In this document: positions 1 through 64,000 of the stretch, piece by piece | Layout of the letters: the number at the start of each line of letters is the position of its first letter | Position numbering within the stretch: position 1 is the stretch's first letter | Source: a virus | Lineage: Duplodnaviria > Caudoviricetes | DNA length: 64,000 nt | Strand: one strand, 5' to 3' | Virus record (IMG/VR): IMGVR_UViG_3300037422_000298 | Made by a program: the position numbers and the translations under genes | The notes under the pieces: model-generated | Told to the model about the DNA's origin: nothing | Database searches by the model: none | The model's input: the letters and a program-made list of their open reading frames with translations, nothing else

Positions 1-324
1 GCAAACGGCGCCGCCGTTCTCGAAGTCACGAACATCTTCCGGCTGATCGATGACCAGGCGAGCCAGGATGCGGTCGCGCTCCGCGCGGCGGGACTCGTCG
101 CGGCGGTGGCAGGCAAGGCAACCTCGATCCAGGCGAGCCTTGCGGAGGCGCGACTGCTGGGTGCGCCTCCGCCGCTCGTGTCACCGACGGAGCCTGCACC
201 TGCAACACCCACAACGACGGTGGCAGGTCTCTCGCGTGGTGCGAAGATCGGAATCGGCGTTGCTGCCGCTGGCCTGCTCGCGGTGGGACTGACGCTCGGT
301 ATCAGTGCAGCGCGGCGTCGGTGA
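1..324 (+). CDS. 5'-truncated C-terminally membrane-anchored protein, paralog of 331..1068
   Basis: Frame 1 is open from base 1 (ANGAAVLEVTNIFRL...AGKATSIQASLAEAR) and matches VTNIFRL...AGKVASIQASLAEAN of the next gene; ends in a Pro/Thr linker, hydrophobic helix and RRR. Confidence 0.8.
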   Translation, partial: ANGAAVLEVTNIFRLIDDQASQDAVALRAAGLVAAVAGKATSIQASLAEARLLGAPPPLVSPTEPAPATPTTTVAGLSRGAKIGIGVAAAGLLAVGLTLGISAARRR

Positions 325-330
325 TCGTAC

Positions 331-1068
331 ATGCTGAGCGTGACCATCACGCGTCCTTGGAACGACACGACGCTGGGTAGAGGCAACTGCGGTTCACGCA
401 GCTACCCAAACGTCGGTGACAACACGATCCAAGCGATCACGGCGGCGCTTCAGCAGGGCGGTGCGATCATCACAGGCAACAACCCGTGGGATGTCGATAC
501 GCGTCAGCACGGCGTCAAGTTGCGCGGTACGTGGGACCCTAGTTCTCAAATACTCGTCGTGGAAATCATCGACAGCGCCTTCCTTGCGCCGTGTTCCAGA
601 GTGGTAAGCGCGGTCGACACCCAACTCAGGCAGGTCATTGCGGCCAATCCATCGCCACAGTCTGGCTTGCCGAGCATCACACTCGCCGCTGATCTCGAAT
701 CGCTCGCCAACGAAGTTGCAGAAAAGAGCAATCCATCAGGCGTCTCCGAAGTCAACGTCACCAACATTTTTCGGCTCACGCCGAGCGCCGCTGACCGCAA
801 CGCCATCGCGCTGCGAGCGATAGCAATCGTAAGTGGGGTGTCGGCGGGGAAAGTTGCTTCGATTCAAGCGAGCTTGGCAGAAGCTAACGAGCTGAGTCCC
901 ATAACGACCGACGAGCCTATATTGCCCTCGACGCCAGAAGCCGTCGTTGAACCGACAGCCTCTGGCATGTCGCTTGGCGCCAAGGTTGGTATCGGCGCCG
1001 CGATCGCGGGTGCGTTGGTGCTCACGGCTTTGGTGATTCGCCGCGCTGTTGGTACGATGCGGCCGTGA
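331..1068 (+). CDS. Putative virion membrane protein with C-terminal TM anchor
   Basis: 245 aa; C-terminal GAKVGIGAAIAGALVLTALVIRR; paralog of upstream gene. Confidence 0.75.
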   Translation: MLSVTITRPWNDTTLGRGNCGSRSYPNVGDNTIQAITAALQQGGAIITGNNPWDVDTRQHGVKLRGTWDPSSQILVVEIIDSAFLAPCSRVVSAVDTQLRQVIAANPSPQSGLPSITLAADLESLANEVAEKSNPSGVSEVNVTNIFRLTPSAADRNAIALRAIAIVSGVSAGKVASIQASLAEANELSPITTDEPILPSTPEAVVEPTASGMSLGAKVGIGAAIAGALVLTALVIRRAVGTMRP

Positions 1069-1514
1069 GGCCTACGCTCCGCAGTCCGCCGATTGATGTA
1101 TCTCTCGTCGCGCCGAATCTGTTTGTCGGCGCGCGGCCACCACCAGGGCGTTATCGTTGGGTCGGCGTGATCGTGTTGTGTGCCCGTGAGTATCAACTGC
1201 CGAGCTACGCCTTTCCGGGCGTCACCGTTTTGCACGTACCGCTCGATGATGATTCAACACGCCCGATGCATCACCACGAGATCGTCCTTGCAACGTCAAA
1301 CGCGCGTACAATGGCGCGGTATCTACATGCAGGGCATCGCGTGCTGTCGACGTGCCACATGGGCCTCAATCGCTCCGCGCTCGTGGCAGGACTCGCGATG
1401 CGGCAAGCCTTCGGCATGTCTCCAACAGACGTGATCGAGCAGATCCGTAGTCAGCGTGGACCGCGGGCGCTATCGAATCCACGCTTTCGGCAACTCATTC
1501 ATCGATTCGCGTGA
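1065..1514 (+). CDS. Dual-specificity/tyrosine phosphatase family protein
   Basis: CxxGxxRS active-site loop (TCHMGLNRS), upstream PLDD acid loop, C-terminal IRxxRGPRALSNPRF. Confidence 0.85.
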   Translation: MRPTLRSPPIDVSLVAPNLFVGARPPPGRYRWVGVIVLCAREYQLPSYAFPGVTVLHVPLDDDSTRPMHHHEIVLATSNARTMARYLHAGHRVLSTCHMGLNRSALVAGLAMRQAFGMSPTDVIEQIRSQRGPRALSNPRFRQLIHRFA

Positions 1515-1882
1515 CGTGCGCGGCGGCGGCGTACCGCAAGTGCGAGCTGTTGACGTGCGGCAAGCGCGTGGTGACGGCGCGCCGCGAAACTTCCACGCGA
1601 ACGTGAACGCTTGGAACCTCGCGAGCGTCGCCACTTCGTGCCGCGTCGGCCGCGCTCGAACACCGTGTACGAGATCAAGAACATCGATACCAGTGTCGAG
1701 CTGAGCAACGAAGCTGTGATCAATCGCTTGTCGCGAACGCCTGCGATCGCCAGACCGGGCATGATCAGCGCGGATCGCAGCAGCCAGTGTCCGAGGAACT
1801 TCGGGAAGGCTCCCGGCTCGCCGTCGAGCACGCCGCAGACAGAAGCCGAAGAAGGGGCGGTGGGACAAGTACTCGACGCCAC
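1499..1882 (-). CDS. Small membrane protein with Arg-rich tail
   Basis: Two hydrophobic segments and a basic C-terminus; GTG start lies 6 nt after a TACGTT -10 next to the palindrome at 1898-1915. Confidence 0.7.
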   Translation of the reverse strand: MASSTCPTAPSSASVCGVLDGEPGAFPKFLGHWLLRSALIMPGLAIAGVRDKRLITASLLSSTLVSMFLISYTVFERGRRGTKWRRSRGSKRSRSRGSFAARRHHALAARQQLALAVRRRRARHANR

Positions 1883-1897
1883 GAAGGCAACGTACCA

Positions 1898-1915
1898 CGA
1901 TCGCTCGCGCGATCG
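1898..1915 (-). promoter_or_regulatory. CGATCG-N6-CGATCG palindrome promoter (first of 14 loci)
   Basis: cgatcgctcgcgcgatcg; on the minus strand followed by TGG-TACGTT, 6 nt, GTG. Confidence 0.75.
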
Positions 1916-1921
1916 CCAGGT

Positions 1922-2209
1922 CTAGACGGCAGGCGCAAGAATGAGCACGGTGTCAGGGTCGTCGGAATTCGACATCGGCAGTCGGTACTTCGTGATGAGC
2001 CGCCTGGCCTCGTCGCGCAGTGCTATGTCGTCGATCACACGGTGCCACTTCGGGTTGACCCGCGAGCGCGATATCACGCAAAACGTCACGGGTTCGCCGA
2101 GACGCCATGCCATCGCGAGACCGTCGACCTCGGAGATCCGGAAGTACAGCTGCCGGATCTCCAGAGGGACGACTTGGTTGTGCCGACTCTCGCGGGTCGG
2201 GACGCTCAT
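1922..2209 (-). CDS. Hypothetical protein (MSVPTRESRH...)
   Basis: ATG overlaps the TAA of the 841-aa gene (TAATG coupling). Confidence 0.6.
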   Translation of the reverse strand: MSVPTRESRHNQVVPLEIRQLYFRISEVDGLAMAWRLGEPVTFCVISRSRVNPKWHRVIDDIALRDEARRLITKYRLPMSNSDDPDTVLILAPAV

Positions 2210-4734
2210 TACGAAGCGTCGCCGCCGGTCGGAACGAGCGCACCGCCGGACTCGACAGGATCCGGTTGGTCGGTGTCGACCTCGACTTCTTCGATCAGGA
2301 TACGCACGCATTCCTGACGGAAGTCCGAGGGCGCCTTTGGCAACATCACGTCGATGAAGTCCGCCCAACGTTCTTGTTGGAACAGCACGAACGCGGGGAT
2401 GACGAGCTGGTTCGACACGACATGCTCGACGCCTTGCAGGATCGCATCGATCACCTTGTCGGGTGTCAGCTTGCCTTCAGCGACGCCGCGCCGTAGGCGC
2501 TGCACGCTCTCCAGTGCGATGCCGAACATCTCTTCTTCGGTCGGGCCTGTGTTGTTCGGCGGCGGGGGCGGCTCGACGTACCCTTCGATCGGGCCGGTCT
2601 GTTTGGCTTGTGCTACCGGCTCGGCTGGATCGATCGGACCGGTGCGCTTCGGTTGTGTATTGCCCAGACCTGCAGCCGTGTGACCGTTCGATGGTTGTGC
2701 CGTTGGCTGCTGCGGGTGCGGCTGTGCTGCTGGCTGCTGCGGCTTCGTACTTGCGTTCGCATTCACGACCGGCGGCGGAGGTGCCCACTGACCGCCTTGC
2801 GCACGCGCCTGTGCTTGCGCTTGCGTGTACATCGCTTGCGATCGCAGCTGCGCGTCGGCTTGGATCTTCATCTGGTCGCGTTGCGCTTCGGCGGTCTTGA
2901 CCTTGGCCTCGCTGATCACCGAATCGCGCTTCACCGCGAGGAATCGCTCGGCGACTTCGCTCGCACGACCGATACCCTCTTGGATCAGGCGAACGGCAGG
3001 CGGTTCACCGCCGCCACCGCTCATCTCCATGACGGTCTGCGCGGCGTTCTTGTAGAGGTTGCCGATCTCGCCGACCGACTGGATCATGCTGCGCATCACG
3101 CCGTCGGAGCCTTGCGAGCTGTCCTTCATGATCGCCGCGAGCTGTGCCGGGGCGACCATGAACTGCGCCATGCGTTCGGTGGACTGTTGTTGCATGCGCG
3201 AGATCTCACGCATGTTGTCGGCGTTTGCGCGCGCGGTTTCCTTCATCATGTCGATCACGGGATCGCTCGCATTCCGCGCCGTCATGAGCTGCTCGAATCG
3301 GCGTTCGGTAGCAGCCTGCTGTTCACGCATCTCGCGCTGCAGGGTCTCTTCGCGCCGTTCGCGCTCGTAGCGCTCGCGCTCGCGCTCGCGCTCGTGACGC
3401 TCGTTTTCGATTCGGCGTGCGTCCTCCTGACGCTGACGTTCGAACTCGCGCGCCTGGCGATCTTGCTCCTCGCGGAGTCGCCGGTACTCGTCGGTCTCGC
3501 CGCGCGGCTGTTCGTTCATCCGTACGATCTGATCACGGAGTGCTTGAACTTGCGCGTCGCTTTGCGCGCGCATCTGTGCGAGCTGCTGTTCGGCGATTTG
3601 TCGTTGCAGCGCTGCTTGTTCTGCGGCGGCTTGCTCACGCAGTCGCTGCTGCTCGGCTTGCGCCGCTTCGCGCAGTCGCTGTTGCTCTTCGCGCATGCGA
3701 CGGACTTCTTCATCTTCGCCCTTGCCGCGGCTCTCGCCCATGCGGCGGATCTCTTCCTGCATCGCCTGGAGCTGTTGCGCGTGCTGCTGCTGAAGCTGCT
3801 GTAGTGCTTGCTGTTGCGACGCCTGGATCCGATCGAGCGTCGTCTTGTACTCCAGCTCCTTCTGGTTCAGCTCGGCTTGGCGCAGCTTCTGCTCCAGCTC
3901 ACGCTTCTCGGCTTCGCGCTTCTCGTTCTTCTCGTCGTCTTCGAAGAATCGCGCGTTGCGACGTCGATCGTACTCGTCTTCATACGGCCGCGAACGCGGG
4001 TAGCCGTAGCCCATGCCCTGACCGGGACCTCCGAACGGGCCGCCGAAGTTCGACTGCGGGTAGCCCCACGGACCTTGCGGCATGCCCCACGGACCTTGCG
4101 GTGCGCCCCACGGTCCCATCGGGTTCGCGCCCCACGCGCCTTGCGGGTTCCACATTGGTGGAGCTTGCGGCATTGGCGGCGCCTGTGTCATGAGCGGCGT
4201 CATCGCAGGTGCATTGGGTGCGACTGGCGCAGGCATCACAGGTCCGGTGTGTGGTGGGTTGTTGTAGCCGAGCGCCGTTCCAGTTGGAGGCCAGCCAGTC
4301 TGCTGTTGCAGCCCGAGCGGCTGTGCGCCTGGTGGGATGTTTTGCGGGCCAGCGATAGGCGGAGCTGCCGCGGGCACGTTGGCGCCATACATCGCGGCTT
4401 CGGCTGTGTTGGGTGGGATCTTCTCCGGGTACATCCGCGGGTCCCACACGCCTTGCCACGTCATGCGCTCGCCCTTCGCGTCGGTGACGGTGAACTCGTA
4501 ATAGCCGCCGCCCGACCACTTCGTGAGGATGAAGTTCTCCAGCTGCAGCACTTCATCGCGCGTCCAGCCAGTGCCAGGAGGTGAGAAGCCGGTCTGCTCG
4601 CTGCCCTTCGGCGGAAGCTCGATCGGTTGACGCACGTTGCCGCGCATCTTCTCGACACGCACAGTCAACGGCTCGTGCATGCTCTGCAGCTTGACTTGAT
4701 CGAAACGCTGCTCTTTCTCTTTCTGCGCGGCCAT
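2209..4734 (-). CDS. Large Pro/Gly-rich and Gln/Glu/Arg coiled-coil protein
   Basis: 841-aa ORF with GAGGAG RBS; (A/M)PQGPWG repeats; long heptad-like Q/E/R region; palindrome at 4754-4770 upstream. Confidence 0.85.
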   Translation of the reverse strand: MAAQKEKEQRFDQVKLQSMHEPLTVRVEKMRGNVRQPIELPPKGSEQTGFSPPGTGWTRDEVLQLENFILTKWSGGGYYEFTVTDAKGERMTWQGVWDPRMYPEKIPPNTAEAAMYGANVPAAAPPIAGPQNIPPGAQPLGLQQQTGWPPTGTALGYNNPPHTGPVMPAPVAPNAPAMTPLMTQAPPMPQAPPMWNPQGAWGANPMGPWGAPQGPWGMPQGPWGYPQSNFGGPFGGPGQGMGYGYPRSRPYEDEYDRRRNARFFEDDEKNEKREAEKRELEQKLRQAELNQKELEYKTTLDRIQASQQQALQQLQQQHAQQLQAMQEEIRRMGESRGKGEDEEVRRMREEQQRLREAAQAEQQRLREQAAAEQAALQRQIAEQQLAQMRAQSDAQVQALRDQIVRMNEQPRGETDEYRRLREEQDRQAREFERQRQEDARRIENERHERERERERYERERREETLQREMREQQAATERRFEQLMTARNASDPVIDMMKETARANADNMREISRMQQQSTERMAQFMVAPAQLAAIMKDSSQGSDGVMRSMIQSVGEIGNLYKNAAQTVMEMSGGGGEPPAVRLIQEGIGRASEVAERFLAVKRDSVISEAKVKTAEAQRDQMKIQADAQLRSQAMYTQAQAQARAQGGQWAPPPPVVNANASTKPQQPAAQPHPQQPTAQPSNGHTAAGLGNTQPKRTGPIDPAEPVAQAKQTGPIEGYVEPPPPPNNTGPTEEEMFGIALESVQRLRRGVAEGKLTPDKVIDAILQGVEHVVSNQLVIPAFVLFQQERWADFIDVMLPKAPSDFRQECVRILIEEVEVDTDQPDPVESGGALVPTGGDAS

Positions 4735-4900
4735 GGAGATCTCCTCGACGGGTCGATCGCTCGCGCGATCAACGTTCGATCGCGGATGCGACTGCTATGG
4801 GTGAGTCGAGGCCACTCTAAGGGTGCGATAGATCGTTGTCAACGCAGGTTCAGTCGCGTCTGCGATTGACGTCCCGAGTCGTAGTGTGTACGACGACGAG

Positions 4901-5347
4901 ATGGGGTCCATCATCACTGCGCCCGAGCGTACGTTCACCCGAGCACGACGCTGCGCGAACTGCACCGCCTTCGAATGCGGGACAATGTCGCACCAGAAGT
5001 GGAACGAGCACCGCAAGGCGCGAATCGAGGACTACCTGCGGACGGCGCCGATCGCGCGCCTGGCCGACATGGAGAGCCCGAACTGGTCTCCAGCCGAGAT
5101 GAAGGACGCCCGGCTACAACAGCTCCACCAGATGGATCAGATGATCGCTCACGGGGTCGCTGGTTTGTGTATGAAAGGCGCGCGTCCGAAGTCCGACGGC
5201 GGTCCCGAGGGCGACTTCGTTCATTGCGACTTCTTGTGTAACCGTTGGATCGGTCGCGAAGGGCATTCGGTCGCAACGCAGGGTCACGAGGATAAACTCA
5301 ACGAGGAGTTGCACGAGATCGCCGAAGATCGCGCGAAGAAAGGCTAG
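4901..5347 (+). CDS. Hypothetical Cys-containing protein
   Basis: CxxC and CxxxC motifs; TTGACG-17-TACGAC promoter 6 nt before the ATG (leaderless). Confidence 0.65.
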   Translation: MGSIITAPERTFTRARRCANCTAFECGTMSHQKWNEHRKARIEDYLRTAPIARLADMESPNWSPAEMKDARLQQLHQMDQMIAHGVAGLCMKGARPKSDGGPEGDFVHCDFLCNRWIGREGHSVATQGHEDKLNEELHEIAEDRAKKG

Positions 5348-5356
5348 ACCGCGCAG

Positions 5357-5719
5357 ATGACTACGCTCCTCCTCTACGCCATCACGACCACCGCGCTCTA
5401 CTACCTGTTCGCACGGGCTATGATCACGAAACCGCTGTGGTCTCGGTATCCTCGTTGGCTCGATTACTACACGATGTGCGCAGCCTGTTCGGGCTTCCTA
5501 TACGGGGTCGTAGTCGCTCTTGCGATCGGTTGGACGCAGGATCTACCGTTTCTAGGTCTCGATGGCCGATTTTGGGCCACGCCTGTCCTTGTCGGGCTAG
5601 GTTCGCTTGTGTGGACACCCATTATGGGTGATTTCCACATGCGGGCGCTTCTACAGCTCGGCGTTCCTGACCCGAAGGTAGATACGGTAGATTCGCCTCC
5701 AACCGAGGGTGCATCTTGA
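5357..5719 (+). CDS. Membrane protein, DUF1360-like
   Basis: Three hydrophobic helices with CAAC-S-G-F motif. Confidence 0.55.
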   Translation: MTTLLLYAITTTALYYLFARAMITKPLWSRYPRWLDYYTMCAACSGFLYGVVVALAIGWTQDLPFLGLDGRFWATPVLVGLGSLVWTPIMGDFHMRALLQLGVPDPKVDTVDSPPTEGAS

Positions 5720-6618
5720 CTGCATCGCGACTGAAACACGGCGCAAGCGTGGAAACTCACCCGAACTACCGTGAGTATGTTGCTTGGTTGAGCATGCGAA
5801 GTCGCTGCTACAACCCAAACAACCGTTCTTACTCGAATTACGGCGGTCGCGGTATCGTCGTGTGTGCGACTTGGCGATCTTCTTTTGAGGCGTTCTTTCG
5901 GGACGTCGGAGAAGTTCCGTCGGATGAACATACGCTCGATCGCATCGACAACGACGGCAACTACGAACTCGGTAACGTACGTTGGGCAACTTGGACCGAG
6001 CAGGGCCGTAACCGCCGAACCAACCATCTTGTTACTGCTTTTGGTTGCACGAAGCCCATAACTGCGTGGGCTGAAGAGTTTGGCATCAGCCGCTACGTGA
6101 TCGCTGCGCGACTCATTGCAGGCTGGTCGCCAGAGGATGCCATTTACAAAGCCCGGAGATTCTCCATGCCCAAGCGCCGTGATGCTAACGCTCCCTACTG
6201 GCAACAGCTTCGAGAAGCAGAACGATCGATCATCGTATTTGCGCTCGAACACGGTCAGACCCTTCGAGGAACAGCTGCGCTGTTGGGGATAAGTCCGAAC
6301 TATCTGAGCGAACGTGTCGCCGAACTTGGGATCAGCACGCCGGACGTCCGGCCCGGCCCAAAACCGGGCACCAAACCCAACCGCATCGTACGTCCCGAGC
6401 TACGGGTGGTTCCAGGTGCGGGTACGCCGCCCTCAGCGGTTGCTGAGGACCCGGAGGAAGAAGAGTTGGAGGACAAGGACGACGAAGACGAAGACGAGGA
6501 CGACGAGGGCGACGACGAAGACACCGCACCCGGCGACGAGGACGAAGACGACGACCAAGACGAAGGCGAGGCTGACGATGACGACGACAAAAACGACGCC
6601 CGCGAAACGGGGAACTAG
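5716..6618 (+). CDS. HNH-type homing-endonuclease-like domain fused in frame to a Fis-type HTH with acidic tail
   Basis: WxSMxxRC..YGGRGI.VC..LDRIDNDGNYExGNVRWA; then EAERSIIVFALE..TAALLGIS (HTH_8-like) from an internal ATG at 6166 with GGAG RBS; D/E tract. Confidence 0.75.
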   Translation: MTASRLKHGASVETHPNYREYVAWLSMRSRCYNPNNRSYSNYGGRGIVVCATWRSSFEAFFRDVGEVPSDEHTLDRIDNDGNYELGNVRWATWTEQGRNRRTNHLVTAFGCTKPITAWAEEFGISRYVIAARLIAGWSPEDAIYKARRFSMPKRRDANAPYWQQLREAERSIIVFALEHGQTLRGTAALLGISPNYLSERVAELGISTPDVRPGPKPGTKPNRIVRPELRVVPGAGTPPSAVAEDPEEEELEDKDDEDEDEDDEGDDEDTAPGDEDEDDDQDEGEADDDDDKNDARETGN

Positions 6619-6979
6619 TCGGACGTACCGGCGCAAGCCCAAGCGCCGTCGTCCGATCGCTGGATTGCTCGAACCTGGTCAGGCGCTCATACTTACGATC
6701 GATCCGCCGTTGCGCGATCACGAACAGCCGGTCGCATTCACGCCAAACGCTGGTGACATCTTGCTACGTGACGCGACTCAAGATCGCGTGACTATCGTAA
6801 ACACGACCGATCGCATCGTCGCCTACTTGCTGACAGCCGCGCCCAAGCTACTCGTCAAGGCAGCAACAATTCCGTGGAAACGTGTCGTGACAGACCTACG
6901 GCAAGCAGTTCGTAACAGTGGCCTACTCGAACGTTTTGCGCAGCTGTTCAGCGGCGATCGCGCGATTCCGGGCAAGTAG
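6578..6979 (+). CDS. Hypothetical protein, basic N-terminus
   Basis: ATG at 6578 with GAGG RBS within ORF 6314..6979; start uncertain. Confidence 0.5.
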   Translation: MTTTKTTPAKRGTSRTYRRKPKRRRPIAGLLEPGQALILTIDPPLRDHEQPVAFTPNAGDILLRDATQDRVTIVNTTDRIVAYLLTAAPKLLVKAATIPWKRVVTDLRQAVRNSGLLERFAQLFSGDRAIPGK

Positions 6980-7023
6980 ATCGCGGCAGCGATCAACGAT
7001 CGCGGCAGCGATCGTGGTACGGT
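6979..7023 (+). promoter_or_regulatory. Tandem CGATCG-N6-CGATCG palindromes plus extended -10 for the lysis cassette
   Basis: gatcgcggcagcgatc-aa-cgatcgcggcagcgatcg-TGG-TACGGT, 6 nt, ATG 7030. Confidence 0.75.
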
Positions 7024-7029
7024 CTCGGC

Positions 7030-7323
7030 ATGGGTGCAATCGCAGATCTTTGGAAGAGCGAACGCGGACTGCTCGCGGTTCTGCTTGTCATCGGTGCAAC
7101 GGTCCTGACTGCGCTGAGTCAAATGACGATCCAGCAGTGGCAGGACTACACGCTGTGGATCTTCGGTTTGTACGCAGGTAGCAAGACGGTCACGGGTGCA
7201 GTTGCGCTGTTCAAGGGCGGCACAGCCGAGCCCGAAGCGGCTCCAGCTCCAACTCCGGCTCCGGCTTCAGTTCCAGCTCCGGCTCCAGACCCGACACCGA
7301 CTCCTGCAGAGCCGCCGAAGTGA
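7030..7323 (+). CDS. Putative holin
   Basis: Two TM helices, small size, upstream of endolysin. Confidence 0.6.
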   Translation: MGAIADLWKSERGLLAVLLVIGATVLTALSQMTIQQWQDYTLWIFGLYAGSKTVTGAVALFKGGTAEPEAAPAPTPAPASVPAPAPDPTPTPAEPPK

Positions 7324-7342
7324 AACGTGAAGGGACGTTGAC

Positions 7343-7609
7343 GTGACGCTCGATGCGACAGACGTCTCGCAAATGTTCATGGCGACCAACGACGCGCTGA
7401 AGATGTTGCGCGCGTTGACGGCTGTCGAACCCGACAAGACGCAGGACGCGCTTCAGCTGATCGCGACGATTGTCGATAGTCTTCAAGAAGGCTTCGACGG
7501 CAAGACAACACCCGAGATCGTCGAGGCCGAGCTGAAAGCGCTCACGACGCGCGCTGCCGCACTGATCCCGAATCGGCAGCTTCACGACAAGTTCGATACC
7601 GGCGACTAG
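7343..7609 (+). CDS. Hypothetical protein in lysis cassette
   Basis: Compact ORF between holin-like gene and endolysin. Confidence 0.55.
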   Translation: MTLDATDVSQMFMATNDALKMLRALTAVEPDKTQDALQLIATIVDSLQEGFDGKTTPEIVEAELKALTTRAAALIPNRQLHDKFDTGD

Positions 7610-7617
7610 GAGGTCAC

Positions 7618-8538
7618 GTGCCCACGATTCTCGGAATCGATTACGCGTCGATCGACAACAACGAACCGCCCAACTGGTCGCAGGCCAAGCTGCCATCGAG
7701 TGACGGCTCGATGTTGCAGTTCGTGATCATGCGCGCGACCTACGGCGACTGGATCGACACGGACTACCTTCGGGACTTTCCCGGGATCAAGACGGCCGGA
7801 CTTCTACGCGGCGCGTACATGTACCCGATCTACAAGAACAGCCAAGGCGTCTTGATGACGCCCGAGCTGCTCGTCGAGACGATGCTTCGCGCACTCGCAC
7901 AAGGCGGCTACCAGCGTGGCAAGGATATGCCGCCCGTGATCGACATCGAGTCGGGCGGCTCGCCGGTTGCGTTTGGTGTTTCTGCCGAAGACGCACTCAA
8001 GTGGTACGAGCGCATCTACGAGTTGCTCAAGGCCGAGTTCGGCGTCGCACCGATGATCTACACGAGCGGTCGTGTGTGGCGCGAGGATCTCAAGAACCTC
8101 ATGACCGAGATGACGGACAGCGCGCTGTGGCTCACGAAGCCGTGGCCGTGGGCGCTTCACACGACAGCGCAACGTTCGATCACGCAGGCGTTCTCGTCGG
8201 GCACGTACGATCCGGAAGTGCCGCTACCGTGGGGCGGCGGTAACTGGGTCGTGCAGCAGTACCAAGGCGACTCATGGGGTTGGCCGGGTATCGTTCGGCC
8301 GCCGAATCGCCCTGGTCAAGTCGACTGCAACCGCTTCCACACGATCAAGGAAGGCTATCGAGGACAGCTCGTACGTTGGTACCAACTACGACTCGGCGCT
8401 GGTCTCGTGCCTGACGGCATCTTCGGCCCCAAGACAAAGCAAGCCACGATCAACTTTCAGAAGGCACACGGACTCGTTCCCGACGGGATCATCGGCGTGA
8501 AGACGTTCGTGCCGCTGTCGTGGGTCGTACCCAACTAG
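7618..8538 (+). CDS. Endolysin: GH25 muramidase plus C-terminal PG_binding_1 domain
   Basis: GIDYAS, RGAYMY, PVIDIE (DxE), PMIYTS, QQY; C-terminal DGIFGPKTKQATINFQKAHGLVPDGIIG. Confidence 0.9.
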   Translation: MPTILGIDYASIDNNEPPNWSQAKLPSSDGSMLQFVIMRATYGDWIDTDYLRDFPGIKTAGLLRGAYMYPIYKNSQGVLMTPELLVETMLRALAQGGYQRGKDMPPVIDIESGGSPVAFGVSAEDALKWYERIYELLKAEFGVAPMIYTSGRVWREDLKNLMTEMTDSALWLTKPWPWALHTTAQRSITQAFSSGTYDPEVPLPWGGGNWVVQQYQGDSWGWPGIVRPPNRPGQVDCNRFHTIKEGYRGQLVRWYQLRLGAGLVPDGIFGPKTKQATINFQKAHGLVPDGIIGVKTFVPLSWVVPN

Positions 8539-9146
8539 CCGTACGAACGGTTCGTCGAACCGAGCCAGTGCCGTGCGTAAAGACCCTCTTCGTCGTGCGA
8601 AGCGAAGAAGTAGCTGGGGTGCATCGCGATGCGATGTTTGTCGCGATGGACGACTTCACTGAAACAGGCGGGCCCTGTCAACACCCACGCGATGTTGTAG
8701 AGCGTGTCACGATCTTCGGCGGCGATCGCTGCGGCATCTATCTTCGCCAGCTCGTCGAGCACAGCTTCGAACAACGCGCTTTGCGGCACTGCGCCGAGAA
8801 AACTGTTCATGAGCAACGGCGGATCATGCTCGTTCTCGCGACACGCAAAGTTTTCGGACTGGAGCAAGAAGTCGTCGAACGGTCGCAAGCACTCGCTGTC
8901 CGCATCGACGTAGACACCGCCGAACTGGAACAAGATCTCGTAGCGAAGCACGTCGGCTTGTGCGTGGTAGATCCCGCGGAACGCGTCGAACAGTGTGCGG
9001 TTGCGAAGCGTGATCGTCCGATGCGCGATGTCCGCGTCCGTCCAAATCTTGTACTGCCATGAAGGATGCTTCTCAGGCCACGTCGTCATTGAAGACGGCC
9101 GTGGTCGTGGGCCGATCCAGATCTGATGTAGCGTTCGTGGAATCAC
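8535..9146 (-). CDS. DXD-motif glycosyltransferase (Gly_transf_sug / GT32-like)
   Basis: IPRTLHQIWIG, ADVLRYEIL..GGVYVDADSECLRP, TGP, YARHW. Confidence 0.85.
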   Translation of the reverse strand: MIPRTLHQIWIGPRPRPSSMTTWPEKHPSWQYKIWTDADIAHRTITLRNRTLFDAFRGIYHAQADVLRYEILFQFGGVYVDADSECLRPFDDFLLQSENFACRENEHDPPLLMNSFLGAVPQSALFEAVLDELAKIDAAAIAAEDRDTLYNIAWVLTGPACFSEVVHRDKHRIAMHPSYFFASHDEEGLYARHWLGSTNRSYG

Positions 9147-9168
9147 GGCGCCGGAACCTAGCAATTCG

Positions 9169-9200
9169 CTCTTGACTTGTCACGAGTGCAACGCTAGAAC
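9169..9200 (+). promoter_or_regulatory. Sigma70-type promoter of CTCTTGACTTG class
   Basis: TTGACT(9172-9177)-17 nt-TAGAAC; same 11-mer at 14308 and 16305. Confidence 0.65.
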
Positions 9201-9290
9201 CGCGGTTAGCCTGGATCCATCGGAAGTGTTGCCGATCGATTCACCAACGAAGGCGCAAGGCTCCTTCGTGTCTTTGCAGGAGCGAGTGAC

Positions 9291-18874: not shown

Positions 18875-19674
18875 GTGATGACCCTCAACGGCGACGGCTT
18901 CTTGAACGGTTCGTCGGTGGCCGGACACATCCCGCAGAACGTCTCGGCCTGCTTCGCAGCGAACGCTTTCAGCTCCTCGTCGCTACAACTCGGATCGAGC
19001 GCTTCGTACGCGAGATACGGATCCCACGCAGGTGGCAGTGCGGGGTACGTTCGCTTGTGCAACGGCAGGTACGCGAGCGCGGGGCACTTCCAGAGCTTGC
19101 CTTCGTGCAGCTGCTTCGCGAGCCGCGCAGGGCAACGGCCCCAGCTCTTCTCCGGGCGGCCATCGCTGTACGGCAGCATGTCGGCGCCTTCGCCGTGATA
19201 CCGCCGTGTCCACCCTCGATGTGAATCCTTGGCGCTCACCATGAACGAGTACGCGCTTTGCCACTGTTTGAGCAACTCGCGGATGCGCACGACGTGTTCG
19301 TTGTAGATGATCGAATCGTCGTGGATGCTCCAAATGAGCGTGGTCTTGGTTTCGGCGAGCGCGCGTGGAAGCTCGGGATGCCGTTGAAGGAAGAAGCCGT
19401 TGGTGGTGAGTTCTAGCAACGTGTCCGGCCACTGCTGTCGCATCAGCACGACGATCTTCGTCAGTTCTGGATGCAGCGTTGGTTCTCCGCCGAGCACGCG
19501 AAACTTCCATGGTGCGATGCGCTGCTTCCACGCATTCGTCCACGCGAGCGCATCGTCGAGCGAGAGTAGACCCTTCGCCGTCGCCGTGTTGCTGTAGTGC
19601 GAACAGCTCTGACAGTTCAGGTTGCAGCCGTGCGCTGCGTGGATCTCGACGATATCGACGTGAACAAGCACCAC
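18871..19674 (-). CDS. Radical SAM protein
   Basis: CxxxCxxC (CNLNCQSC), GGEPTLHP, TTNG; C-terminal Cys cluster (KCP..CGMCP). Confidence 0.9.
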   Translation of the reverse strand: MVLVHVDIVEIHAAHGCNLNCQSCSHYSNTATAKGLLSLDDALAWTNAWKQRIAPWKFRVLGGEPTLHPELTKIVVLMRQQWPDTLLELTTNGFFLQRHPELPRALAETKTTLIWSIHDDSIIYNEHVVRIRELLKQWQSAYSFMVSAKDSHRGWTRRYHGEGADMLPYSDGRPEKSWGRCPARLAKQLHEGKLWKCPALAYLPLHKRTYPALPPAWDPYLAYEALDPSCSDEELKAFAAKQAETFCGMCPATDEPFKKPSPLRVIT

Positions 19675-19675
19675 A

Positions 19676-20101
19676 TCAATCTCGTAGCGCAGCTTCGATT
19701 TGCGCGATCAACTCGATCCGCCGTTGTGGAGGCAGCGGTCGAGGAGGATCTGGGTGCGTCCACGGCGGCTTTCGTGCAACAGGACAGTCACGAACGCGCG
19801 GGATCAGGTGAGCGTGCACGTGCGGCTCGTGGTTGCCCATGATCGCGTAGTTCATACGGTCGCAACCCGTCACACGTTGGATGGCTTTCGCCGCACGTCG
19901 AATGTCGACGAGAAACGCTTGAGCCAGCTCGTCGGAGATGTCTGTGAAGTCGACGTGGTGTTCGTCGAGCGCCAACACGGAGCGGCCTGGAAAACGTACG
20001 TCGTCGTAGAGCCCAAGCGTCGAGACTTGCAACGGACCGATGACCGCGTGCATCTGCCAATCACACGCCTTCGACTTGCAGTAGTAGACCGGCTTGGTCA
20101 T
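19676..20101 (-). CDS. HIT family hydrolase
   Basis: PHVHAHLIPR histidine triad; TACCGT -10 is 6 nt before the ATG. Confidence 0.85.
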   Translation of the reverse strand: MTKPVYYCKSKACDWQMHAVIGPLQVSTLGLYDDVRFPGRSVLALDEHHVDFTDISDELAQAFLVDIRRAAKAIQRVTGCDRMNYAIMGNHEPHVHAHLIPRVRDCPVARKPPWTHPDPPRPLPPQRRIELIAQIEAALRD

Positions 20102-20140
20102 GACGCCACGGTAGCGTGGCGGCGCGAGCGCGCGCAACTG

Positions 20141-20311
20141 CTAGCCACGACGGCAGGTGCATGGACAGTCGCTGACTCGGCCGCAAGCAACGCAGATGTA
20201 GACGCCGCGACCTTGAGGCGGGTGTTGCGGGCAGATCATCGAGCCGCGGGAGTCACACGTACACGGTTGATCAACACGCGTCTTCTCATCGTTGTCGCGC
20301 TTCTCGTTCAT
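20141..20311 (-). CDS. 56-aa Cys-rich small protein (below ORF-track cutoff)
   Basis: MNEKRDNDEKTRVDQPCTCDSRGSMICPQHPPQGRGVYICVACGRVSDCPCTCRRG. Confidence 0.45.
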   Translation of the reverse strand: MNEKRDNDEKTRVDQPCTCDSRGSMICPQHPPQGRGVYICVACGRVSDCPCTCRRG

Positions 20312-20331
20312 CCCGCGTACGATGCCGTGGC

Positions 20332-20688
20332 GTGACGAAGCGACGCAAACCTCGAACGGTCACCGGACGCGTGGCTCTACGCCTTCGGGAGGCTGTCATC
20401 GGACCGGCGACAGCACTCAACCGCATGCGTGACGACCTGGAGTACGTCTTCATGCTCGTCGTTGCACAAGCAACGCAGCAAGGACTTCAACCGATCGACT
20501 TCGACAACGACGACGGCATCGATGCGTTGAGCGCAATCTTCATGGCGGTCACCGATCGCGATCGCGAGTTGATTCACGTGACGCCAGAGTGGCGCCGGGT
20601 CGTGATTTCCGCGCGGGCGCCACGGCGCGCGTTCTCGCCGCAGTTACCTGCTCGGCGGGATCACATCGGCATGCGAAGAGCGTCTTGA
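20332..20688 (+). CDS. Hypothetical protein
   Basis: 118-aa ORF divergent from the HIT operon. Confidence 0.55.
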   Translation: MTKRRKPRTVTGRVALRLREAVIGPATALNRMRDDLEYVFMLVVAQATQQGLQPIDFDNDDGIDALSAIFMAVTDRDRELIHVTPEWRRVVISARAPRRAFSPQLPARRDHIGMRRAS

Positions 20689-20713
20689 CAACGCGCAGAC
20701 AGCCCGCTAGGGT
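20685..20713 (+). promoter_or_regulatory. Sigma70 promoter of the RNA cluster
   Basis: TTGACA(20685-20690)-17 nt-TAGGGT(20708-20713); predicted TSS ~20720 coincides with the first RNA. Confidence 0.75.
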
Positions 20714-20720
20714 ACGTCTC

Positions 20721-20819
20721 GGCTGGTTACCACCAGCGTCGTGCTTACAAGCGCCGCAAGGCACCTTCTACCATCAGACAGGAAGAAACCAGCACGACGC
20801 ACTCGGTGACCAGACACCA
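20721..20819 (+). ncRNA. RNA A: ~100-nt Y-RNA-like structured RNA
   Basis: 9-bp CTGGTTACC/GGTGACCAG, ACCA/ACTC internal loop, 10-bp GCGTCGTGCT/AGCACGACGC, TACAAGC, GCAA tetraloop hairpin, 3' ACCA. Confidence 0.7.
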
Positions 20820-20820
20820 T

Positions 20821-20949
20821 CGCGGGTAAGCGCACTGGGTGCGCGCTCCTCTCATAAGGGAAAAACCTCACAGTCACATCTCGCCGTGCACGCGCGGCAT
20901 CCGCAACTGTGTACAAGCCAGCTAGGTTCGATTCCTAGACCCGCGACCA
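20821..20949 (+). tRNA. RNA B: tRNA-like, CAT anticodon, 59-nt structured variable-arm insert
   Basis: Acceptor CGCGGGT/ACCCGCG-A-CCA, D arm, CTCATAA loop, T arm CTAGG-TTCGATT-CCTAG; insert 20863-20921. Confidence 0.7.
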
Positions 20950-20979
20950 CCTGACAACTGAAGAGCGCGCCAAATTTTC

Positions 20980-21119
20980 CGGGGGTCACGCCGGTCGGTC
21001 CGGCACTTGAATACGGATCAAGCAAACACTCAACAGCGGCACTCGGCGTCGACGTTCACGCGAAGACGCCACTCGTCGAATGTTTACAAGCTAGTGGTTC
21101 GACTCCACAACCCCCGACC
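20980..21119 (+). tRNA. RNA C: tRNA-like, ACG (Arg) anticodon, 70-nt structured variable-arm insert
   Basis: Acceptor CGGGGGT/ACCCCCG, GCCGG/CCGGC D arm, CTTGA-ATACGGA-TCAAG, TTCGACT T loop; insert 21023-21092. Confidence 0.65.
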
Positions 21120-21242
21120 GAAGTCGTCATCCAGAGGTGCTCACACGCATAGCTCAATCGAAGAGCGTCGCCCTGATAAGGCGAAGGTTGCGGTCTCATA
21201 AACCGCTGCATTCAACACCCAGCATCTCACCTCGACGGCTTC
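21120..21242 (+). ncRNA. RNA D: tRNA-Ile(GAT)-like body on an extended interrupted stem
   Basis: GAAGTCGTC/GACGGCTTC and GAGGTGCT/AGCATCTC stems enclose a D arm, TCGCC-CTGATAA-GGCGA and a T-position arm with CTCATAA loop. Confidence 0.7.
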
Positions 21243-21309
21243 TACCTACGCTCTCCGAAGAACGCGACGCAGCCTCGTGCCGCCTAGCGGTCGTAAAGAG
21301 GGCACCTAT

Positions 21310-21383
<74 letters not shown>

Positions 21384-21386
21384 CTA

Positions 21387-21517
21387 GAAGCCGTCATCAC
21401 GAAGCGCTCACACGCATTGACCAACGGTAGGTCATCAGTCTCGTAAACTGACGGTTGCAGGTTCAAGTCCTGCTGCACCTCGCAAGAGGATCTCCAGCGT
21501 TTCACCTCGACGGCTTC
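21387..21517 (+). ncRNA. RNA E: tRNA-Thr(CGT)-like body on an extended interrupted stem
   Basis: GAAGCCGTC/GACGGCTTC and GAAGCGCT/AGCGTTTC stems enclose a D arm, TCAGT-CTCGTAA-ACTGA, GCAGG-TTCAAGT-CCTGC and an extra GCAA hairpin. Confidence 0.75.
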
Positions 21518-21539
21518 GAACTTTTCAGTGAGCACGGCC

Positions 21540-21971
21540 ATGGCGCGCCCTCCACACGAAATCATCCACGAGCGTGCTCGTTGGGAAATCGAGTACGACG
21601 CTCAACGCGCTGCGCTCGAAGCCAAGTACGGCGTGCCGTACGAGAAGCTGCCCGAGATCTTGCGGTACCCACCACCGGAGCATCCGCAGCACGGGAACCC
21701 GCGACGGTTCGACTACGTCAGCCTTTTTGGGCGGCGCTACAACGCCCGTTCGAGATCGTCGCGGCGGCTTATCCTAGCTGGTCGTGATCAGCTCGGTTGG
21801 CGTACACGTCGCGAACACTATCTCGATCGCGTCGAGAAGTTTCGTCAGGCCGAGATCGCCGTTCGCAAGCTCCGTACGAAACGGACTGGACGCGGCAAGC
21901 CACTCGATCGTAAAGCTCACGTGCATGCACGTGAACGTATCGATGCGCGCGAGTGGCGCGACGAGTTGTAG
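21540..21971 (+). CDS. Basic hypothetical protein
   Basis: Arg-rich 143-aa ORF after the RNA cluster. Confidence 0.6.
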   Translation: MARPPHEIIHERARWEIEYDAQRAALEAKYGVPYEKLPEILRYPPPEHPQHGNPRRFDYVSLFGRRYNARSRSSRRLILAGRDQLGWRTRREHYLDRVEKFRQAEIAVRKLRTKRTGRGKPLDRKAHVHARERIDAREWRDEL

Positions 21972-21974
21972 GTC

Positions 21975-22340
21975 GTGATCATCAACGGCGGTGTTGTGAC
22001 CTGTACGTGCGGCAATGCTGCACGCTACATCAACGAACGCGGCGAGCTGTGCTGTTCGCTGTGTCCGCTCAAAGAGGGCATCGACTCGATCAAGCTCGAC
22101 GACGTACCGAAGCTGCTCGCATGGGCACGTAGACTGGACGAGCGCGCAGAGACCAGTCTCGGGGTTCATGCGGCGGACGTTTTTGATCTGCGCGACATCA
22201 TCCAACGCGCGCCGGTTTGTGGTGCGCCCGTCGGCAGCAACGGCGCGTTCGATCCGCGTTCGTACCCATCGTGCGCGAAGTCGCGAGGTCACCAAGGGCG
22301 GCACCTTTCAGAGCGAAACCTCGCTGACGGGCACGAATGA
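21975..22340 (+). CDS. Cys-rich hypothetical protein
   Basis: CTCG..CCSLC, C..C.K..GH.G.H; ATGA overlap with dcd. Confidence 0.55.
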   Translation: MIINGGVVTCTCGNAARYINERGELCCSLCPLKEGIDSIKLDDVPKLLAWARRLDERAETSLGVHAADVFDLRDIIQRAPVCGAPVGSNGAFDPRSYPSCAKSRGHQGRHLSERNLADGHE

Positions 22341-22975
22341 TTCTCAGCGACAAGCAAATCCGTGCCGCGCGCGAACGCCGCGAGATCATCATCGAGCCAT
22401 GGGACGATAAGTCGCTTGGGACGAACAGCTACGACGTTCATCTCGGCGAGACGCTCATGACGTACGGTCCGTCGCGCCGACCGATCGGTTTCGATAGCTG
22501 GACCGACGAGAATGGCGTGCCATGGACGGCGCCAATTCTTCTCGACGCGCGTGAAGAGACGCCGGTTCGTGCGCACAAGATCGGCCCTGCTGGTTTTGTC
22601 TTACGTCCAGGTGTGCTCTACCTCGGCGTCACGCAGGAGTACACCGAGACACACAAGCACGTGCCCTTCCTCGATGGCAAGAGCAGCATCGGCCGTCTCG
22701 GTATCACGATCCACTGCACGGCTGGTCGCGGTGACGTCGGCTTCTGCAACCACTGGACGATGGAGATCCACGTCGTCGAGCCTATCCGCGTCTATGCAGG
22801 CATGCCGATCGGTCAGCTGATCTACTTCGAGACCGGTCCCGTCGACATTCCGTACAACAAGAAGTCGAACGCGAAGTACAACGAGCGTTGCGACAAGCCG
22901 CAGCCGTCCCGTATGTGGAAGAACTTCGATCACGAGAACGCGCTGGGTGGTCCCGGCGGCGTACACGACGACTGA
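22337..22975 (+). CDS. dcd: dCTP deaminase
   Basis: MILSD, SYDVHLG, DGKSSIGRLGI, AGRGDVGF..WTMEI, GMPIGQLIY. Confidence 0.9.
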   Translation: MILSDKQIRAARERREIIIEPWDDKSLGTNSYDVHLGETLMTYGPSRRPIGFDSWTDENGVPWTAPILLDAREETPVRAHKIGPAGFVLRPGVLYLGVTQEYTETHKHVPFLDGKSSIGRLGITIHCTAGRGDVGFCNHWTMEIHVVEPIRVYAGMPIGQLIYFETGPVDIPYNKKSNAKYNERCDKPQPSRMWKNFDHENALGGPGGVHDD

Positions 22976-23097
22976 TGGCAAACCGAACCAATCCACGTCG
23001 CGGGGCTTTGCACGATTTTATGTTCGCGGCCTCGTCGGTGACCCAAAAAATGTGCAGGCCACCGAATAAATGTGCAGGTCGAACACAAGCTGCACAT

Positions 23098-23400
23098 TTA
23101 TTCGATCCGCGTATCTTCGTCGACAAAGTCATCCGGCGGGTGACCGCAGTGCGGGCACGTCCGAGGTGACAGCCACTCGCCCGCTAGCAGCTCTTCCAGG
23201 CTCACATCGACGAAGCGCGCCACACGCAGCGCCATCGTCGGCGTGACGGCCCGCTTGCCGGTCGCGACCTTCTGGACGCTGTCCCACTTGTAGCGCAGCA
23301 CCTTCGCGAGCGGCTCCCATGCCCCCACGCGAAGCCGCAGGAAGCGCAGGGCCGTGCGGACAGCTCGCTGTTCCTTCTCGGTCAGGTCGTTGAGCGTCAT
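23098..23400 (-). CDS. XRE-type HTH protein with C-terminal CPHC
   Basis: LAKVL..SVQKVATGKRAVTPTMALRVARFVDVSLEELL; coupled to the transposase stop. Confidence 0.7.
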   Translation of the reverse strand: MTLNDLTEKEQRAVRTALRFLRLRVGAWEPLAKVLRYKWDSVQKVATGKRAVTPTMALRVARFVDVSLEELLAGEWLSPRTCPHCGHPPDDFVDEDTRIE

Positions 23401-24582
23401 GGCTGCACCAACTCCAGTGCAGGCGCGGGCAGCGCAGCGGGCGCGTCCGGCCAAAACGTCGGCGTCAGGCCCGACATGAAGATGGCCTTCACCAAGCAGC
23501 ACAGGTTGTGCGCCAAGCACTTGGTCAGGACTTCGTTGATCTGCGCAGTGGGCCGTTTCGACATCACCGACGCACCGAACTTGGACTTGATCATCCACAT
23601 CGCGGACTCGACGTTGCTGCGGCGGTGGTAGTGCGGCAGGAACTTGTCCTGGTTGAAGCAGAACTCGGCGAGGTGCTTTGACCACACGGGCGCCTTCGGA
23701 TCAACCTTCGCGTTCTCCTTGAACGGGATGAACGCCTCAACGCCGAACGATTCGAGCACAGCGTGGTTCTTCTTCGACGAGTACGCTTTGTCGGCCGAGA
23801 CTTCACGGACGTTGAAGCGCTTCATCGTCTGCACCAGCAGCTCTGGCAACTGCGGGCAGTCGCCTTCCTGTGACACCTTCACGCCCGTGATCGCGTGGGT
23901 CACGGTGCCGATCATGACGTGCAGCTTCACCCACGGGTGCTGCGCGTTCAGTTTGCCGTGCTTCTGATCGAACCAACGGTCGTAGGTCACGGTCGAGAAC
24001 CCGGTGGAATCGACCGCGAACTGGCCGTTCTCTCTGGATCGAGTTCTCGTGCCGGACGTGGCTGAGATGGCCCTTGGCGGCGCACGCTTCAAGGTCCGAC
24101 TTCATGCGACGGCCCGAGAGCATCGTGTAGACCTTCATGACGGCCGAGAACACGAGGTCGCTCAACAGGCACGGGTTGCGTCCCGGCCCCGGCTTGCGCG
24201 GCGGTTGAACGATCAACGCGCACAGCGCCCGTAGCAGGCGCTCGACGTACTCGCGCTCGTGATGCTGGCTGGCGTTGTATGCCGACCAGTCGCGCTGCGG
24301 GTACGTCTTGCGCTTGACGGCGATCGTCTCGGTCACGCTGCCGTCTGCCGCGACATCGCGGCCCCAGGCGATCCAGTAGAGGACCGCATGCTGATGCTTG
24401 CAGGTGCCCTTGCGCAGCTCGTAGTCGGGGCACGTGCAGGCCGAGTCTTCGATGTCGACGAGGTAACGATTCGACGCGCTCGTCTGCGACGGCACGGCCC
24501 AGCGGCGACCGACCCGTTTGATGACGGTCGCAGCAGCGAGCTGCCGCCCGCGAGCTTCCCGAATGTCCAACGCCGTTTCCAT
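23397..24582 (-). pseudogene. SWIM zinc finger plus IS4/IS5-like DDE transposase, frameshifted near 24035
   Basis: CTCPD..CKH (SWIM), YPQRDWSAYN in one frame; FAVDSTGF, WVKLH, SADKAY, YHRRSNVES..MIK in another. Confidence 0.85.
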
Positions 24583-24595
24583 GATGACCTAACGT

Positions 24596-24665
24596 AATAC
24601 ATTAGGCTGACATTCCAAGAATCGCCCGAACTTGACGTCCGTGAACTGATGGAATACATTAGGCT
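24596..24665. promoter_or_regulatory. 13-bp direct repeat AATACATTAGGCT between divergent transposase and RHH genes
   Basis: Identical copies at 24596-24608 and 24653-24665; likely operator sites. Confidence 0.55.
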
Positions 24666-24668
24666 TCC

Positions 24669-24851
24669 ATGGCAGCCATCAAACGCCGGAAACCGGCAAA
24701 CGCCCGCAAGGAAGCTCATCTGCGGGTACGGGTCAGCGAGGCCCACCTGGATGAGTTCAAGACTGCGGCTAGCAAAGCCGGAATCTCGATCTCGGCATGG
24801 GTCACCGAGCGGCTGCTCAAGTGCGCGCGTCAAGAGAACCGCGCTGACTAG
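24669..24851 (+). CDS. Ribbon-helix-helix (CopG-like) protein
   Basis: LRVRVSEAHLDEFKTAASKAGISISAWV. Confidence 0.7.
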   Translation: MAAIKRRKPANARKEAHLRVRVSEAHLDEFKTAASKAGISISAWVTERLLKCARQENRAD

Positions 24852-25201
24852 AAAGCCGGAACGATGTTGGTGGCGCGGTAACGCCCGCTGCCGACGCTCT
24901 CAACGAAGCGCATCTTGACGGCCTTGGCGAGCCGGTACGACACGGCGTGCGTCGGGATCTTGAGGCGTGCTGCAATCTCGCGACGGGGCAGTGGCGTGTT
25001 CGCGTCGCGCAGGACTTTCACCGTCGCCTTGATGTCCTCGATGGCTTCGGTGCGCGTCGAGCGCTTCCGGCGAGACTTCGACTTGGCACCGCCGTTCTCG
25101 TCGAGGATCTGCGCCTTGATCGCGGCGCGGTCGCTTTCAAGCTGCGCGATCTCGCGGGTGACGGCCTCGTACTTCTTGAGCAGCGTAGATAAGCGCGACA
25201 T
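24848..25201 (-). CDS. Coiled-coil plus winged HTH protein (transposon cargo)
   Basis: PLPRREIAARLKIPTHAVSYRL..VESVGSGRY. Confidence 0.65.
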   Translation of the reverse strand: MSRLSTLLKKYEAVTREIAQLESDRAAIKAQILDENGGAKSKSRRKRSTRTEAIEDIKATVKVLRDANTPLPRREIAARLKIPTHAVSYRLAKAVKMRFVESVGSGRYRATNIVPAF

Positions 25202-25342
25202 GGACCTCTCTCCTGTTTGTGTTCGCGCTTCGATCTTTACGTTCGATTTGAACGTGCTTGGAGTGCCGAAAGCGAGGTGTCGAATCGATCCGTCACCGCG
25301 TACTTAACGTGGGTTACGAAACGATCTCACCGTTTCGTTTCA

Positions 25343-26020
25343 TCACCGTTTGGCTTTCAGGCGGCGGCGAGCGCGGATGCTCTTGAAGACCACGATCCAG
25401 CGCAGAACCGGGTCCGGATCGTCCGAGCCGGGTCCGTCAGGGAACTGCCCGGAATCGACAAGTTGCTGCGCGATCTCGCCATCGGTCATTCCAAGCTGCA
25501 TGGCGAACCGAAGCAGCCCTTCAAGCGCGATGTTTGGTACGCGCCCAGTTGCGTTCGACGGACGGCTCATTCGCCAGAGCTTCGCCGATTCCAAATACTG
25601 GCCTGGTGCAGCGCGGACGTACTCGGCAGCGGTCGCCAACGCCTTCGCGAGCCGCCGAAATTCGTCGGCAGTTTTGGGCGCTGTGATGCCGGTTTTCTTG
25701 ATCCTGATGAGCGCGATCTTGGTCAACGAGTCGTCTGCCAGACCCATACGTGCGATCCGCTTCTCGATCAGCTCGACGGGCTTGCGCTTGATGCCGGTGG
25801 CGATCTGGTCAAGTACCTCTGCTTCCTCTTCGAGCAGCCCAGCAAGTGTCTTGACCTGTTTGACGGTGAGACCGCCACGTAGATGCCGAGTCAGCTCGTA
25901 CAGCGCGATCTTGTACCGGAGGCTGGCTTCGACCGGCCACGGCGCCCCGGTCGGGTTAGGTGCGTTGGAGGGTCGCTTCGGCCGTTTCGTCACCAAAACG
26001 ATCGTCGAGCGGGCTCGCAA
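25343..26020 (-). CDS. Hypothetical helical protein (cargo)
   Basis: 225-aa ORF; start uncertain. Confidence 0.5.
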   Translation of the reverse strand: MRARSTIVLVTKRPKRPSNAPNPTGAPWPVEASLRYKIALYELTRHLRGGLTVKQVKTLAGLLEEEAEVLDQIATGIKRKPVELIEKRIARMGLADDSLTKIALIRIKKTGITAPKTADEFRRLAKALATAAEYVRAAPGQYLESAKLWRMSRPSNATGRVPNIALEGLLRFAMQLGMTDGEIAQQLVDSGQFPDGPGSDDPDPVLRWIVVFKSIRARRRLKAKR

Positions 26021-26060
26021 TCAGGGCAAAATTCTTGCTGGTTTCTGGTAATCTACCGGC

Positions 26061-27052
26061 ATGGCACGGCTCGTACCTAAGATCCCCCGCAGCAAACGCT
26101 CGCGGAAGTTGCTGACGCGCGCGGAAGCGTGTAGCCGCGCCCAGCGCGACCACGAGCGCGCAATCGGCAAGAAGTTCGTGGTCGATGAAGTCGATGGATA
26201 CATCAACGACGACAGCACTACATGCGGTCCAGCGGTCGTGCGCGTTCGCAAGACCGCGCCCAGTGACATCTGCCGGGTCATGGATGACTTCGTGGATCCG
26301 GTTTGGGATGTGGAAGTCGTTACGGGTGATGACACGTGCAGGCGGCTACGTAGTGCGTGGGTCTACGGGCCGACGTACAACCTGAAGCCCCGCAAGAGGA
26401 GCCGCTAGTCATGGCGAAGCGTGCCTCTTCTTGTTCGATACCCAACCTGGACCGGGTCTTGGATCGTATGCCAACGCCGTATGGCGAAGTCACGATTGAC
26501 GCGGCCGGATGTACGCAAGCGCAGGTCGAGCGAATCTACGCCCATGCGAAAGCACGTGGATTTCACGCCTCGGGCACCTGGCGGTGGATACTGATTCGTC
26601 AGCCTCTACGCCACCTCGGCCGCACGAAACGACGTACGAAGCTTGCGGTCGCGCGTCGTCAACGCCGCGTCGCCGCCTAGTCACCACGACACGAATTCGG
26701 CTACAATGATCGCCCCATGGACGTTCTGTTCTCGCTCGGAGCGTTGTTCATCGGCATCAGAGTTCGATACTGGGCGGCAGCCGCTATTGCGGCTCTTCAC
26801 CTGACAGCGGTGACACTGGCGATCGTTGCGCTCGCGGCGAAGAAGGGCCCGTTGGTGATTCCGTCCAACGTGCTCTACCTCGGAGCTATCATCGCTGCTG
26901 TCGTTTTCTACCTTCGCGGGCGGCGACTTCCCAAGGATCACGAACGGCGTGAGACGTGTGAGCTTCTCGGCGCTGTTGGGTTCATTGGCGCGATTGCTGC
27001 AATCATCGTCGTAATCGTTACAGCTTCAGGGTCGTCAATCTTCCGACCGTAG
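26061..27052 (+). CDS. Three cargo ORFs: 26061-26408, 26411-26680 (basic) and 26717-27052 (multi-TM membrane protein)
   Basis: Consecutive same-strand ORFs inside the TIRs. Confidence 0.55.
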
Positions 27053-27698
27053 ACCCGTTCGCGGTGTCGGATCGCGGCCGATATTTGTGCAGCCCGCAGC
27101 TATTTTTGTGCAGTCGGGTTCGCGACTTCAATAACTGTGCAAAGCCACGTCGCGGTGACGCGTATCGTAGCGAGCACGGACCGCGTTACGAGAACGGCGA
27201 TCCAGGTGCCGGTTGCAACGCCACGCACGTCGCGCGTTCACGTCGTTCGTGGAAGCGCCTTGCGAATCGTTCCGAGCGTCGAACCGGTAGGACGCTCTCG
27301 AAGTTCAACGGCCAGCACCGGCAACGCCCCAATCAATGAAAGGTGATCATGTTCAAGTGCAAGATGTGCGGCAGCGATTCGGCGATAGGGGAGACGCTCG
27401 CGAGGGTCGTCGTCGCGACACGTCGGAAGGAGTACCCGAGCTTCCAGCGTGCAGATGGTACGCACGATCGCGGCGGCACTGGGATCGAGATCGCGCGCGA
27501 GACGTCTGGTCACGAGAGTTGCGTAAGGACGCTACAGGCCGAGCTTCTCGCAGCAGCGCCGCCGATGCTAGCGTTCGCGGACACGGTCATGTACACGACC
27601 GATGTTGCGTCCGGATCAGTACCGTTCAACGGCGTCGTCTAGCGCGATCGTGCGAGCGATCGGGGTTGTGATAGGCTCGGAAGCCAAGGAGAAAGACC

Positions 27699-28064
27699 AT
27701 GGCCGTTACTCTCACGCTCGTCTCGGCGACGCCACATTCACTCAAGTATCTTTGGACGCACGACGGCGTCGGTGGCGCGAGCATTCAGCGTACGCAGGCG
27801 CAGATTCTTGCGGACTTCGCGGGCATCCAAGGGCCGAGTCCTCTCAAGGATGCCCTCAGTACTACCAGCGATGCCGTTTGGGCTGCGCTCCAAGCTAGCT
27901 CACGGCTCTCGGTGTACACGACCATCACAGCTTTTGGTGTAGTCACTTGCATTCGTGGAGCGCTCGTACTGGATCCGGGTCGGGTGTTGGACGTCGACGG
28001 TGTCAACGGCGCTGCAGCTGCGGCACTCGTCGAGATTCGATTCCATCACACGATCGAACGGTAA
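27699..28064 (+). CDS. Putative virion protein, HTIE family paralog 1
   Basis: MAVTLTLVSATPHSLKY...VEIRFHHTIER; AGGAG RBS; palindrome 27645-27662. Confidence 0.8.
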   Translation: MAVTLTLVSATPHSLKYLWTHDGVGGASIQRTQAQILADFAGIQGPSPLKDALSTTSDAVWAALQASSRLSVYTTITAFGVVTCIRGALVLDPGRVLDVDGVNGAAAAALVEIRFHHTIER

Positions 28065-28074
28065 CGGTGTACCG

Positions 28075-28101
28075 CGATCGCTCGCGCGATCGTGCTAGAA
28101 T
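28075..28101 (+). promoter_or_regulatory. CGATCG-N6-CGATCG palindrome plus extended -10 TGC-TAGAAT
   Basis: cgatcgctcgcgcgatcg-tgc-tagaat. Confidence 0.8.
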
Positions 28102-28122
28102 CGACGGCCAAGGAGAAAGACC

Positions 28123-28500
28123 ATGGCCGCCACGCTGACGTTGATTTCTGCGACACCCTACGCGCTCAAGTACAAGTACGCCTACGACGGCATCGGCGCG
28201 CAGGGTATCGTTCGTACGCAGGCGCAGATCCTCGCCGATTTCGCGGGCGTCAAGGGCCCGAGTCCGCTCAAGGCGCTGCTTGCGGCAGCAACAGCCAATG
28301 CCGTGTGGCAGGCCCTTGACGAGGGTCCGAACCTGTCGATCTACACCAACGTTACGTTCACGGCGGCAGCGTCACAGGCCGTGCAATCGGACCTCGAAGT
28401 TGTCGTCCCGGACGGCAACGTTCTGAGCGCCAGTACGGCCGCCGGTTCGGCGCATCAGGCTGTGATCGAGCTGCGCTACCACCACACGATCGAGCGCTAA
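28123..28500 (+). CDS. Putative virion protein, HTIE family paralog 2
   Basis: MAATLTLISATPYALKY...IELRYHHTIER; same RBS text (gccaaggagaaagacc) as paralog 1. Confidence 0.8.
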   Translation: MAATLTLISATPYALKYKYAYDGIGAQGIVRTQAQILADFAGVKGPSPLKALLAAATANAVWQALDEGPNLSIYTNVTFTAAASQAVQSDLEVVVPDGNVLSASTAAGSAHQAVIELRYHHTIER

Positions 28501-28538
28501 CGCTTGCGACGTCGGTCTTGACTCGATACGGTCGGGCC

Positions 28539-29048
28539 ATGGAAGACCCGACCGTCAACGTCAAGTACTCCGAGTATCAGAAGCTGCGCGAAGATCTGAA
28601 GCAGCTGCAGGCGCGCGTCTACGAACTCGAAGCGCAAGTCACGTCAGGACAACTCGCCGATCCGACGGGTACGACGAAACTCCTGCATGACGGCTTCCAT
28701 GCAGCGATCAAGGTCGTACAGTTTGCCGTCGGCAACCTTGCACCGGAAACGGTCGCGGGATGGCCACACGAGGCGCTCGTCGAGATCGCCGATGCGATCG
28801 ACAAGATCCCCGGTATGGATCAGCACGTGAAGGAACTGCCGCCAGAGCTGCGGCACTTCGCGAAACTCACGGCCGGTTACGAGACGTACCGCAAGGAACG
28901 CGACAAGAGCCGCGTCGTCACCGTCGCGACGGCTGAAGATTTCGGCCCGAAAACGGCTGAAGCTGCAGCGGTGCACGCAAGTCACACGAGATCGAGCGCG
29001 GAAAAGCCACCGGAACCAACGACCTCGGACGAAGCATCGCAACGTTGA
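28539..29048 (+). CDS. Hypothetical coiled-coil protein
   Basis: TACGGT -10 is 6 nt before ATG 28539. Confidence 0.65.
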   Translation: MEDPTVNVKYSEYQKLREDLKQLQARVYELEAQVTSGQLADPTGTTKLLHDGFHAAIKVVQFAVGNLAPETVAGWPHEALVEIADAIDKIPGMDQHVKELPPELRHFAKLTAGYETYRKERDKSRVVTVATAEDFGPKTAEAAAVHASHTRSSAEKPPEPTTSDEASQR

Positions 29049-29180
29049 CAGTGTTCCAGGCTGATGATACCCGTAGACGTAAGCGAGCGCTCTAGCTCGG
29101 CGTTCGTGGCTCTCTGCTCGAACCAAAGTCCCCGTCGGTGCGGTCCCCTAGCCGAGCCGACGGGGCCACACAAAATCCCA

Positions 29181-29252
29181 ATGCACCAGATCCTGCTCTC
29201 CGTTCGACTTCGTCAGCTACGTCAGTTAGCTGGCTCGACGTCGTTGCGTTGA
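29181..29252 (+). CDS. Putative Leu-codon leader peptide MHQILLSVRLRQLRQLAGSTSLR
   Basis: Uses CTG, CTC, CTT, CTA, TTA, TTG once each; stop is 10 nt before tRNA-Leu. Confidence 0.65.
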   Translation: MHQILLSVRLRQLRQLAGSTSLR

Positions 29253-29262
29253 TCGAGCTGGA

Positions 29263-29337
29263 GCTGGCGTAGCTCAACTGGAAGAAGCCGCGAGCTTAAA
29301 CCTCGCGCAAGTGCGGGTTCGAATCCCGTCGCCAGTA
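29263..29337 (+). tRNA. tRNA-Leu (TAA)
   Basis: GCTGGCG/CGCCAGT acceptor, GCGAG-CTTAAAC-CTCGC, TTCGAAT; short variable loop. Confidence 0.85.
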
Positions 29338-29342
29338 CGAAC

Positions 29343-29417
29343 GTCGCGGTAGCCCAACTTGGTAGCGGCAATGCGTTGAGCGCGCATCCAGTGAGGGTTC
29401 GAATCCCTCTCGCGACA
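29343..29417 (+). tRNA. tRNA-Leu (GAG)
   Basis: GTCGCGG/TCGCGAC, ATGCG-TTGAGCG-CGCAT, TTCGAAT. Confidence 0.85.
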
Positions 29418-29426
29418 CGATCACAA

Positions 29427-29500
29427 GCCGACGTAGCCCAACTGGTAGCGGCAACGTGTTCAGCGCACGTTCAGTGCGGGTTCGAATCCCGCCGTCGGTA
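29427..29500 (+). tRNA. tRNA-Leu (CAG)
   Basis: GCCGACG/CGTCGGT, ACGTG-TTCAGCG-CACGT, TTCGAAT. Confidence 0.85.
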
Positions 29501-29524
29501 CGAGTGACGATCCTTCCAACGACA

Positions 29525-30199
29525 TTAGTGATGCCTGAGCGTGACGTCGACGGAGCTGATCGCTTCGGGCAAGAGTGCGACTGAATGTGTAAGAAACGGC
29601 AGCTGCTCCAAGAGCTTGAAGATCGTTTCTCTCGCGCGTTCGACAAGATCATCAAACTTGCAGTCGACGCAGTCGGTCGCGGTTCGTTTCAGCGCGCCGT
29701 CCAAGAGCGTCGCGTGATGATCCACCAACGGCAACCAAAGAGCTTCGTCGATGTCAGCGATTGCTGCAAGCGATTTCGCGACCGCGGCCGAGTCGCGGAG
29801 CATTCGTACGCAGTGCATTTCGTACTTCATCGCGCGCAACGCCGACACGTACGTCTCAAGCAGCAAGCAGAATCGGGGATCCTTGATCGTGATCAATGTG
29901 TCTTCGCCAAAGACCTGCGATATGCGTTCGCGAATGACCTCCACACGGGTCGGTGTTACAGGTATCGGCTGTACTCTTTTGGGATCGAAAGGAAGCCCGT
30001 ACCAAGGTACGCCGACCTCGAACAGGATTTGCTTGTTCAATTCTGTGAGCTGCGTGTTCTCGAAGTATCCCTTGGCGTTGAAAGCGTCTCCGAACTTGAG
30101 ATCCTTACCAAGACTCGCACCCAAGATCTGAAGCACGCCCGTCATCGCGCTCGTGCCACTACGCCCTGTACCTACGACAAGGATCGCCCGTTTGACCAT
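29525..30199 (-). CDS. Sulfotransferase family protein
   Basis: PAPS-binding loop ILVVGTGRSGTS, FNAKGYFE, IKDPRFC. Confidence 0.8.
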   Translation of the reverse strand: MVKRAILVVGTGRSGTSAMTGVLQILGASLGKDLKFGDAFNAKGYFENTQLTELNKQILFEVGVPWYGLPFDPKRVQPIPVTPTRVEVIRERISQVFGEDTLITIKDPRFCLLLETYVSALRAMKYEMHCVRMLRDSAAVAKSLAAIADIDEALWLPLVDHHATLLDGALKRTATDCVDCKFDDLVERARETIFKLLEQLPFLTHSVALLPEAISSVDVTLRHH

Positions 30200-30214
30200 A
30201 TGCGCTCGAAACAT

Positions 30215-30288
30215 GCCAGTGTATCCCAACAAGCAGAGGAGCCCGATTTAGGATCGGGTCGTTGCAGGTGCAAGTCCTGTCGCTGGCA
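30215..30288 (+). tRNA. tRNA-Leu (TAG)
   Basis: GCCAGTG/CGCTGGC, CCCGA-TTTAGGA-TCGGG, atypical TGCAAGT T loop. Confidence 0.8.
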
Positions 30289-30292
30289 CGAC

Positions 30293-30366
30293 GCCACCGT
30301 AGCCCAACCTGGCAGAGGCCCGGTCTCAAACACCGGACAGCGTCGGTTCGACTCCGACCGGTGGTA
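30293..30366 (+). tRNA. tRNA-Leu (CAA)
   Basis: GCCACCG/CGGTGGT, CCGGT-CTCAAAC-ACCGG, TTCGACT. Confidence 0.85.
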
Positions 30367-30377
30367 CTCTTTTCGAT

Positions 30378-30620
30378 ATGGCCAAGCGTTGCGCCTCGGG
30401 TGACTTCAAGGACCATCCGATCATTCGTCAGATTGTCGATCGTGTTCATGTAGGTACGCCCGACGCCGAAGTGCTCGACTACGCGCGGTCACGCCTGGCG
30501 CGCGGTGCTTGGAACAAGATGTCTGCGAAGAATCAGAAGGCGTTCGAGTGCGAGGTGCTCAAGGTTCACGAACGCAACCGCACCACGTACCGTCAGGTGA
30601 TGCGCGGTGCACGACGCTGA
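30378..30620 (+). CDS. Small basic hypothetical protein
   Basis: 80-aa ORF after the tRNA-Leu array. Confidence 0.6.
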   Translation: MAKRCASGDFKDHPIIRQIVDRVHVGTPDAEVLDYARSRLARGAWNKMSAKNQKAFECEVLKVHERNRTTYRQVMRGARR

Positions 30621-30730
30621 CAAGCTACTCTCGACTTAGGCGGGGTTCGATTCCCCCGTGGGACACCGTCTACGTGCACATGCGCGACCCACCCGATCGC
30701 TCGCGCGATCGGATATGATCAGCGCCTGCG

Positions 30731-31435
30731 ATGGCGACGATCCTGAAGAACATCTTACGGTTCACAGGGCTCGTCGTTGGCGTACCCGTCGCGTTGCCGC
30801 ATCGGCTCAACGTCAACGACGTTCCCGTTCTTCCTCGGCTGGTGATCCCCAACGAGGGTGGTCATACCGTCACGGCCGACACGTTGAATGTGACGGTCAC
30901 CCGAACGGCACTAGGCACGGCCACCGTCGACGTTTACATCGAGTTTTGGCACACGATCGAGGCAGTTGTTCCGCTGGTTCCGCCGCCGGGTAAGCTAGTC
31001 GGTCTCGTTCCGTTCATCCTCGAACCGGGCGCAAGCATATTACCGGTGGACGCTGCCGCAGTCGTCGCGTTCGGCAACAACTCGGTTGCTGCCGCAGCCG
31101 ACACGCGATTCTTGGATCAGTGGCGTAGCACGACGACTGCAGGCACCGCCGAGACAACTCCGATCGTTGCGCCTCGCGCAGGGACCTTGCGAAATCTGTT
31201 CGTCCGACATCAAGCAGCCGTTGGAAACGGCAACTCGATTACCTATCGCGTTCGCATCAACGGCGTGAACACAACGATCACCGTAACGCTGGCAACAGGT
31301 GCGATTGCACAGACGTCGGACTTGGTCAACACGGCTGCCGTCGCGCAAGGTGATCGGATCACGCTCAGCGCGACGAAGGCGCTCGCTCTTGGAAACGGTG
31401 CAGTGATTCCATCTGCGACCCTGGAGTTCGTCTAA
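30731..31435 (+). CDS. Putative virion spike/adaptor: HTIE-family N-domain plus beta-sandwich
   Basis: N-domain homologous to 45822..46451 (LKN..F.GL.VGVPV.L.H.LNVN..WHTIE); palindrome 30694-30711 plus TATGAT. Confidence 0.75.
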   Translation: MATILKNILRFTGLVVGVPVALPHRLNVNDVPVLPRLVIPNEGGHTVTADTLNVTVTRTALGTATVDVYIEFWHTIEAVVPLVPPPGKLVGLVPFILEPGASILPVDAAAVVAFGNNSVAAAADTRFLDQWRSTTTAGTAETTPIVAPRAGTLRNLFVRHQAAVGNGNSITYRVRINGVNTTITVTLATGAIAQTSDLVNTAAVAQGDRITLSATKALALGNGAVIPSATLEFV

Positions 31436-32079
31436 TGGCGACTGTCACACGACGATACCGTTGGAATGCGGCGAACCTGTTCGCGATCCAAAACAACGGT
31501 GATCCTGGCAGCGTCCTCCCCGCGCTCGGCTACACCGCGCACGTCGACGTTACGTTCGACGACGCGATCTCGGATGCCGTCGTTGTAGATGTACAGATGC
31601 AACTGCTCGGCTTCGTGTTCGAAACCGTAGCGCCCGTCGGAACGCCGCTGTTCAACATCCTGACTGCGATGCGCATGGCCGGGTACTCTACGGATCCGGC
31701 TGCCGAGCCGAATCAGTTGATGCTCTACCCCAAGGACGACGCAGGCATCACACAGCTGTTTGCGCGCTCCGACGATGGTGTGATTCATCAGATCACGCCG
31801 TCACTACGAACGGCGCGCGGTGTTGTCCAAGGCACCACCGGAAACATCATCAGCGGTGCCGGGTTTTCGGTCGTTCGCAACGGGACCGGCGATTATACGG
31901 TGACGTTCGTACCCGCGCTCGCAAGCATTCCAGGCTTGGGCACTACTATCGTCGAGAACACCAACGGGTGCATTCGAGCAGCAAACCTCGCCGCGACCGG
32001 CTTCGATCTGTTTACGTTCGATGCCGCGGGCACGACAGCAGCCGATCTAGACTGGTCGTTCGTCGCCGTTCAGAGCTAG
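31435..32079 (+). CDS. Putative fibre/receptor-binding protein
   Basis: C-terminal ARGVV..GFSVVRNGTGDYTVTF..WSFVAV beta domain typical of fibre tips; TAATG-coupled. Confidence 0.6.
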   Translation: MATVTRRYRWNAANLFAIQNNGDPGSVLPALGYTAHVDVTFDDAISDAVVVDVQMQLLGFVFETVAPVGTPLFNILTAMRMAGYSTDPAAEPNQLMLYPKDDAGITQLFARSDDGVIHQITPSLRTARGVVQGTTGNIISGAGFSVVRNGTGDYTVTFVPALASIPGLGTTIVENTNGCIRAANLAATGFDLFTFDAAGTTAADLDWSFVAVQS

Positions 32080-32540
32080 CGCTGGTACGTGTGCTTGAAC
32101 GTCAGCTCGATGTAGCACGCGAGGTTCACGATGTTCGGCCCGGTGATGAGGATGGCAGGTCGACCTGCTGATGCCGGATCGACACTGGCGCCGTCGACGG
32201 CGAGTGCTGACCAGTACACACCGCCTGCTGCAACGGCGCTGTTCCGCGGTACGACCTTGATCTCACCGCGTGCTGTTGAAAGGCTCGCGATGCTCGTTAG
32301 CCCATCGCCACTGAAAACGCGTTGAGCTGCTGCGTCACTGGCGACGGGCGTATTCACGAGCTGTGCGATCGGCTGACCCTTGACGGCATCAGCGGCACGG
32401 GCGAGATCGGTGTTTTCCGTGCCGCCCGTCGGTTTGTTGGTGAGGGCTGTTTGCGCAAGACCGCCGCCCACGCCGTCGGAAACAGCGAGCCAACGAAGAC
32501 GGTGAGGCGTGCGTTCGACGAGTGTGAGTGCGATTGCCAT
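32076..32540 (-). CDS. Putative virion protein, HTIE family paralog 3
   Basis: MAIALTLVERTPHRLRW...YIELTFKHTYQR; ATG is 6 nt after TATCAT. Confidence 0.75.
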   Translation of the reverse strand: MAIALTLVERTPHRLRWLAVSDGVGGGLAQTALTNKPTGGTENTDLARAADAVKGQPIAQLVNTPVASDAAAQRVFSGDGLTSIASLSTARGEIKVVPRNSAVAAGGVYWSALAVDGASVDPASAGRPAILITGPNIVNLACYIELTFKHTYQR

Positions 32541-32546
32541 GCCAGG

Positions 32547-32581
32547 ATGATACCTGATCGCTCGCGCGATCGTGGTACCGT
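32547..32581. promoter_or_regulatory. Bidirectional palindrome promoter
   Basis: One gatcgctcgcgcgatcg flanked by TATCAT (minus) and TGG-TACCGT (plus). Confidence 0.75.
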
Positions 32582-32586
32582 AGGGC

Positions 32587-32904
32587 GTGCTCGCGATCGA
32601 GAACATCTTCGGCCTCGGCCAGGACGCGACACCCGCGCCGACGCCGACAGTGACAGCCGACAACCGCCGCAACGTGACGCTGCCTGCGGTACCGGATAAC
32701 ACCATCGTTCGTTGCAAGTTCGATCCGGTGATCAACGGCATGCGTTGCGAGCCGGTTCAGCTGCTGGAGCCCCCGATCGTATTTATGCTCGCGGCGGGTG
32801 GCCTCGCGTCGCTGCTTCTTGGCTATGCGCTCGGTCGCGCGCAGTTCTTCTCGCGATTCGCCAAGCACGTCGCAGAAGATCCGTTACACGTTCGTCGGCG
32901 CTAG
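32587..32904 (+). CDS. Small C-terminally anchored membrane protein
   Basis: N-terminal FGLGQ, PTPT linker, TM helix, basic tail. Confidence 0.65.
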   Translation: MLAIENIFGLGQDATPAPTPTVTADNRRNVTLPAVPDNTIVRCKFDPVINGMRCEPVQLLEPPIVFMLAAGGLASLLLGYALGRAQFFSRFAKHVAEDPLHVRRR

Positions 32905-33567
32905 TTCTGACAGCTCGGGCAAAGGTCTTCAGGGCTGTCGCTCGATGATCGCCGCCAACGTTTCTCAACACCGAGCGCGTCGAGCTTTGCGATTGCGTCT
33001 TCGCGGTTTTGGCCGCGCGTCGTGATCGCGACGCCACAACGATCGCAGATGAGGTCGGCTTCGGAGTAGCGATCGCCGAGCTTCGAGAGGTCCGGCGGCG
33101 TGTCCATGTGATCGAGGCAGAAAAACGGACCATCGGGAAGTCGTGGGTCGTCCTTCGCGACGAAGAGATGTGTTGGGCAGTTCGCGCACGACACGGTCAC
33201 ATGCGGGACGCTCGGATCGTCTGGGTCGGCGCCTTCAAGCGGCCAAAGCAGCTTCTTCAAGCGCTCACCGGAGTCGACCACAACGACTGTTTGAAGCCGA
33301 CGCTCTTGGGCTGTGTTCGCACGAGCGCGATCGGCGGACGCTTCTGCTTGGCGTCGTCGGCGGTCTCCCAAACAGCAAGAACGATCGCACCGATGTCGTC
33401 ACCATCTTTTTGGGTGTACGGCATGCACGCGGCGACCGGCCAACGACGAAATACGGAGCGCGCGATCTGCTTCTCGCGCTCAGCGCTGTCGATCAGATCG
33501 GCCTGCGTGACGTCTTCAGGCTTCAAGAGGTAGAGGCGATACGTCGACACGCGCCCGAACCTAACGC

Positions 33568-33596
33568 TTGACGCTTCCACCGTCGACCGCTACAGT
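33568..33596 (+). promoter_or_regulatory. Sigma70 promoter of the tRNA-Ser unit
   Basis: TTGACG(33568-33573)-17 nt-TACAGT(33591-33596). Confidence 0.75.
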
Positions 33597-33603
33597 CGTC
33601 GTC

Positions 33604-33651
33604 GTGAAGTTCTCGCGCCGGTCATCTCGCTCGTCTAGTAGCAGTCGCTAA
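33604..33651 (+). CDS. Putative Ser-codon leader peptide (V/M)KFSRRSSRSSSSSR
   Basis: GTG is 7 nt after the -10; 8 Ser codons of 5 types; stop is 10 nt before tRNA-Ser. Confidence 0.65.
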   Translation: MKFSRRSSRSSSSSR

Positions 33652-33661
33652 AGCGACTCCT

Positions 33662-33747
33662 GGAAGGTGAGGTCCGCATGGCGTGGACGCCCGTCTCGAA
33701 AACGGGAAGCCCTTAACTGTGGCCGGGTTCGATTCCCAAACCTTCCG
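33662..33747 (+). tRNA. tRNA-Ser (CGA)
   Basis: GGAAGGT/ACCTTCC-G, CCCGT-CTCGAAA-ACGGG, long variable arm, TTCGATT. Confidence 0.85.
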
Positions 33748-33752
33748 CTGCT

Positions 33753-33837
33753 GGAAAGAAAGCTCAGGCGGGTGCAGAGGCCCGGTTGCTAACCGGGTAG
33801 GCGCGTCAGCGTCCGGGTTCGAGTCCCATTCTTTCCG
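33753..33837 (+). tRNA. tRNA-Ser (GCT)
   Basis: GGAAAGA/TCTTTCC-G, CCCGG-TTGCTAA-CCGGG, long variable arm, TTCGAGT. Confidence 0.85.
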
Positions 33838-33889
33838 CGAAAAAAGTTGCGATCGCTGTTGACGGCTGCGATCCGTTCGGGCATCGTGC

Positions 33890-34147
33890 GTCCACCTTGA
33901 ACCCCGGATGTGTCGTCGCGAGACGCCACAGCGTTCACTCCGAGTCGACCGGGCACCGACGTAGGACGTCACGACCTGACGTGGAAGACTCTAGCTGGGT
34001 GGGGACTAAGGTCGAACCAGCGACAGCGACGGAGAGACGACGCGGACAGTTCGGAAAGACGAGCGAGACGGTCTGGAGAGACAGGCAGGACGGCCCGGAG
34101 AGACGGGCAAAAGGAGGGCTCGACGCAAGTCGGGCTCTTCGTTTTTT
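33890..34147 (+). ncRNA. Putative sRNA with four GARAGA-loop hairpins at a 22-nt period
   Basis: TTGACG(33859)-17-CATCGT promoter-like; loops start at 34032, 34054, 34076, 34098; ends in a terminator. Confidence 0.6.
34113..34147 (+). terminator. Rho-independent terminator
   Basis: GGAGGGCTCGAC-GCAA-GTCGGGCTCTTC followed by GTTTTTT. Confidence 0.8.
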
Positions 34148-35049
34148 CGGCTACCGCACAAGCGGCAGCGATCGTCGTCGCAGTGACGCCGCCCAACGCT
34201 TCGCCGCAGCAAGCCCGGCGCGATACGAACAGGTGTCGCAGAACGCGACCCATACCCACTCCACGGCATCCTCTGGATCAAGTAACGCTGTTCCACAACC
34301 GCAACAGACGTTGAGCGTGTACTTCACGCGCAGGTCATTGGCGAACGCGTAGTGCTCGGCAGCACCGGCCGCGCTGATCGCATCGAGCACGTCGCCGAGC
34401 TTCACACCATCAGGAAACACGTGCTCGCGATTCATCGTCGAACGATCGACCAGTCGAGCACTGTGGAGCGGGTGTCACCGATAGCGTGCGCGATCGAACG
34501 GACGACCGCCTTGCGCAGCTCTTTTCCAGCCCGTTCAACGATCCACGACCACTTCGCACCGAGTACCTGTGTGTTGTCTTCAGCTAGCCCACGCCACTCT
34601 TTGAGCGTCATCGTCGATGCAATCGCGGCGATCGCATCTTGACCGCTTGGTTGATCGAGGTCGCGTAGTCGAACTCGGAGCGTCTTCAAACGCAGCGCGA
34701 GGCCGCGCAACCACAACAGGCGCGTTCCGACCATCGGCAGTTGCATGTCGCGTACGACGTTCGCGAGCATCGTCGCGACGTGTGTCGAAGCGATACGTTC
34801 CGAACGACGCGTAGGTGGTTGACGTCTCGACATCACTTCACTCGCAAGATCAGAAACTGTTCGGACCAGTTCGTGTCGGGCTCGACGAGATCGCACGCGT
34901 AGAGCGCGCTGATCGCGTCGTCGACCGTGTCGAACCATTGCGCCTGTTCGACGTCCGGTGACCACGTTCCACCGACGCCCGTGTCCACCAACCAGTATCG
35001 ATTCTCGACGTCAGCCTCGACGTGTCGATAGACGGCGTACTTCGACGTG

Positions 35050-35736
35050 TCAACGTTCATGATCGTCGGGCTCGGGTTCTTCAGCAGGTCGATCGATCGC
35101 AGCGGAACCGCGGCGCAGCTGACGACGAACGGGCGCCGTCACGATCGATCCGCCGTCGTCGAACGGCATGGGAGCGCCGGTTGTCATCGGCAATGCAGAA
35201 GACGGAGCAACCGGCGTGCTCGCACTCGCGCGCTTCCACGCAGCCATCTCGACATCACTGAGGCCCTGTCCCTGTCGGAGCTTGTCGACGAACGGTGCGT
35301 CGACCACCTGTGCAGCCTGGGCACGTTCGGCGATCGCGTTGACGGCCGCACTCTGGTCACCTCCCGCGCGCGCGATGAAGAACGCGTCGTAGGCACGCGC
35401 AGCCTCCTCGGGCGTGTCGTACACGCCGATCCGTTCCTGGTGCCCTTCGCGTGAGACCACCGCCGCCCAGCGCTTGCCGTAAGGATGGACCCCCCGATAG
35501 CCACTCCGAGTCGCGTGTAATGATTTCGGCGTTTTATGTGTGCTGCTCACGAGCGGCAAAACCTGCTTCGCCGAGCGACGTGGAAAGGCATGAACGCTCT
35601 GCGCGTTTGCGTACAGCTCGATGATAAGCCCGCGAATATGTTCGGGCGTAGGCGTGAACCGTTTGTCGGCACCGTCTTGAAGCCATTTCAGGACCGGTGT
35701 CGGCAGGGAGATCGTGATCCGCTCGTTCTTACTCAT
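35050..35736 (-). CDS. RHH-like plus AP2/ERF-domain DNA-binding protein
   Basis: RITISLP..LKWL N-terminus; SGYRGV..KRWAA..IGVYDTPEEAARAYD (AP2 consensus). Confidence 0.8.
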   Translation of the reverse strand: MSKNERITISLPTPVLKWLQDGADKRFTPTPEHIRGLIIELYANAQSVHAFPRRSAKQVLPLVSSTHKTPKSLHATRSGYRGVHPYGKRWAAVVSREGHQERIGVYDTPEEAARAYDAFFIARAGGDQSAAVNAIAERAQAAQVVDAPFVDKLRQGQGLSDVEMAAWKRASASTPVAPSSALPMTTGAPMPFDDGGSIVTAPVRRQLRRGSAAIDRPAEEPEPDDHER

Positions 35737-35923
35737 GCAGAATTGCTAGCTTTCATGTTTCGTACATGAGTTATTCATGCGAGTCAACGAAAGTGCGGTT
35801 TTGCAGCTCTAGAGCTGCAAATCGACCACGACATAAAACGTTGATCTCCCGTCGCCGAGATCGCTCCAAACGAGCTTCATTGGTCAAACCAATTGATTTT
35901 TCGTCTAAGCCCTTGAAATATGA

Positions 35924-36053
35924 CAGTTGCTGTGGTTGCATTGAGTAGTCTCTACTTTCTGATCTAGAGGAAAAAAATAAATGAAATAAATGGAGTTGAT
36001 ATAAATAGGAGATCAGGGGATTAGACCCCTTCCCAACGCAACCACAGCAACTG
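35924..36053. repeat. Perfect 16-bp inverted repeat around an AT-rich core (candidate replication origin)
   Basis: CAGTTGCTGTGGTTGC (35924-35939) / GCAACCACAGCAACTG (36038-36053). Confidence 0.65.
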
Positions 36054-36155
36054 GTTTGGTTAGGTCAACGACACTCTGCATACGCAGTCACGCGAATTGA
36101 TTACGATCACGCGCGACTGTTCGTACCGGGCCCGAGCTGCTGTAACTTGCGTCAG

Positions 36156-36911
36156 CTACGGCGTTTCAGTCGAATTACCTTGTCCCCACCCGTGCTTAGC
36201 TAGATGCGCCGCGAAGTCGTTCTCACCGGCCATGATCGCCGCCTCGAACGCGGCTAGCAGGTCATCATCGGTGCCTGGGATCGGCATTCGTCCAGCTGCG
36301 ACGACAAAACGCCAGATCCGTTCGACGCCTGCACTGGTTTCTAGTGGAATTCCAGCTTCTTGTAGCTCGGATTTCGCACCCATCACGGCGTCGTGCGCGT
36401 AGCTTCGATCGTCCATCTCGATGCCGTTGGCGGCAGCCTTCTCGGTGAGCGCTGCAGCCCACCAGGCGAGCCGCGCAGCGCGTACCGCAAGCGGTACAGT
36501 GCCCTCGACCTGCGCCATCGCACGCGCTTCTACGAACTCCAGGTCCCATTGCGCGCGTGCCTCGTCGTCATCGTGGATCGCCTTGCGCCAGTCGGCCCAC
36601 CACTGGTGGTGCTGCAGGAACCGGTCGCTGTCGACAAGCGGCGTGAGCCGCGCTTTGGCGTCTTTCGCCTGCCAATACGCGTCGGAGATGCGTCGACCTT
36701 CGATCTCGCCGGTACGAACGATCTTGGGAATCCCTGCGAACGAACCTGCCGCTTCCGTCGCAAGAGCGATCGCGGCGTCGTGCCCGTCAGGCGGTTTTCG
36801 TCGAGGACGCTTCTCATTCAGGTAGTTCGCAAGTCCGGCAAGCGTCCCGATCGCTGGGCGGACATCCGGCCAAACATCGCCGGTCAACGGTGAGCAGTAC
36901 GCACGAGGCAT
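36156..36911 (-). CDS. Hypothetical helical protein
   Basis: 251-aa ORF. Confidence 0.6.
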   Translation of the reverse strand: MPRAYCSPLTGDVWPDVRPAIGTLAGLANYLNEKRPRRKPPDGHDAAIALATEAAGSFAGIPKIVRTGEIEGRRISDAYWQAKDAKARLTPLVDSDRFLQHHQWWADWRKAIHDDDEARAQWDLEFVEARAMAQVEGTVPLAVRAARLAWWAAALTEKAAANGIEMDDRSYAHDAVMGAKSELQEAGIPLETSAGVERIWRFVVAAGRMPIPGTDDDLLAAFEAAIMAGENDFAAHLAKHGWGQGNSTETP

Positions 36912-36951
36912 GTTCGCATCGTGCGCGCGGCGCGCGGCGTTGTCGAGCGCA

Positions 36952-37281
36952 CTACTGGACGTCGCGGTGAAGCAGTCCGTGCATGTAGCTCTTCATGTCG
37001 CTGAACTTGGGCTGCAGCTCTTCTTCGCAGGCCTTGCAGACTGGGACCTCTTCCCAGATCTCTTCGTCGTGAACGCGGTTCTGGAACACGGCGATACGTC
37101 CCGCCACCAGCTCGACTGCACACTTGCGACAGATGTTGTCCCAGCCGTAGCGCTCTGCGATCTCGTTCGCGAGGCGGTAGTCGTTCGCGAGCGCGGCGGC
37201 CTGGATCGCGTCCCGGATGGCGTCGCCCGTGACACCGCCCTCGTAGATCTCGCGCCCGTACGCATCGTAGAGCAGCGCCAC
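36952..37281 (-). CDS. Hypothetical protein with two CxxC
   Basis: CRKC..CKAC. Confidence 0.55.
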   Translation of the reverse strand: MALLYDAYGREIYEGGVTGDAIRDAIQAAALANDYRLANEIAERYGWDNICRKCAVELVAGRIAVFQNRVHDEEIWEEVPVCKACEEELQPKFSDMKSYMHGLLHRDVQ

Positions 37282-37290
37282 GCGCTGATA

Positions 37291-37734
37291 CTACTCGTCG
37301 GACGGCTTCTCGGGTAGCGGCCGATCGACGGGCGTATCTTCCTCGTCGGGATCCGCGTCGTCGTTCTCGATGTCGGCTTGCTCGACCTTCACGACGTCGC
37401 GCGTGGACGTGCGACCGTACGGCAGCTCTTCGAGCGGGACGCGTACGAGCGGTACCATCTCACCTGTGGGGACGCGAACCGGCGTGATGTCGTCGTCGTT
37501 CACGAACGGCGGCATGACCAGATGCAACATTCGCTCGGGGTGATCGACGGCATCGACGAGAATGAACAGGTCACGGCCTGCATTCACACGAAGACCCGGC
37601 AAGCGCCCGAGCCTTCGCAGCTCATGCACGTTGTTCCAGATCTGCGCGAGCGTCTCGCCCTCGACGCGTGCTTCGGCGTACGCCAGGAACTTTCCGGTGA
37701 TCCGGAAGTACGTGAGCTGGACTCTGTACGCCAT
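37291..37734 (-). CDS. Hypothetical protein, acidic tail
   Basis: 147-aa ORF; TACATT -10 is 6 nt before the ATG. Confidence 0.65.
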   Translation of the reverse strand: MAYRVQLTYFRITGKFLAYAEARVEGETLAQIWNNVHELRRLGRLPGLRVNAGRDLFILVDAVDHPERMLHLVMPPFVNDDDITPVRVPTGEMVPLVRVPLEELPYGRTSTRDVVKVEQADIENDDADPDEEDTPVDRPLPEKPSDE

Positions 37735-37768
37735 GACCTGAATGTAGCGGCGGCTTCGCCGCGAAGCT

Positions 37769-38341
37769 CTAACGCTTCTTCTGCTTCTTTTTGGTCTTCG
37801 TCGTCGGCGAAGAACCGGGCGCCTCCGGCGGCGGCGTCGCTTCGACTTCGTCGAACGAAATCGAAATCTCCTCGTCGAGCGTCGGGCTGGAGTCGCGCGA
37901 CGCCACGACGAGATCGGTCAGCTGCTCCTTGGGCATCACTGCTGTCGGCTCCGGTGCCGTGATCGGTGCAGGTGTTGGTGGCGGCGGCAACGGCGCAGGC
38001 GGCGTAGGCGGTTCCGGCGGCGCGGGAGGGGGCGGCAGCGGTTCCGGCGGTGCGGGAGGGGGCGGCAGCGGCGCCGGAGGAGGGAGCGGCTTCGCGACAG
38101 CTGCAGGTTTCGCGGACGGTGCTGCCGGAGCCATTTGCGCGACCGCGGCAGCCAGATCCTCGACGGAGAGTTTGAAGTAGCGCGCGACCTGCTCCAGCGC
38201 CTCGTCTGGGACGAGATCCGGATCGATGGTCAGGTTCCACATCTGACCGAGACGCCGTAACGTGACCGGCGAACCGGCGAACGTCCTCTTGCGGCTCTCG
38301 ACGTACGCAGCGAGGGCTTGGGTCTTCACGGAGTGCGCCAT
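37769..38341 (-). CDS. Proline-rich protein
   Basis: PLPPPPAPPE repeats; ATG 38341 is 6 nt after TACCGT beside palindrome 38358-38375. Confidence 0.7.
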   Translation of the reverse strand: MAHSVKTQALAAYVESRKRTFAGSPVTLRRLGQMWNLTIDPDLVPDEALEQVARYFKLSVEDLAAAVAQMAPAAPSAKPAAVAKPLPPPAPLPPPPAPPEPLPPPPAPPEPPTPPAPLPPPPTPAPITAPEPTAVMPKEQLTDLVVASRDSSPTLDEEISISFDEVEATPPPEAPGSSPTTKTKKKQKKR

Positions 38342-38377
38342 ACCCCAACGGTACACCCGATCGCTCGCGCGATCGAG

Positions 38378-39040
38378 TTACCGCGAACGGCGGTCATACC
38401 GCGAGATCACGAACACGGCGACACCAGCCAGCGCGAGACCGCCGATGACCGCTCCCACGATCTTGGCGCGATTTGAAATGCCGACGGGCTCTACCGACGT
38501 CACCTCCAACTGGATCTGTACCGCTTGCAGATTCTTGAGCGCGTCCTGTGCAGCCGCTGCCGTCGGACGTATCGACGGCGGCCCCAGTTGATCGATCAAG
38601 GCCTTGAGCAGCAACAAGGCGCGCTGTCGAACCTCTGGCTGCGTCGTCCTCGAAAAATTGTCGACGATGCCTTGAATCGCCTGACCGTAGAACCCGGCGG
38701 TTCCTGTATCAGGGATCTGGCCGCCGCGTACCGCAGCGTCAACCGACGCCGTCAGCGTACTGACTGCCAGATCAGGATTCGTCCTGGCGTGCTCGCGAAG
38801 CGCGAGCACCAGACCGGTAGGGATCTCTGCTAGCGGCGAAAACGGTGCGGGTAGCAACGCGTCGACAACCACACGCAGTGTCCGCTCGTTCGGTGGCGTC
38901 ACGAATAGCAGCGCATCGACGAGCTTCTTCGTGTCGTTGATGGTGGTGCCGCACTTCGGCGGAAACTGCGGGATCGCGTTCTTACCGAATTCACGCGTCT
39001 GCGTCAGGCACGCTACAAAGTTATCGACCGCGTCCGCCAC
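38378..39040 (-). CDS. C-terminally anchored membrane protein, HAxxNPD family paralog 1
   Basis: LREHARTNPDLA..GFY; C-terminal TM plus RRSR; GTG is 6 nt after TACTTT beside palindrome 39057-39074. Confidence 0.75.
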   Translation of the reverse strand: MADAVDNFVACLTQTREFGKNAIPQFPPKCGTTINDTKKLVDALLFVTPPNERTLRVVVDALLPAPFSPLAEIPTGLVLALREHARTNPDLAVSTLTASVDAAVRGGQIPDTGTAGFYGQAIQGIVDNFSRTTQPEVRQRALLLLKALIDQLGPPSIRPTAAAAQDALKNLQAVQIQLEVTSVEPVGISNRAKIVGAVIGGLALAGVAVFVISRYDRRSR

Positions 39041-39091
39041 GTTGATAAAGTACACCCGATCGCGTCCGCGATCGACGTGCCTTCGTGACAG

Positions 39092-39862
39092 CTATCGGGA
39101 TCGCCGTACTCGGCCTTGTCGGATTTGGTCTTCTACTCGGCGCCGCAAGGGCCCTGCGCTGAGCGCGTATGCGCGCCGCGGCGTCCTTCGTGCGAAGTAC
39201 CAAATCAACAACGCACTACTACTGACGAGCGCGACACCCGTCAACGCAAGCACGACGGTTCGAGCGCGCGACATACGCGCTTCGGGCGATCCCGGTGCGG
39301 GCGTCGGCTCTGGGATCGGCGTCGGCGTCGGCGTCGGCGTGGGCGTCGGTGTCGGCGTTGACTCTGCAAGTTTGGGAAGTGCTTCTCGCGCGATCTTTGC
39401 GGTGTCCGGCAGTGTCCCCGACAGATCTGCGAGCGACTTGACGAACAGTCGTGCCTTCGTCTTGATGTCCGCGCCGACAGCCTTTGGAAAGTTCTCGACG
39501 ACGCCTGCGATCGGCTCGGCGAAAAACCCGTCGATGACGAAGCCCGTCGTATCACGGAGGTACAGCTCCATGATGTTCAAGAGGTGCTGGATCGCGACGT
39601 CAGGATTCGCCGCTGCATGGCGCCGCAACGCGCCGATGAATGAACTTGGGTAGAACTGATTCTGCGCACCGCGCGGCCCCGACGGTCCTTGCAGAATCCC
39701 TTCAGCCATGAGGTTCAATGCGCGAAGGTTCGGTGGAGTGATCTGCTCGACCGCTTCCGGGGTAATGCCCGCACAACCGGTGATGCCTGATCCAGAAAAG
39801 CCGATTTTCACGCACTCTTCGAGTGCGTTCAGTGTATCGGTCGTGGCGTCACCGAAACGCAT
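39092..39862 (-). CDS. C-terminally anchored membrane protein, HAxxNPD family paralog 2
   Basis: LRRHAAANPDVA..GFF; (TP)n linker; TM; Arg-rich tail. Confidence 0.75.
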   Translation of the reverse strand: MRFGDATTDTLNALEECVKIGFSGSGITGCAGITPEAVEQITPPNLRALNLMAEGILQGPSGPRGAQNQFYPSSFIGALRRHAAANPDVAIQHLLNIMELYLRDTTGFVIDGFFAEPIAGVVENFPKAVGADIKTKARLFVKSLADLSGTLPDTAKIAREALPKLAESTPTPTPTPTPTPTPIPEPTPAPGSPEARMSRARTVVLALTGVALVSSSALLIWYFARRTPRRAYALSAGPLRRRVEDQIRQGRVRRSR

Positions 39863-39865
39863 CGT

Positions 39866-40810
39866 TCAGAAGCTGGACTTGGAACGCGCTGTCGCCTTCG
39901 GCAACGACGACCGCGACTGCTTGTAGCGATAGAGCATGTAGCCGCCGACGCCAACCGCAGCGACCGTCGCGACGATCCCGATGATCCCGAAGAATCCGAG
40001 TCCAGCGCCCGGTTTTGATGGATCGATGGCAGTGCCCGCGACGCCCTTGAGCACGGCGACTGCCGCAGCGTTCGCTTCCGCAGTGCACTTTGAATGCACC
40101 GCAGGATCTGTCGAAGTGCCGACACACTTGGCGACCAGCGTAGTCAGCGCCTCGAACGCCTTCAAGTTGATCGCGGCGAGCGCCTGCTGGCGTTCGGCGT
40201 CGGCGCGCGCGACTTCAACCTTGCCGCGCTCCTTGGTCACGGCGACCGTCACGAGAACGACCGTGGCGGCCGTGAGCGCCAGACCGATCAGGAAGGCTAC
40301 GACCGGCGCGAGTCCGAGCCCCGACGGCGCGCTCCACATCCAGTCGTTGATGTCGCCATCGTGGAGTGCGCCTTCGAGCGTGCCGACCTTCTCGTGACCC
40401 ACGGGACCGTACTTCACGGTGATCTGCGACAGTCGAACCGGCTGCGTCGGTGTCGTCAAGACGGCGCCCCAACCACCCCAACCGGTCGTCGGCGTCGCCA
40501 CGCCGATTTCTGGCGGGAACACCGGCACGGCGTTCGCGTCGAAGCGATCTGCGGCAGGCGTTTCTTCGTAGGCTTTCTTCCACACTTCAGCAGCTGCCAC
40601 GAAGCCGTTACGGGCATCCGTGTAGCTCTGAATCAGCTCCGGCGCGATCGTTTGGTTCGGCGCGATTGCACTGAGCTGCGCGAGCTTGCTGAATGCGAGC
40701 TTGAGCTTGGCTTCTGCATCAGCGAGAACGTCAGCCAGGGCCGCTGTTTGCGGGTCGAGAGGGGTAGGCGTGGTCTGACCAAGGCCGTACGCGAGCTGGG
40801 AGACGAACAT
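39866..40810 (-). CDS. Two-TM putative virion membrane protein
   Basis: N-terminal YGLGQ, internal and C-terminal TM, basic tail; leaderless palindrome promoter 40817-40844. Confidence 0.75.
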   Translation of the reverse strand: MFVSQLAYGLGQTTPTPLDPQTAALADVLADAEAKLKLAFSKLAQLSAIAPNQTIAPELIQSYTDARNGFVAAAEVWKKAYEETPAADRFDANAVPVFPPEIGVATPTTGWGGWGAVLTTPTQPVRLSQITVKYGPVGHEKVGTLEGALHDGDINDWMWSAPSGLGLAPVVAFLIGLALTAATVVLVTVAVTKERGKVEVARADAERQQALAAINLKAFEALTTLVAKCVGTSTDPAVHSKCTAEANAAAVAVLKGVAGTAIDPSKPGAGLGFFGIIGIVATVAAVGVGGYMLYRYKQSRSSLPKATARSKSSF

Positions 40811-40847
40811 GCCGCCAAACTATCATGGATCGCTCGCGCGATCGAGG

Positions 40848-41576
40848 TCAGCGCCGACGTCGACGAGCCAACGCGGGCGCCGCACGGGGCGCGGATAGCC
40901 CCGCAGCGAGCAGTCCAATCGCGGCAGTTCCCACGACGAGTCCGAGCCCGACCGCGACCGCGAACGTCTTTTGTCGTTTCGTTTGATCATCAGTCGTCGC
41001 AGACACGAACGGCGTGGTCGTATCGGGTGTCGGTTGTTGTGGCGCCGCGATCGGCTCGCCGAGGTCCGTCAGAATTTTCGCCGCGCGTTGTGCGGGATCT
41101 GTCAAGTCGGTCGCCGCGGCAACGCGCTGAAGTGCCGCCACGATGCGTGCGCGCAGATCCGCTGACGGTGGCGGCGTAACACGTATCGCGACACGCGCAT
41201 CGAGACCGTCGACGGCGTGCGACAAGAAACCGTCCGGGCCTGCGTTCGCCCGTGCGAGCGTGCCTTCGTTCAGTAGCAGATCGATGCCTTGCAGAAGCAG
41301 CTCGGCCGCGAGGTCGGGGTCTGCGTCGGCGTGAATGCGAATGACATCCGGGGCGAACGACGTCTCCAAGAATGGATTCGGCCCGGCAGGACCGCGCGCG
41401 AACGCTTGGCCGATCAACTCCAGCACGCGGCGGTCTGCCGTCAACGTCGACGGCGTCAGGTCGACCATGACTTTCGAGAACGTTGGACGGCATGCGATGG
41501 GATCCGCTACGCACGCCGTGAGCGCCGTAACGACCGTGTTGACGTCGAAAGCCTGGCCGAATTGCGCGAAGATCAC
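40848..41576 (-). CDS. C-terminally anchored membrane protein, HAxxNPD family paralog 3
   Basis: IRIHADADPDLA..GFL; TM plus RRRRR; palindrome promoter 41583-41608. Confidence 0.75.
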   Translation of the reverse strand: MIFAQFGQAFDVNTVVTALTACVADPIACRPTFSKVMVDLTPSTLTADRRVLELIGQAFARGPAGPNPFLETSFAPDVIRIHADADPDLAAELLLQGIDLLLNEGTLARANAGPDGFLSHAVDGLDARVAIRVTPPPSADLRARIVAALQRVAAATDLTDPAQRAAKILTDLGEPIAAPQQPTPDTTTPFVSATTDDQTKRQKTFAVAVGLGLVVGTAAIGLLAAGLSAPRAAPALARRRRR

Positions 41577-41646
41577 GTCGCAATCCTACACGATCGCGCG
41601 AGCGATCGGCTTCTATCACGCCTCCGGCGATGGCATACTGCCCGGT

Positions 41647-41988
41647 ATGGCTCGACGCCGCAAAGCCGATGTGAAGAAGACCTTGCTATGTGCGACGCGG
41701 TTCTGGTCGATCGGTTGGCGCGAACACGACAACCGAACCGCGACCTCGTCGAGCGGTGTACGGCATGTCGTGCGGAAGCAGGGCTTCACGACTGGTGAGA
41801 TCAATCGCGCCGAGCGTGAACTGATCCGCGAGGGCAAGCTCGAAGTCAGCGGCAAGAAACACGGCAAGACGCTGCGCTTGACGGATGCGGGCAACCGTGT
41901 GAGTTGTTCGAGCGTTCGACTCGCGCCGTGGACAGACGATCAGTATCCTGGTGCGGCGTTGACATCCCGTCGACGCAAACGGCGTTAA
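41647..41988 (+). CDS. Basic winged-helix-like protein
   Basis: MARRRK..LIREGKLEV..LRLTDAG..RRRKRR. Confidence 0.55.
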   Translation: MARRRKADVKKTLLCATRFWSIGWREHDNRTATSSSGVRHVVRKQGFTTGEINRAERELIREGKLEVSGKKHGKTLRLTDAGNRVSCSSVRLAPWTDDQYPGAALTSRRRKRR

Positions 41989-42023
41989 CACGATCGCTCG
42001 CGCGATCGTGGTATCGTCGAGCC

Positions 42024-42419
42024 ATGAAGCGCTTGTTCCTGTTCGTCGCCTTCGCGATCGGCCTCGGCACCACCAACGCGAGCTGTCCCGGACCCGGACC
42101 TGGACCAGTTCCCGTCGTCGTCAACGCGATCGTCGACTGCACGCTACAGAACCAGTCGCAGATCACGGCGTTGATCGGCGAGTTCAAGACGCTCCTCGTC
42201 GGACAGCTTCCCGACTGGAAGGCGATCTACCAACGCGCCAAGAACGCGGGCAAGGCAATCGGCGGCTGCGCGCTCGCCGAGCTGGTGCAGGACTACCTCG
42301 GCAACAAGAGCGCACCACCACCGCAAGCCGACAGTTGGAACGCGTTCCAGGCGCTCGAACGGTTCCGCCGTGAAGAGGCAGGCAACGCGACGTTCAAGAC
42401 GGCGAAGGGCGACTTGTGA
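42024..42419 (+). CDS. Putative lipoprotein
   Basis: MKR, hydrophobic core, NASC lipobox-like; ATG is 6 nt after TGG-TATCGT beside palindrome 41991-42008. Confidence 0.65.
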   Translation: MKRLFLFVAFAIGLGTTNASCPGPGPGPVPVVVNAIVDCTLQNQSQITALIGEFKTLLVGQLPDWKAIYQRAKNAGKAIGGCALAELVQDYLGNKSAPPPQADSWNAFQALERFRREEAGNATFKTAKGDL

Positions 42420-42976
42420 AACGTCGCCGCCGTCGTCAGCTCGGCGATCAGATCGTCAACGGTACGGCGTATCGCGACGAGACCGACCCGCGTGTGATCA
42501 ACATCCTCGAAGCAGCGCGTAGCGGGCCTGACTTCGCGATTCGCAGTACGGACGTCGCGCGCGGCGAGCGCATCTGTGTTCGCTACGGCGATACAGAAAC
42601 CGGTCGTGACTGGGGCGACCCGCCGATGTGCGGCAGGATCGGTCGTAGTCAAGGCACGCCAGGTCGGGACTACACAAACAGGATTCCGTTGCTCATCAAG
42701 AGCAAGCGCAGCATGGGCGGCGAAGCGATCCTCGATCACAAGATCATTCGCATCACACGCAGCGCCAAACCCAAGCATAAGCACGGCGTAAAGTACGTCC
42801 TGTTCGAGCACCCGAAGTATCACTATTCAGAGGGCGAACATGCCGAGCAGATCGAACAGATCGCGAAGGACGTCGACAAGGAGGCCCGCGACGCCGCCCG
42901 TCGCGGCGATAGGCCGCGCGCTGAGGAGCTGCGTGTGAAAGCGCGCGAGATCCGGCGGCAGAAGTGGAACCCATGA
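42416..42976 (+). CDS. Basic hypothetical protein
   Basis: MKRRRRRQLGDQ..; coupled to neighbours. Confidence 0.65.
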   Translation: MKRRRRRQLGDQIVNGTAYRDETDPRVINILEAARSGPDFAIRSTDVARGERICVRYGDTETGRDWGDPPMCGRIGRSQGTPGRDYTNRIPLLIKSKRSMGGEAILDHKIIRITRSAKPKHKHGVKYVLFEHPKYHYSEGEHAEQIEQIAKDVDKEARDAARRGDRPRAEELRVKAREIRRQKWNP

Positions 42977-43230
42977 AGAAACGACAGCTCGGCGAGAAAG
43001 TTCACTGGCGAGCGGTCCGCGGCGGCCAGGACGCAGCACGCGCCTTCACCAAGGTCGGTCGCTGCATGGTGGTCTCCGAGGTCAATCCCAACCCACCCGA
43101 GACGTCCAAGCCGTATCGCTGGTACATCGTCGAGCGCGGCACGAATCGCGTGCTGGATGCTGGTTCGACGAACACCATGCAGGCCAACCGCGCGACGGCC
43201 GTCTCGCGTGCACGTGGACGTTGCCGATAG
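42973..43230 (+). CDS. Small basic hypothetical protein
   Basis: MKKRQLGEK..; ATGA overlap. Confidence 0.55.
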   Translation: MKKRQLGEKVHWRAVRGGQDAARAFTKVGRCMVVSEVNPNPPETSKPYRWYIVERGTNRVLDAGSTNTMQANRATAVSRARGRCR

Positions 43231-43242
43231 GCACGCACGCAG

Positions 43243-44094
43243 ATGTTCGCGTTCGGGCTACCCACCACGCACGTTCTCCGTGATCTCACGAACGAGGTCT
43301 GGATACAGGACAACTGGGACACGCGACTCATTCTTGCAGACGCTTACGAAGAGCTGGGACGCCCTGACATTGCAGCGCTGTGGCGCGACGAGCTACCGCG
43401 TTACCGTCGACGAAAGCGCATCGACAAGCTCTCCGACGACGAATTCGAGCAGATCGCCAGGAACATGAAGTGGTACGTGCAAAACGTCCAGCTTCGAACC
43501 GGACCGAGCGACGAACAACTCGCGCTCGCGGCGATCGGTTGCCTGTACCGTGCGGCGGCACGGCGTCAAGGCGAGAACGTCATCTATCCGCGCGTCGTAT
43601 GGTTTCCGGCTCCGAACGTTGTCCGTCACAACCTCGTCGACGCTAACGGGGAGCGCCGTGTCGATCTCGGTGACACGATCTGGTACGCGAGCCGCACGTG
43701 GGATCGCAACCTCTCGGAGCGCACCGAGCGCCTGATCTACAACGACTATCAACGGTTCAGTCGACGATACAGTGATGCTACGTACGCCGCAGGCAACGAC
43801 GAAAACATGAACTTGAGCGGCGGCCTCAGTGGTGGGCAATTCAACTGGCAGCTCCTCACGACCGCGTCGACCATCGACGTGTTCCGGCTCTATCAAGGCA
43901 CTGAGGGGGACGGCGACAACAACGAGCTGAGCCTGCGCGCGAGCTTGACATTGATCCGTTGCACGCCGTTCTACTACGCGTTCGAGCGCGCCTGCGTCTT
44001 GTCGCAGCACCCGACGATCATCGATGCCGACCAGCCACGATGGGCGTGGCTCGATGGCGCCAACAACCCTCACCAGTGGCCAACAACACGATGA
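43243..44094 (+). CDS. Protein with TIGR02996-like N-terminal motif
   Basis: DTRLILADAYEELG resembles RLVYADWLEExG. Confidence 0.55.
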   Translation: MFAFGLPTTHVLRDLTNEVWIQDNWDTRLILADAYEELGRPDIAALWRDELPRYRRRKRIDKLSDDEFEQIARNMKWYVQNVQLRTGPSDEQLALAAIGCLYRAAARRQGENVIYPRVVWFPAPNVVRHNLVDANGERRVDLGDTIWYASRTWDRNLSERTERLIYNDYQRFSRRYSDATYAAGNDENMNLSGGLSGGQFNWQLLTTASTIDVFRLYQGTEGDGDNNELSLRASLTLIRCTPFYYAFERACVLSQHPTIIDADQPRWAWLDGANNPHQWPTTR

Positions 44095-44501
44095 GTCGCC
44101 CGTACATCTGCAAGATCCGCACAGATCGGCTACGCAAGCTGAGCATTCAACGCTTGCGAAGGACGCAGGCCGTTATCTCGCACCTGTCTGAAGACGCTTG
44201 GGAGACAGGCGCGGATCTGGCGTCGAGGCTCGTGACGGAACTCGAACAGGAAAAACTTTGGCGATTCAACGCCGAGAGGGCGACCAGCCCAGGTGACCGT
44301 CAGGCATATCAACGGTTCGCTGACCAAGCATCTGCCGACGCCAAGAAGCTCGAACATAAAATCTGGAACAGGCAGATGACGACAGGCTGCAAGATCCCAG
44401 AGTACGAACAGGTCGCACGCGACGCTGATCGCGAAGGTCAGCACATCACCGCCGAAGTAATTCGCAAACAGCGCAGCTTCGGTCGCCGGAGGCGAACATG
44501 A
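44091..44501 (+). CDS. Hypothetical helical protein
   Basis: Coupled at both ends; ends SFGRRRRT. Confidence 0.55.
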   Translation: MSRPYICKIRTDRLRKLSIQRLRRTQAVISHLSEDAWETGADLASRLVTELEQEKLWRFNAERATSPGDRQAYQRFADQASADAKKLEHKIWNRQMTTGCKIPEYEQVARDADREGQHITAEVIRKQRSFGRRRRT

Positions 44502-45259
44502 TCGGCAAGCTCGGTCGTTCAGAAACTTCACGGCGCGATCTGCGCACGCTGTGGTACGGACGCTACGCATCTGGACCTGGCTACACAGCGCCGCCGCCGC
44601 TCGACGACTGGACGGGCCCTACGGGCGACTACAGTTGGCTGGGCAACGATCGCGTCGGCTGCTGTACGCGTGCTTGCTATGGCCACATCGTGCAGCAACG
44701 CTGCGCGCGGCTCGACGTCCCGTGCACGTTGACCGAAGATGATGTCCTCAAAGCCTACAAGGACGGCACCGGCTGGGATGGCGTACCAGGCTCGTTCTCC
44801 GATCGCGGTGACATGATCATCAACGCGCTCGTGCAGATGAAGAACGTCGGGCTCGGCGACTACAAGATCTCGCAGTTCGGTCGCGTCAACCACAACGACA
44901 CCATCGAGATGCGCGCCGCGCTACACCTGTTCGGGTCGCTGATCATCGGCGCGAGCTTACCAGAGGCAATCCGCCGTCAGGGCAACGCGTGGGACGTCGG
45001 CGAACCCGGTCAGCGCCAGCCCGACGACGCACCCGGCTCGGCAGGCGGCCACGCGTTCATCCTGACGGGTCACCAGCGTGGCAAGTGGTGGTCGATGCCG
45101 TGGATCACGAAGACGACGATCACGTACGCGTGGGACGACCTCTACATCGACGAAGCGTGGTTCGTCGTCGATGATCTGTGGGTGACACAGAATCGTGCCG
45201 CGCCGAACGGTTTCGACCTAGCGCGGCTACAAGCTGACGCGGCAGCAATCGCGGCCTGA
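44498..45259 (+). CDS. Papain-like (C1-type) cysteine peptidase
   Basis: LGNDRVGCCTRA (catalytic Cys), GGHAFILTG (His), YIDEAW. Confidence 0.7.
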   Translation: MIGKLGRSETSRRDLRTLWYGRYASGPGYTAPPPLDDWTGPTGDYSWLGNDRVGCCTRACYGHIVQQRCARLDVPCTLTEDDVLKAYKDGTGWDGVPGSFSDRGDMIINALVQMKNVGLGDYKISQFGRVNHNDTIEMRAALHLFGSLIIGASLPEAIRRQGNAWDVGEPGQRQPDDAPGSAGGHAFILTGHQRGKWWSMPWITKTTITYAWDDLYIDEAWFVVDDLWVTQNRAAPNGFDLARLQADAAAIAA

Positions 45260-45260
45260 C

Positions 45261-45803
45261 ATGCGTGAATGGTGGCTATGGCGTACCAAACCGGCGCCGA
45301 AAGGTGTCGCGAAAGTCGTCGAGACGTTCAATCTGCCGATGGCTTATCAGCATGGTGCGTACCGCTTCGAGAACAGCCTTGTCGAGGTCGTGTTACCGGC
45401 AATCCACAGCGATGATCGAAGCGACGTGTACACCCATCGACCGGTCGGCGGCATGTTGACGATCGACATCTATCAGCAGCCTCGCGTGCTCCATCGACGC
45501 CGTCGCAACGTCTCCAGTCGAAGGTTTCTACTGACGCCGTCGTTGTACATCTTCGTCGACCTGCGCGAGTTCTACCCGGACTTCAGACTACAACACGGCC
45601 ATCCGCTACTTTGGATCCAACCGGAGATCTTCAACCTGACGGGTGAGATCTACCAAGGTAACGCAGTGGATAAGCTACTGCCGATCAGCTTCCAAGAGCT
45701 GCAAGACTTCGCGCAGACAAACGAAGCTGGCGGTTTCATCTTGGCGGCGTTGGACTCTTTCATGCAGTCCGGCCAACGCGTCGACGCGCGATTCCGACCT
45801 TGA
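45261..45803 (+). CDS. Hypothetical protein
   Basis: 180-aa ORF ending the operon. Confidence 0.55.
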   Translation: MREWWLWRTKPAPKGVAKVVETFNLPMAYQHGAYRFENSLVEVVLPAIHSDDRSDVYTHRPVGGMLTIDIYQQPRVLHRRRRNVSSRRFLLTPSLYIFVDLREFYPDFRLQHGHPLLWIQPEIFNLTGEIYQGNAVDKLLPISFQELQDFAQTNEAGGFILAALDSFMQSGQRVDARFRP

Positions 45804-45821
45804 GCTACTCGACCCGCTTGG

Positions 45822-46451
45822 TTAGGGGTAACTGGCGATCGCGCTCCAGTCGCTGACGCCGTCCGAGACGAGAAAGTTGACCGCATAGGAGGTGTCTGAG
45901 ACGTTGATGACGAGATCGGTCCCGCCGTTCAAGGTGTCGCCGCCTCCTGGGGTGACTAGATAGCCGAACGATCCGCCGCCGATCTTCGCGATGTAGACGC
46001 CGACCCAGCCGCCGTTCGGGACGGAGTTGGCGGGAGGTAGCGTCACGGTGGGTTGTGTAAACGGGACGTCTTGGACCTGATTGATCATGAAGGCCGTCGC
46101 CGTGAAGTCGCCGAGGATGTTCGCAGTCCGCGGAAACAGGACGGCTCCACCACCGCCACCGCTCGCGATCACGAACGGTACGAGCCCGACGAGGTTACTG
46201 GGCGGCGTGACGCTTTCGATCGTGTGCCAGTGCTCGACGTAGACGTTGACGGCACCGCTCGCTGCGTCCGCAGTGCGTGTCGCCGTCACGTTCACGGCAT
46301 CGGCCGTGACCGTGAAGCCTGATGCGTTTGCAGCCACGAGCTGCGGGATCACTGGTTGACCGTTGACGTTCAGACCGTGTGCCAGGCTTACCGGAACGCC
46401 GACGGCAAGCCCGGCAAACGCGACAACATTCTTGAGTGTGGTGCGCGGCAT
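45822..46451 (-). CDS. Putative virion spike/adaptor: HTIE-family N-domain plus fibre-like beta domain
   Basis: WHTIES; C-terminal TVTLPPANSV..GDTLNG..LVSDGVSDW; palindrome 46467-46484 plus TAGAAT. Confidence 0.75.
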   Translation of the reverse strand: MPRTTLKNVVAFAGLAVGVPVSLAHGLNVNGQPVIPQLVAANASGFTVTADAVNVTATRTADAASGAVNVYVEHWHTIESVTPPSNLVGLVPFVIASGGGGGAVLFPRTANILGDFTATAFMINQVQDVPFTQPTVTLPPANSVPNGGWVGVYIAKIGGGSFGYLVTPGGGDTLNGGTDLVINVSDTSYAVNFLVSDGVSDWSAIASYP

Positions 46452-46484
46452 ATATACATTCTACGTCGATCGCAGCAGCGATCG

Positions 46485-46751
46485 CTACTCGACGCGTTTG
46501 AAGCGCGGCACGAGTGTATCGTTCTGCGCAGCCTGTCCACAGAAGACATCGAGGTGTCGCGTCCAGACAAGCGCGTATTCATCTTCGGCGTCGCGGTAGT
46601 GCACCATCGGTTCGAGGTCGGCTTCGAAGAGGCTGACGGCGATCACGAGGTAGACGTTCTGTGTCTTGTAGTGCCGATAGCGTTGACCGGGCAACACACC
46701 GCTCGCAGCGATCCTCGCGATCGACGCATCCTTCGCAGTGTCGTCGTGCAT
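46485..46751 (-). CDS. DUF1653-like protein
   Basis: YRHYK..YLVI..EPMVHY..WTR..F. Confidence 0.7.
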   Translation of the reverse strand: MHDDTAKDASIARIAASGVLPGQRYRHYKTQNVYLVIAVSLFEADLEPMVHYRDAEDEYALVWTRHLDVFCGQAAQNDTLVPRFKRVE

Positions 46752-47049
46752 CAGAGATCCTCCCCGAGCTTGCGCATCTCGTCGATCAACCATTGTCCGC
46801 AGGCTTCTTCGCTCGGCGGCTCGGCGTTCCGACGAAACCTCGACAGCGGTTGGCCGTGCGCCGCGAGCCACATCTCGCTGGGGCACAAACCGCCACGTTG
46901 CGCGAGCCGTTCGAGCGTTTGACTGTGGTTGGCTTCCGCCTGTTCGCGAAACGTTTCGACGAACGACCACGGCACGTCGCGCGGCCACTTCTCACGCAGC
47001 TCGCGCGCGGCCCGACTTTGGCCTCTGATCACCGGAAATCGCGCTGCGC

Positions 47050-48305
47050 TCACAGCCCCGCTAGTGTATCGAGGTCCGCGAGAAGCGAATACGCGAATTC
47101 GTACTCGGCAGCTGCCCATGCCGCTTCGAACGCAGGTCGTAGGTTCGCGTCCAGCTCGGGTGACAGCTCCTTGCCCTTGAGCGCGTCCTTCACGCGCCAG
47201 TGGAACATCCGTCCGGTGATCTCTTCTGTCGGCTTACCCGCGTTCGCGAGCGCGATGCTGATACGGTGCAGGACGCCGCCGCCCGCGCCGTCGAGCATGC
47301 CGACCGTCGGGTTGCTTGTTGCGTGCTTGCGCAAAAACTCGCAGGCTTCTCGCGCGGCGAGACCGACGGGGTCCCAACGCGCGCATTCATCAGAAGACAG
47401 CTTCGTAGTTACACGAAGAGCTGCTGCAGCGCGGTTCGTGCTCGCGACCGCACGCTTGCCGACCTCGGTCGCGTACCAGTACAGCCGCGTCATCGGATGA
47501 TCGTTGTACGTACCGAAGTCCTTCGGAACGTCGATCGGTTCATCGTTGACGTACGACTGGACAAGCCCGACGACGTGATTGATCTCGAAGCGTGCTTCAG
47601 TGACTTCCGGCGGGTCGATCAGCACGCGCGTATCGCCGAGCACGCGATACGAATCGCCGTCGACGGGGACCTCGGCTCTGTTGTGCTTGTCGAGAGCGTC
47701 GACGCGGGGATCGTCTGAGTTGACCCATACAGGCGCGGGCGTCGCCCACCGAATCAGCTCGCACGCGAGCGCGGCGGCGTTCTTGGCTTCATGCCACGGC
47801 CAACCGAGCGAGAACTTTTCGAGCGAGATCAGCTGGACGCGATTGAGCCGCGGCGCATCTTCGTCGGTCGCTACAGACAACCGCGGACGCCGAATTCGCG
47901 CCACTACTCGTTCGCTTTCTCGGCCTCGATCGCACGCATCGCGTAGTCCATCGCCTCGCGTGCATCACCGCCGGGCGGTACGAGACAGATGAAGTCGTCG
48001 AAGAAATCGACGTCGTTGACCTCGCCGAGTTCGTCCGCGACCATCGGGCGCGTCGCACGCAATGGTGGCCCCTGGACGTCTTGAATCACTTCGACGAGCG
48101 CGAAGCACGCGAGCCCGAGCGTGCGCGTCGCTGCGTTGCTGTTGACCGTTGGGTCGCGGAACACGGCGCGCCAGCCATCGGCAGGTGTGATTTGGAGAAT
48201 GACGAACGGCGGGATTTCATCATCCGCGTCGGCCGCGTCTGCGCTTGCGTTCGGGTTGCCGTCATCGTCACCGATGCCGAACATGTCTTTGTCTTTCTTT
48301 GCCAT
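47050..48305 (-). CDS. Two coupled hypothetical proteins (47904-48305, 47050-47904)
   Basis: Stop/start overlap; 47904-48305 resembles 62169-62438 (GWxAVF..IACxxL). Confidence 0.6.
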
Positions 48306-49190
48306 CGTAGTCTCGCTTTCTAGCGCGTCCGCCTGGCGATCTCAACCATTTAGCCACTGAGGATCGCGCAGGTTGCGGTACGCCGACACCGTTTGAAGTG
48401 CTTGTAGCGTTCGGGGCCCGACTTGACCGTCGACTTCGAGATTGCGGATGATGGATCCTCCGAGTTTGGCGCGTGCGACCGCACCCCGATTTGCGATCCA
48501 GTCGAGCGACGCGTTGAGACGCCTCTGCAGATTTTCGACGCCTGTCCGCAGCGCGCCTTCTGACAACCAACGCTGCAACTTGCCGAGTGCTACCCAGCGT
48601 GCAAACGCTTCGGTGCAGTCCTCGCACGTCGAGATCTTCACGGAGCCGTCGACGGCCTCGAAGACAACATCGGGACGGCGCCACGGCATCGGCCCGTCGT
48701 AGACGTCGTCCCACGATGCTGCGCAACCGATGCAGATCTGGTCGAGCAGCCCCACGCGCTGCGCGATCTCGATCGCGACTTCGTAGTGGCCTGCCAGGCT
48801 GGCCGCTTGAATCGCGGCGCGCACGTTCTCGCGTTCGCCGTTCACTCGACGTCTCCCTGTGCTTCGCACTGGACCCACATCGAGCCGAAATCGCCGTAGC
48901 GCTCTCGAATCGACGCACCTACGGTGATCGCAGGGCCTGCACGCCAGTCGGGATTGTCTGTCGCACGCCAGCATTCATCGCACAGACGCACAACGCCATC
49001 GGAGTGGTAACGAAATTCGTAGAGCCCGAGCGAGCGAAACGACTGCACGCAGCGAAAGCAGATGTGGTGTGGCGCCGCCGCGTCGAGGTACTTCTCGATC
49101 AGCTCGCGTACGAACGTGTAGTCTCGCGCGAGCCAAGCCGCCTGCACGGCAGCACGAACGTCGTCGACCGTCGTGTCGTCAGGGAGTGGT

Positions 49191-49547
49191 TCACGTCCGG
49201 GCACGGTACTGCTCCCAGTTTACGGGAAGCTCGCAGTTCGCGGGAGCCTCCGCGAACATCGGGCCGATCTGATCGTCACGATAACCTGCGAGTCCGCAGC
49301 CGACGCGCGTAACTTGGTAGATCGTCTCCGGCGTATCGCGCGCAAACTCGATGAACTTGTCGACGGACGCTTTGATCTCGTCGAGCGTTCGCGGCTTCAG
49401 CTCACGGTCTTTTGTCGGGATGCCGTACGAGTAGCCCTGCAAACCTTCGCCGCAGCCATAGATCGCGCCGTACTTGCGGCGCGCTTCGAGGGCGGCGCCC
49501 GCCCCATGGCGACCGGCGAGGTTCGAGCCGAAAACAAAAATCTTCAC
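49191..49547 (-). CDS. Phage macro-like protein (IFVFGSN..HGAGAA family)
   Basis: IFVFGSNLAGRHGAGAA, YGIPTK, TRVGCGLAG. Confidence 0.7.
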   Translation of the reverse strand: MKIFVFGSNLAGRHGAGAALEARRKYGAIYGCGEGLQGYSYGIPTKDRELKPRTLDEIKASVDKFIEFARDTPETIYQVTRVGCGLAGYRDDQIGPMFAEAPANCELPVNWEQYRART

Positions 49548-49856
49548 GGCTTCGCGCGTTCCGCGGCATGTTTTGCGTGCAGCGTCGACAACTTCGTCAC
49601 GAGCGCCGTTGTTTCTTCGACGTGATGTGCGCGCAGGTCTTTGTACGCGAGCCGAAGCTCGTCGATCGTCGCAAGCTCAACGGCATCGTCGCCCATCTCG
49701 TGAAAGCGCTTGAGCTGCGCCGGACGATAGCCGTCGCAGCCGTGACAGTTCAACTTGCCCGCAACGCACGGACCGCCACGATGCGCGTGCTTCTGGCAGC
49801 CACACGCACACGTTGGATGCTCGGGACAGTAATCGCCCTCTTGGAAGCAGGTGCAG

Positions 49857-50999
49857 TTAGTCATTTAGCCTCGGTGGCGGTATCGTCGGTCGGTAAGGGT
49901 TCACGGAAGTCATGGACAAACGTTCTTCAGCGATCAGTGCAATCATAGTTCGTCGGAGCGAGCCGCGTAGAAACCTTATTGCGAGTCCAGCTTCGGCATG
50001 ATTCTTCTCAACCCATGCAAGCAGTCGCTCCGCGCCATAGGCGACTACAAGTACTTCGGGTCCCGGTTTTTTCGGAAACTGTGTACGAACATCGTACAGT
50101 GTGTCTAGCGGGATAGCTAAAAGCCGACTCCACTGCGGTAAGGAAAATGTGTATGCACCATTATGGGCATACTTACAACGAGACGGAACATTCAGTTTTA
50201 TTAGCGGTATTGCTGTACTGCGTCGAGCTTTGGGCGTCTGCCAAACGCAATTGGTTAATTCGAAGTCGCGATCCTGATCAATACGGCCGAGGGTACATCC
50301 CTTGGGACGCTCACCCATGTCTCTGTAGAAATTCTCAAACCGCCTCCAGCGCGTACAAATATCGATTCCACGCGCACCTAAACGTCCCCATAGAGGAGAA
50401 GAAATGGTCGTACAGCCACGGAACACATTCTGCCACTCTCGATAGCTGGCTGCCTTAGGCGCGAAGTGGATATCACAACTGGTCGCCTCCTTAATCAGTT
50501 TTAGGCCGTGGATTACAGGGAACGCCTCAAAGAATTCACAGCATCCCATAAAACGGTATGAACTATCTATCTGTACTCTGTGATTGGTGAAGGCATGATG
50601 AAGTGCGCTTTCAGAAAATCTGCCGCCACGAAAAATGGCCAATAACACGCCGGACGTAACAACCGTTGGAGCAATGCCAGGTAGCTTGAAATTTCTCTTG
50701 CGCGATGAATAAGCCTTTCCGTGAAGAGCCGCACGATTTAAGTCGTACATGAGCCTCAAACAACGCGCAGTAGGATCTGGTGAGTGTCCGATCTTCGCCA
50801 ACCACTGACCGTTTACCCACACCAGAAATAGGTAGCAGTACCAGGACTTCTTAGACGATTTGTTGACTAACGGTTTGAATACCTTTTTACCTATGGTCGA
50901 TTCATACGTTGTGAACTTTGCTTGTAGGCTGACTGGTGGAAGATTGACCCTGTTCTCTAACACCCTACGTACGGAACGGGCATCAAAATCATCGTTCAT
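49857..50999 (-). CDS. T5orf172/GIY-YIG-like plus degenerate HNH endonuclease, low-GC
   Basis: KIGHS.DP..R, ESALHHAF..EFF; GARGIDIC..FYRDMGERP..TLGRID; visibly more AT-rich than flanks. Confidence 0.65.
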   Translation of the reverse strand: MNDDFDARSVRRVLENRVNLPPVSLQAKFTTYESTIGKKVFKPLVNKSSKKSWYCYLFLVWVNGQWLAKIGHSPDPTARCLRLMYDLNRAALHGKAYSSRKRNFKLPGIAPTVVTSGVLLAIFRGGRFSESALHHAFTNHRVQIDSSYRFMGCCEFFEAFPVIHGLKLIKEATSCDIHFAPKAASYREWQNVFRGCTTISSPLWGRLGARGIDICTRWRRFENFYRDMGERPKGCTLGRIDQDRDFELTNCVWQTPKARRSTAIPLIKLNVPSRCKYAHNGAYTFSLPQWSRLLAIPLDTLYDVRTQFPKKPGPEVLVVAYGAERLLAWVEKNHAEAGLAIRFLRGSLRRTMIALIAEERLSMTSVNPYRPTIPPPRLND

Positions 51000-51529
51000 G
51001 AAACTCCCATCAGCTCGGCGTACGAGAAACGATCCCCGAGCGCCTCCTGCACCGTCGTCATCTCTTCGGACAAGCGCAGGAGCAGCTGGTTGTACAGATA
51101 CACGTAGCGCGGGACGGCGATCTTGCCCTCGACGAACTGCTTGCCGACTTCCGTGATCCGGTAGCGCCCGACACGATCAGATCCGTCATCGCGTTCGCCC
51201 GGTGCGCGTTCGAGCAGTCCCCAATAGCGTAGCTTCACGACGTCACCACCCGCGATCGAGCTATCACGCTTGACCTTCACCAAGAACGCTGCGACGTGCA
51301 GCCACGTGTGGTGCGGGTTCTGCTTGAAGTGCTGGTAGATCATCACGAGCGCGAGAGCCATCGTGCTGTTCAACTTGCGCTTGTAGACCTTGCAGAGCTG
51401 ACCGCATGCCGGGCACGTGACACCGTCGCGCAGGTTCTGCTGCACGAAGGCCTTCGCGTCTTCGAGGCTGGTGCCTGCGAAGACGGGAGCGTGTTCGTGA
51501 AGCTCTTCGTCGGTGTCCGTGTCCATCAA
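50996..51529 (-). CDS. Zn-ribbon plus winged-helix protein
   Basis: CPACGQ; LRYWGLLE..YRITEVGKQF. Confidence 0.65.
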   Translation of the reverse strand: MMDTDTDEELHEHAPVFAGTSLEDAKAFVQQNLRDGVTCPACGQLCKVYKRKLNSTMALALVMIYQHFKQNPHHTWLHVAAFLVKVKRDSSIAGGDVVKLRYWGLLERAPGERDDGSDRVGRYRITEVGKQFVEGKIAVPRYVYLYNQLLLRLSEEMTTVQEALGDRFSYAELMGVS

Positions 51530-52225
51530 TCACCTTACCTGGTAGCACCAACCCTCGACGACCAAGATCGCCAGCGTCGGATCCTCGTCCCTCTGACGAA
51601 ACAACTTCGTGTGTAGTTCAGCGTTCGGCGGCAGCCACCAGAAGCACGGCATCGCTTCGGCAGCCAACGCCCACAACTTGCCCCGATGCACGATGCGATT
51701 TGCATAGACGTCCGTGACCTCGACGTCTGTTGCATGTGGGATTTTTCCAATCGTGCGTCCCCACATCGTCGTGACGAGCCACGCTTGGTCGCCAAGCACG
51801 CGTAACGGCCAGCGGTCGTCCTTGGCGGCGTCGCCTGCTAGCTCGAACGACTTCGTTTCGCTGACCGTCCGCAGCTGATGAATGTCGAACTGGCTTGGGT
51901 TCGGCGCCATCGCACGTAGCAACGCGAACGGGACCGAGAATGGCGTCACGCGCTCGCGTGGTCGTACGCGTTCCAGCTCGCGCGGCAGCGGCTTCTCGCC
52001 GATCAGGTGATGCACGCAGAAGTCGCGCAACGCCTCGACGGATCGCCACGGCCCGACGGCCGACGAGAGCACCGCTTCGGCTGCTTCGAGGAACTTGTGG
52101 TCGTCCATCGTGCGCTTGACGAGCAACGTCGTGTCGAGCTGACCGAAGTCGCGAATGAACTCCAGCAGGTCGACGACAACCTGTCGACGCTCAGTGAGGT
52201 TCATGGGCGACCGATCGATTCTCAC
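51530..52225 (-). CDS. Hypothetical protein
   Basis: 231-aa ORF in the minus-strand gene run. Confidence 0.55.
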   Translation of the reverse strand: MRIDRSPMNLTERRQVVVDLLEFIRDFGQLDTTLLVKRTMDDHKFLEAAEAVLSSAVGPWRSVEALRDFCVHHLIGEKPLPRELERVRPRERVTPFSVPFALLRAMAPNPSQFDIHQLRTVSETKSFELAGDAAKDDRWPLRVLGDQAWLVTTMWGRTIGKIPHATDVEVTDVYANRIVHRGKLWALAAEAMPCFWWLPPNAELHTKLFRQRDEDPTLAILVVEGWCYQVR

Positions 52226-52828
52226 GGCTCCGCAACCTCTTCGTCTTCGCCCTCGTGCAACATGCCAACCAACGTCTCGATCAGCGTCTCGCGGATCTCG
52301 TGGCTGCAGTCGTCACAGCTTCGCGCGTGATGCCAGTCGACCTTGCCTTCGCTGTTCTCCTCGACCATGTTCCTGAACGGCTCACCGATTGGCGACGCCA
52401 AGAACGCTTCGATGGCCGTATCCGAGTCGTGCTCGTCGCGCGCTACCAGGTGCACACCGAAGCAAACCTCAGCGCAGAACAGGCGACTGCAGATCGGACA
52501 GATGATGCCATCGACGCCTTCGCGGCACATGGCGCAGACGTTCTCCAATACGACACCGCCACCGGGAAGCTCGTAGCGAACACGCTGTGGCTGCTTGATG
52601 CTCATCGTTGACGCTCCAGGAATGCTTGGCAGGCAGCCACGCGCGCATCAGTCCGCAGGTGGCGAAACTCGGTGATCGCTTTGCGATGGTGATACGGCGC
52701 CTCTTCCGACGAGAGTGCTTCGCACGTCATCGCTTCCGCAAACCGTTTCGCGTTCAGGTAGCCAGGGTCATGCTGGTCGTAGACCCACACGAGCAACGCC
52801 TCCCGGCGCTTCTGTTTCGCGGTCTTTC

Positions 52829-53329
52829 TCATCGCATACCCGTTGCTGCGCGAAGCGCGAGGAACTCGTTCGGGTTGATCCGACGCTTCTCGCGCTTGAT
52901 GCGGTCAGCGTAGTTGACGGTGTTCGCTGTGCCGCCAGGCGAGCCGTCGAAGACGGCGATCAGGACGTTGATGTGGTCGACGATCCATTCGTTCCTGGCC
53001 TGCATCTTCCAGTTCTCGTAGATGCCGTCGTTGACGATGACGATCTCGCGCGCCTGTTTGATCAGCCGTTGGTATTTCTCTTGGGATTCGGGCGGCCACG
53101 CCTTGGCCTGTCCCGGAAACGGAACTGCCGCGATGAACGGGATGTTCAGCTCGACGCAGGCTTCTGCAGTCCACTGATCGACGCCGAGCGCCATGCCGGT
53201 GATCAAGTAGAGCGGCTGCAGCTCGCGCAGGACGTTTCGAAGCTCCATCTTGATCCACAGCGCGAGCGGATCCGTACCCTCGTAGTTGCCACACTTCGGC
53301 GGCCGGTGGCCCGTGACTCCGACGATCAT
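52829..53329 (-). CDS. SLOG superfamily (YspA/DUF1273-like) protein
   Basis: GVTGHRP, ITGMALGVDQW, RNEWIVD, DGSPGGTANTV. Confidence 0.85.
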   Translation of the reverse strand: MIVGVTGHRPPKCGNYEGTDPLALWIKMELRNVLRELQPLYLITGMALGVDQWTAEACVELNIPFIAAVPFPGQAKAWPPESQEKYQRLIKQAREIVIVNDGIYENWKMQARNEWIVDHINVLIAVFDGSPGGTANTVNYADRIKREKRRINPNEFLALRAATGMR

Positions 53330-54384
53330 TCGGGTCTCCCGCTCTTCGTGATGCAGTTCGCGAGGTCATCGCGTCCGATCGCGCGCAGCAGTAGCTCCGT
53401 CGCGAAGTCGGCGTGCTCGCCGGTTTCGTAGACGGCTTCGAACGCCAGCTTGACGTTGTCGTCGCCGGGGATGTCCTCGAACTTGATCACTTGATGGCTC
53501 GGTGGATGGTTGAACTGGATCTGCGCTTCACGGCGATGCAGGTCGACAGCGACGGCGAACTTTCCCCACTCGGTGTGAACGAACCTGCGTTTGCCGTCAA
53601 CGTGCCACCAGTTCGTGATGTCGCCGTTGGCTTCGAGCCAGCAGAAGCGAATGCTCACGGAGCGACTCCCTGACGTCGCCATGCGACAAGCACGGCTTCG
53701 ATCGCAGCAAGAATGTTGTCGGCACCTGCGCCGTGGGCTGCGCCCTCGATCAGTTCGTAGACCTTGTCGAGCGTATGCACGTCGAACGTGCTCGCAGCCT
53801 TCCTGCGGCCGATCTGATCGGGATACCCCCACGTGCCGGTCTTGGGCCTGCACGCTGTCGAGCAGTAGACGATCGTCGTCGCGCGCCCACGTGCGTAAAG
53901 TAACCAGTCCTTGGGCAGGTCCCACCACAACTCGACACCGTCGCGCGCAGACACCTCTGCCGACGCGTTTGCGGTCTTGCCACAACCGTCGCAGACGACG
54001 AAGCCTCGCACGAACGCGGGCACTAGCGACGCTTCCTCCGCCGACCGACGCGGCGGTGAACACGGTCGATCTTCCGGCCGCGAGCCTGACGCTTCCGAAC
54101 GACCGTCGCGCTTACATAACCCTCGTCTGGCGCCTTCGCGAGTGCTCTCGCGAGAGGGCACTTGCGATACTCCTTGCACTGACAGTACGCGACCCAGACC
54201 GTCGCAGAGATCGCGTCTCGTTCACCGGCCGCGATACCGATGAACGCGAGCCCCGGGTCGCCGTTGTCCTTGGCCCAACGACCGTTGCGACGCAGCTGCA
54301 GCGCTTTCGTTCCGACGGACGTCTTGCCGGGACGGCACCGCGGATGTGCCGCATGCTGCGGCCGTGGATGCCGACAAGCGTCCT

Positions 54385-54918
54385 TCATGACTTCACCGTC
54401 GGTACAGGAATCATCGCGCGGATCGCAGCAGCACGTCCCAACTCGCGCGCAGCGGCTTCCATGTGCTGATTGGCTGCATACTCCGTTTCCGCGTAGAGCT
54501 TTTCGAGCTGCTCTGGCGATAGCCGTTGCAGCATCTCTTCGAACACCAGTACAGGCCGCTCGTTTTGCCACACCGCGAAATTGCGCCCAACTTCGAAACC
54601 GTTCGAATCGAGTGTTATGGCGGATCGCATGATCACCTCGGCAGTGAAGCGTCGTCCGAGCAGCACCTCTCGATGAAAGTTGCCGTGATCGTCCAGCTCA
54701 ACGCCCGTCGCCATGACCAATTGCTTGAGCCGCACGCGTGCACCAACAGACGACGCGTTCAGTACGTACCCGCCGAACATGGTGCGACCGGACATTGCTC
54801 CTTCGGAGATCACGCGACCGAGAACTCGCAGCGTCGGGTTCCCTGCGCGGGATTGACCAAATTCGGCACGATCGATTTCGAAGTCGTACGTTCCCGGCTC
54901 TGGTAGCTCGAACGCCAT
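54385..54918 (-). CDS. DUF669-like putative ssDNA-binding protein
   Basis: LPEPGTYDFEI..SRAGNPTL..LKQL..LLGRRF. Confidence 0.6.
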   Translation of the reverse strand: MAFELPEPGTYDFEIDRAEFGQSRAGNPTLRVLGRVISEGAMSGRTMFGGYVLNASSVGARVRLKQLVMATGVELDDHGNFHREVLLGRRFTAEVIMRSAITLDSNGFEVGRNFAVWQNERPVLVFEEMLQRLSPEQLEKLYAETEYAANQHMEAAARELGRAAAIRAMIPVPTVKS

Positions 54919-54920
54919 GA

Positions 54921-55610
54921 CTAGCCCTTCCCTGGCTGCGCCGGAAGCATGCTTTCCAGCTCGGCGATACGTGCTTTGAGCGTCCCGACCTCAGCCAGGA
55001 GCGCACCACGCTGATTCAGCGCCTCGGCGACTTCAGAGTCGAGCGGTACCGTCTGCGAAAGTTGGGCGACCATCGCGAGCAGCTCGTCGCGACGGGTATG
55101 CAGTTGAGCGTTCTCCGTGAGCGCCTCGTGCAGCTCCTTCCCGAGCTTCTTGTTCTCCTCGATCTCGGTCTGCCACGCTGACCGAATCCACGTGACGTCG
55201 GCCTCCGCTCGCGCGATCCGTTCTTGGCATCCAACGTGGAAGTCGACGCCTGTCGTTGTGACGACGTACGGCTGCCAGACGTGTCCACAGCCGTGACAAA
55301 GATGCTTGCGGTGCAGGCGCGTCGTCGCCCACTCGTCTTGATCGACGTGGAGCTTGCCGCACTCGGGACAGAGAATCTCCGTCGGGACCTGCGCGTTGTG
55401 CGCTTTCTCCAAGTCGCCGACGAAGCCGTCGAGCGTCATCGCCGTCTGCTTCTCCTGTTCGCGTGACTGTTCGAGGTTGACTTTGAGCTTCGCGTTCTCG
55501 GCTTGTAGCTCGGCGATGCGGTCCTCGAACCATGGCGTCGCTCCGTTCTCGTACGGACACCCGGGATCGTGACCCTCCAACCAACCAGGACGTTCACAAC
55601 GACAGCTCAT
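54921..55610 (-). CDS. Coiled-coil protein with Zn ribbon
   Basis: CPECGKLH..HLCHGCG between coiled coils. Confidence 0.6.
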   Translation of the reverse strand: MSCRCERPGWLEGHDPGCPYENGATPWFEDRIAELQAENAKLKVNLEQSREQEKQTAMTLDGFVGDLEKAHNAQVPTEILCPECGKLHVDQDEWATTRLHRKHLCHGCGHVWQPYVVTTTGVDFHVGCQERIARAEADVTWIRSAWQTEIEENKKLGKELHEALTENAQLHTRRDELLAMVAQLSQTVPLDSEVAEALNQRGALLAEVGTLKARIAELESMLPAQPGKG

Positions 55611-55881
55611 GGCACCCTCACGACTTCGCGTTGAGTCGCCTGGTACTTGTACCGGCGCGCACTACCGCGTTTGTACTCGACGATGTAGTAGCCCTTGTAG
55701 AACCGCGGCCCGACGGCGTCGTAGAACGCATCTGTACGCGTCTTGTGAACGTCGAACAGCTTGCCTTTGGCGTCGAGCAAGTAGAAGACGCTCGACGGCG
55801 CGCCTTTAGGCGCGTTGCGAACGGTACGACTGCGCCGCGAAGTTGCCTTCTTCACCTTCTTCGTCTTCTTCGTCTTCTGCG

Positions 55882-56562
55882 TCATCCTGCTAGCTCCTGG
55901 ATCTTGGTCAGCGTTTCTTCGATCCATGGCATGCCGTTGTACCAACCGTCGAGCACGGTACCGTCCTTGTCGGTCAAGACGACTGCCGCGACCCGACCGA
56001 CGTTGTAGATCTCGCGGATAGTCATCGCCTTGAGCCGCTTGGTTTGGTCGTTCTCGTCTGCGACCCACGTCGCGATGCCGCGATCCTTGAGCTTGCCGAC
56101 GAACGTATTGATTTCGCCGGTCACGCCCGTCTCATCGCTACTGAGCGGTGGAAACACGATCACGAACACCTGACGCTTCGACGGCACCTCCGGTTCGTCT
56201 TCGTACCCGCCGTCTTCATCGATGCAGAAGTCTTCCTCGGCTTCGGCGATCGCGTCGTTGCACTCTTCGACCAGCACTGCGTATCCAGCAACGCGCTCCT
56301 CGACGATTTCTGTCATTTGACGGAGCCGCCGACACAACGCAGCGATCTGTTCTGTTGCGTGAACGCGCAGTTCCTGAAGCCGCACCGTCTCGGGCGGCGG
56401 CTCTAGGCATACTTCGACCGTGAAACTGTTCGCGACGATCGCTCCCGCGAGACGCGCTTCGCGCGGTCCGTACAGGTTCTGCTTGATCTGCTCCTGTGCC
56501 GGTCGCGAATAGAACGCGAGAACTTCTTTCGCCTCGCGCAGGATGTTTGGGTCGAGCGGCAT
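55882..56562 (-). CDS. Hypothetical protein, possible thioredoxin-like C-terminus
   Basis: 226-aa ORF. Confidence 0.5.
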   Translation of the reverse strand: MPLDPNILREAKEVLAFYSRPAQEQIKQNLYGPREARLAGAIVANSFTVEVCLEPPPETVRLQELRVHATEQIAALCRRLRQMTEIVEERVAGYAVLVEECNDAIAEAEEDFCIDEDGGYEDEPEVPSKRQVFVIVFPPLSSDETGVTGEINTFVGKLKDRGIATWVADENDQTKRLKAMTIREIYNVGRVAAVVLTDKDGTVLDGWYNGMPWIEETLTKIQELAG

Positions 56563-56568
56563 GACGTC

Positions 56569-56952
56569 TCAGGCGCAGAGCGCCAGCACCTTCTCGGGGA
56601 TTTCAATGGGCGGTTCCTCGCCGAGCCACGTCAAGTCGAAGATACGAAGTTGCGCCTCGATGGCTGTAATCGACTCGCCTTGCATGCCGTTGGACACACG
56701 ACCGCCGACCATCCAGAATTCGCGAGGCCCGCCACTCCTGATGATCGCCTTGTTCATCTCCATGCCGTGCGCGCGATGCTCTGGGTTGAAGTCGTCGAGG
56801 ACGTCGCAGGTGATCAACCAGTCAGCGATCACGGCGACGTTCGGAAAGTTGTCGTAGACCCAACGAATCCAACGTCGGGCTCGTGCCTTGTTGGCTTCGA
56901 CGCCCTCCGGCGTTGGACTGCCCAAAGGGTGGGCGAGATAAATCACGCGCAT
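56569..56952 (-). CDS. Nucleoside deoxyribosyltransferase-like / DUF4406-like protein
   Basis: IYLAHPL..SNGMQGE..A. Confidence 0.55.
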   Translation of the reverse strand: MRVIYLAHPLGSPTPEGVEANKARARRWIRWVYDNFPNVAVIADWLITCDVLDDFNPEHRAHGMEMNKAIIRSGGPREFWMVGGRVSNGMQGESITAIEAQLRIFDLTWLGEEPPIEIPEKVLALCA

Positions 56953-58229
56953 TGAAGTTCCTCCTCATCCTCGTCGTCTTGATCGTTTGGTTCTGGAAGC
57001 GCAACGGTCTGCGACTCCGTCGGCGAAGCGTACGGGCGCGGCTTCCAAAGCATCTCGGCCTTCGAGGGCACTTTGGGCGCCAGCCGCCGCAGCTCCGTGG
57101 CGACGATCGCGTCCGTTACCGGCACTGGCAGGTTGAGCACCTGGATCCGGTCACCAATCGTCGGCTCCGGTTTGGGCATCTGTAGCGCTATGTTCGCGTC
57201 CGGCGAGGTGTCGAATGACAGGTTCGCGCGACCGGCTACGAGCAGGCGGTAGCCCCACGGGATGTTCACGCGCAGCTCGGCGTCCTCGATCTTGTGCATC
57301 AACTCCCAGTCGGCCCACGCGGGTTGACAGACCGGGTTGTAGACAGACCACAAGAGATCGAACGCGTCGTTCGTCGGGATCACGTAGCCGCGGATGATCA
57401 AGATCGCCGCACGCAAGCATGCCGTCGAGCCGTTCTGGCCTTGAATCGCGGGCTCGGCCTGTTCGAGTGCGCGTCGCGCCAGACGCAGACGATTCTCCAG
57501 CGGGGGTAGGTCTTCCTCTTTGGGGCGTTCGCCGCTCGTCGAGAACTCCTTCTGTTTCTCGCGCGCCGAGATCGCGAACTTGAAGGCCCACTCGGGCAGC
57601 TCGGCGATCGGCAGCTCGTTACGCCATTGATAGCGCGCGCCACTGGAGTGTAGCGACGGCGCGCCGACGATCAGGCCGCCCTCTGAACGAATATCGATGC
57701 CCGGTGCGAGCCGTGCGCGGTTCTTGATCCAGTCGCTGTAGAGCGGATCGACGTGGAAGATACGGTGCTCGCCGCCACCTTCGCGTCCCGTCGACTGCAT
57801 CAGCGTCGGCGGCAAAGGACTGTACGCCTCTTCGAGTTGCTTGAGCGATTCACGGCCCTCGTCACCGTCGATGTCGATGCAGATCAGACACGCCTGGCCG
57901 CCCATCAAGATGCCGATGTTGGCGCGTGGCCAGCGACGCCACCAAGCGCGAAGTTTATCGACGTCCGTGGTTGCGACCTCGCGCCACTTGCCGAACACCG
58001 GATGCTTACCTGCAGCACCGCAGTCCACGCGCTTCTTGCACGAGCAGCCCTGAACGCCGTCGTACTGATTCAGGTAATGCAACGCGATGATGCGCCAGCC
58101 GCGCTGTGCGTACTCGACAGCGGCGTCGGCGAGTATGTTGCGTTGCGGCGGCACTACCGTTGTTCCTCGAAGTGTTGCAGGCTGCGACGATTGCAGTCTC
58201 GTACCATCGTGAAGACCGCGAGCACGCAC
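56943..58229 (-). CDS. Bifunctional DNA primase/polymerase (Prim-Pol)
   Basis: YAQRGWRIIAL, CSC..C..GKHP, ANIGI, IDID, GIDIR..G.IVGAPSLH.SG..Y.W; start uncertain. Confidence 0.85.
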   Translation of the reverse strand: MRARGLHDGTRLQSSQPATLRGTTVVPPQRNILADAAVEYAQRGWRIIALHYLNQYDGVQGCSCKKRVDCGAAGKHPVFGKWREVATTDVDKLRAWWRRWPRANIGILMGGQACLICIDIDGDEGRESLKQLEEAYSPLPPTLMQSTGREGGGEHRIFHVDPLYSDWIKNRARLAPGIDIRSEGGLIVGAPSLHSSGARYQWRNELPIAELPEWAFKFAISAREKQKEFSTSGERPKEEDLPPLENRLRLARRALEQAEPAIQGQNGSTACLRAAILIIRGYVIPTNDAFDLLWSVYNPVCQPAWADWELMHKIEDAELRVNIPWGYRLLVAGRANLSFDTSPDANIALQMPKPEPTIGDRIQVLNLPVPVTDAIVATELRRLAPKVPSKAEMLWKPRPYASPTESQTVALPEPNDQDDEDEEELQCA

Positions 58230-58460
58230 GCCACGACGAGGATCGCGCCCATGAGCAGGGCGAACAGATCGACGTCACCGCGGCGGTGCCGCATCAGGGC
58301 TTCTCCACCTCGACGCCGAGTGTCTCGGCCACGCGCGCCGCAATTCGCGCAGCATCAGCAGGTGTGTAGGCATCGAACGTTAACGTTGCGTACTCGACCT
58401 GCAGGCAGACCGTCGCGTGATCGCGGATGAACACACGAACGACGTTTTTCAAATCGCGCG

Positions 58461-59840
58461 TCACGTCTTCTCCGTGATCGTCTGCTCGCCGCGACGGACG
58501 TCCCAGTCGTCGGGGTCCATGTCGACGTGGAGCGCGATCTGATCGTGGGGGTGGTTCTTCTGGAAGATCTTGATCATCCCGTGGACCTGTTTACGCAGCG
58601 TTGGATGGACCGTCTTGCCCGAACGCAGCTCGAAGAAGTAGAGCAGCGCCGGTAGTCCCATCATGACCTCGCAGGGCACGCGGAAGCCGAGCGCGCAGTA
58701 GTACTGCCGCGCGACTGGATCATCAGGCAGTGCACGGATGCGGGCCTTCTGAGCGTCGATCAGCGCGTCGGCCTCCTGCCACAGGTCACCTAGCTCGGTG
58801 ACGTACCAGCGCTCGAAGCCCCAATCGACGTTGAGTAGCGGCATGCGGATCACGCCGTTGCGGTGGCGTTGCAGGTCGCGGAACGAACCGAAGTCGAGCA
58901 GGAACTGGAAGCTGTACTGACCGAGGTCGGTCATGAAGTGCGGCAACACGCAGCCCTTCGGACGTGTGGCCAGTATCTCGGCGTAGCGCCGAAGGCCGAG
59001 GTTGCGCGCACCGACGAGCAGCTCGATGGGTCGGCCGTGCACCTGTGACACCATGATCTGATCGTGTGCGGGATCGAGCGTCGTCGAGTACGTGAACTCG
59101 CGTGCGACCTTCGCTTCCCACTGTGCGCGGGCGACGTTGACGGCCTCGTCCTTGTTGCTGACGCCGCTGACCATCGCCATGTGTCGCCCGAAGCCGCTCG
59201 ACGGATAGCGTGCATCGAGCAGCTCGGTCAGCGACCGTGCGATGCCGCTGATCTCACGCGCCGGATGAACGTTGAGGCCGATCAGGTGATCGACTGCTTG
59301 GCGCAGGTTTGTGTGCCACGACAGCTGCGTCGCGATACCGGCGGGTAGGAAGCCGCGCATGACGTCGAACGAACGTGCCTTGATCGCACGGTCGTACGTC
59401 TCTTGCTTCTCTCCGTCGCGCTTCGGGTAGCGCTGTCGAATGATCTCGCCGATGACGTCCTGCTTGCTCACGTAGAACGCCATCCATGCGTCGAGGATCG
59501 CTTTCGACGTGGGCGTCCCGAACGGATCGATGATCGGCTGCTTGCTCATGTCGATGTAGCGCGTGCTGGTTTCTTGCCCCGAGTAGAGCGGCCAGTCCTG
59601 CACCGCCTTGGCAGCCAGCAGGCTCACGTTCTCGATGAACATCGTCGTCGAGCCACAGTCGGCGATCGACTTGTGTCCGAATCCGACGTAGTAGTTCGAC
59701 ATGAACTTGCCCGAGCCGGACTGCTTGACCTTTTCGAGGTGCACTTCGACGCTCTCGGCCGAGCGCGAGTAGAGCGCCTGCAGCATAGCGATGTCTTCAG
59801 GGGTGAGATCGTCGACGACCAAGAGCTTCTGTTGCTTCAC
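58461..59840 (-). CDS. thyX: Flavin-dependent thymidylate synthase, tandem-domain type
   Basis: GHKSIAD, QETSTRY, FDVMRGFLP, NLR, FRDLQRHR, FELRS..VHP. Confidence 0.85.
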   Translation of the reverse strand: MKQQKLLVVDDLTPEDIAMLQALYSRSAESVEVHLEKVKQSGSGKFMSNYYVGFGHKSIADCGSTTMFIENVSLLAAKAVQDWPLYSGQETSTRYIDMSKQPIIDPFGTPTSKAILDAWMAFYVSKQDVIGEIIRQRYPKRDGEKQETYDRAIKARSFDVMRGFLPAGIATQLSWHTNLRQAVDHLIGLNVHPAREISGIARSLTELLDARYPSSGFGRHMAMVSGVSNKDEAVNVARAQWEAKVAREFTYSTTLDPAHDQIMVSQVHGRPIELLVGARNLGLRRYAEILATRPKGCVLPHFMTDLGQYSFQFLLDFGSFRDLQRHRNGVIRMPLLNVDWGFERWYVTELGDLWQEADALIDAQKARIRALPDDPVARQYYCALGFRVPCEVMMGLPALLYFFELRSGKTVHPTLRKQVHGMIKIFQKNHPHDQIALHVDMDPDDWDVRRGEQTITEKT

Positions 59841-60409
59841 GGTTGGTGTTCCTCAGGTTGCGTTTGTGGCGGGTTGTAGTAGGGCGCCGGGTATGGCAAT
59901 AGGCCATTTTTGTGGAAGTCGTTCTCAGGCAACTCGGCACGATAACGAAGATCCAAACGACGCAAGAGGCGGAACAACGTGGGCGCCTCGTCCTGAAGCG
60001 TCACCTCACGATCGAGAACGACGACCGTCAGCGTTCCTTCCCACTTGATGGCGGTCGCATCGTAGCGAACGTCGAACCGCGCGCCGTCTGGCAATCGATT
60101 TCGCTGTCGTTCAAGCTCACGGCGCGCCTCGCCGCGAGCCTTATCCGCGGCAATTTTGGCTGCTGCGCACGTTGCCGTGAAGTCCCACTCGACGCCGCTG
60201 AACTTCTTGAGGCGCTCAGCGCGATCGTTGCCGATGTCGAGCTTCCACTTGGCGTACTCGCCCGCGTGCTTGACGGGATCGAATTCGAACCAGACGAGGT
60301 GTCCAAACTCGGGCGGCGGCGTCCAGTTTTTGGACACGAAGCGGTACTCCATCAAACCCTTGACGTCGGCGAGCTTGGCCGTGCGTCCGGTCTTGCCAGT
60401 CGCAGCCAT
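59837..60409 (-). CDS. Hypothetical protein (MAATGKTG...)
   Basis: Coupled to the dut stop and thyX start. Confidence 0.55.
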   Translation of the reverse strand: MAATGKTGRTAKLADVKGLMEYRFVSKNWTPPPEFGHLVWFEFDPVKHAGEYAKWKLDIGNDRAERLKKFSGVEWDFTATCAAAKIAADKARGEARRELERQRNRLPDGARFDVRYDATAIKWEGTLTVVVLDREVTLQDEAPTLFRLLRRLDLRYRAELPENDFHKNGLLPYPAPYYNPPQTQPEEHQP

Positions 60410-60873
60410 CAGCTCTTCCCCGTCGAGCCGAAGCCGTGTGGCCCGCGCTCCGTCGTCGGTAGCTCGTGCACGATCTCGATGCCCGTGTACACGACTGGCG
60501 CGATCACGAGCTGCGCGATGCGCTCGCCGTGCTTGACCGTGTACGAACGCGAGCCCGATGGACTGTGGTTGATGACGATGATGCCCAGCTCGCCAACGTA
60601 GTCTTCGTCGATCACGCCCGGCGAATTCAACACCGTGAGGCCGTGGTGCCGTGCCAGCCCGCTTCGCGGGCAGCACAAGCCCACGTGGCCTTCCGGGATG
60701 ACGACTGCGATCCCCGTCGGGATCACCGTTCGCGAGTTGCTGGGGATGTCGAGCGTCAGCGTCAGATCCGTGCCGTCGCCGAGGCACGCGTACAGATCGA
60801 CACCGGCTGAACGCGCGGTCGCTCGCGTCGGCGCCTTGGCACCTGCGCGCAAGAGCTTCACTCGTAGAGTCAT
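60409..60873 (-). CDS. dut: dUTPase (trimeric)
   Basis: AGVDL, PRSGLA, GVIDEDYVGE, RIAQL, RGPHGFGSTG. Confidence 0.95.
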   Translation of the reverse strand: MTLRVKLLRAGAKAPTRATARSAGVDLYACLGDGTDLTLTLDIPSNSRTVIPTGIAVVIPEGHVGLCCPRSGLARHHGLTVLNSPGVIDEDYVGELGIIVINHSPSGSRSYTVKHGERIAQLVIAPVVYTGIEIVHELPTTERGPHGFGSTGKS

Positions 60874-61654
60874 TTGCGCTTCACCTTCCGGCACTGACAG
60901 TTCCACATCGACTCCCGGCAGTTGGGGCAAGTGTGGTAGCAGAAGATGAGCGATCGATCGCCTTTCTCCAGTGCGGTCAGAACCTTGATGTAGTCGGGGT
61001 GTTGATCGTCAATGCAATGCAGCTTCTGACAAGGCGCCACGCAGGTGGTTTCCAACACCTCGGTGGCGCCATTCCAGTCCGGGGAATCCTCGGCGATGAC
61101 CGAGTACCCTGCGTACTCTCGACGTTCCATTGACTCTCTCCTTGCCCGCACGCTTTCGCGTCCCTACGCGGGCGATCTAACTAGTAACTACTTGGTGAGC
61201 AGCTCGGCTCCCGTGAGCTTGATGGGTCCGCCGCTCAGCTCGGTGATCTTGGTTGCGACGGCGATCTGTTGCTTGCGCAAGTTGTTCGCGAGATCGAGGT
61301 CGCCATGGCTCGCAGCGAGCGCGAACGCGTGATGGAGCGCCTTCGATGCAGCCGACAACTCGCGGTTGATTTGTGCTTTCTGTGCAGTGTTCATGATGAT
61401 CTCCTAACTACGCGGCGGCCACGACCAGCCGGGAACAGTTGGGTTGGACGGATTGAACGGCCGAACGAAGCCTTGGTTCGACGCGAACGGATTATCGCGA
61501 AGGTCTTCCGGCTCGAAGAACACGAACAGGTTGACGACATCGTCGCTTGCGCCAATCGACGTCACCATCGCCGGTCGTGAGCGCTGCTCGTGCACGCCTT
61601 CGGGCGCGTTGTAGACAGTGAAGTGGTACAGCACGATGCGACACGGTGTCGGGT

Positions 61655-61981
61655 TCACGGCTTGACGCTCCAGTCCGTCGGCTTCACGGCGTCACGCAAC
61701 GCGTAGTAGTTATCGATGTACTCGGCGATGATCATGCCGTGGCAAAGCAGAGGGCTACACCAACACCCTAACTTCAGACCGCGTAACGCCAGTACCTTGC
61801 GACGGAACTCGGCGTCTTCGTCGACGCGCTTGTAGAAGTACGTTCGATATTTCGCGAGCACCTCGGCGCGTCCGCCGTCCTTGCCGAGATAGAACGGGTT
61901 CCCGAACGGCGACGAACGATCGATCGCGACGTCGTACGTCGACATCCGCATGTTGACGACCGTGGTCTCGACGATCGCCAC
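61655..61981 (-). CDS. DUF4326-like protein
   Basis: IDRSSPFGNPF, LGCWCSPLLCHG. Confidence 0.75.
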   Translation of the reverse strand: MAIVETTVVNMRMSTYDVAIDRSSPFGNPFYLGKDGGRAEVLAKYRTYFYKRVDEDAEFRRKVLALRGLKLGCWCSPLLCHGMIIAEYIDNYYALRDAVKPTDWSVKP

Positions 61982-62467
61982 GCCTACTTCGATTCTGCCA
62001 GCTCGTCTTCCCGCGCAACGCAGTAGGCGACCTGACCGTTGATGTCGAGCGTGAGCATCGACCACGAGTGTTTGCTGGTTTCCCCGTAGTGCACCGGACC
62101 GATCCTGCGGATCTTGGCGTCGCCCGCCTTCGTCGCGATGACGTCGTCTACTTTGAGCGCCTTCAGCATCACGCGCTCCGTTTATCTTCGTCGCGCGACG
62201 TGCGCCATGCTTCGTAGAGTCGTTTGGGATCGCCGCCTGGGCCGACGACGCCGACGTAGTTCTCGGCACGCGTTACATCGCAGACATCGCTACCGAGCGC
62301 ACAGACTGGATGAACGACAGGTTCGCCGATCGTCGTCATCAGCACCCAGCACGCAATCGGCTCCGTCGAGAAACCGTTGCCGTCGACAGCTTCGAACACC
62401 GCTAGCCAGCCTGGCTGGCACGTTACCAAGTCGCTCATGAAGTTTTGCCCCTAGCTCTGCAAGAAAG

Positions 62468-64000
62468 TTACGCGCGTCGGAAGGTGTACATCGTGACGCC
62501 ACCCGTTCCCGTTCGACGGGAGATCTCGAAGTGTTCGCGCAACGCGGCGCTCGCTTCGCGAAGGCGCGAGGAAAGCGCCTTGGGTGACTTGAAGAACGTC
62601 GTGCTACCGCCTGCACGCGCGATGTTTGACAGCTCGCGATGCAGATCGGCGACACGGACTTCGCGACCCTGATTCGACTCGGTGTTGAGCCAACGATCGA
62701 TCAGATCGATCAGAGGATCGCCTTCGATCACGAGCACGTTGCGCTCGTGCTGCATGCATTCGAGCATCTCGTCGATCGCTTCAGGCGACCAATTGCCTAC
62801 CGGGCCACCCGGCCTGGCGAGCACGCGACCGATGATGTGTGCGATGTGCGCGAAGTCGGCCATGCGCGATTTCGTCGGGCGCGGTCGAGGATGCTTGCGC
62901 AGCTCGTTGACGATCTCGTTGAGCCACGAGAGCCACTCACCGAAGATCTCGTCGCGATCCGCCAAGGTCCGCTCGAACAACGTGTTCGCACCGATGTAGC
63001 CGTTGCGCTCCTCGCGACGTTCGAGGCGCAAGATCAAGCAGCGATCGGCCACCTGCGACTGACGAAACGTCTGCGGGTTGTTCGTCGTGATCGTCAGAAA
63101 GCTCTCGGGCTTGATCGTGTGCTCCGCGTCGTTCGTGAACAGCGCGCGGCGCGTCCAGCCGCCACCCGTGGCGTAGGTACAGAGGCAGTCGCGCAGCCAG
63201 TCGACCGGCTCGTTGATGTCGTCGAGAATCGCGATCGGCGAGCGCAGGATCTTCACGCCGAAGTCCTTGTCCTCCATCTTGGGGACCTGAATCGGCATGT
63301 GCTTGCCATGCAGCGCGAGGGCGATGCGCTGCATCGCGAGCGTCTTGCCCGACCCGCGATCACCTTCGATCAGCAGGATCGGTTTCGTTGGCATCAAGTC
63401 CGGGAACGCGATCGCGAAGATCCAGATCCCGAGGCACGTCTTTTGGATCTCGGGCGACATGCCGCCCTCCGACGCAGGGACGTACTGCAGGTCGTCGATC
63501 AGCGTCTTGAACAGCATCCGGTTGTTGCCGAGTAGCGGTTCACGCGGCGTCGAGCCGCGATCGTCGTCGAGAAACATCGAGGAGCCCGTGCCGTTCGGTA
63601 CCGCCGTCACGCCGACGGTGTCCGGGATAGCGCCCGTGATCTGGTAGCAGTAGCCGTCGTACGTCGAGATGTAGAGCGTCTGCTCGTGGCGATCCCAGTA
63701 CGAAAAACGACGGACGTCTCGTCGGAGTCCCTTCGACACGGCGCCGTTCTGCAGCATCGCGATCAGCGCTCGCGTGAGCGGCTCGCCATGGCTGAGGCCG
63801 TAGGTGTCGAACAGGTAGCCTGTGAACTCGCGGTTGGTGATTTCGACTTCGAGCAGTCGTGGCCCGCGTTGCAGGTTGTACTCGTAGAGGTAGGGGCGGC
63901 CGTTCTCGCCGACACGAAGCCACGCCTGTTTCATCGAGGTTTTCGAACTCTCGTACCCCCAGATGAAATTGTAGAGAATTCGCGACTTTTGGTCCTGGTT
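62468..64000 (-). CDS. P-loop helicase / primase-helicase C-terminal part (frame open to window end)
   Basis: Walker A GDRGSGKT, Walker B AILDD, TGGG..RRAL.TN, ADRC, RMADF. Confidence 0.8.
   Translation of the reverse strand, partial: NQDQKSRILYNFIWGYESSKTSMKQAWLRVGENGRPYLYEYNLQRGPRLLEVEITNREFTGYLFDTYGLSHGEPLTRALIAMLQNGAVSKGLRRDVRRFSYWDRHEQTLYISTYDGYCYQITGAIPDTVGVTAVPNGTGSSMFLDDDRGSTPREPLLGNNRMLFKTLIDDLQYVPASEGGMSPEIQKTCLGIWIFAIAFPDLMPTKPILLIEGDRGSGKTLAMQRIALALHGKHMPIQVPKMEDKDFGVKILRSPIAILDDINEPVDWLRDCLCTYATGGGWTRRALFTNDAEHTIKPESFLTITTNNPQTFRQSQVADRCLILRLERREERNGYIGANTLFERTLADRDEIFGEWLSWLNEIVNELRKHPRPRPTKSRMADFAHIAHIIGRVLARPGGPVGNWSPEAIDEMLECMQHERNVLVIEGDPLIDLIDRWLNTESNQGREVRVADLHRELSNIARAGGSTTFFKSPKALSSRLREASAALREHFEISRRTGTGGVTMYTFRRA

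Follow-up and report, generated by a model that had tools for sequence, protein, structure and literature searches.

A lineage-specific palindrome at extended -10, mostly leaderless promoters in a large uncultured bacterial virus and its relatives

Small LuxR-type helix-turn-helix (HTH) domains recognise 16-20-bp palindromes as dimers, and GerE activates or represses according to the position of its site. MerR-type promoters combine a good -35 and an overlong 19-20-bp spacer with a 7-4-7 dyad between -35 and -10. The viral element described here is likewise an 18-bp 7-4-7 dyad ending 2-4 bp upstream of a -10 hexamer; unlike MerR-type promoters, however, its promoters have no -35 and its spacing is variable. 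A further likeness is to the stoperators and operators of the L5/Bxb1-type immunity repressor in cluster A mycobacteriophages (PMC9283540, PMC6550527), which are also short phage-specific sites with tens of copies per genome, confined almost entirely to short intergenic gaps, and which overlap an early promoter and also lie in transcription units, where the bound repressor blocks polymerase. Stoperators, however, are asymmetric 13-14 bp sites read by a monomer, their orientation follows transcription and they span the whole lytic genome. In contrast, the symmetric 18-bp palindrome studied here occurs in both orientations relative to the gene (its asymmetric centre pointing one way in 6 cases and the other way in 4 in the window, the 64-kb stretch of viral DNA analysed here) and marks a late-looking regulon only. 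PafBC hybrid promoters of mycobacteria (PMC8635444) resemble the viral ones in having a TAnnnT -10 and no -35, a factor-specific element at about -16 to -33 that replaces the -35, and leaderless-style spacing from -10 to start; their element is asymmetric, fixed at -23 to -28 and read by a WYL-domain heterodimer, whereas ours is a palindrome at variable distance from a mostly extended -10. The middle and late promoters of Thermus phage P23-45 (PMC3950348) similarly comprise an extended -10 class without a -35 beside a -35/-10 class, both read by host holoenzyme, as we propose for the viral promoters here; there the switch is gp39, which binds polymerase and uses no DNA operator, whereas here a conserved palindrome accompanies the extended -10.

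A preliminary description of the window had reported a CGATCG-N6-CGATCG palindrome at gene boundaries, and the motif proved to be real. Ten exact copies were found (1898, 6997, 27645, 28075, 30694, 38358, 39057, 41591, 41991 and 46467), against 0.13 expected from dinucleotide-preserving shuffles of the window (shuffle maximum 2), together with five near-exact ones (one mismatch at 4754, 17740, 32555 and 40827; two at 6978). The positions given earlier were correct, except that 6979, 17741, 32556 and 40828 were each one base off. All 15 are intergenic by our own gene calls, made for window and relatives with a home-made codon model, in a window that is 77% coding; the sites thus lie at gene boundaries and not inside coding sequences, as had been claimed. 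The single hexamer CGATCG, with 139 copies, occurs at 1.01 times the Markov-model prediction and is not enriched, so that even against a CGATCG-rich background the signal is the hexamer pair at fixed spacing, far above shuffles, rather than the hexamer. The sites and the genes behind them are:

1882..1915, minus strand: palindrome 1898-1915, TGG, -10 TACGTT (1894-1889), 6 nt, GTG 1882; leaderless start of a 127-aa membrane protein (1499-1882).
4734..4842, minus strand, palindrome downstream of a complete promoter (second geometry): TTGACA (4842-4837)-N17-TAGAGT (4819-4814), a degenerate half-palindrome, then palindrome 4754-4771 in the leader, at about nt 36-53, and a GAGGAG ribosome-binding site ahead of the 841-aa coiled-coil protein that starts at ATG 4734.
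6978..7032, plus strand: tandem palindromes 6978-6995 (two mismatches) and 6997-7014, TGG, -10 TACGGT (7018-7023), 6 nt, ATG 7030; leaderless start of a holin-like 97-aa membrane protein, first in a cassette with a GH25 + PG_binding lysin (7618-8538).
17740..17757, plus strand: one-mismatch palindrome overlapping the stop codon of 17419-17742, then TGTTTTGTGTT.
27645..27701, plus strand: palindrome, 9 nt, extended -10 TGATAGGCT, 21-nt leader with an AAGGAG ribosome-binding site, ATG 27699 of a paralogue of the 28123 gene.
28075..28125, plus strand: palindrome, TGC, -10 TAGAAT (28096-28101), 21-nt leader with AAGGAG, ATG 28123.
30694..30733, plus strand: palindrome, GA, -10 TATGAT (30714-30719), 11 nt, ATG 30731 of a member of the MGTILKN all-beta protein family; very short leader implied.
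32540..32572, minus strand: one-mismatch palindrome 32555-32572, GG, -10 TATCAT (32552-32547), 6 nt, ATG 32540; leaderless, the ORF start moved from 32741 to 32540.
38341..38375, minus strand: palindrome 38358-38375, starting 2 nt past the upstream gene's stop, GGTG, -10 TACCGT, 6 nt, ATG 38341; leaderless.
39040..39074, minus strand: palindrome 39057-39074, GGTG, -10 TACTTT, 6 nt, GTG 39040; leaderless.
40810..40844, minus strand: one-mismatch palindrome 40827-40844, A, extended -10 TGATAGTTT, 6 nt, ATG 40810; leaderless start of a protein with an ML..G-type N-terminus.
41576..41608, minus strand: palindrome 41591-41608, TG, -10 TAGGAT, 6 nt, GTG 41576; leaderless, at the left end of a 447-nt divergent region.
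41991..42026, plus strand: palindrome 41991-42008, extended -10 TGGTATCGT, 6 nt, ATG 42024; leaderless, lipoprotein-like gene.
46451..46484, minus strand: palindrome 46467-46484, ACG, -10 TAGAAT, 6 nt, ATG 46451; leaderless, target in the MGTILKN family.

The palindrome is common to five relatives from IMG/VR, which are 36-221 kb long, 65-84% identical in nucleotide sequence where they align, and together carry 55 exact copies (21, 17, 8, 8 and 1). It is absent from the nearest GenBank phage, Rctr197k, and these data agree with its description as a promoter element specific to this virus lineage. When window and relatives are combined, 51 of the 65 exact copies are intergenic in DNA that is about 84% coding. 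The regulon comes to about 15 promoters in the window and about 40-60 per genome in the relatives. The conserved unit is fuller than first reported, namely an 18-base CGATCGC-N4-GCGATCG with the core GATCGC-N4-GCGATC: among the family sites positions 2-7 and 12-17 are invariant at 93-100% and the central 4 nt are variable. Position 7 is C and position 12 is G in 111 of 123 intergenic family sites, although both positions were left out of the site search. Tandem or overlapping palindromes also occur (6978/6997; 4754 with a half-site; 128880/128899 in relative G002).

On one reading, which we consider improbable, the functional feature would be the GATC pair itself, 12 bp apart and methylated by a viral Dam-like enzyme, so that the promoter, or a reader of hemi- or unmethylated GATC (SeqA-like or host-encoded), would couple expression to genome replication. 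GATC is invariant in both arms and is abundant, not avoided, in these genomes; furthermore, D12-class (Dam-like) adenine methylase genes are present in relatives G001 and G002 (Pfam), and sequence-similar genes with the same N-terminal motif in G003 and G005, so methylation of the two cores is possible. However, conservation exceeds GATC, extending to c-GATCGC and the fixed N4, which argues for a sequence-specific reader rather than methylation alone, and because the window has 701 GATC copies, one every 91 bp, GATC pairs cannot be the signal by themselves. Methylation can coexist with repression or activation as a modulator.

Of 122 sites, 52 separate divergent genes and 5 convergent ones, against a background of 77 divergent and 76 convergent among 1016 gene pairs (divergent share 8%), and a T-rich tail is present at only 6 of 123 sites. 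Because divergent pairs are favoured and T-tails are absent from most sites, the palindromes are promoter elements and not terminators. The least probable reading that we weighed is an RNA-level hairpin that would terminate, stabilise or direct the processing of the transcript before or after it. The arms can pair into a 7-bp stem closed by a 4-nt loop, the site at 17740 shares bases with a stop codon and has TGTTTTGTGTT behind it, and in tandem gene rows the palindrome can lie 2 nt past the upstream stop, as at 38358; but the divergent enrichment is the opposite of what terminators show, the arms are invariant and do not covary, and the palindrome is mostly upstream of the inferred transcript start, so that in most cases it is not in the target mRNA. 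Conservation acts on the sequence of the palindrome, not on structure.

The preliminary description had placed a TAnnnT hexamer 2-4 nt downstream of the palindrome. This held at 11 sites (1898, 6997, 28075, 30694, 32555, 38358, 39057, 40827, 41591, 41991 and 46467), whereas at 27645 the hexamer is 9 nt away and at 4754 and 17740 none lies on the gene side. In four relatives the orthologue of the 17740 site is followed after 4 nt by a -10 box, and a leader about 60 nt long then precedes the homologue of 17816-18151. All nine leaderless starts proposed earlier (1882, 7030, 32540, 38341, 39040, 40810, 41576, 42024 and 46451) have an ATG or GTG exactly 6 nt past TAnnnT, and the corrected ORF starts agree with orthologue N-termini (for example, MKRLFLF at 42024 against MKRIILF and MKLIVAL). 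In the relatives' tally, 37 of 55 palindrome-linked promoters have their start 6 nt after the hexamer, and another 8 have it 7 nt after. A palindrome fused to a -10 box without a -35, in mostly leaderless promoters, is thus confirmed, and the boxes are of host primary-sigma type, as judged from their consensus. Three features are new here: extended-type -10 boxes, a variable distance from palindrome to -10, and palindromes downstream of complete promoters. Of 58 linked leaderless promoters, 41 (71%) have TG at -15/-14, as opposed to 11.5% of all intergenic TAnnnT; 17 other extended -10 leaderless starts have no palindrome. Extended -10 promoters are independent of sigma domain 4 (PMC3950348), and the palindrome promoters look self-sufficient.

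A -10 lies within 12 nt of 77 of the 123 sites. This tight link to TGnTAnnnT would go unexplained, as would the 5'-end bias and the single functional gene class, if the palindrome merely happened to be intergenic and served instead as the target of, for example, an HNH endonuclease or site-specific nickase, a recombinase, or a protein that packages or organises the genome. These genomes do encode several HNH-type proteins, a conserved HNH_3-like gene is divergent from a protamine-like gene with a double palindrome between them, and a tyrosine recombinase lies near the GerE-type gene of G001; even so, we regard such a non-transcriptional role as highly improbable. The enriched targets are a holin-like gene ahead of the GH25 lysin and lipoprotein, membrane, collagen-like and protamine-like genes, and no palindrome occurs in the replication arm (47-64 kb of the window). 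Of the lysis and structural-looking targets first named, the lysis cassette stands, while no family or fold match confirms the label "structural". The regulon probably consists of lysis, membrane, lipoprotein and other probable particle genes, outside the replication and nucleotide-metabolism arm. The window also holds a separate promoter class, CTCTTGACTTG-N17-TAGnGT, before vWA, Ubl-like and ThiF genes.

Palindrome and -10 are separated by 0, 2-9, 11, 12 and more nt, with a mode at 3-4 nt (24 of 58) that could be a functional register rather than mere compaction. Orthologous lipoprotein promoters (the group of 42024) have spacings of 3, 8, 8, 3 and 3 nt, and those of the MGTILKN family 2, 2, 3, 7, 7, 8, 11 and 12 nt. 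In the second geometry, as found in G001, G002 and G003, a promoter of the form TTGACA-N18-TAGCTT or TAGTTT has the palindrome 9-10 nt behind its -10. Ahead of the 841-aa gene, in three relatives as in the window, it comes about 40 nt behind TTGACA-N17-TAGAGT (the 4734..4842 layout, repeated at G001 150092, G003 30140 and G002 37022). Relative to these full TTGACA-N17/18-TAnnnT promoters, the copies occupy about +3 to +20 or about +36, where a bound protein can only hinder RNA polymerase. The second geometry spans three gene families only and may be a special case.

These arrangements make doubtful the activator role that had been proposed for the bound protein. An activator or dual regulator, which we rate as possible but the weaker candidate, would have the palindrome replace the -35 and a dimeric viral protein recruit or adapt host sigma, the copies at +3 and +36 being repression sites of the same protein. 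Phages usually control their late genes positively, and in lytic ones a late-gene repressor is less common than an activator, which counts for activation and against repression; T4 MotA/AsiA acts at -30, and GerE activates some promoters and represses others. PafBC shows by "sigma adaptation" at a -26 element that activators at about -26 in place of a -35 exist, and the modal site here, -16 to -33 with no -35, covers the zone that it uses (-23 to -28; PMC8635444), so operator position alone is compatible with activation. The spacing mode and the late look of the regulon (lysis cassette, membrane and particle-like proteins, nothing in the replication arm) point the same way. However, an activator is unnecessary where 71% of the promoters are of the extended -10 class, which needs neither a -35 nor an activator (PMC3950348), and the 17 extended -10 leaderless starts do without the palindrome. 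Furthermore, spacing runs from 0 to 12 nt and beyond by increments of one base, and orthologous promoters can differ in it by half a helical turn (3 versus 8, a difference of 5 nt), which is hard to reconcile with a fixed contact between protein and polymerase; nor can a copy activate from +3 to +20 of a full promoter. We therefore favour, at about an even chance, an occluding repressor, because the palindrome promoters look self-sufficient.

The likeliest binder, from sequence and fold comparison, is a conserved viral LuxR/GerE-type protein of 134-137 aa that joins a Cys/His-rich N-terminal part to an HTH domain of the NarL/GerE type. It is found in both near-complete relatives (GerE domain, 65.9 and 58.5 bits) and so far in relatives only, its gene not being in the 64-kb window; Rctr197k, without the motif, is also without any GerE protein. 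Its 38 homologues (P0002-P0039, the query's own record included; 57-100% identity) are known only from metagenome or sequencing-run assemblies. The C-terminal fold matches the DNA-binding domains of LiaR, NarL, DegU and GerE with target-normalised TM of 0.8-0.9, some of the matched structures having been solved on DNA, and is shared with GerE/NarL/LiaR/TraR-type regulators (PDB 1je8, 4wu4, 1fse); the viral protein has its Cys/His-rich part instead of their receiver or autoinducer domain. In G001 a palindrome lies directly upstream of the gene. In G002 the gene is in an operon, and the sequence read ahead of its start, roughly 200 nt, contains no palindrome, as would suit an earlier-expressed activator, and the family is rich in activators.

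For protein binding, the sign of regulation, the identity of the binder and timing we infer the following model, which as a whole we hold to be about evenly balanced between right and wrong. The c-GATCGC-N4-GCGATC-g palindrome would be the operator of one virus-encoded, two-fold symmetric (dimeric HTH) regulator, probably the GerE-type protein. Host primary-sigma RNA polymerase would read the promoters, most of them TGnTAnnnT extended -10 without a -35, and transcripts would have the first base of the start codon, A or G, as their 5' end, 6-7 nt past the -10, and so be leaderless. The operator would always lie inside or just behind the polymerase footprint, most commonly abutting TGn and covering about -16 to -33, sometimes 5-12 nt farther upstream and, in the second geometry, at about +3 to +20 or +36, and the bound protein would occlude promoters that are competent on their own. 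The regulon would be held off until the repressor is inactivated, or until replicated genomes with their many operators titrate it away. Whatever its sign, the palindrome is almost certainly, to judge from its pattern of conservation and placement, the docking site of one regulatory protein that would switch the particle and lysis genes of this large uncultured bacterial virus together.

The palindrome CGATCG-N6-CGATCG, reported in the preliminary description from promoters at 14 loci of this virus, is real: the 64-kb window holds 10 exact copies, compared with 0.13 expected and a maximum of 2 in dinucleotide-preserving shuffles, and allowing up to two mismatches added five near-exact copies at 4754, 6978, 17740, 32555 and 40827. 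Further loose matches at 14101, 28783, 34479 and 34491 lie within coding sequence and appear to be chance occurrences. The hexamer CGATCG occurs 139 times in the window, an observed/predicted ratio of 1.01 under a maximal-order Markov model; because the single hexamer is not over-represented, the signal lies in two hexamers set a fixed distance apart. Every one of the 15 palindromes is intergenic, while 77% of the window is coding according to gene calls from a home-made model of codon log-odds, for which the window and its relatives served as training set.

The window (61% G+C, nine tRNA genes) is part of a large viral genome without a cultured relative. A 9-kb megablast against 50,697 GenBank phage records returned no match, and tblastn matched only Rctr197k, a phage from a methane-oxidizing enrichment culture, through one vWA protein that is 57% identical in amino acids; Rctr197k has a single exact copy of the palindrome, which is the chance level. 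Relatives were found by scanning IMG/VR with the commonest 18-mer and were then fetched whole. In alignments to the window their nucleotide identity is 65-84%:

Related IMG/VR viral contigs and their exact palindrome copies
G001, 196 kb (near-complete): 21 copies
G002, 221 kb (near-complete): 17 copies
G003, 91 kb: 8 copies
G004, 36 kb: 1 copy
G005, 65 kb: 8 copies

The 18-mer also gave at least 120 matches in 185,579 species genomes, none of them multi-copy or virus-related; as single copies in unrelated high-GC taxa, they were rejected as chance and give no clue to the host.

Counting the window and the five relatives together, 51 of the 65 exact copies fall between genes despite a coding share of about 84%; for copies with one mismatch the figure is 72 of 150, one of these only at a gene edge. 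At the 123 intergenic sites the core GATCGC-N4-GCGATC is invariant at 93-100%, and positions 7 and 12, which were left out of the site search, read C and G in 111. For the outer C and G the figure is 77%, and the center is variable, with GCGA/TCGC in 35% of sites. Intrinsic terminators combine a G+C-rich hairpin with a T-run at gene 3′ ends, and on several grounds we rejected a terminator or RNA hairpin here. A T-rich tail follows only 6 of the 123 sites. Where genes were called on both sides, divergent gaps hold 52 of 122 sites and convergent gaps 5, against a background of 77 divergent and 76 convergent among 1016 adjacent gene pairs. The arms conserve their sequence and do not covary, and the inferred transcript start usually lies downstream of the palindrome. 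The asymmetric center, moreover, is oriented independently of gene direction. Conserved arms, a freely oriented center and a position upstream of the transcript together point to recognition of the palindrome as double-stranded DNA, presumably by a symmetric dimer.

We then consider the promoters themselves. A TAnnnT hexamer lies 2-4 nt past the palindrome at eleven window sites and 9 nt past it at 27645, with flanks oriented. The nine leaderless starts proposed earlier all hold: an ATG or GTG stands exactly 6 nt beyond TAnnnT at 1882, 7030, 32540, 38341, 39040, 40810, 41576, 42024 and 46451. Other window sites differ in layout, with 21-nt leaders and an AAGGAG ribosome-binding site at 27645 and 28075, 11 nt between the -10 and the ATG at 30694, and no -10 on the gene side at 4754 and 17740. 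In the window and relatives we collected 58 palindrome-linked cases of TAnnnT followed after 5-7 nt by an ATG or GTG that opens an ORF of 50 codons or more. Another count, of 55 palindrome-linked promoters, gave a gap of 6 nt between -10 and start codon in 37 and of 7 nt in 8. The usual distance from a -10 to the transcript start is 6-7 nt; since the gap peaks at this distance, the palindrome-linked genes are very probably leaderless, as judged from promoter sequence.

These promoters also carry an element that the preliminary description had missed, and their extended -10 type is new here. TG stands directly 5′ of the hexamer at -15/-14 (TGnTAnnnT) in 41 of the 58 palindrome-linked leaderless promoters, compared with 11.5% of all intergenic TAnnnT; in the window it is found at 1898, 6997, 27645, 28075, 40827 and 41991. 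No -35 hexamer was recognizable 16-19 bp upstream, in agreement with the earlier reading: the palindrome fills that place, and its flanking 4 nt have no TTGACA-like consensus. Promoters of the extended -10 class have no -35 and are independent of sigma domain 4 (PMC3950348). The middle and late promoters of the Thermus phage P23-45 belong to this class (PMC3950348), and ours match them with the addition of a DNA operator. The palindrome is missing from another 17 leaderless starts of the extended -10 type. A second promoter class has a strong -35 and neither palindrome nor TG, CTCTTGACTTG-N17-TAGnGT; its wider pattern, CTCTTGAC(T/A)-N17/18-TAG(C/G)GT, is present in all relatives, and every match is intergenic. 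In the window it is found at these positions:

9169-9200, before the vWA gene at 9291
14308-14345, before the gene at 14362
16305-16340, before the ThiF gene at 16346
20685-20715, before the RNA cluster (20685)

The presence of both classes indicates that the host polymerase reads both. Judged by the promoter consensus, this enzyme would use classical TTGACA/TAnnnT as well as extended -10 promoters, with frequent leaderless mRNAs.

The distance between palindrome and -10 is not fixed; in the call-set of palindrome-linked promoters it runs from 0 to 12 or more nt:

Spacing between palindrome and -10
0 nt: 1 promoter
2 nt: 6 promoters
3 nt: 16 promoters
4 nt: 8 promoters
5 nt: 3 promoters
6 nt: 1 promoter
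7 nt: 2 promoters
8 nt: 4 promoters
9 nt: 2 promoters
11 nt: 3 promoters
12 nt: 1 promoter
14-29 nt: a few promoters

At the modal 3 nt the palindrome abuts TGn and spans about -16 to -33. Among orthologues of the lipoprotein gene the spacing is 3 nt in the window (41991), 8 in G001 and G002, and 3 in G003 and G004, and TGnTAnnnT is retained in every one despite the change; within the MGTILKN all-beta family, spacings are 2, 2, 3, 7, 7, 8, 11 and 12 nt. Elsewhere the palindrome lies downstream of a complete promoter. It is 9-10 nt 3′ of the -10, at about +3 to +20, in the TTGACA-N18-TAGCTT/TAGTTT promoters that precede two paralogous 'ML..' genes in G001, G002 and G003, and about 40 nt 3′ of TTGACA-N17-TAGAGT ahead of an 841-aa coiled-coil gene in the window (4754) and three relatives, where a degenerate second site adjoins it. 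Tandem or overlapping palindromes occur at 6978/6997 and elsewhere. One conserved symmetric site marks the regulon, always within or just behind the polymerase footprint of apparently self-competent promoters. We also observed a conserved control region, consisting of a palindrome, TCTTGACG and a degenerate second palindrome (CGATCGCTCATGGGATCG), at G001 22745-22860, G003 86346-86460 and G005 25721-25835; it is flanked divergently by an HNH_3-like 236-aa gene and a row of small poly-Arg proteins ('GKRRRRR').

The genes associated with the palindrome in the window are as follows:

4754 (palindrome upstream): 841-aa coiled-coil protein
7030: holin-like membrane protein, head of the lysin cassette
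7618-8538: GH25 lysin with peptidoglycan-binding domains
27699-28064, 28123-28500 and 32076-32540: three-member family
30731-31435 and 45822-46451: MGTILKN all-beta family
38378-39040, 39092-39862 and 40848-41576: C-terminally anchored paralogues
42024: lipoprotein-like gene

Targets in the relatives also include collagen-like and protamine-like proteins. The "structural" character first ascribed to the targets found no backing in database families: Pfam (14 motif-adjacent genes) and PHROGs (the first 10) gave none for any of them, and an AlphaFold model of the MGTILKN family was poor (pLDDT 50) and had no Foldseek match. The regulon is probably late and particle-related, judging from the lysis cassette, membrane and secretion signals, and a replication arm free of sites. 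This right arm (47-64 kb, minus strand) carries replication and nucleotide-metabolism genes, including PrimPol, ThyX, an SLOG/DprA-like protein and, by sequence, a dUTPase (60409-60861); other window genes encode a dCTP deaminase, ThiF, a radical-SAM protein and glycosyltransferases. The palindrome-driven genes of the window form three paralogous families, and every member owns a promoter cassette except 39092-39862, which follows 39866 in the same operon. That most paralogues have their own cassette suggests joint duplication of gene and promoter.

Relative to G002, whose flanks are only about 320 nt apart, the window has an insertion at about 22980-28070, with an extra palindrome (27645) and the gene 27699-28064, a paralogue of 28123, at its right edge. 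Genes inside it include:

23098-23400: XRE-like HTH protein
23397-23990: DDE transposase
24848-25201: coiled-coil protein with MarR-like winged helix

A 419-nt A+T-rich intergenic stretch at 35737-36155, with runs such as GGAAAAAAATAAATGAAATAAATGG in a genome of 61% G+C, might represent an origin, foreign DNA left behind, or a control region. A 380-aa ORF at 49857-50999 (minus strand), located in the only low-G+C stretch (0.55), has no Pfam match, is uncalled by the codon model and is possibly foreign.

To find a protein that could bind the palindrome, we ran Pfam on the small proteins (60-330 aa) common to G001 and G002; of these 128, the scan covered 127 and left out one that spans two stretches. 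The 25 listed of 48 matched families contained a single sequence-specific regulator, a GerE/LuxR-type protein of 134-137 aa (GerE domain, 65.9 and 58.5 bits; Pfam cut-off 23.5), encoded at:

G001 99352-99756
G002 148310-148723

Its C-terminal half is a four-helix HTH domain of NarL/GerE type, modeled at pLDDT above 90, that Foldseek matched to the DNA-binding domains of LiaR, NarL, DegU and GerE (target-normalized TM 0.8-0.9); domain and fold are those of LuxR/GerE-family regulators. The N-terminal half models poorly and has invariant C26, H39, C40, H42, C50, C51, C53, H66 and H71, and it may be a metal or redox sensor. Homologues numbered 38 (P0002-P0039, the query's own record included), with 57-100% identity, and came only from metagenome or sequencing-run assemblies. 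Motif and protein both occur in G001 and G002, and both are absent from Rctr197k; by this co-occurrence the GerE-type protein, whose gene is known from the relatives and is not in the window, is a candidate binder. A palindrome lies directly 5′ of the gene in G001; in G002 none was found in the roughly 200 nt upstream of its start. The 12-20-kb loci of distant homologues (33% identity), examined for co-variation between motif and protein, had no recurrent palindrome. In G001 a tyrosine recombinase with a SAM-like N-terminal domain (101187-102089), which could serve integration or dimer resolution, is encoded 1.4 kb downstream of the GerE-type gene. The conserved HNH_3-like protein is a second candidate; its gene, present in G001, G002, G003 and G005 and likewise not in the window, is divergent from a protamine-like gene across a double palindrome.

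Several other proteins were set aside. The MarR-like and XRE-like window proteins are encoded inside the 5-kb insertion missing from G002. The gene of the AP2 protein (35050-35736) is not part of that insertion; this protein was dropped only because nothing connects AP2 domains with the palindrome. A 113-aa winged-helix-like protein encoded between 41591 and 41991 has a homologue only in G003 and none in the near-complete G001 and G002. No relative has a Sigma70_r2 domain that would denote a viral sigma factor, and HTH_3 proteins are not conserved among them. The 113-aa protein (41647-41988, plus strand) is basic, with a weak RQC match (E = 0.029) and a C-terminal RRRKRR tail, and is uncalled by the gene model; its G003 homologue, 73% identical, has a leaderless start from the other face of a shared palindrome.

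How would a dimeric regulator bound at the palindrome act? We favor an occluding repressor, to which we give an even chance. Tandem sites, as seen here, are typical of repressors; an extended -10 promoter can do without an activator; spacing shifts base by base, and orthologues differ by half a helical turn; and at +3 and +36 a bound protein can only hinder polymerase. Repression might be relieved by inactivation of the protein or, equally speculatively, by its titration on the 40-60 operators of each replicated genome. The dimeric activator proposed in the preliminary description, or a dual regulator, is possible with clearly lower probability: the spacing distribution shows a distinct mode, activation is the usual control of late genes, and PafBC sets a precedent by binding at about -26 instead of a -35 (PMC8635444), whereas the extended -10, the variable spacing and the +3/+36 sites speak against it. 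The likeness to PafBC hybrid promoters is one of position, for their element is fixed at -23 to -28 (PMC8635444), while the spacing here differs even between orthologues. Nor do MerR-type promoters correspond, in which a dyad lies between a good -35 and a -10 set 19-20 bp apart; here there is no -35 upstream. In its presumed working the element is closest to the repeated operators and stoperators of cluster A mycobacteriophages (PMC9283540). Both systems have tens of mostly intergenic copies, here 17-21 exact ones per near-complete genome. Stoperators, however, are asymmetric sequences of 13-14 bp oriented with transcription, whereas ours is a symmetric 18-bp palindrome in free orientation at a different class of genes, which places it outside that family.

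As to the methylation sensitivity suggested earlier, methylation of the two GATC cores is plausible and might affect binding. Pfam identifies genes for D12-class (Dam-like) methylases in G001 and G002, genes of similar sequence occur in G003 and G005, and GATC is abundant and not avoided; against methylation alone, conservation runs beyond GATC. It is improbable, in our estimate, that the palindrome is a true -35 substitute, at which the Zn/Cys-rich LuxR-type protein would adapt the host primary sigma to leaderless late promoters, with binding gated by Dam methylation of the GATC cores and late expression thereby coupled to replication. To our knowledge, a methylation-dependent 'sigma adaptation' switch of this kind has been described for no virus.

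The palindrome is thus a genuine and well-conserved signal that marks a regulon in a clade of viruses so far unexplored. It offers a sequence-level handle on the expression programme of very large uncultured bacterial viruses (contigs of 36-221 kb) whose proteins are mostly orphans: it bounds a regulon of dozens of genes, sets the probable late (particle and lysis) genes apart from the replication arm, and corrects gene starts, because ORF finders mis-call leaderless genes. The promoter types and probable leaderless mRNAs narrow the kind of host, and the named protein-DNA pair is testable in vitro without virus culture. If the regulator proves to be a replication-titrated repressor or a methylation-gated activator, these viruses would time their late genes in an unusual way.

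What the first reader, a model, noticed from the sequence alone, without database searches (positions are those of the whole stretch)
20821..21119. tRNAs with 59- and 70-nt variable arms
Seen: complete acceptor, D, anticodon and T arms (B even encodes CCA), but variable regions far longer than class II arms. The inserts are too short for group I introns and are not in the anticodon loop. They could be retained domains or novel excised introns; tRNA scanners would probably miss or mis-call them.
Basis: seen in the sequence. Interest (0 to 1): 0.7.

Follow-up and report, generated by a model that had tools for sequence, protein, structure and literature searches.

The report
tRNA-shaped RNAs with Ro60-type handle
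Two genes in this giant phage fold as complete tRNAs but carry a conserved 59- or 70-base folded arm where the short variable loop should be; the arm is probably kept as a docking handle for a nearby Ro60-like protein, which would make these a new tRNA-topology form of Y RNAs and not tRNAs with a new intron.

Summary
RNA A (20821-20949, anticodon CAU, CCA encoded) and RNA B (20980-21117, anticodon ACG) are full cloverleaves with 59- and 70-nt inserts between the anticodon stem and the T stem. ARAGORN and the Rfam tRNA model miss both.

The inserts are one conserved module: C-rich linker, helix P1, internal loop with invariant CUC, hairpin P2, P1', then UACAAGC just before the T stem. A covariance model finds 64 copies in 33 phage loci and 15 in MAG contigs, on bodies with many anticodons and with strong covariation.

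The same module also forms the paired 5'/3' ends of other tRNA-like RNAs, three of them in this cluster. In relatives it occurs in circularly permuted forms whose acceptor stem is capped by a loop, as in YrlA.

These RNAs travel with a cassette (window 9291-16954) whose 648-aa protein has a TROVE-like helical domain plus an intact vWA/MIDAS, the Ro60 architecture. No splicing endonuclease was found, and RtcB is inconsistent.

Best reading (about 0.6): the arms are retained Ro60-like docking handles, making these Y-RNA-like tRNA hybrids. Binding, expression and charging are untested. I found no published description. This scan has reported the same family on other phage DNA, with the same reading.

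The parts
20687..20715 (+). Candidate promoter of the RNA cluster (TTGACA, 17 nt, TAGGGT)
   Evidence: Both hexamers are invariant between the window and relative L120 (alignment A1). It fails the generic sigma-70 scan because the -10 matches only 3 of 6. Function is inferred.
20723..20813 (+). Module-only small RNA. Its 5' and 3' ends form P2 and P1 around UACAAGC, two small hairpins and GAAACC.
   Evidence: Topology script; partial R1 hit; conserved in L120 and L057.
20821..20949 (+). RNA A: complete cloverleaf, anticodon CAU, encoded CCA, with a 59-nt module in the variable region
   Evidence: The L120 ortholog has compensatory changes in the acceptor, D, anticodon and T stems and in P1 and P2.
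20863..20921 (+). Module of A. J5' 20863-68; P1 20869-74/20906-11; internal loop 20875-82 (ends in CUC) / 20899-905; P2 hairpin 20883-98; J3' UACAAGC 20912-18 plus CAG.
20980..21117 (+). RNA B: complete cloverleaf, anticodon ACG, no CCA, with a 70-nt module in the variable region
   Evidence: The L120 counterpart keeps the anticodon loop, J5' and P1 5' strand but is not a cloverleaf.
21023..21092 (+). Module of B. J5' 21023-31; P1 21032-40/21075-84 (bulged); symmetric loop ACUC/ACUC 21041-44/21071-74; P2 21045-50/21065-70 with a distal hairpin; UACAAGC 21085-91.
21120..21242 (+). Open-type RNA. The module is formed by leader and trailer around a tRNA-like body with a GAU anticodon loop, a second CAU-like loop in the T-arm position, and a 3-bp acceptor.
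   Evidence: Conserved in L120, where the anticodon is GAC.
21310..21384 (+). Ordinary initiator-type tRNA (CAU; 1:72 mismatch; three G-C pairs in the anticodon stem) inside the cluster
   Evidence: conserved in L120.
21387..21517 (+). Open-type RNA. The module is formed by leader and trailer around a tRNA-like body with CGU anticodon and a 3-bp acceptor.
9291..11237 (+). 648-aa Ro60-like protein (helical TROVE-like domain plus vWA with invariant DxSxS...T...D), proposed partner of the module
   Evidence: Co-occurrence with the module.
11670..16954 (+). Rest of the linked cassette: 316-aa protein 11670-12620; JAB 13887-14300; 126-aa putative Ubl 14362-14742; ThiF/E1-like 16346-16954
   Evidence: Pfam ThiF 1.9e-18 and weak Prok-JAB. 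Co-occurrence with module loci.

Best explanation
A and B belong to a widespread, apparently undescribed family of huge-phage RNAs.

Each has an L-shaped tRNA-like body and one conserved two-helix arm, the module: P1, an internal loop with CUC, and hairpin P2, flanked by a C-rich 5' linker and UACAAGC. In A and B the module projects from the variable-arm position of an otherwise complete cloverleaf.

The arm is most likely retained in the mature RNA. I propose it docks on the Ro60-like ring protein encoded 10 kb upstream, as the stem of a Y RNA docks on Ro60. The tRNA-shaped body would then present a tRNA look-alike, possibly even a chargeable tRNA end, to a second partner, as proposed for YrlA.

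Shown here:
- the structure, its conservation and its covariation;
- the three topologies of the same parts;
- genomic co-occurrence with the protein cassette;
- the Ro60-like fold and domain order of the protein.

Inferred:
- physical binding of the module to that protein;
- retention of the arm in the mature RNA;
- what the tRNA body recruits.
For: (1) The module is conserved and covaries.
- Model R1 finds 64 hits in 33 of 116 phage loci and 15 in MAG contigs.
- 226 pair cells have changes on both sides against 86.5 in shuffles. The covariation score is 0.612 against at most 0.161 when partners are slid.
- G-U pairs are frequent, so the fold is strand-specific and at the RNA level.

(2) The host bodies carry many anticodons: Asn, Tyr, Gly, Phe, Arg, Met, Val, Trp, Lys, Gln, Leu, Ser and opal.

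(3) The same module occurs in other topologies.
- It closes the 5'/3' ends of tRNA-like RNAs.
- It occurs in circularly permuted genes with a loop-capped acceptor. That is the YrlA gene order (PMC4201824).

(4) The bodies differ from the 304 ordinary tRNAs in the same loci. U33 is present in 11/32 against 293/304, and U8 in 16/32 against 246/304.

(5) The module is linked to the cassette.
- A cassette gene lies in 18/33 module loci against 4/83 others; two of those four have open-type modules.
- In MAG contigs, 5/8 module loci have the Ro60-like gene, in some only about 100-200 nt away.
- In whole records, the gene is present in 8 of 9 module-bearing records that are at least 24% complete.
- In a five-record control, the only record with the gene was the only one with a module, 2.8 kb from it.

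(6) The protein looks like Ro60.
- Full-length Foldseek top hits are TROVE and Ro60 entries (E 4e-8 to 3e-5, 490-587 aligned columns).
- For the helical domain alone, searched against 48,161 chains, the top three are the three Ro60 representatives (Z 9.2, 8.9, 8.9; 232-266 residues aligned). The next hit has Z 6.3.
- The MIDAS residues are invariant.

(7) There is no support for excision. No EndA was found in 5 records. RtcB was found in 1 of 5 and is absent from the complete relative G001.

(8) The A ortholog in L120 keeps the arm, with compensatory changes.
Against: - There are no expression, size, binding or charging data.
- The Ro60 link rests on fold only. Pfam TROVE and profile searches find nothing. 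Foldseek on the helical domain alone is weak (E 0.2). The rmsd is about 15 A, and Z near 9 is within the range that helical repeats can reach by arrangement alone.
- The Y-RNA docking motif GNCGAAN0-1G is absent: 2 of 64 copies, one of them B.
- In this window the cluster lies 3.8 kb from the cassette, not next to it.
- A and B have canonical U33 and a purine at 37, and open acceptor ends. CCA is encoded in 10/32 family members against about 0.5 expected by chance. That fits real acceptor function.
- The cassette holds five proteins, so the direct RNA partner could be another one, for example the E1-like enzyme that usually abuts the arrays.
- The permuted forms would also fit a cleavage-ligation pathway.
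Confidence: 0.6

Rival explanations
1. A and B are working tRNAs. They are charged and used in decoding, and they keep an oversized variable arm. The arm would recruit a phage protein, for example to shield phage tRNAs from host anticodon nucleases or to mark them.
For: - Acceptor stems are complete and open; A has A73 and an encoded CCA.
- A and B have canonical 7-nt anticodon loops with U33.
- CCA is enriched in the family: 10/32.
- The cluster sits among tRNA genes.
- tmRNA shows that ribosomes tolerate large additions to a tRNA-like domain (established knowledge).
Against: - U33 is lost in 21/32 family members, against 11/304 neighbouring tRNAs.
- U8 is absent from both A and B.
- B has a 5-nt D loop without the A20 that E. 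coli ArgRS uses for identity (my own knowledge).
- In L120 the discriminator and CCA of A are not conserved, and the B counterpart is not a cloverleaf.
- Sister RNAs with the same module have closed or 3-bp acceptors.
Confidence: 0.2
2. The module is a processing signal that works like the archaeal bulge-helix-bulge. An unknown endonuclease cuts both strands of the internal loop and a ligase joins the ends. This would splice A and B and circularise or re-join the permuted and leader-trailer forms.
For: - One motif is used inside genes, at leader-trailer stems and in permuted genes. That parallels archaeal and Cyanidioschyzon BHB usage (established knowledge).
- The internal loop is often symmetric, for example ACUC/ACUC in B.
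- One relative encodes RtcB.
Against: - No EndA-type endonuclease in 5 records.
- RtcB is missing from the complete relative G001.
- Cutting in the loop would still leave P1 plus both linkers, about 35-45 nt, so no normal tRNA would result.
- The most conserved nucleotides (UACAAGC and the C-rich linker) lie outside any excised part.
- In permuted forms the acceptor caps are tight tetraloops with no room for N73-CCA.
Confidence: 0.12
3. A and B are tRNA pseudogenes disrupted by a small mobile DNA element of the MITE or palindromic type.
For: The inserts share their end sequences and sit in several tRNA genes.
Against: - There are compensatory changes in both the module and the tRNA stems between the window and L120.
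- Covariation with many G-U pairs shows selection at the RNA level.
- The module occurs only in these RNAs, not elsewhere in the 64-kb window.
- Permuted and terminal topologies cannot arise by simple insertion.
- The insertion point and register are always the same.
Confidence: 0.03

Closest known systems
YrlA-type Y RNAs with Ro60/Rsr in bacteria and phages (Chen et al. 2014, PMC4201824; structure preprint 10.1101/312249; phage phiLo Ro60 with Yrl1/Yrl2, PMC12135203)
   Same: - A small RNA that combines a tRNA-like domain (D and T arms) with a long helix interrupted by an internal loop, thought to dock the protein.
- Genes often tandem and close to the Ro60(-like) gene.
- Permuted relatives of A and B have the YrlA order: handle strand, T arm, loop-capped acceptor, D arm, handle strand.
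- The partner protein has a helical ring-type domain followed by vWA/MIDAS.
   Different: - The handle sits in the variable-arm position, not in place of the anticodon stem, and a full anticodon arm is kept.
- A and B have open acceptor ends, and A encodes CCA.
- The GNCGAAN0-1G/CGAA motif is absent; CUC and UACAAGC are conserved instead.
- No Rfam family other than tRNA matched the region.
- The protein is not recognised by Pfam TROVE.
- The protein sits in an E1/Ubl/JAB cassette, not an rtcBA operon.
Class II tRNAs, tRNA-Sec and allo-tRNAs (long variable arms; my own knowledge, Mukai et al. 2017)
   Same: An extra helix emerges between the anticodon and T arms. Many family members have a 5-6-bp D stem with a 3-5-nt loop and lack U8, as in tRNA-Sec.
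   Different: - The arm is 59-70 nt with two helices and conserved linkers, against roughly 10-24 nt.
- It is found on bodies with anticodons of class I amino acids.
- U33 is often lost.
Intron-containing, split and permuted tRNA genes of archaea and Cyanidioschyzon (BHB motif, EndA, RtcB; my own knowledge)
   Same: One structural motif is reused inside tRNA genes, at leader-trailer helices and in circularly permuted genes.
   Different: - There is no 3-4-3 bulge-helix-bulge.
- No EndA was found.
- The conserved bases lie outside the part that could be removed.
- The host is a bacteriophage.
Group I introns in bacterial and phage tRNA genes (PMC3984707)
   Same: Extra sequence inside a tRNA gene of a phage.
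   Different: Group I introns sit in the anticodon loop, are about 200 nt or longer, and have the P1-P9 core. Here the insert is 59-70 nt in the variable region with no ribozyme match.

Membership tests
Canonical decoding tRNA | Cloverleaf with 7-bp acceptor, D, anticodon and T arms, and the T-loop consensus | tested here: met
   A has one C.A mismatch in the anticodon stem; B has one A.A mismatch in the T stem.
Canonical decoding tRNA | Variable region of 4-5 nt (class I) or about 10-24 nt (class II) | tested here: not met
   59 and 70 nt.
Canonical decoding tRNA | Recognised by tRNA detectors (ARAGORN, Rfam RF00005) | tested here: not met
   The intact genes are missed. They are recognised only after in-silico deletion of the insert.
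Canonical decoding tRNA | Core nucleotides U8 and U33 | tested here: inconclusive
   A and B have U33 but A8 and C8. Across the family U33 is present in 11/32 and U8 in 16/32, against 293/304 and 246/304 in neighbouring tRNAs.
Canonical decoding tRNA | Aminoacylation and use on the ribosome | not testable with these tools
   Needs acid-urea gels or charging assays.
Group I intron in a tRNA gene | Insertion in the anticodon loop, about 200 nt or more, with the P1-P9 core | tested here: not met
   The position and length are wrong, and no intron family matches at E up to 10.
Archaeal-type BHB intron | Bulge-helix-bulge (3-4-3) at the exon-intron borders, plus an EndA endonuclease | tested here: not met
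   Internal loops of 4x4 to 8x7 lie between 6-9-bp helices. PF01974 is absent from 5 records.
YrlA / Y RNA | Encoded near a Ro60 (TROVE plus vWA) gene | tested here: met
   The partner is Ro60-like by fold and domain order only. The genes are adjacent in many relatives. In this window the Ro60-like gene ends about 9.5 kb upstream of the cluster.
YrlA / Y RNA | tRNA-like D and T arms joined to a long helix with an internal loop | tested here: met
YrlA / Y RNA | Conserved GNCGAAN0-1G (CGAA) docking motif on the 5' strand of the stem | tested here: not met
   2 of 64 module copies have it (B has GUCGAAUG). CGAA occurs in the 3' half of 6 of 64.
YrlA / Y RNA | Termini in the docking stem, with the acceptor closed and no free CCA end | tested here: not met
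   A and B have open acceptors and A encodes CCA. The feature is met by sister RNAs at 20723-20813, 21120-21242 and 21387-21517 and by permuted relatives.
YrlA / Y RNA | Match to a curated Rfam Y-RNA/YrlA model | tested here: not met
   cmscan of 20600-21600 at E up to 10 gives only tRNA and two chance hits.
YrlA / Y RNA | Physical binding to the Ro60 protein | not testable with these tools
   Needs EMSA or pull-down.
Ro60 / TROVE protein (for ORF 9291-11237) | TROVE domain recognisable by sequence (PF05731) | tested here: not met
Ro60 / TROVE protein (for ORF 9291-11237) | Helical-repeat TROVE fold followed by vWA with MIDAS | tested here: met
   - Ro60 entries are the top hits in Foldseek on the full-length model.
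- They are also the top hits in VIA-align on the helical domain: Z 8.9-9.2 against the next hit at 6.0-6.3.
- D444, S446, S448, T507 and D534 are invariant.
- Caveats: rmsd about 15 A, and ring closure is not shown.

The most novel reading that the evidence does not exclude
The open-acceptor forms, including A with its A73-CCA end, are really aminoacylated. They would then be charged tRNAs physically tethered to a Ro60-like/ubiquitin-like (E1, Ubl, JAB) machine. Two roles are conceivable. They could be baits that draw host tRNA-targeting defence nucleases into a complex that tags or disables them. Or they could be donors or sensors that couple tRNA charging to a phage protein-tagging pathway.
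Probability: 0.12. Interest if true: 0.9.

Novelty: new variant of a known kind. Interest (0 to 1): 0.72.

Why it matters
- If the handle reading is right, Y RNAs are not limited to the known stem-loop and YrlA designs. Huge phages would carry arrays of full tRNA cloverleaves, with many anticodons and sometimes CCA ends, fused to a Ro60-type docking arm.
- That would widen the known range of Ro60 ribonucleoproteins. It would also link them to a virus-encoded ubiquitin-like cassette.
- It gives a concrete, testable pair (this RNA and the 648-aa protein) for asking what tRNA mimicry by Y RNAs is for.
- Practically, these genes are invisible to tRNA finders and to Rfam. tRNA counts and non-coding RNA annotation of huge phages are therefore incomplete.

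Tried and rejected
- **Known RNA families.** Rfam at E up to 10 over the region gave nothing relevant, so no ribozyme, riboswitch or Y-RNA family matches.
- **Phage DNA similarity.** A search of the phage collection matched only the ordinary initiator tRNA.
- **Window genome.** No genome is held for the window.
- **Relatives via ORF 19700-20335.** This probably used the wrong frame and found nothing.
- **Relatives via a leader motif.** The pattern gave three unrelated loci.
- **Generic promoter/terminator scan.** It found nothing; the conserved TTGACA/TAGGGT pair falls below its threshold.
- **Sequence-level Ro60 tests.** All were negative: Pfam, PDB phmmer, a PDB profile search, and TROVE in 5 records.
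- **Foldseek on the helical domain alone.** It was dominated by designed repeat proteins.
- **Anti-Shine-Dalgarno idea.** I dropped it for the CACCUC-like loop because ACUC is about as common as CCUC.
- **RNase III site idea.** Not testable here.
- **MITE reading.** Rejected on covariation and topology.
- **Literature.** Burroughs and Aravind 2016 (NAR, RNA repair systems) could not be opened. Two searches for tRNA variable-arm inserts in phages found no description.

Full report
**What is in the sequence**

The window is about 61% G+C, is packed with small ORFs, and carries phage genes such as a GH25 lysin, Prim-Pol and ThyX. No host genome is held for it.

At 20821-20949 (A) and 20980-21117 (B) the sequence reads as two complete cloverleaves.
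- A has a 7-bp acceptor, A73 and an encoded CCA. It has a long D stem with a small GG loop, the anticodon loop CUCAUAA (CAU) and a textbook T arm.
- B has a 7-bp acceptor and A73, followed by CCG. Its anticodon loop is AUACGGA (ACG) and its T arm is GUGG-UUCGACU-CCAC.
- Between the anticodon stem and the T stem lie exactly 59 nt (A) and 70 nt (B).

Position 8 is A in A and C in B, not U.

Minimum-energy folds reproduce the cloverleaf plus a long extra arm, with z-scores of -2.2 and -2.8. ARAGORN and the Rfam tRNA model miss both genes. When the insert is deleted in silico over 84 boundary combinations, ARAGORN calls tRNA-Met(cat) 68 times and tRNA-Arg(acg) 63 times.

**The inserts are one module**

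Both inserts have the same plan:
- a C/A-rich linker (J5');
- helix P1;
- an internal loop whose 5' side ends in CUC;
- hairpin P2;
- the return strand of P1;
- UACAAGC and 1-3 more bases, then the T stem.

A scan of viral contigs for UACAAGC placed just before a T arm returned 116 loci. In about half of them a perfect 7-bp acceptor partner lies 95-130 nt upstream of the T stem.

Thirty-two of these became ARAGORN tRNAs after the insert was deleted. Their anticodons cover Asn, Tyr, Gly, Phe, Arg, Met, Val, Trp, Lys, Gln, Leu, Ser and an opal reader. All fold to the same P1 / loop / P2 arm, and some have one more hairpin right after the anticodon stem.

A covariance model (R1) gave these results:
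- In the 64-kb window it finds only A (E 4e-9), B (3e-7) and a partial third element.
- It finds 64 copies in 33 of the 116 phage loci, with up to 5-6 in tandem.
- It finds 15 copies in MAG contigs, mostly labelled Myxococcota, Proteobacteria and Gemmatimonadota.

On the 64-copy alignment all 14 modelled pairs show double-sided changes. There are 226 such cells against 86.5 in shuffles. The covariation score is 0.612 against at most 0.161 when partners are slid by 1-3 columns. That alignment was fitted to the model, which favours the structure somewhat. G-U pairs are common, so the fold is read on one strand, as RNA.

Nearly invariant bases are CC in J5', CUC(G) in the loop and UACAAGC.

**A close relative**

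Contig L120 (221 kb, judged complete) was found through the neighbouring dCTP deaminase gene. It has the same cluster in the same order.
- Its A ortholog keeps the CUCAUAA loop and the arm. It has compensatory changes in the acceptor, D, anticodon and T stems and in P1 and P2. Its discriminator is U, and CCG replaces CCA.
- Its B counterpart keeps the anticodon loop, J5' and the P1 5' strand almost unchanged. The rest is rearranged and is not a cloverleaf.

So A is under selection as a whole, B is more plastic, and a free CCA end is not a conserved requirement.

**The same module in other topologies**

The cluster 20723-21517 holds five module-bearing RNAs and one ordinary initiator tRNA. I was led to look at the whole cluster by two earlier first-reader notes and then tested it myself.

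In three of the RNAs the module is open, meaning the 5' and 3' ends of the RNA form P2 and P1:
- a module-only RNA at 20723-20813;
- a tRNA-like body with a GAU loop at 21120-21242. It also has a second CAU-type anticodon loop where the T loop should be;
- a tRNA-like body with a CGU loop at 21387-21517.

In both tRNA-like bodies the acceptor is reduced to GCA/UGC.

Open forms recur in many other phages. So does a third form in which the gene is circularly permuted. Its order is handle strand, UACAAGC, T arm, acceptor closed by a tetraloop, D arm, anticodon arm, J5', handle strand. Examples are L002 3230-3362, L033 7941-8074 and L080 557-691.

That is the gene order described for YrlA, the tRNA-like Y RNA (PMC4201824). 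The differences are that here an anticodon arm is kept and the handle leaves from the variable-arm position.

Where the RNA ends lie therefore seems not to matter, while the module and the L-shaped body do. Insertion of a DNA element cannot produce these permutations.

**The bodies are not ordinary tRNAs**

I compared them with 304 ordinary tRNAs called in the same loci.
- U33 is present in 293/304 ordinary tRNAs but only 11/32 module-bearing RNAs.
- U8 is present in 246/304 against 16/32.

Many module-bearing RNAs also have 5-6-bp D stems with 3-5-nt loops, as tRNA-Sec does. On the other hand, CCA follows the discriminator in 10/32, far above the roughly 0.5 expected by chance. A and B themselves have U33. 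Some acceptor-end function therefore cannot be dismissed.

**Linked genes**

An all-against-all comparison of ORFs around the module loci showed one recurring gene set. In the window it corresponds to:
- 9291-11237, a 648-aa vWA protein;
- 11670-12620, a 316-aa protein;
- 13887-14300, JAB;
- 14362-14742, a 126-aa putative Ubl;
- 16346-16954, ThiF/E1-like (Pfam 1.9e-18).

Earlier notes of this scan had described this set as a ubiquitin-like cassette lying beside tRNA genes.

Co-occurrence with the module:
- tblastn finds a cassette gene in 18/33 module loci and in 4/83 other loci. Two of those four carry open-type modules.
- In the independent MAG sample, 5/8 module loci carry the 648-aa gene. 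In L131 and L157 it lies about 100-200 nt from the RNAs.
- In whole records, the gene is present in 8 of 9 module-bearing records that are at least 24% complete.
- In a control of five large records without a module in the fetched locus, exactly one had the gene. Only that one had an R1 hit, 2.8 kb from the gene.

**The 648-aa protein looks like Ro60**

Sequence methods see only the vWA domain. An AlphaFold2 model from 12 homologs has mean pLDDT 78.
- Full-length Foldseek gives TROVE and Ro60 entries as its best PDB matches: phage phiLo, Deinococcus Rsr, and Xenopus and human Ro60. E-values are 4e-8 to 3e-5 over 490-587 columns.
- I modelled the helical part (residues 110-435) alone and aligned it to 48,161 representative chains without a Foldseek prefilter. 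Its three best matches are the three Ro60 representatives (Z 9.2, 8.9, 8.9). They align 232-266 residues over the whole TROVE range. The next hit has Z 6.3 (same picture).
- The MIDAS residues DxSxS...T...D are invariant.

Caveats: the rmsd is about 15 A, Foldseek on the domain alone is weak, and Z near 9 is not conclusive for helical repeats. The domain order and the clear gap to other repeat proteins make 'divergent Ro60-like' the best reading.

**Against splicing**

No EndA-type endonuclease was found in five records. RtcB is in one of five and is missing from the complete relative. No ribozyme or intron family matches. The most conserved bases lie in the linkers that would remain after any cut in the loop. 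Removal of P2 would still leave a 35-45-nt arm.

**Conclusion**

A and B are real, conserved genes. They are tRNA cloverleaves that carry a retained, structured arm. The arm is shared by a large family of tRNA-shaped RNAs in huge phages, and it travels with a Ro60-like protein inside an E1/Ubl/JAB cassette.

The most likely mechanism is that of a Y RNA. The arm docks the ring protein and the tRNA-shaped body addresses a second, unknown partner. Structure, conservation, topologies, linkage and protein fold are shown here. Binding, retention in the mature RNA and any charging are inferred.

The family fails two YrlA criteria, the CGAA motif and the closed acceptor. I therefore file it as a new variant that works like a Y RNA, not as a YrlA member. 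I found no published description.

After I had reached this reading, a look-up showed that other agents of this scan reported the same kind of RNA on other phage DNA and read it the same way. That is not independent evidence.

Noticed in passing
window 29263-29501 and 30215-30367; L120 7115-7508: All five tRNA-Leu isoacceptors (UAA, GAG, CAG, UAG, CAA) are only 74-78 nt long. They are class I sized and lack the long variable arm that bacterial tRNA-Leu normally has. The set is conserved in the relative L120.
   Followed up: no
window 21190-21206: In the open-type RNA at 21120-21242 the arm in the T-arm position has the loop CUCAUAA, which is an anticodon-style CAU loop and not a T loop. This RNA therefore shows two Ile-type anticodon loops (GAU and CAU). 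In L120 the first loop reads GAC instead.
   Followed up: partly
L120 about 3575-3790: The counterpart of B keeps the AAUACGGA loop, J5' and the P1 5' strand nearly unchanged. The acceptor and D arm are replaced by a hairpin, and a separate mini acceptor/T-arm unit follows. L120 also has one more UACAAGC element between the Ile-like RNA and the initiator tRNA.
   Followed up: partly
window 16346-16954 and homologous loci: In most relatives the ThiF/E1-like gene, and not the Ro60-like gene, directly abuts the RNA array, for example in L096, L106, L037, L139 and L154. The E1-like enzyme could therefore also act on these RNAs.
   Followed up: partly
window 23397-24092 (-) and 18871-19674 (-): A transposase-like ORF (phrog_2262, 6e-24) and a radical-SAM ORF (QueE-like hits) flank the RNA cluster region.
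   Followed up: no
L128-L161 (genome contigs): Module-bearing contigs binned into MAGs are mostly labelled Myxococcota, with others labelled Proteobacteria and Gemmatimonadota. Their G+C is 0.54-0.72. This is a hint to the host range of these phages, or a sign of mis-binned phage contigs.
   Followed up: no
G002 (record of L016) 69276-70397: A full-length RtcB RNA ligase gene is present in this 436-kb phage but not in the complete 221-kb relative of the window.
   Followed up: no

Follow-up and report, generated by a model that had tools for sequence, protein, structure and literature searches.

Organisation of the tRNA-Leu locus

The window analysed here, the whole 64,000-nt stretch of DNA, belongs to a giant uncultured phage and has ~61% GC and phage-like content. 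Five tRNA-Leu genes were identified in it, and their anticodons (taa, gag, cag, tag, and caa) together read all six Leu codons. The array is preceded by a short ORF, referred to below as the leader mini-ORF, and by a conserved upstream module with a promoter-like site. These features are located as follows.

29045-29073, plus strand: promoter-like site, TTGACA (29045-29050), 17 nt, and TACCCG (29068-29073), overlapping the 3' end of a gene for a 176-aa protein
29080-29172, plus strand: conserved upstream module, with a 5' hairpin, GGCTCTCTGCTCGA (29108-29121), a hairpin CCCCGTCGG...CCGACGGGG (29130-29165), and CCACACA
29181-29252, plus strand: leader mini-ORF of 23 sense codons and TGA (29250-29252), peptide MHQILLSVRLRQLRQLAGSTSLR; Leu codons CTG 29193, CTC 29196, CTT 29208, CTA 29217, TTA 29226, and TTG 29244
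29253-29262, plus strand: 10-nt spacer TCGAGCTGGA, from the stop codon to nt 1 of the first tRNA
29263-29338, plus strand: tRNA-Leu(UAA), 76 nt, short variable loop, A73, CCA not encoded
29343-29418, plus strand: tRNA-Leu(GAG)
29427-29501, plus strand: tRNA-Leu(CAG)
30215-30289, plus strand: tRNA-Leu(UAG)
30293-30367, plus strand: tRNA-Leu(CAA)

The preliminary description of this DNA placed the end of the ORF 10 nt before an array covering every Leu codon, and the start of tRNA-Leu(taa) at 29263 agrees with that distance. A minus-strand ORF (29525-30232) interrupts the array after the third tRNA-Leu gene. All five are 75–76 nt long, with variable loops of 4–5 nt and A73 and without an encoded CCA; the long variable arm of the bacterial type (class II) is absent from them.

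A mini-ORF containing each Leu codon once

All 23 sense codons of the ORF read as previously claimed, with CTG, CTC, CTT, CTA, TTA, and TTG occurring once each. Leu accounts for 6 of the 23 codons, which are dispersed along the ORF and not in tandem, and the leader frame alone is rich in Leu codons, the other five frames holding 0–3 kinds. The rarity ascribed to two of these codons was borne out, with TTA and CTA representing 0.6% and 6% of the Leu codons, respectively, in 35 long ORFs.

Such a combination is itself uncommon in the window. All six Leu codons were found together in only 2 places among 127,864 windows of 23 codons (six frames), and among the 502 ATG ORFs of 10–40 codons the leader ORF was the single case. 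When six Leu codons are drawn from the phage usage (35 long ORFs), all six are different with P ~4e-4, and shuffles of the ORF's own letters gave all six kinds in 3e-4 to 1e-3 of the trials.

The leader frame is also open upstream to an ATG at 29064 (62 aa), which was missed in the preliminary description. This extension is broken in relatives by spacer indels that are not multiples of three, as is a minus-strand ORF at 29092-29277, and both were rejected.

Regarding codon usage, TTA occurs 5 times in the 9,788 codons of the 35 long ORFs, yet tRNA-Leu(UAA) heads the short-arm arrays. Codon-usage matching fails to explain the presence of this tRNA.

Distribution of the leader in related phages

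The 176-aa protein encoded upstream has 52 homologues in metagenomes. In the tree of this protein, the window and all the relatives found with a Leu array fall within one 17-member clade, except L026 (P0038), which belongs to a group sister to that clade. The relatives L005-L007, members of a sister clade, keep the promoter-like TTGACA-N17-TAC.CG, GGCTCTCTGCTCGA, and the hairpin ending in CCACACA, and they have neither a mini-ORF nor Leu tRNAs. This distribution indicates that the mini-ORF and the Leu tRNAs come together and that the upstream module is older than the leader ORF.

Ten distinct leaders were obtained from related metagenomic phages, and all ten contain an ATG ORF of 20–27 codons. 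The codon pattern is conserved in these relatives, with all six Leu codons present in frame in nine of the ten leaders and five kinds in the tenth. The ATG is invariant in the 10 leaders, and the spacer that precedes it varies in length and sequence. All the leaders come from one phage family, so these cases are not independent.

Type A comprises the leaders of the window, L012, L008, L021, L018, L013, L016, and L001, which share the positions of all six Leu codons. The TGA is destroyed by a 1-nt insertion in L013 and L016, and the frame extends to a TAG that overlaps nt 1 of the tRNA, gaining a second CTG. Type B leaders (L020 and L014/L015) have a different 5' third, with a perfect 13-bp hairpin. 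L020 presents the codons in the order CTC, TTA, CTT, CTG, CTA, TTG, once each; only CTT and CTA occupy positions homologous to type A, the four others having moved. L014/L015 contains five Leu codon kinds. In L026, which belongs to a more remote clade and has a single tRNA-Leu(caa), the leader represents a third version (type C): its 3' half differs, and it contains eight Leu codons, among them all six kinds. Two diverged leader versions keep all six kinds with four of the six at other positions. Furthermore, the codon set does not follow the content of the array: L026 has one tRNA and L008 lacks the tag tRNA, and both leaders contain the six kinds.

Five type A leaders, L014, and a Ser leader of the window described below have 10 nt between the stop codon and the tRNA. 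Elsewhere this distance is -1, 18 (L023), 19 (L026), 21, or 25 nt.

In the cultured-phage collection, no relative of the region was found, the sole match being 61 nt long, at the level of the tRNA, in Erwinia and Enterobacter phages. Exact and degenerate DNA patterns searched against viral and metagenome contigs identified one other contig only, a 221-kb UViG, and no relative of the flanking protein was detected in the species genomes scanned.

Substitution pattern in type A leaders

Within type A, 18 of 66 sites are variable, and none of the 18 Leu-codon sites is among them (P=0.001). The pattern holds in codons 2–14, where 15 of 27 non-Leu sites vary compared with none of the 12 Leu sites (P=0.0007), and at third positions, which are variable in 8 of the 16 other codons and in none of the 6 Leu codons. 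The residue is altered in 7 of the 11 variable codons (Q/R, I/F, V/A/T, Q/W/R, R/H, G/S, and R/C), which indicates that codon identity is conserved, not the peptide. Four codons differ between the window and L008, three of them synonymously.

The 3' half of the ORF is nearly invariant, third codon positions included. In addition, each Leu codon falls within or beside a paired segment, so that the RNA structure could by itself account for the invariance of these codons in type A. Taken together, the sequence comparisons support the view that selection, not chance, maintains the complete Leu codon set in frame.

Two alternative foldings of the leader RNA

Two foldings, termed state X and state Y, were identified for the leader RNA. 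The segments involved are listed below.

29212-29234, plus strand: hairpin H1 (state X), GTCAGCTA, loop CGTCAGT, and TAGCTGGC, at the top of a long leader stem (29195-29258)
29215-29226, plus strand: 'anti-acceptor' segment AGCTACGTCAGT, complementary to tRNA nt 1-12 (29263-29274) over 12 contiguous pairs
29235-29252, plus strand: hairpin H2, TCGACGT, CGTT, and GCGTTGA, the apical part of state Y, which includes the stop codon

In state X, positions 29212-29219 pair with 29227-29234, and RNAalifold places the ORF in one long stem in which columns 57-75, 58-74, and 45-90 stay paired through two-sided changes. In state Y, 29215-29226 pairs with tRNA nt 1-12 and 29227-29231 with the spacer at 29256-29260. 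Across eight sequences, 97.5% of the state Y cells are paired, compared with 25–41% when the partners are slid, and covariation was observed at columns 58-118 (three sequences) and 64-112 (L001 only). Position 29215 (column 58; A or G) covaries both with 29231 (column 74, in H1) and with tRNA nt 12, which suggests that the leader either folds on itself or captures the first 12 nt of the tRNA. The H1 loop also covaries with tRNA nt 6 in L001.

The preliminary description had pointed out a repeat of AGCTGGC, which is found at 29228-29234 and 29262-29268, and had proposed an alternative pairing with the 5' end of the tRNA. This pairing is real and had been understated, extending over 29215-29226 and tRNA nt 1-12. 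The accompanying suggestion of leader attenuation stands as far as exclusive, covarying foldings are concerned; the implied trp/leu type is not supported, no U-tract terminator lying between the ORF and the tRNA. The covariation supports a model in which the ORF is embedded in two mutually exclusive foldings, one of which uses the 5' end of the first tRNA.

The 12-bp duplex between leader and tRNA has a dG of -19.8 to -24.4 in type A, matched by 0–3 of 500 shuffles, and the best duplex partner of each leader is its own tRNA. The complementarity is not significant for the type B leader L014 (91 of 500 shuffles) or for the Ser leader of the window (149 of 500). In joint folding, the leader-tRNA pairing lies ~4.5 kcal/mol below the leader plus cloverleaf, in a model that ignores tRNA tertiary structure and steric effects. 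When 28-nt ribosome masks were applied in silico, the cloverleaf was restored only with the ribosome at the stop codon, among the positions modelled, and the response had no single sign across all six codons. Capture would directly affect the first tRNA only. A replaced tRNA survives in L018 and L020 as a remnant that supplies the 3' strand of state Y; the tRNA that comes next has a long arm and is not captured.

Upstream module and signals for expression

At the promoter-like site, TTGACA and TA.CC.T are invariant in 10 aligned relatives, and the site is kept also where the Leu array is missing. The consensus promoter scan did not call TTGACA-N17-TACCCG; the sequence of 29045-29073 nevertheless suggests a promoter function. 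In the module that follows, GGCTCTCTGCTCGA is invariant and single-stranded, the 5' hairpin covaries, and the loop of the second hairpin (GGTCCCCTAGCC) is invariant. The promoter-like site and the module (29045-29172) may together represent a small RNA gene or a regulatory site. A long-range pairing of GGCTCTCTGCTCGA with the spacer was considered and rejected, position 29259 being T, A, or C without compensation. In relatives lacking the Leu array, the module sits between convergent genes (L005 3505-3655, L006 3538-3682, and L007 3711-3843).

No Shine-Dalgarno or other purine-rich motif was found before the Leu ATG (CACACAAAATCCCA) in the window or in the relatives, in agreement with the lack of a clear ribosome-binding site noted earlier for the ATG at 29181. 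A Shine-Dalgarno sequence precedes roughly a third of the 35 long ORFs, counted at the first start picked, which may not be the true one. A leaderless promoter directly before the Leu ATG was also rejected, since TAnnnT is missing and the distance to the ATG is not constant (3–9 nt).

A scan of 28400-30800 detected no intrinsic terminator (GC hairpin and U tract) in 29049-29262, and the sequences that come after states X and Y, TGGAGC and CAACTGG, are not U tracts. Rfam searches of 29040-29275 gave no Leu_leader or T-box match at E up to 10, the matches at E ~2-3 being at chance level, and at the gathering score tRNAs were the only Rfam matches in the window.

A Ser mini-ORF before tRNA-Ser genes

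A second mini-ORF of this kind was observed in the same window.

33568-33661, plus strand: Ser leader, TTGACG, 17 nt, TACAGT, 7 nt, and an ORF from GTG 33604 to TAA 33651, peptide MKFSRRSSRSSSSSR

This mini-ORF contains 8 Ser in 15 codons, with 5 of the 6 Ser codon kinds, and ranks second by Ser fraction among 1,928 short ORFs. Its stop lies 10 nt before tRNA-Ser(CGA) at 33662, the first of a tRNA-Ser pair (cga and gct). The 221-kb relative keeps this mini-ORF, a 3-nt indel leaving the frame intact, and the Ser leader of a relative (L023 1492-1590, minus strand) has 9 bp complementary to tRNA-Ser nt 1-9. Because the GTG follows the TACAGT -10 box by 7 nt, the Ser mini-ORF is probably leaderless. 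These features support the view that the Ser mini-ORF repeats the theme of the Leu leader. In the window and relatives, no cognate-codon mini-ORF was found before the Tyr, Lys, Gln, Phe, Pro, Gly, Thr, Asn, or Met tRNAs. The Lys-Arg-Pro-Val-His block of the 221-kb relative offers a weak candidate only (MKLKRSTARILAPS, followed by a stop).

Proposed mechanism and alternative explanations

We propose that the phage probably ties its Leu-tRNA output to the ribosomal reading of Leu codons. Specifically, we consider it somewhat probable that ribosomes translate the 23 codons as a leader and thereby gauge Leu decoding, and that this gauge gates the tRNA-Leu precursor through the two foldings. In state X, the leader would be self-paired in the long stem and the tRNA free to fold. 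In state Y, tRNA nt 1-12 would be captured, and the acceptor and D-stem strands would be kept from the cloverleaf. A ribosome within the ORF would cover or separate the pairing segments, so that its dwell time on Leu codons would set the share of processable tRNA. By listing every synonymous codon of a six-codon family (Leu and, more loosely, Ser), such a leader would feel a shortfall of any isoacceptor. As the full codon family is present whatever tRNAs follow, the leader would gauge overall Leu decoding and not each phage tRNA. We infer that the leader is translated and that its translation affects tRNA yield; as for the sign, design logic alone favours slow Leu decoding leading to more tRNA. 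The form that the output would take is proposed more tentatively. A translation-operated 'anti-acceptor' switch, in which the ORF RNA captures tRNA nt 1-12 unless ribosomes dwell on it and so gates tRNA maturation, is possible and at present rather doubtful.

The same translated Leu sensor could instead control transcription termination, either Rho-dependent or at a hairpin lacking a U tract, an output that we regard as fairly unlikely in place of tRNA capture. In the Rho version, the 5' half of the leader, rich in C and poor in G, would be closed to Rho for as long as a ribosome lingers there, as with TnaC, and state X would hide the C-rich stretch that state Y exposes. From CCACACA to codon 11, this stretch contains 41–44% C and 7–16% G in all three leader types, compared with 31% of each in the window, which makes a Rho-based output a live alternative, with the limit that a C-rich, G-poor composition by itself does not define a rut site. 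Such an output would affect the whole array and not the first tRNA alone. It would work also in L018/L020, whose state Y ends in a remnant instead of a tRNA, and in type B, for which the pairing with the tRNA is not significant, and it accords with the absence of an intrinsic terminator. However, it leaves the covariation of the leader with tRNA nt 6 and 12 unexplained, the Ser leader is not C-rich, and highly structured tRNA transcripts are expected to be poor Rho substrates. An untranslated, structured 5' leader, serving as a folding or processing element (RNase P or E) with the ATG ORF and its Leu codons as by-products, appears unlikely on balance. The lack of a Shine-Dalgarno sequence would suit it, as would the near invariance of the 3' half even at third positions, the location of all Leu codons in or next to paired segments, and covariation that reflects selection on RNA pairing. 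Nevertheless, a complete Leu set without redundancy, confined to a single frame, is not what structure would predict, nor is its survival in types B and C, where four of the six codons have moved and the helices have changed. Structure likewise gives no reason to expect that the ATG is invariant, that its distance in codons to CGA-CTT is fixed and the frame survives indels, or that a Ser-codon ORF precedes Ser tRNAs.

Two further explanations concern the ORF itself. That it encodes a functional small peptide, an Arg/Leu-rich amphipathic 23-mer whose codon choice is incidental, is highly improbable. The Leu residues at positions 5, 6, 10, 13, and 16 do resemble helix spacing, and the mostly synonymous differences between the window and L008 (three of four codons) point the same way. 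Yet the residue changes in 7 of the 11 variable codons, the type B peptide differs in sequence and contains prolines, and six different Leu codons are not expected under the phage usage (P ~4e-4, as above). Furthermore, the third positions of the Leu codons never change, which is the opposite of selection at the protein level. Least probable of all is a chance ORF in a conserved intergenic region. Short open frames are frequent at 61% GC, with 154 ORFs of at least 60 aa overlapping a 20-kb stretch; the rarity counts, the shuffles, the substitution pattern, and the conservation in ten leaders and three versions make this reading very unlikely.

Comparison with known regulatory systems

Phage tRNA genes are usually regarded either as a constant supplement that suits codon usage or as substitutes for tRNAs that host defences remove, and to our knowledge the control of their output is largely unknown. 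The leuL, hisL, trpL, thrL, and ilv leaders of E. coli and Salmonella, transcription attenuators of amino-acid operons, offer a close layout: they likewise have a short ORF, enriched in cognate codons, between a promoter and the regulated genes, and mutually exclusive foldings, whose remodelling by the ribosome is predicted in the present case. The Leu leader differs in that the regulated genes would be tRNAs and not biosynthetic enzymes, and in that it holds one codon of each synonymous kind spread along the ORF instead of a tandem run. It also has no U-tract terminator, Shine-Dalgarno sequence, or Rfam match, and its alternative helix uses the first 12 nt of the tRNA itself.

In tnaC of the tna operon and in the mgtL/mgtP and corA leaders of Salmonella, a stalled ribosome or an alternative fold decides whether Rho has access to a C-rich stretch. 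The Leu leaders carry a C-rich, G-poor stretch as well, a likeness of composition only, whereas here tRNA genes are the targets, and Leu decoding would be sensed in place of Trp, Pro, or Mg2+. T-box riboswitches are similar in being cis RNAs with a codon-like specifier that link tRNA status to expression. However, they bind tRNA without a ribosome, have a Stem I and a T-box sequence, and control synthetase or amino-acid genes. In the leader, Rfam detected no T-box, and the UGGA before the tRNA varies (GTA, AGGA, and CGGA) and is unmatched to A73. In mycobacteria, leaderless short ORFs with Cys codons are described as attenuating operons, as cis sensors without a Shine-Dalgarno sequence (bioRxiv 10.1101/834739). 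In that account they are, like the mini-ORFs presented here, unannotated and rich in one amino acid, and the Ser mini-ORF is probably leaderless too; the mycobacterial ORFs as presented there control protein-coding operons, and the Leu mini-ORF is not at a transcript start.

Full-text literature searches found no published account of leader ORFs controlling tRNA genes, which agrees with the earlier impression that such control is undescribed for phage tRNA arrays. A mini-ORF with each Leu codon once provides a directly testable candidate sensor of decoding capacity, and the competition of a leader segment with the tRNA acceptor strand would offer a new output logic. If the proposed gauge is real, leader-peptide control would reach beyond amino-acid supply to the supply of tRNAs, the organisation of tRNA arrays by amino acid in large phages would be easier to explain, and synthetic biology would gain a compact sensor part. 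The anti-acceptor switch, if true, would represent a principle distinct from terminator-based attenuation, with the tRNA's own acceptor strand as the regulated element.

Additional features of the tRNA genes and neighbouring proteins

Long-arm Leu tRNAs of 82–87 nt were found at the same locus, behind the same leader, in L018 (922-1255) and L020 (1962-2236). The first tRNA of the array is caa in L018, L020, and L026. The cultured Erwinia phage Hena2 (L025) has annotated tRNA-Leu genes of 77–78 nt. In L013 (1895-2005) and L016 (2068-2178), a tRNA-like sequence that ARAGORN did not call lies between tRNA-Leu(cag) and tRNA-Leu(tag), with an acceptor GCCGCCG/CGGCGGC, a T-loop TTCGAGA, what looks like a CAG anticodon loop, and a ~40-nt variable arm.

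The minus-strand ORF that splits the array in the window (29525-30232) encodes 224–235 aa with a P-loop-like motif (GTGRSGTS) and also splits the array in L012. The five tRNA-Leu genes are contiguous in L001, and in L014 a different ORF, of 138 aa, interrupts the array. Paralogous small proteins of ~120–125 aa are encoded at 27699-28064 and 28123-28500 of the window and at 5187-5600 of L008. They start with M.ATLTL.SATP, end with ..R(F/Y)HHT(I/F)(E/D)R, and recur beside tRNA blocks in the window and relatives. Pfam gave no match for four neighbouring proteins, including the array-splitting ORF and the small paralogues.

Elsewhere in the window, Rfam identified a tRNA at 21143-21214 that ARAGORN missed. 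Upstream of it, in the region 20950-21140, the T-arm-like sequence GGTTCGACTCCAC was observed, forming part of an odd cluster of tRNA-like RNAs beside tRNA-Met and tRNA-Thr.

Follow-up and report, generated by a model that had tools for sequence, protein, structure and literature searches.

Tiny open reading frames (ORFs) in which codons that match the operon product are over-represented are known from the attenuators hisL, leuL, pheL, and thrL, and from pheM, which stands before pheST. The pheM-pheST arrangement already ties a leader of this type to the translation apparatus. T-box riboswitches bind uncharged tRNA directly via a specifier codon, and no translation is needed. The tRNA genes carried by phages are usually seen as constitutive codon-usage helpers or as spares against tRNA-cleaving defences of the host. 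A terminator-free form of control by cognate codons has been described for mycobacteria, where polycysteine leaderless short ORFs (LL-sORFs) act as attenuators through ribosome stalling; the stalled ribosomes block a duplex that masks the downstream ribosome-binding site (Canestrari et al., bioRxiv 10.1101/834739). In the published full-text literature, we found no leader peptide or sORF that controls tRNA genes.

The window, by which we mean the complete 64,000-nt stretch of phage DNA that was analysed (IMG/VR record IMGVR_UViG_3300037422_000298), carries a Ser-rich mini-ORF directly before a pair of tRNA-Ser genes (Table 1). This Ser leader resembles the mycobacterial LL-sORFs in being a short ORF which begins with AUG or GUG at the putative 5' end of the transcript, is not preceded by a Shine-Dalgarno sequence, and comes first in its operon. 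Codons for a single amino acid likewise make up much of it, and it would need no intrinsic terminator; stalling is assumed here by analogy. The output of an LL-sORF is the translation of biosynthetic genes, whereas the Ser leader is phage-encoded and the genes downstream are tRNAs. Because nothing is translated from these genes, the only steps open to a structure in the leader are folding, RNase P processing, and transcription. Furthermore, the mycobacterial leaders use one codon type, while the Ser leader spreads over four to six synonymous types.

With hisL, leuL, pheL, thrL, and pheM, the Ser leader shares the tiny ORF with cognate regulatory codons (8 of 15 are Ser codons, and 7-10 Ser codons are kept in the variants described below). 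In contrast to these attenuators, neither a U-tract terminator nor alternative 1:2/2:3/3:4 hairpins were found for it, its start is predicted to be leaderless, and it would control tRNAs. The proposed role, a 5' leader which monitors the charging of the tRNAs for one amino acid, is akin to that of a T-box riboswitch, but no T-box covariance model matched the Ser leader region (33450-34250; none at E<=1), and no other Rfam family matched the leader either. The Ser leader would be a terminator-less, leaderless, single-amino-acid form of ribosome-mediated leader sensing, which is in itself a known principle.

Table 1. Coordinates and strands of the features around the Ser leader and of the Leu leader in the window
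Feature	Coordinates	Strand	Remarks
Leu leader, MHQILLSVRLRQLRQLAGSTSLR and stop, with 10-nt spacer before the tRNA-Leu array	29181..29262	+	All six Leu codons
Divergent 97-aa gene	33257..33550	-	11 homologues; served to find relatives
Divergent promoter of the 97-aa gene (predicted), overlapping the tRNA promoter	33548..33587	-	TCGACG (33581-33586) -17- TAGGTT (33558-33563) -7 nt- GTG (33548-33550)
Sigma-70-type promoter TTGACG-17-TACAGT (predicted)	33568..33596	+	Sole promoter-like match in 28.5-35 kb; would drive the leader-tRNA-Ser transcript
Ser-rich mini-ORF, putatively leaderless, VKFSRRSSRSSSSSR and stop	33604..33651	+	GTG to TAA; read and translated
Conserved stem-loop, its loop containing the stop codon	33634..33664	+	RNAalifold, 9 sequences
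tRNA-Ser(CGA), class II, G73, CCA not encoded	33662..33748	+	ARAGORN
tRNA-Ser(GCU)	33753..33838	+	ARAGORN

The window has a GC content of ~0.61 and a phage-like gene content: small ORFs are numerous, and a PrimPol, a ThyX, and an HNH endonuclease are encoded. ARAGORN called nine tRNAs, the last two of which are tRNA-Ser(cga) and tRNA-Ser(gct). A further tRNA at 21143-21214 was missed by ARAGORN and called by Rfam (41.8 bits); it is located among odd tRNA-like RNAs behind a consensus promoter (TTGACA-17-TAGGGT at 20685).

From its promoter through the second tRNA-Ser, the Ser module spans only ~270 nt. The mini-ORF reads GTG AAG TTC TCG CGC CGG TCA TCT CGC TCG TCT AGT AGC AGT CGC TAA and thus holds eight Ser codons of five types (TCG twice, TCT twice, AGT twice, TCA, and AGC; TCC is absent), arranged as an SSSSS run and three further Ser codons. 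The genes downstream are those for tRNA-Ser. The original prediction of a Ser-rich mini-ORF behind a promoter, with eight Ser in 15 codons and five codon types, was borne out when the sequence was read and translated. The anticodons of the tRNA-Ser pair read UCG and AGY, the commonest Ser codons of this phage (39% and ~33%, respectively, in its long ORFs), which together account for ~72% of the Ser codons. Three of the eight Ser codons of the leader (UCA and two UCU) are not read by the two phage tRNA-Ser.

Downstream of tRNA-Ser(GCU), there are ~270 nt without a credible ORF, which include three GGAGAGAC repeats and are followed by a canonical, apparently bidirectional terminator at 34113-34140. 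This stretch (33839-34140) may be a non-coding RNA that is co-transcribed with the tRNA-Ser pair. On the other side of the module, the two promoters stand back to back at 33548-33596, with the -35 box of each sitting within the spacer of the other. The spacing of the divergent promoter fits the leaderless pattern of this phage, and the 97-aa gene itself looks leaderless (TAGGTT-7 nt-GTG). A CGTCGAC motif in the spacer of the tRNA promoter is invariant, probably because the divergent promoter overlaps there.

The start of the mini-ORF was compared with the starts at other promoters of this phage, which are marked by a palindrome (GATCGC-N4-GCGATC) together with TAnnnT. There are 12 such sites in the window (e.g., 6998, 32556/32571, 38374, 41992, and 46483) and 15 in a related phage, G001, which is a complete 221-kb IMG/VR genome. 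In the window, 10 of the 12 sites have an ATG or GTG 5-6 nt past the -10 box which opens an ORF of at least 50 aa; in G001, such starts were found for 9 of the 15 sites at a distance of 4-7 nt, seven of them at exactly 6 nt. Several of the starts at these promoters are GTG, and the promoters appear to amount to a largely leaderless regulon. Since a leaderless start, at an ATG or GTG located 5-6 nt past the -10 box, is typical for genes of this phage, the GTG of the mini-ORF is a credible start. It is located 7 nt past the -10 box in the window and 6 nt past it in G001, and a pyrimidine is always found at position -1. The stretch before this GTG is too short for a Shine-Dalgarno sequence, so that the mini-ORF would have to be leaderless; it is probably translated.

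The original prediction considered chance to be unlikely, a claim which composition alone carries weakly. Eight loci in the window have at least 8 Ser in 15 codons and at least five codon types, and Ser-rich out-of-frame stretches are fairly common at such a GC content. The probability of finding such a Ser count within the 90 nt upstream of a random position is 0.015. We also searched upstream of tRNAs from 79 unrelated viral loci, reusing as null set the chance matches (at least 120) from a 15-mer search of IMG/VR; at least seven cognate codons were found for none of the 88 scorable tRNAs (90 called). Taken by itself, the Ser composition is only mildly unusual and therefore suggestive rather than decisive. 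That the mini-ORF is more than chance follows from its conservation pattern in ten variants, as detailed below.

Relatives of the phage were traced through 11 metagenome homologues of the divergent 97-aa gene, through one pattern match (L168), and through G001. Gapped leader patterns matched only G001 in IMG/VR, gave L168 as the one new variant in the metagenome collection, and retrieved chance matches only from prokaryote genomes. When 7.5 kb were searched against INPHARED, no relatives were found, the only matches being 61-nt tRNA-Leu-like ones to Erwinia phages. The phage family is uncultured and has genomes of ~220-240 kb. Ten distinct versions of the region were obtained from the related phage contigs, with the leader-tRNA-Ser module upstream of the 97-aa homologue and on the opposite strand. 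In L168 (181-533), the promoter-leader-tRNA-Ser module is not beside the 97-aa gene; it is located directly behind tRNA-Arg(ccg) and tRNA-Glu(ttc) and retains its own promoter despite this different context.

In all ten versions, the -35 box CTTGACG and the -10 box TA(C/G)AGT are invariant, the 6-7 nt before the GTG are free to vary, and the beginning of the mini-ORF, GTG-AAG-TTC-TC, is kept at 6-7 nt after the -10 box. In each of the ten, the open frame is 14-16 codons long and includes 7-10 Ser codons, which belong to four to six types; three versions use all six Ser codon types. The type of the stop codon switches between TAA, TAG, and TGA, but the stop always falls within the loop of the same stem-loop. 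Counted as minimal substitutions over the ten variants, codon positions 1, 2, and 3 have changed 6, 5, and 16 times, respectively (16 of 27 at the third position; binomial P=0.005). Among the columns with a majority of Ser, there are three non-Ser variants, compared with 11 further Ser codons that are synonymous. Indels in the mini-ORF comprise whole codons and are in-frame only, and both other frames contain stops. Sequence identity to the relatives is higher for the mini-ORF (78-94%) than for the adjacent tRNA-Ser(CGA) (65-77%). Positions 5-9 vary freely (R/C/L/G/S) with Ser kept, and the ends of the peptide, VKFS at the N-terminus and SSS(S/C)SR at the C-terminus, are almost invariant; GTGAAGTTCTC is invariant even at the nucleotide level in all ten versions. 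On the aligned sequences, this pattern of substitutions, indels, and identities is the signature of selection on the reading frame, and on the Ser codons in particular.

The mini-ORF is always linked to tRNA-Ser genes. Wherever the sequence extends far enough, tRNA-Ser(CGA) is found behind the leader; it was called by ARAGORN for the window type, the G001 type, L161, L165, and L168, and was read by eye for L149, L150, and L164. The tRNA-Ser(CGA) of L149 (~1380-1520, minus strand), for which ARAGORN makes no call, has a C in place of the universal U33 (anticodon loop CCCGAAA). In the window, the distance between the stop codon and the tRNA is exactly 10 nt, the same as for the Leu leader. The distances among the relatives are 9, 10, 13, 19, 25, 30, and 31 nt; this spread means that the 10-nt spacing, a part of the predicted design, is not a conserved feature.

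A single conserved stem-loop was detected. In the window, its 5' arm consists of codons 11-15 (UCU AGU AGC AGU CGC) and its 3' arm of GCGACUCCU plus nucleotides 1-3 of the tRNA (GGA). The hairpin had originally been drawn as AGTCGCT-AA-AGCGACT; it is real, but its pairing is better represented by the core AGUCGC-UAAA-GCGACU, which is extended by an outer stem UCUAG/CUGGA. The minimum free energy (MFE) of the stem-loop is -11.6 kcal/mol in the window and ranges from -10 to -18.6 kcal/mol across the variants. RNAalifold found 13 pairs in nine sequences, with one covarying pair (UA in four, UG in three, and GC in two), two changes which preserve a wobble pair, and one broken pair. The compensatory change, from U-A or U-G to G-C, is in the outer stem and is at the same time a synonymous change from TCT to TCG. 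The outer 3' strand consists of CU and nucleotides 1-3 of the tRNA in the window, L149, and L161; in the other variants, it is located 5-25 nt before the tRNA. Taken over its full length, the Ser leader shows no unusual stability (z = -0.27).

A terminator scan of 33600-33662 gave no match, while the real terminator of the phage at 34113-34140 has a T6 run. The hairpin is not followed by a U-tract: in the window it is followed by CCUGGAAGG, and no U-run of at least 5 was found in any variant. No antiterminator that could serve as an alternative to the one conserved stem-loop was found. Pairing of the leader with the 5' acceptor strand of the tRNA ("anti-acceptor") was considered and rejected as a general feature. 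It is present in the MFE folds of six of the eight distinct variants, and CGC/UGC of the leader matches GCG/GCA of the tRNA in two clades; however, the gain relative to separate folding does not exceed that of shuffled leaders in most variants (the share of shuffled leaders which do as well as the real leader-tRNA pairing is 0.05-0.85), and a matrix of cognate versus non-cognate leader-tRNA duplexes gave no clear sign of a cognate-specific pairing. A Rho site was also dismissed, since the 58 nt of the leader, with 19 C and 14 G by hand count, are short and not clearly C-rich and G-poor.

The Leu leader was found as described for the window: it extends from the ATG at 29181 to the TGA at 29252, uses each of the six Leu codons once, and ends 10 nt before tRNA-Leu(taa). 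Based on the codon usage of the phage (TTA 1%, CTA 5-6%), the probability that six Leu codons are all different is ~0.001. The parallel design extends to G001, where all six Leu codons are in place and the 10-nt spacing is kept, while four non-Leu codons have changed non-synonymously and an A-U to G-C compensatory change has occurred in the internal hairpin. The two versions differ at seven places, without periodicity. The Leu leader folds as one long hairpin, with the spacer and nucleotides 1-4 of the tRNA as its 3' strand (z = -1.8 in the window and -3.2 in G001). Only two versions are available because the other relatives have no tRNA-Leu array; in L177, L178, and L179, the upstream promoter/RNA element is kept, and the Leu leader and the tRNA-Leu array are absent. 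This element (29045-29180 in the window; ~3030-3160 in L177, L178, and L179) consists of a conserved promoter-like TTGACA element and an RNA-like stretch of ~100 nt, in which GCTCTCTGCTCGA is followed by a CCCC...GGGG hairpin and then by CCACACA.

Bacterial tRNA-Leu normally has a long variable arm. The six Leu codons are covered by five tRNAs with the anticodons TAA, GAG, CAG, TAG, and CAA, all of which measure only 74-78 nt and therefore lack this arm; A73 is apparently kept, as judged from tRNA-Leu(taa). They are encoded at 29263-29501 and 30215-30367 in the window, where a minus-strand gene (~29525-30200) interrupts the array, and at 59285-59678 in G001, where the array is contiguous.

A check of the other tRNA clusters of this genome for cognate leaders had originally been suggested. 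None was found for Met, Thr, Lys, Arg, Pro, Val, or His, nor before the second and later tRNAs of each cluster in the window and in G001. An ORF beginning with ATG AAG CTC AAA, which is preceded by a Shine-Dalgarno sequence and overlaps the start of tRNA-Lys in G001, was rejected as not significant (P=0.26).

Several explanations of the Ser leader have to be weighed. Our preferred reading, which we consider as likely as not, is that the mini-ORF is leaderless, senses the decoding of Ser codons by ribosome stalling, and acts through the stem-loop. That the frame arose by chance in an ordinary spacer between genes is effectively refuted: this idea could appeal to the weakness of the composition statistic alone, but the mini-ORF is better conserved than the tRNA itself in ten variants and shows coding-type substitutions. 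In a classical leader-peptide transcription attenuator, the hairpin would be an intrinsic or factor-assisted terminator, the formation of which is prevented by stalled ribosomes. Such a device would account for the location of Ser codons within the 5' arm of the sole conserved hairpin and immediately upstream of that arm; however, this hairpin is short (6 + 5 bp) and runs into something other than a U-run, the terminator scan is blank, and an antiterminator alternative was not found. We regard this explanation as very unlikely.

The leader might alternatively be an untranslated, structured 5' part of the pre-tRNA which serves in processing or stability or as the initial transcribed region of the promoter; the open frame and its Ser codons would then be a by-product of a pyrimidine-rich UCN/AGY sequence recognised by a protein or an RNA. 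That Ser-rich frames are common in GC-rich DNA (P=0.015) is compatible with this, as are the nucleotide-level invariance noted above and the fact that some of the synonymous variation is tied to pairing (TCT to TCG, compensated in the outer stem). It is opposed by the three-base periodicity of the substitutions, the exclusively in-frame indels, a stop which is kept while its type changes, the fact that the other frames contain stops, a start codon placed as in real leaderless genes, and the blank Rfam result; we consider it quite unlikely. It is also unlikely, in our view, that the mini-ORF is translated without sensing Ser, be it for a small basic Ser/Arg peptide with a role of its own or for ribosome loading on the 5' end, with the hairpin stabilising the leader RNA released by RNase P. 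Here, the nearly invariant peptide ends would find an explanation, a leader cleaved by RNase P would end just past a stable hairpin, and no effector structure could be demonstrated. Against this, positions 5-9 change freely while Ser stays, the mini-ORF is always fused to tRNA-Ser genes, and the tRNA-Leu array has a leader of its own, which includes all six Leu codons and in which the non-Leu residues change non-synonymously. This argues that the codons rather than the peptide are the selected feature.

Returning to the stalling sensor, we envisage that the host RNA polymerase transcribes the mini-ORF, starting at the promoter of the module, as the 5' end of a tRNA-Ser(CGA)-tRNA-Ser(GCU) precursor. 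With Ser-tRNA plentiful, a ribosome would reach the stop codon in the hairpin loop and leave, upon which the stem-loop would re-form against the tRNA; in the window, it would then pair nucleotides -1 and -2 as well as nucleotides 1-3 of the tRNA. If Ser codons are decoded slowly, a ribosome would stall on codons 7-14 and occupy the 5' arm, which would leave the 3' arm and the RNase P site free, and more tRNA-Ser would mature. The open stem-loop would favour correct folding and RNase P processing of the tRNAs, or their transcription; the version that works through folding and RNase P is less certain than the sensor as such, and we consider it doubtful. The lack of a terminator would point to an effector step different from that of the attenuators, either RNA folding with RNase P access or pausing. 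Translation of the mini-ORF, stalling, and the effect on tRNA processing or transcription are what we infer from conserved sequence and predicted structure.

Several observations count against the sensor. In relatives with spacers of 19-31 nt, the stem-loop misses the RNase P site, so that the effector step is not conserved as drawn, and the leader should have no bearing on how RNase P processes the second tRNA. The leader contains UCA and UCU, which the phage tRNA-Ser do not read, and seven other tRNA species have no such leaders. A function of the peptide or of the RNA in its own right could instead explain why the VKFS and SSSSSR ends are invariant, and the GTG in the window is at 7 nt, not at 6 nt, from the -10 box. 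For the codon-sampling leader originally proposed, the analysis supports a conserved ORF with selection on Ser codons, its position behind a conserved promoter, the linkage to tRNA-Ser, and a Leu leader conserved in G001. It does not support the 10-nt spacing as a part of the design, and neither a terminator or a switch by alternative structures nor cognate leaders before the other tRNAs were found.

In a wider and more tentative reading, which we consider doubtful, the phage family feeds back on its own tRNA supply without a terminator, stalled ribosomes gating pre-tRNA processing. Leaderless or internal mini-ORFs would sample the synonymous codons of one amino acid (four to six types for Ser, six for Leu), and, as long as ribosomes are stalled on them, the stem-loop could not close on the 5' end of the tRNA that comes first. 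Maturation of the tRNAs would then rise exactly when the decoding of these codons in the host fails, for example upon cleavage of host tRNAs or starvation during infection.

If this holds true, the phage would measure the decoding of cognate codons and adjust its own tRNA supply. Ribosome-mediated attenuation would then extend from amino-acid and synthetase operons to tRNA genes, and ribosome-gated pre-tRNA processing would represent a mode of control not described for tRNA genes.
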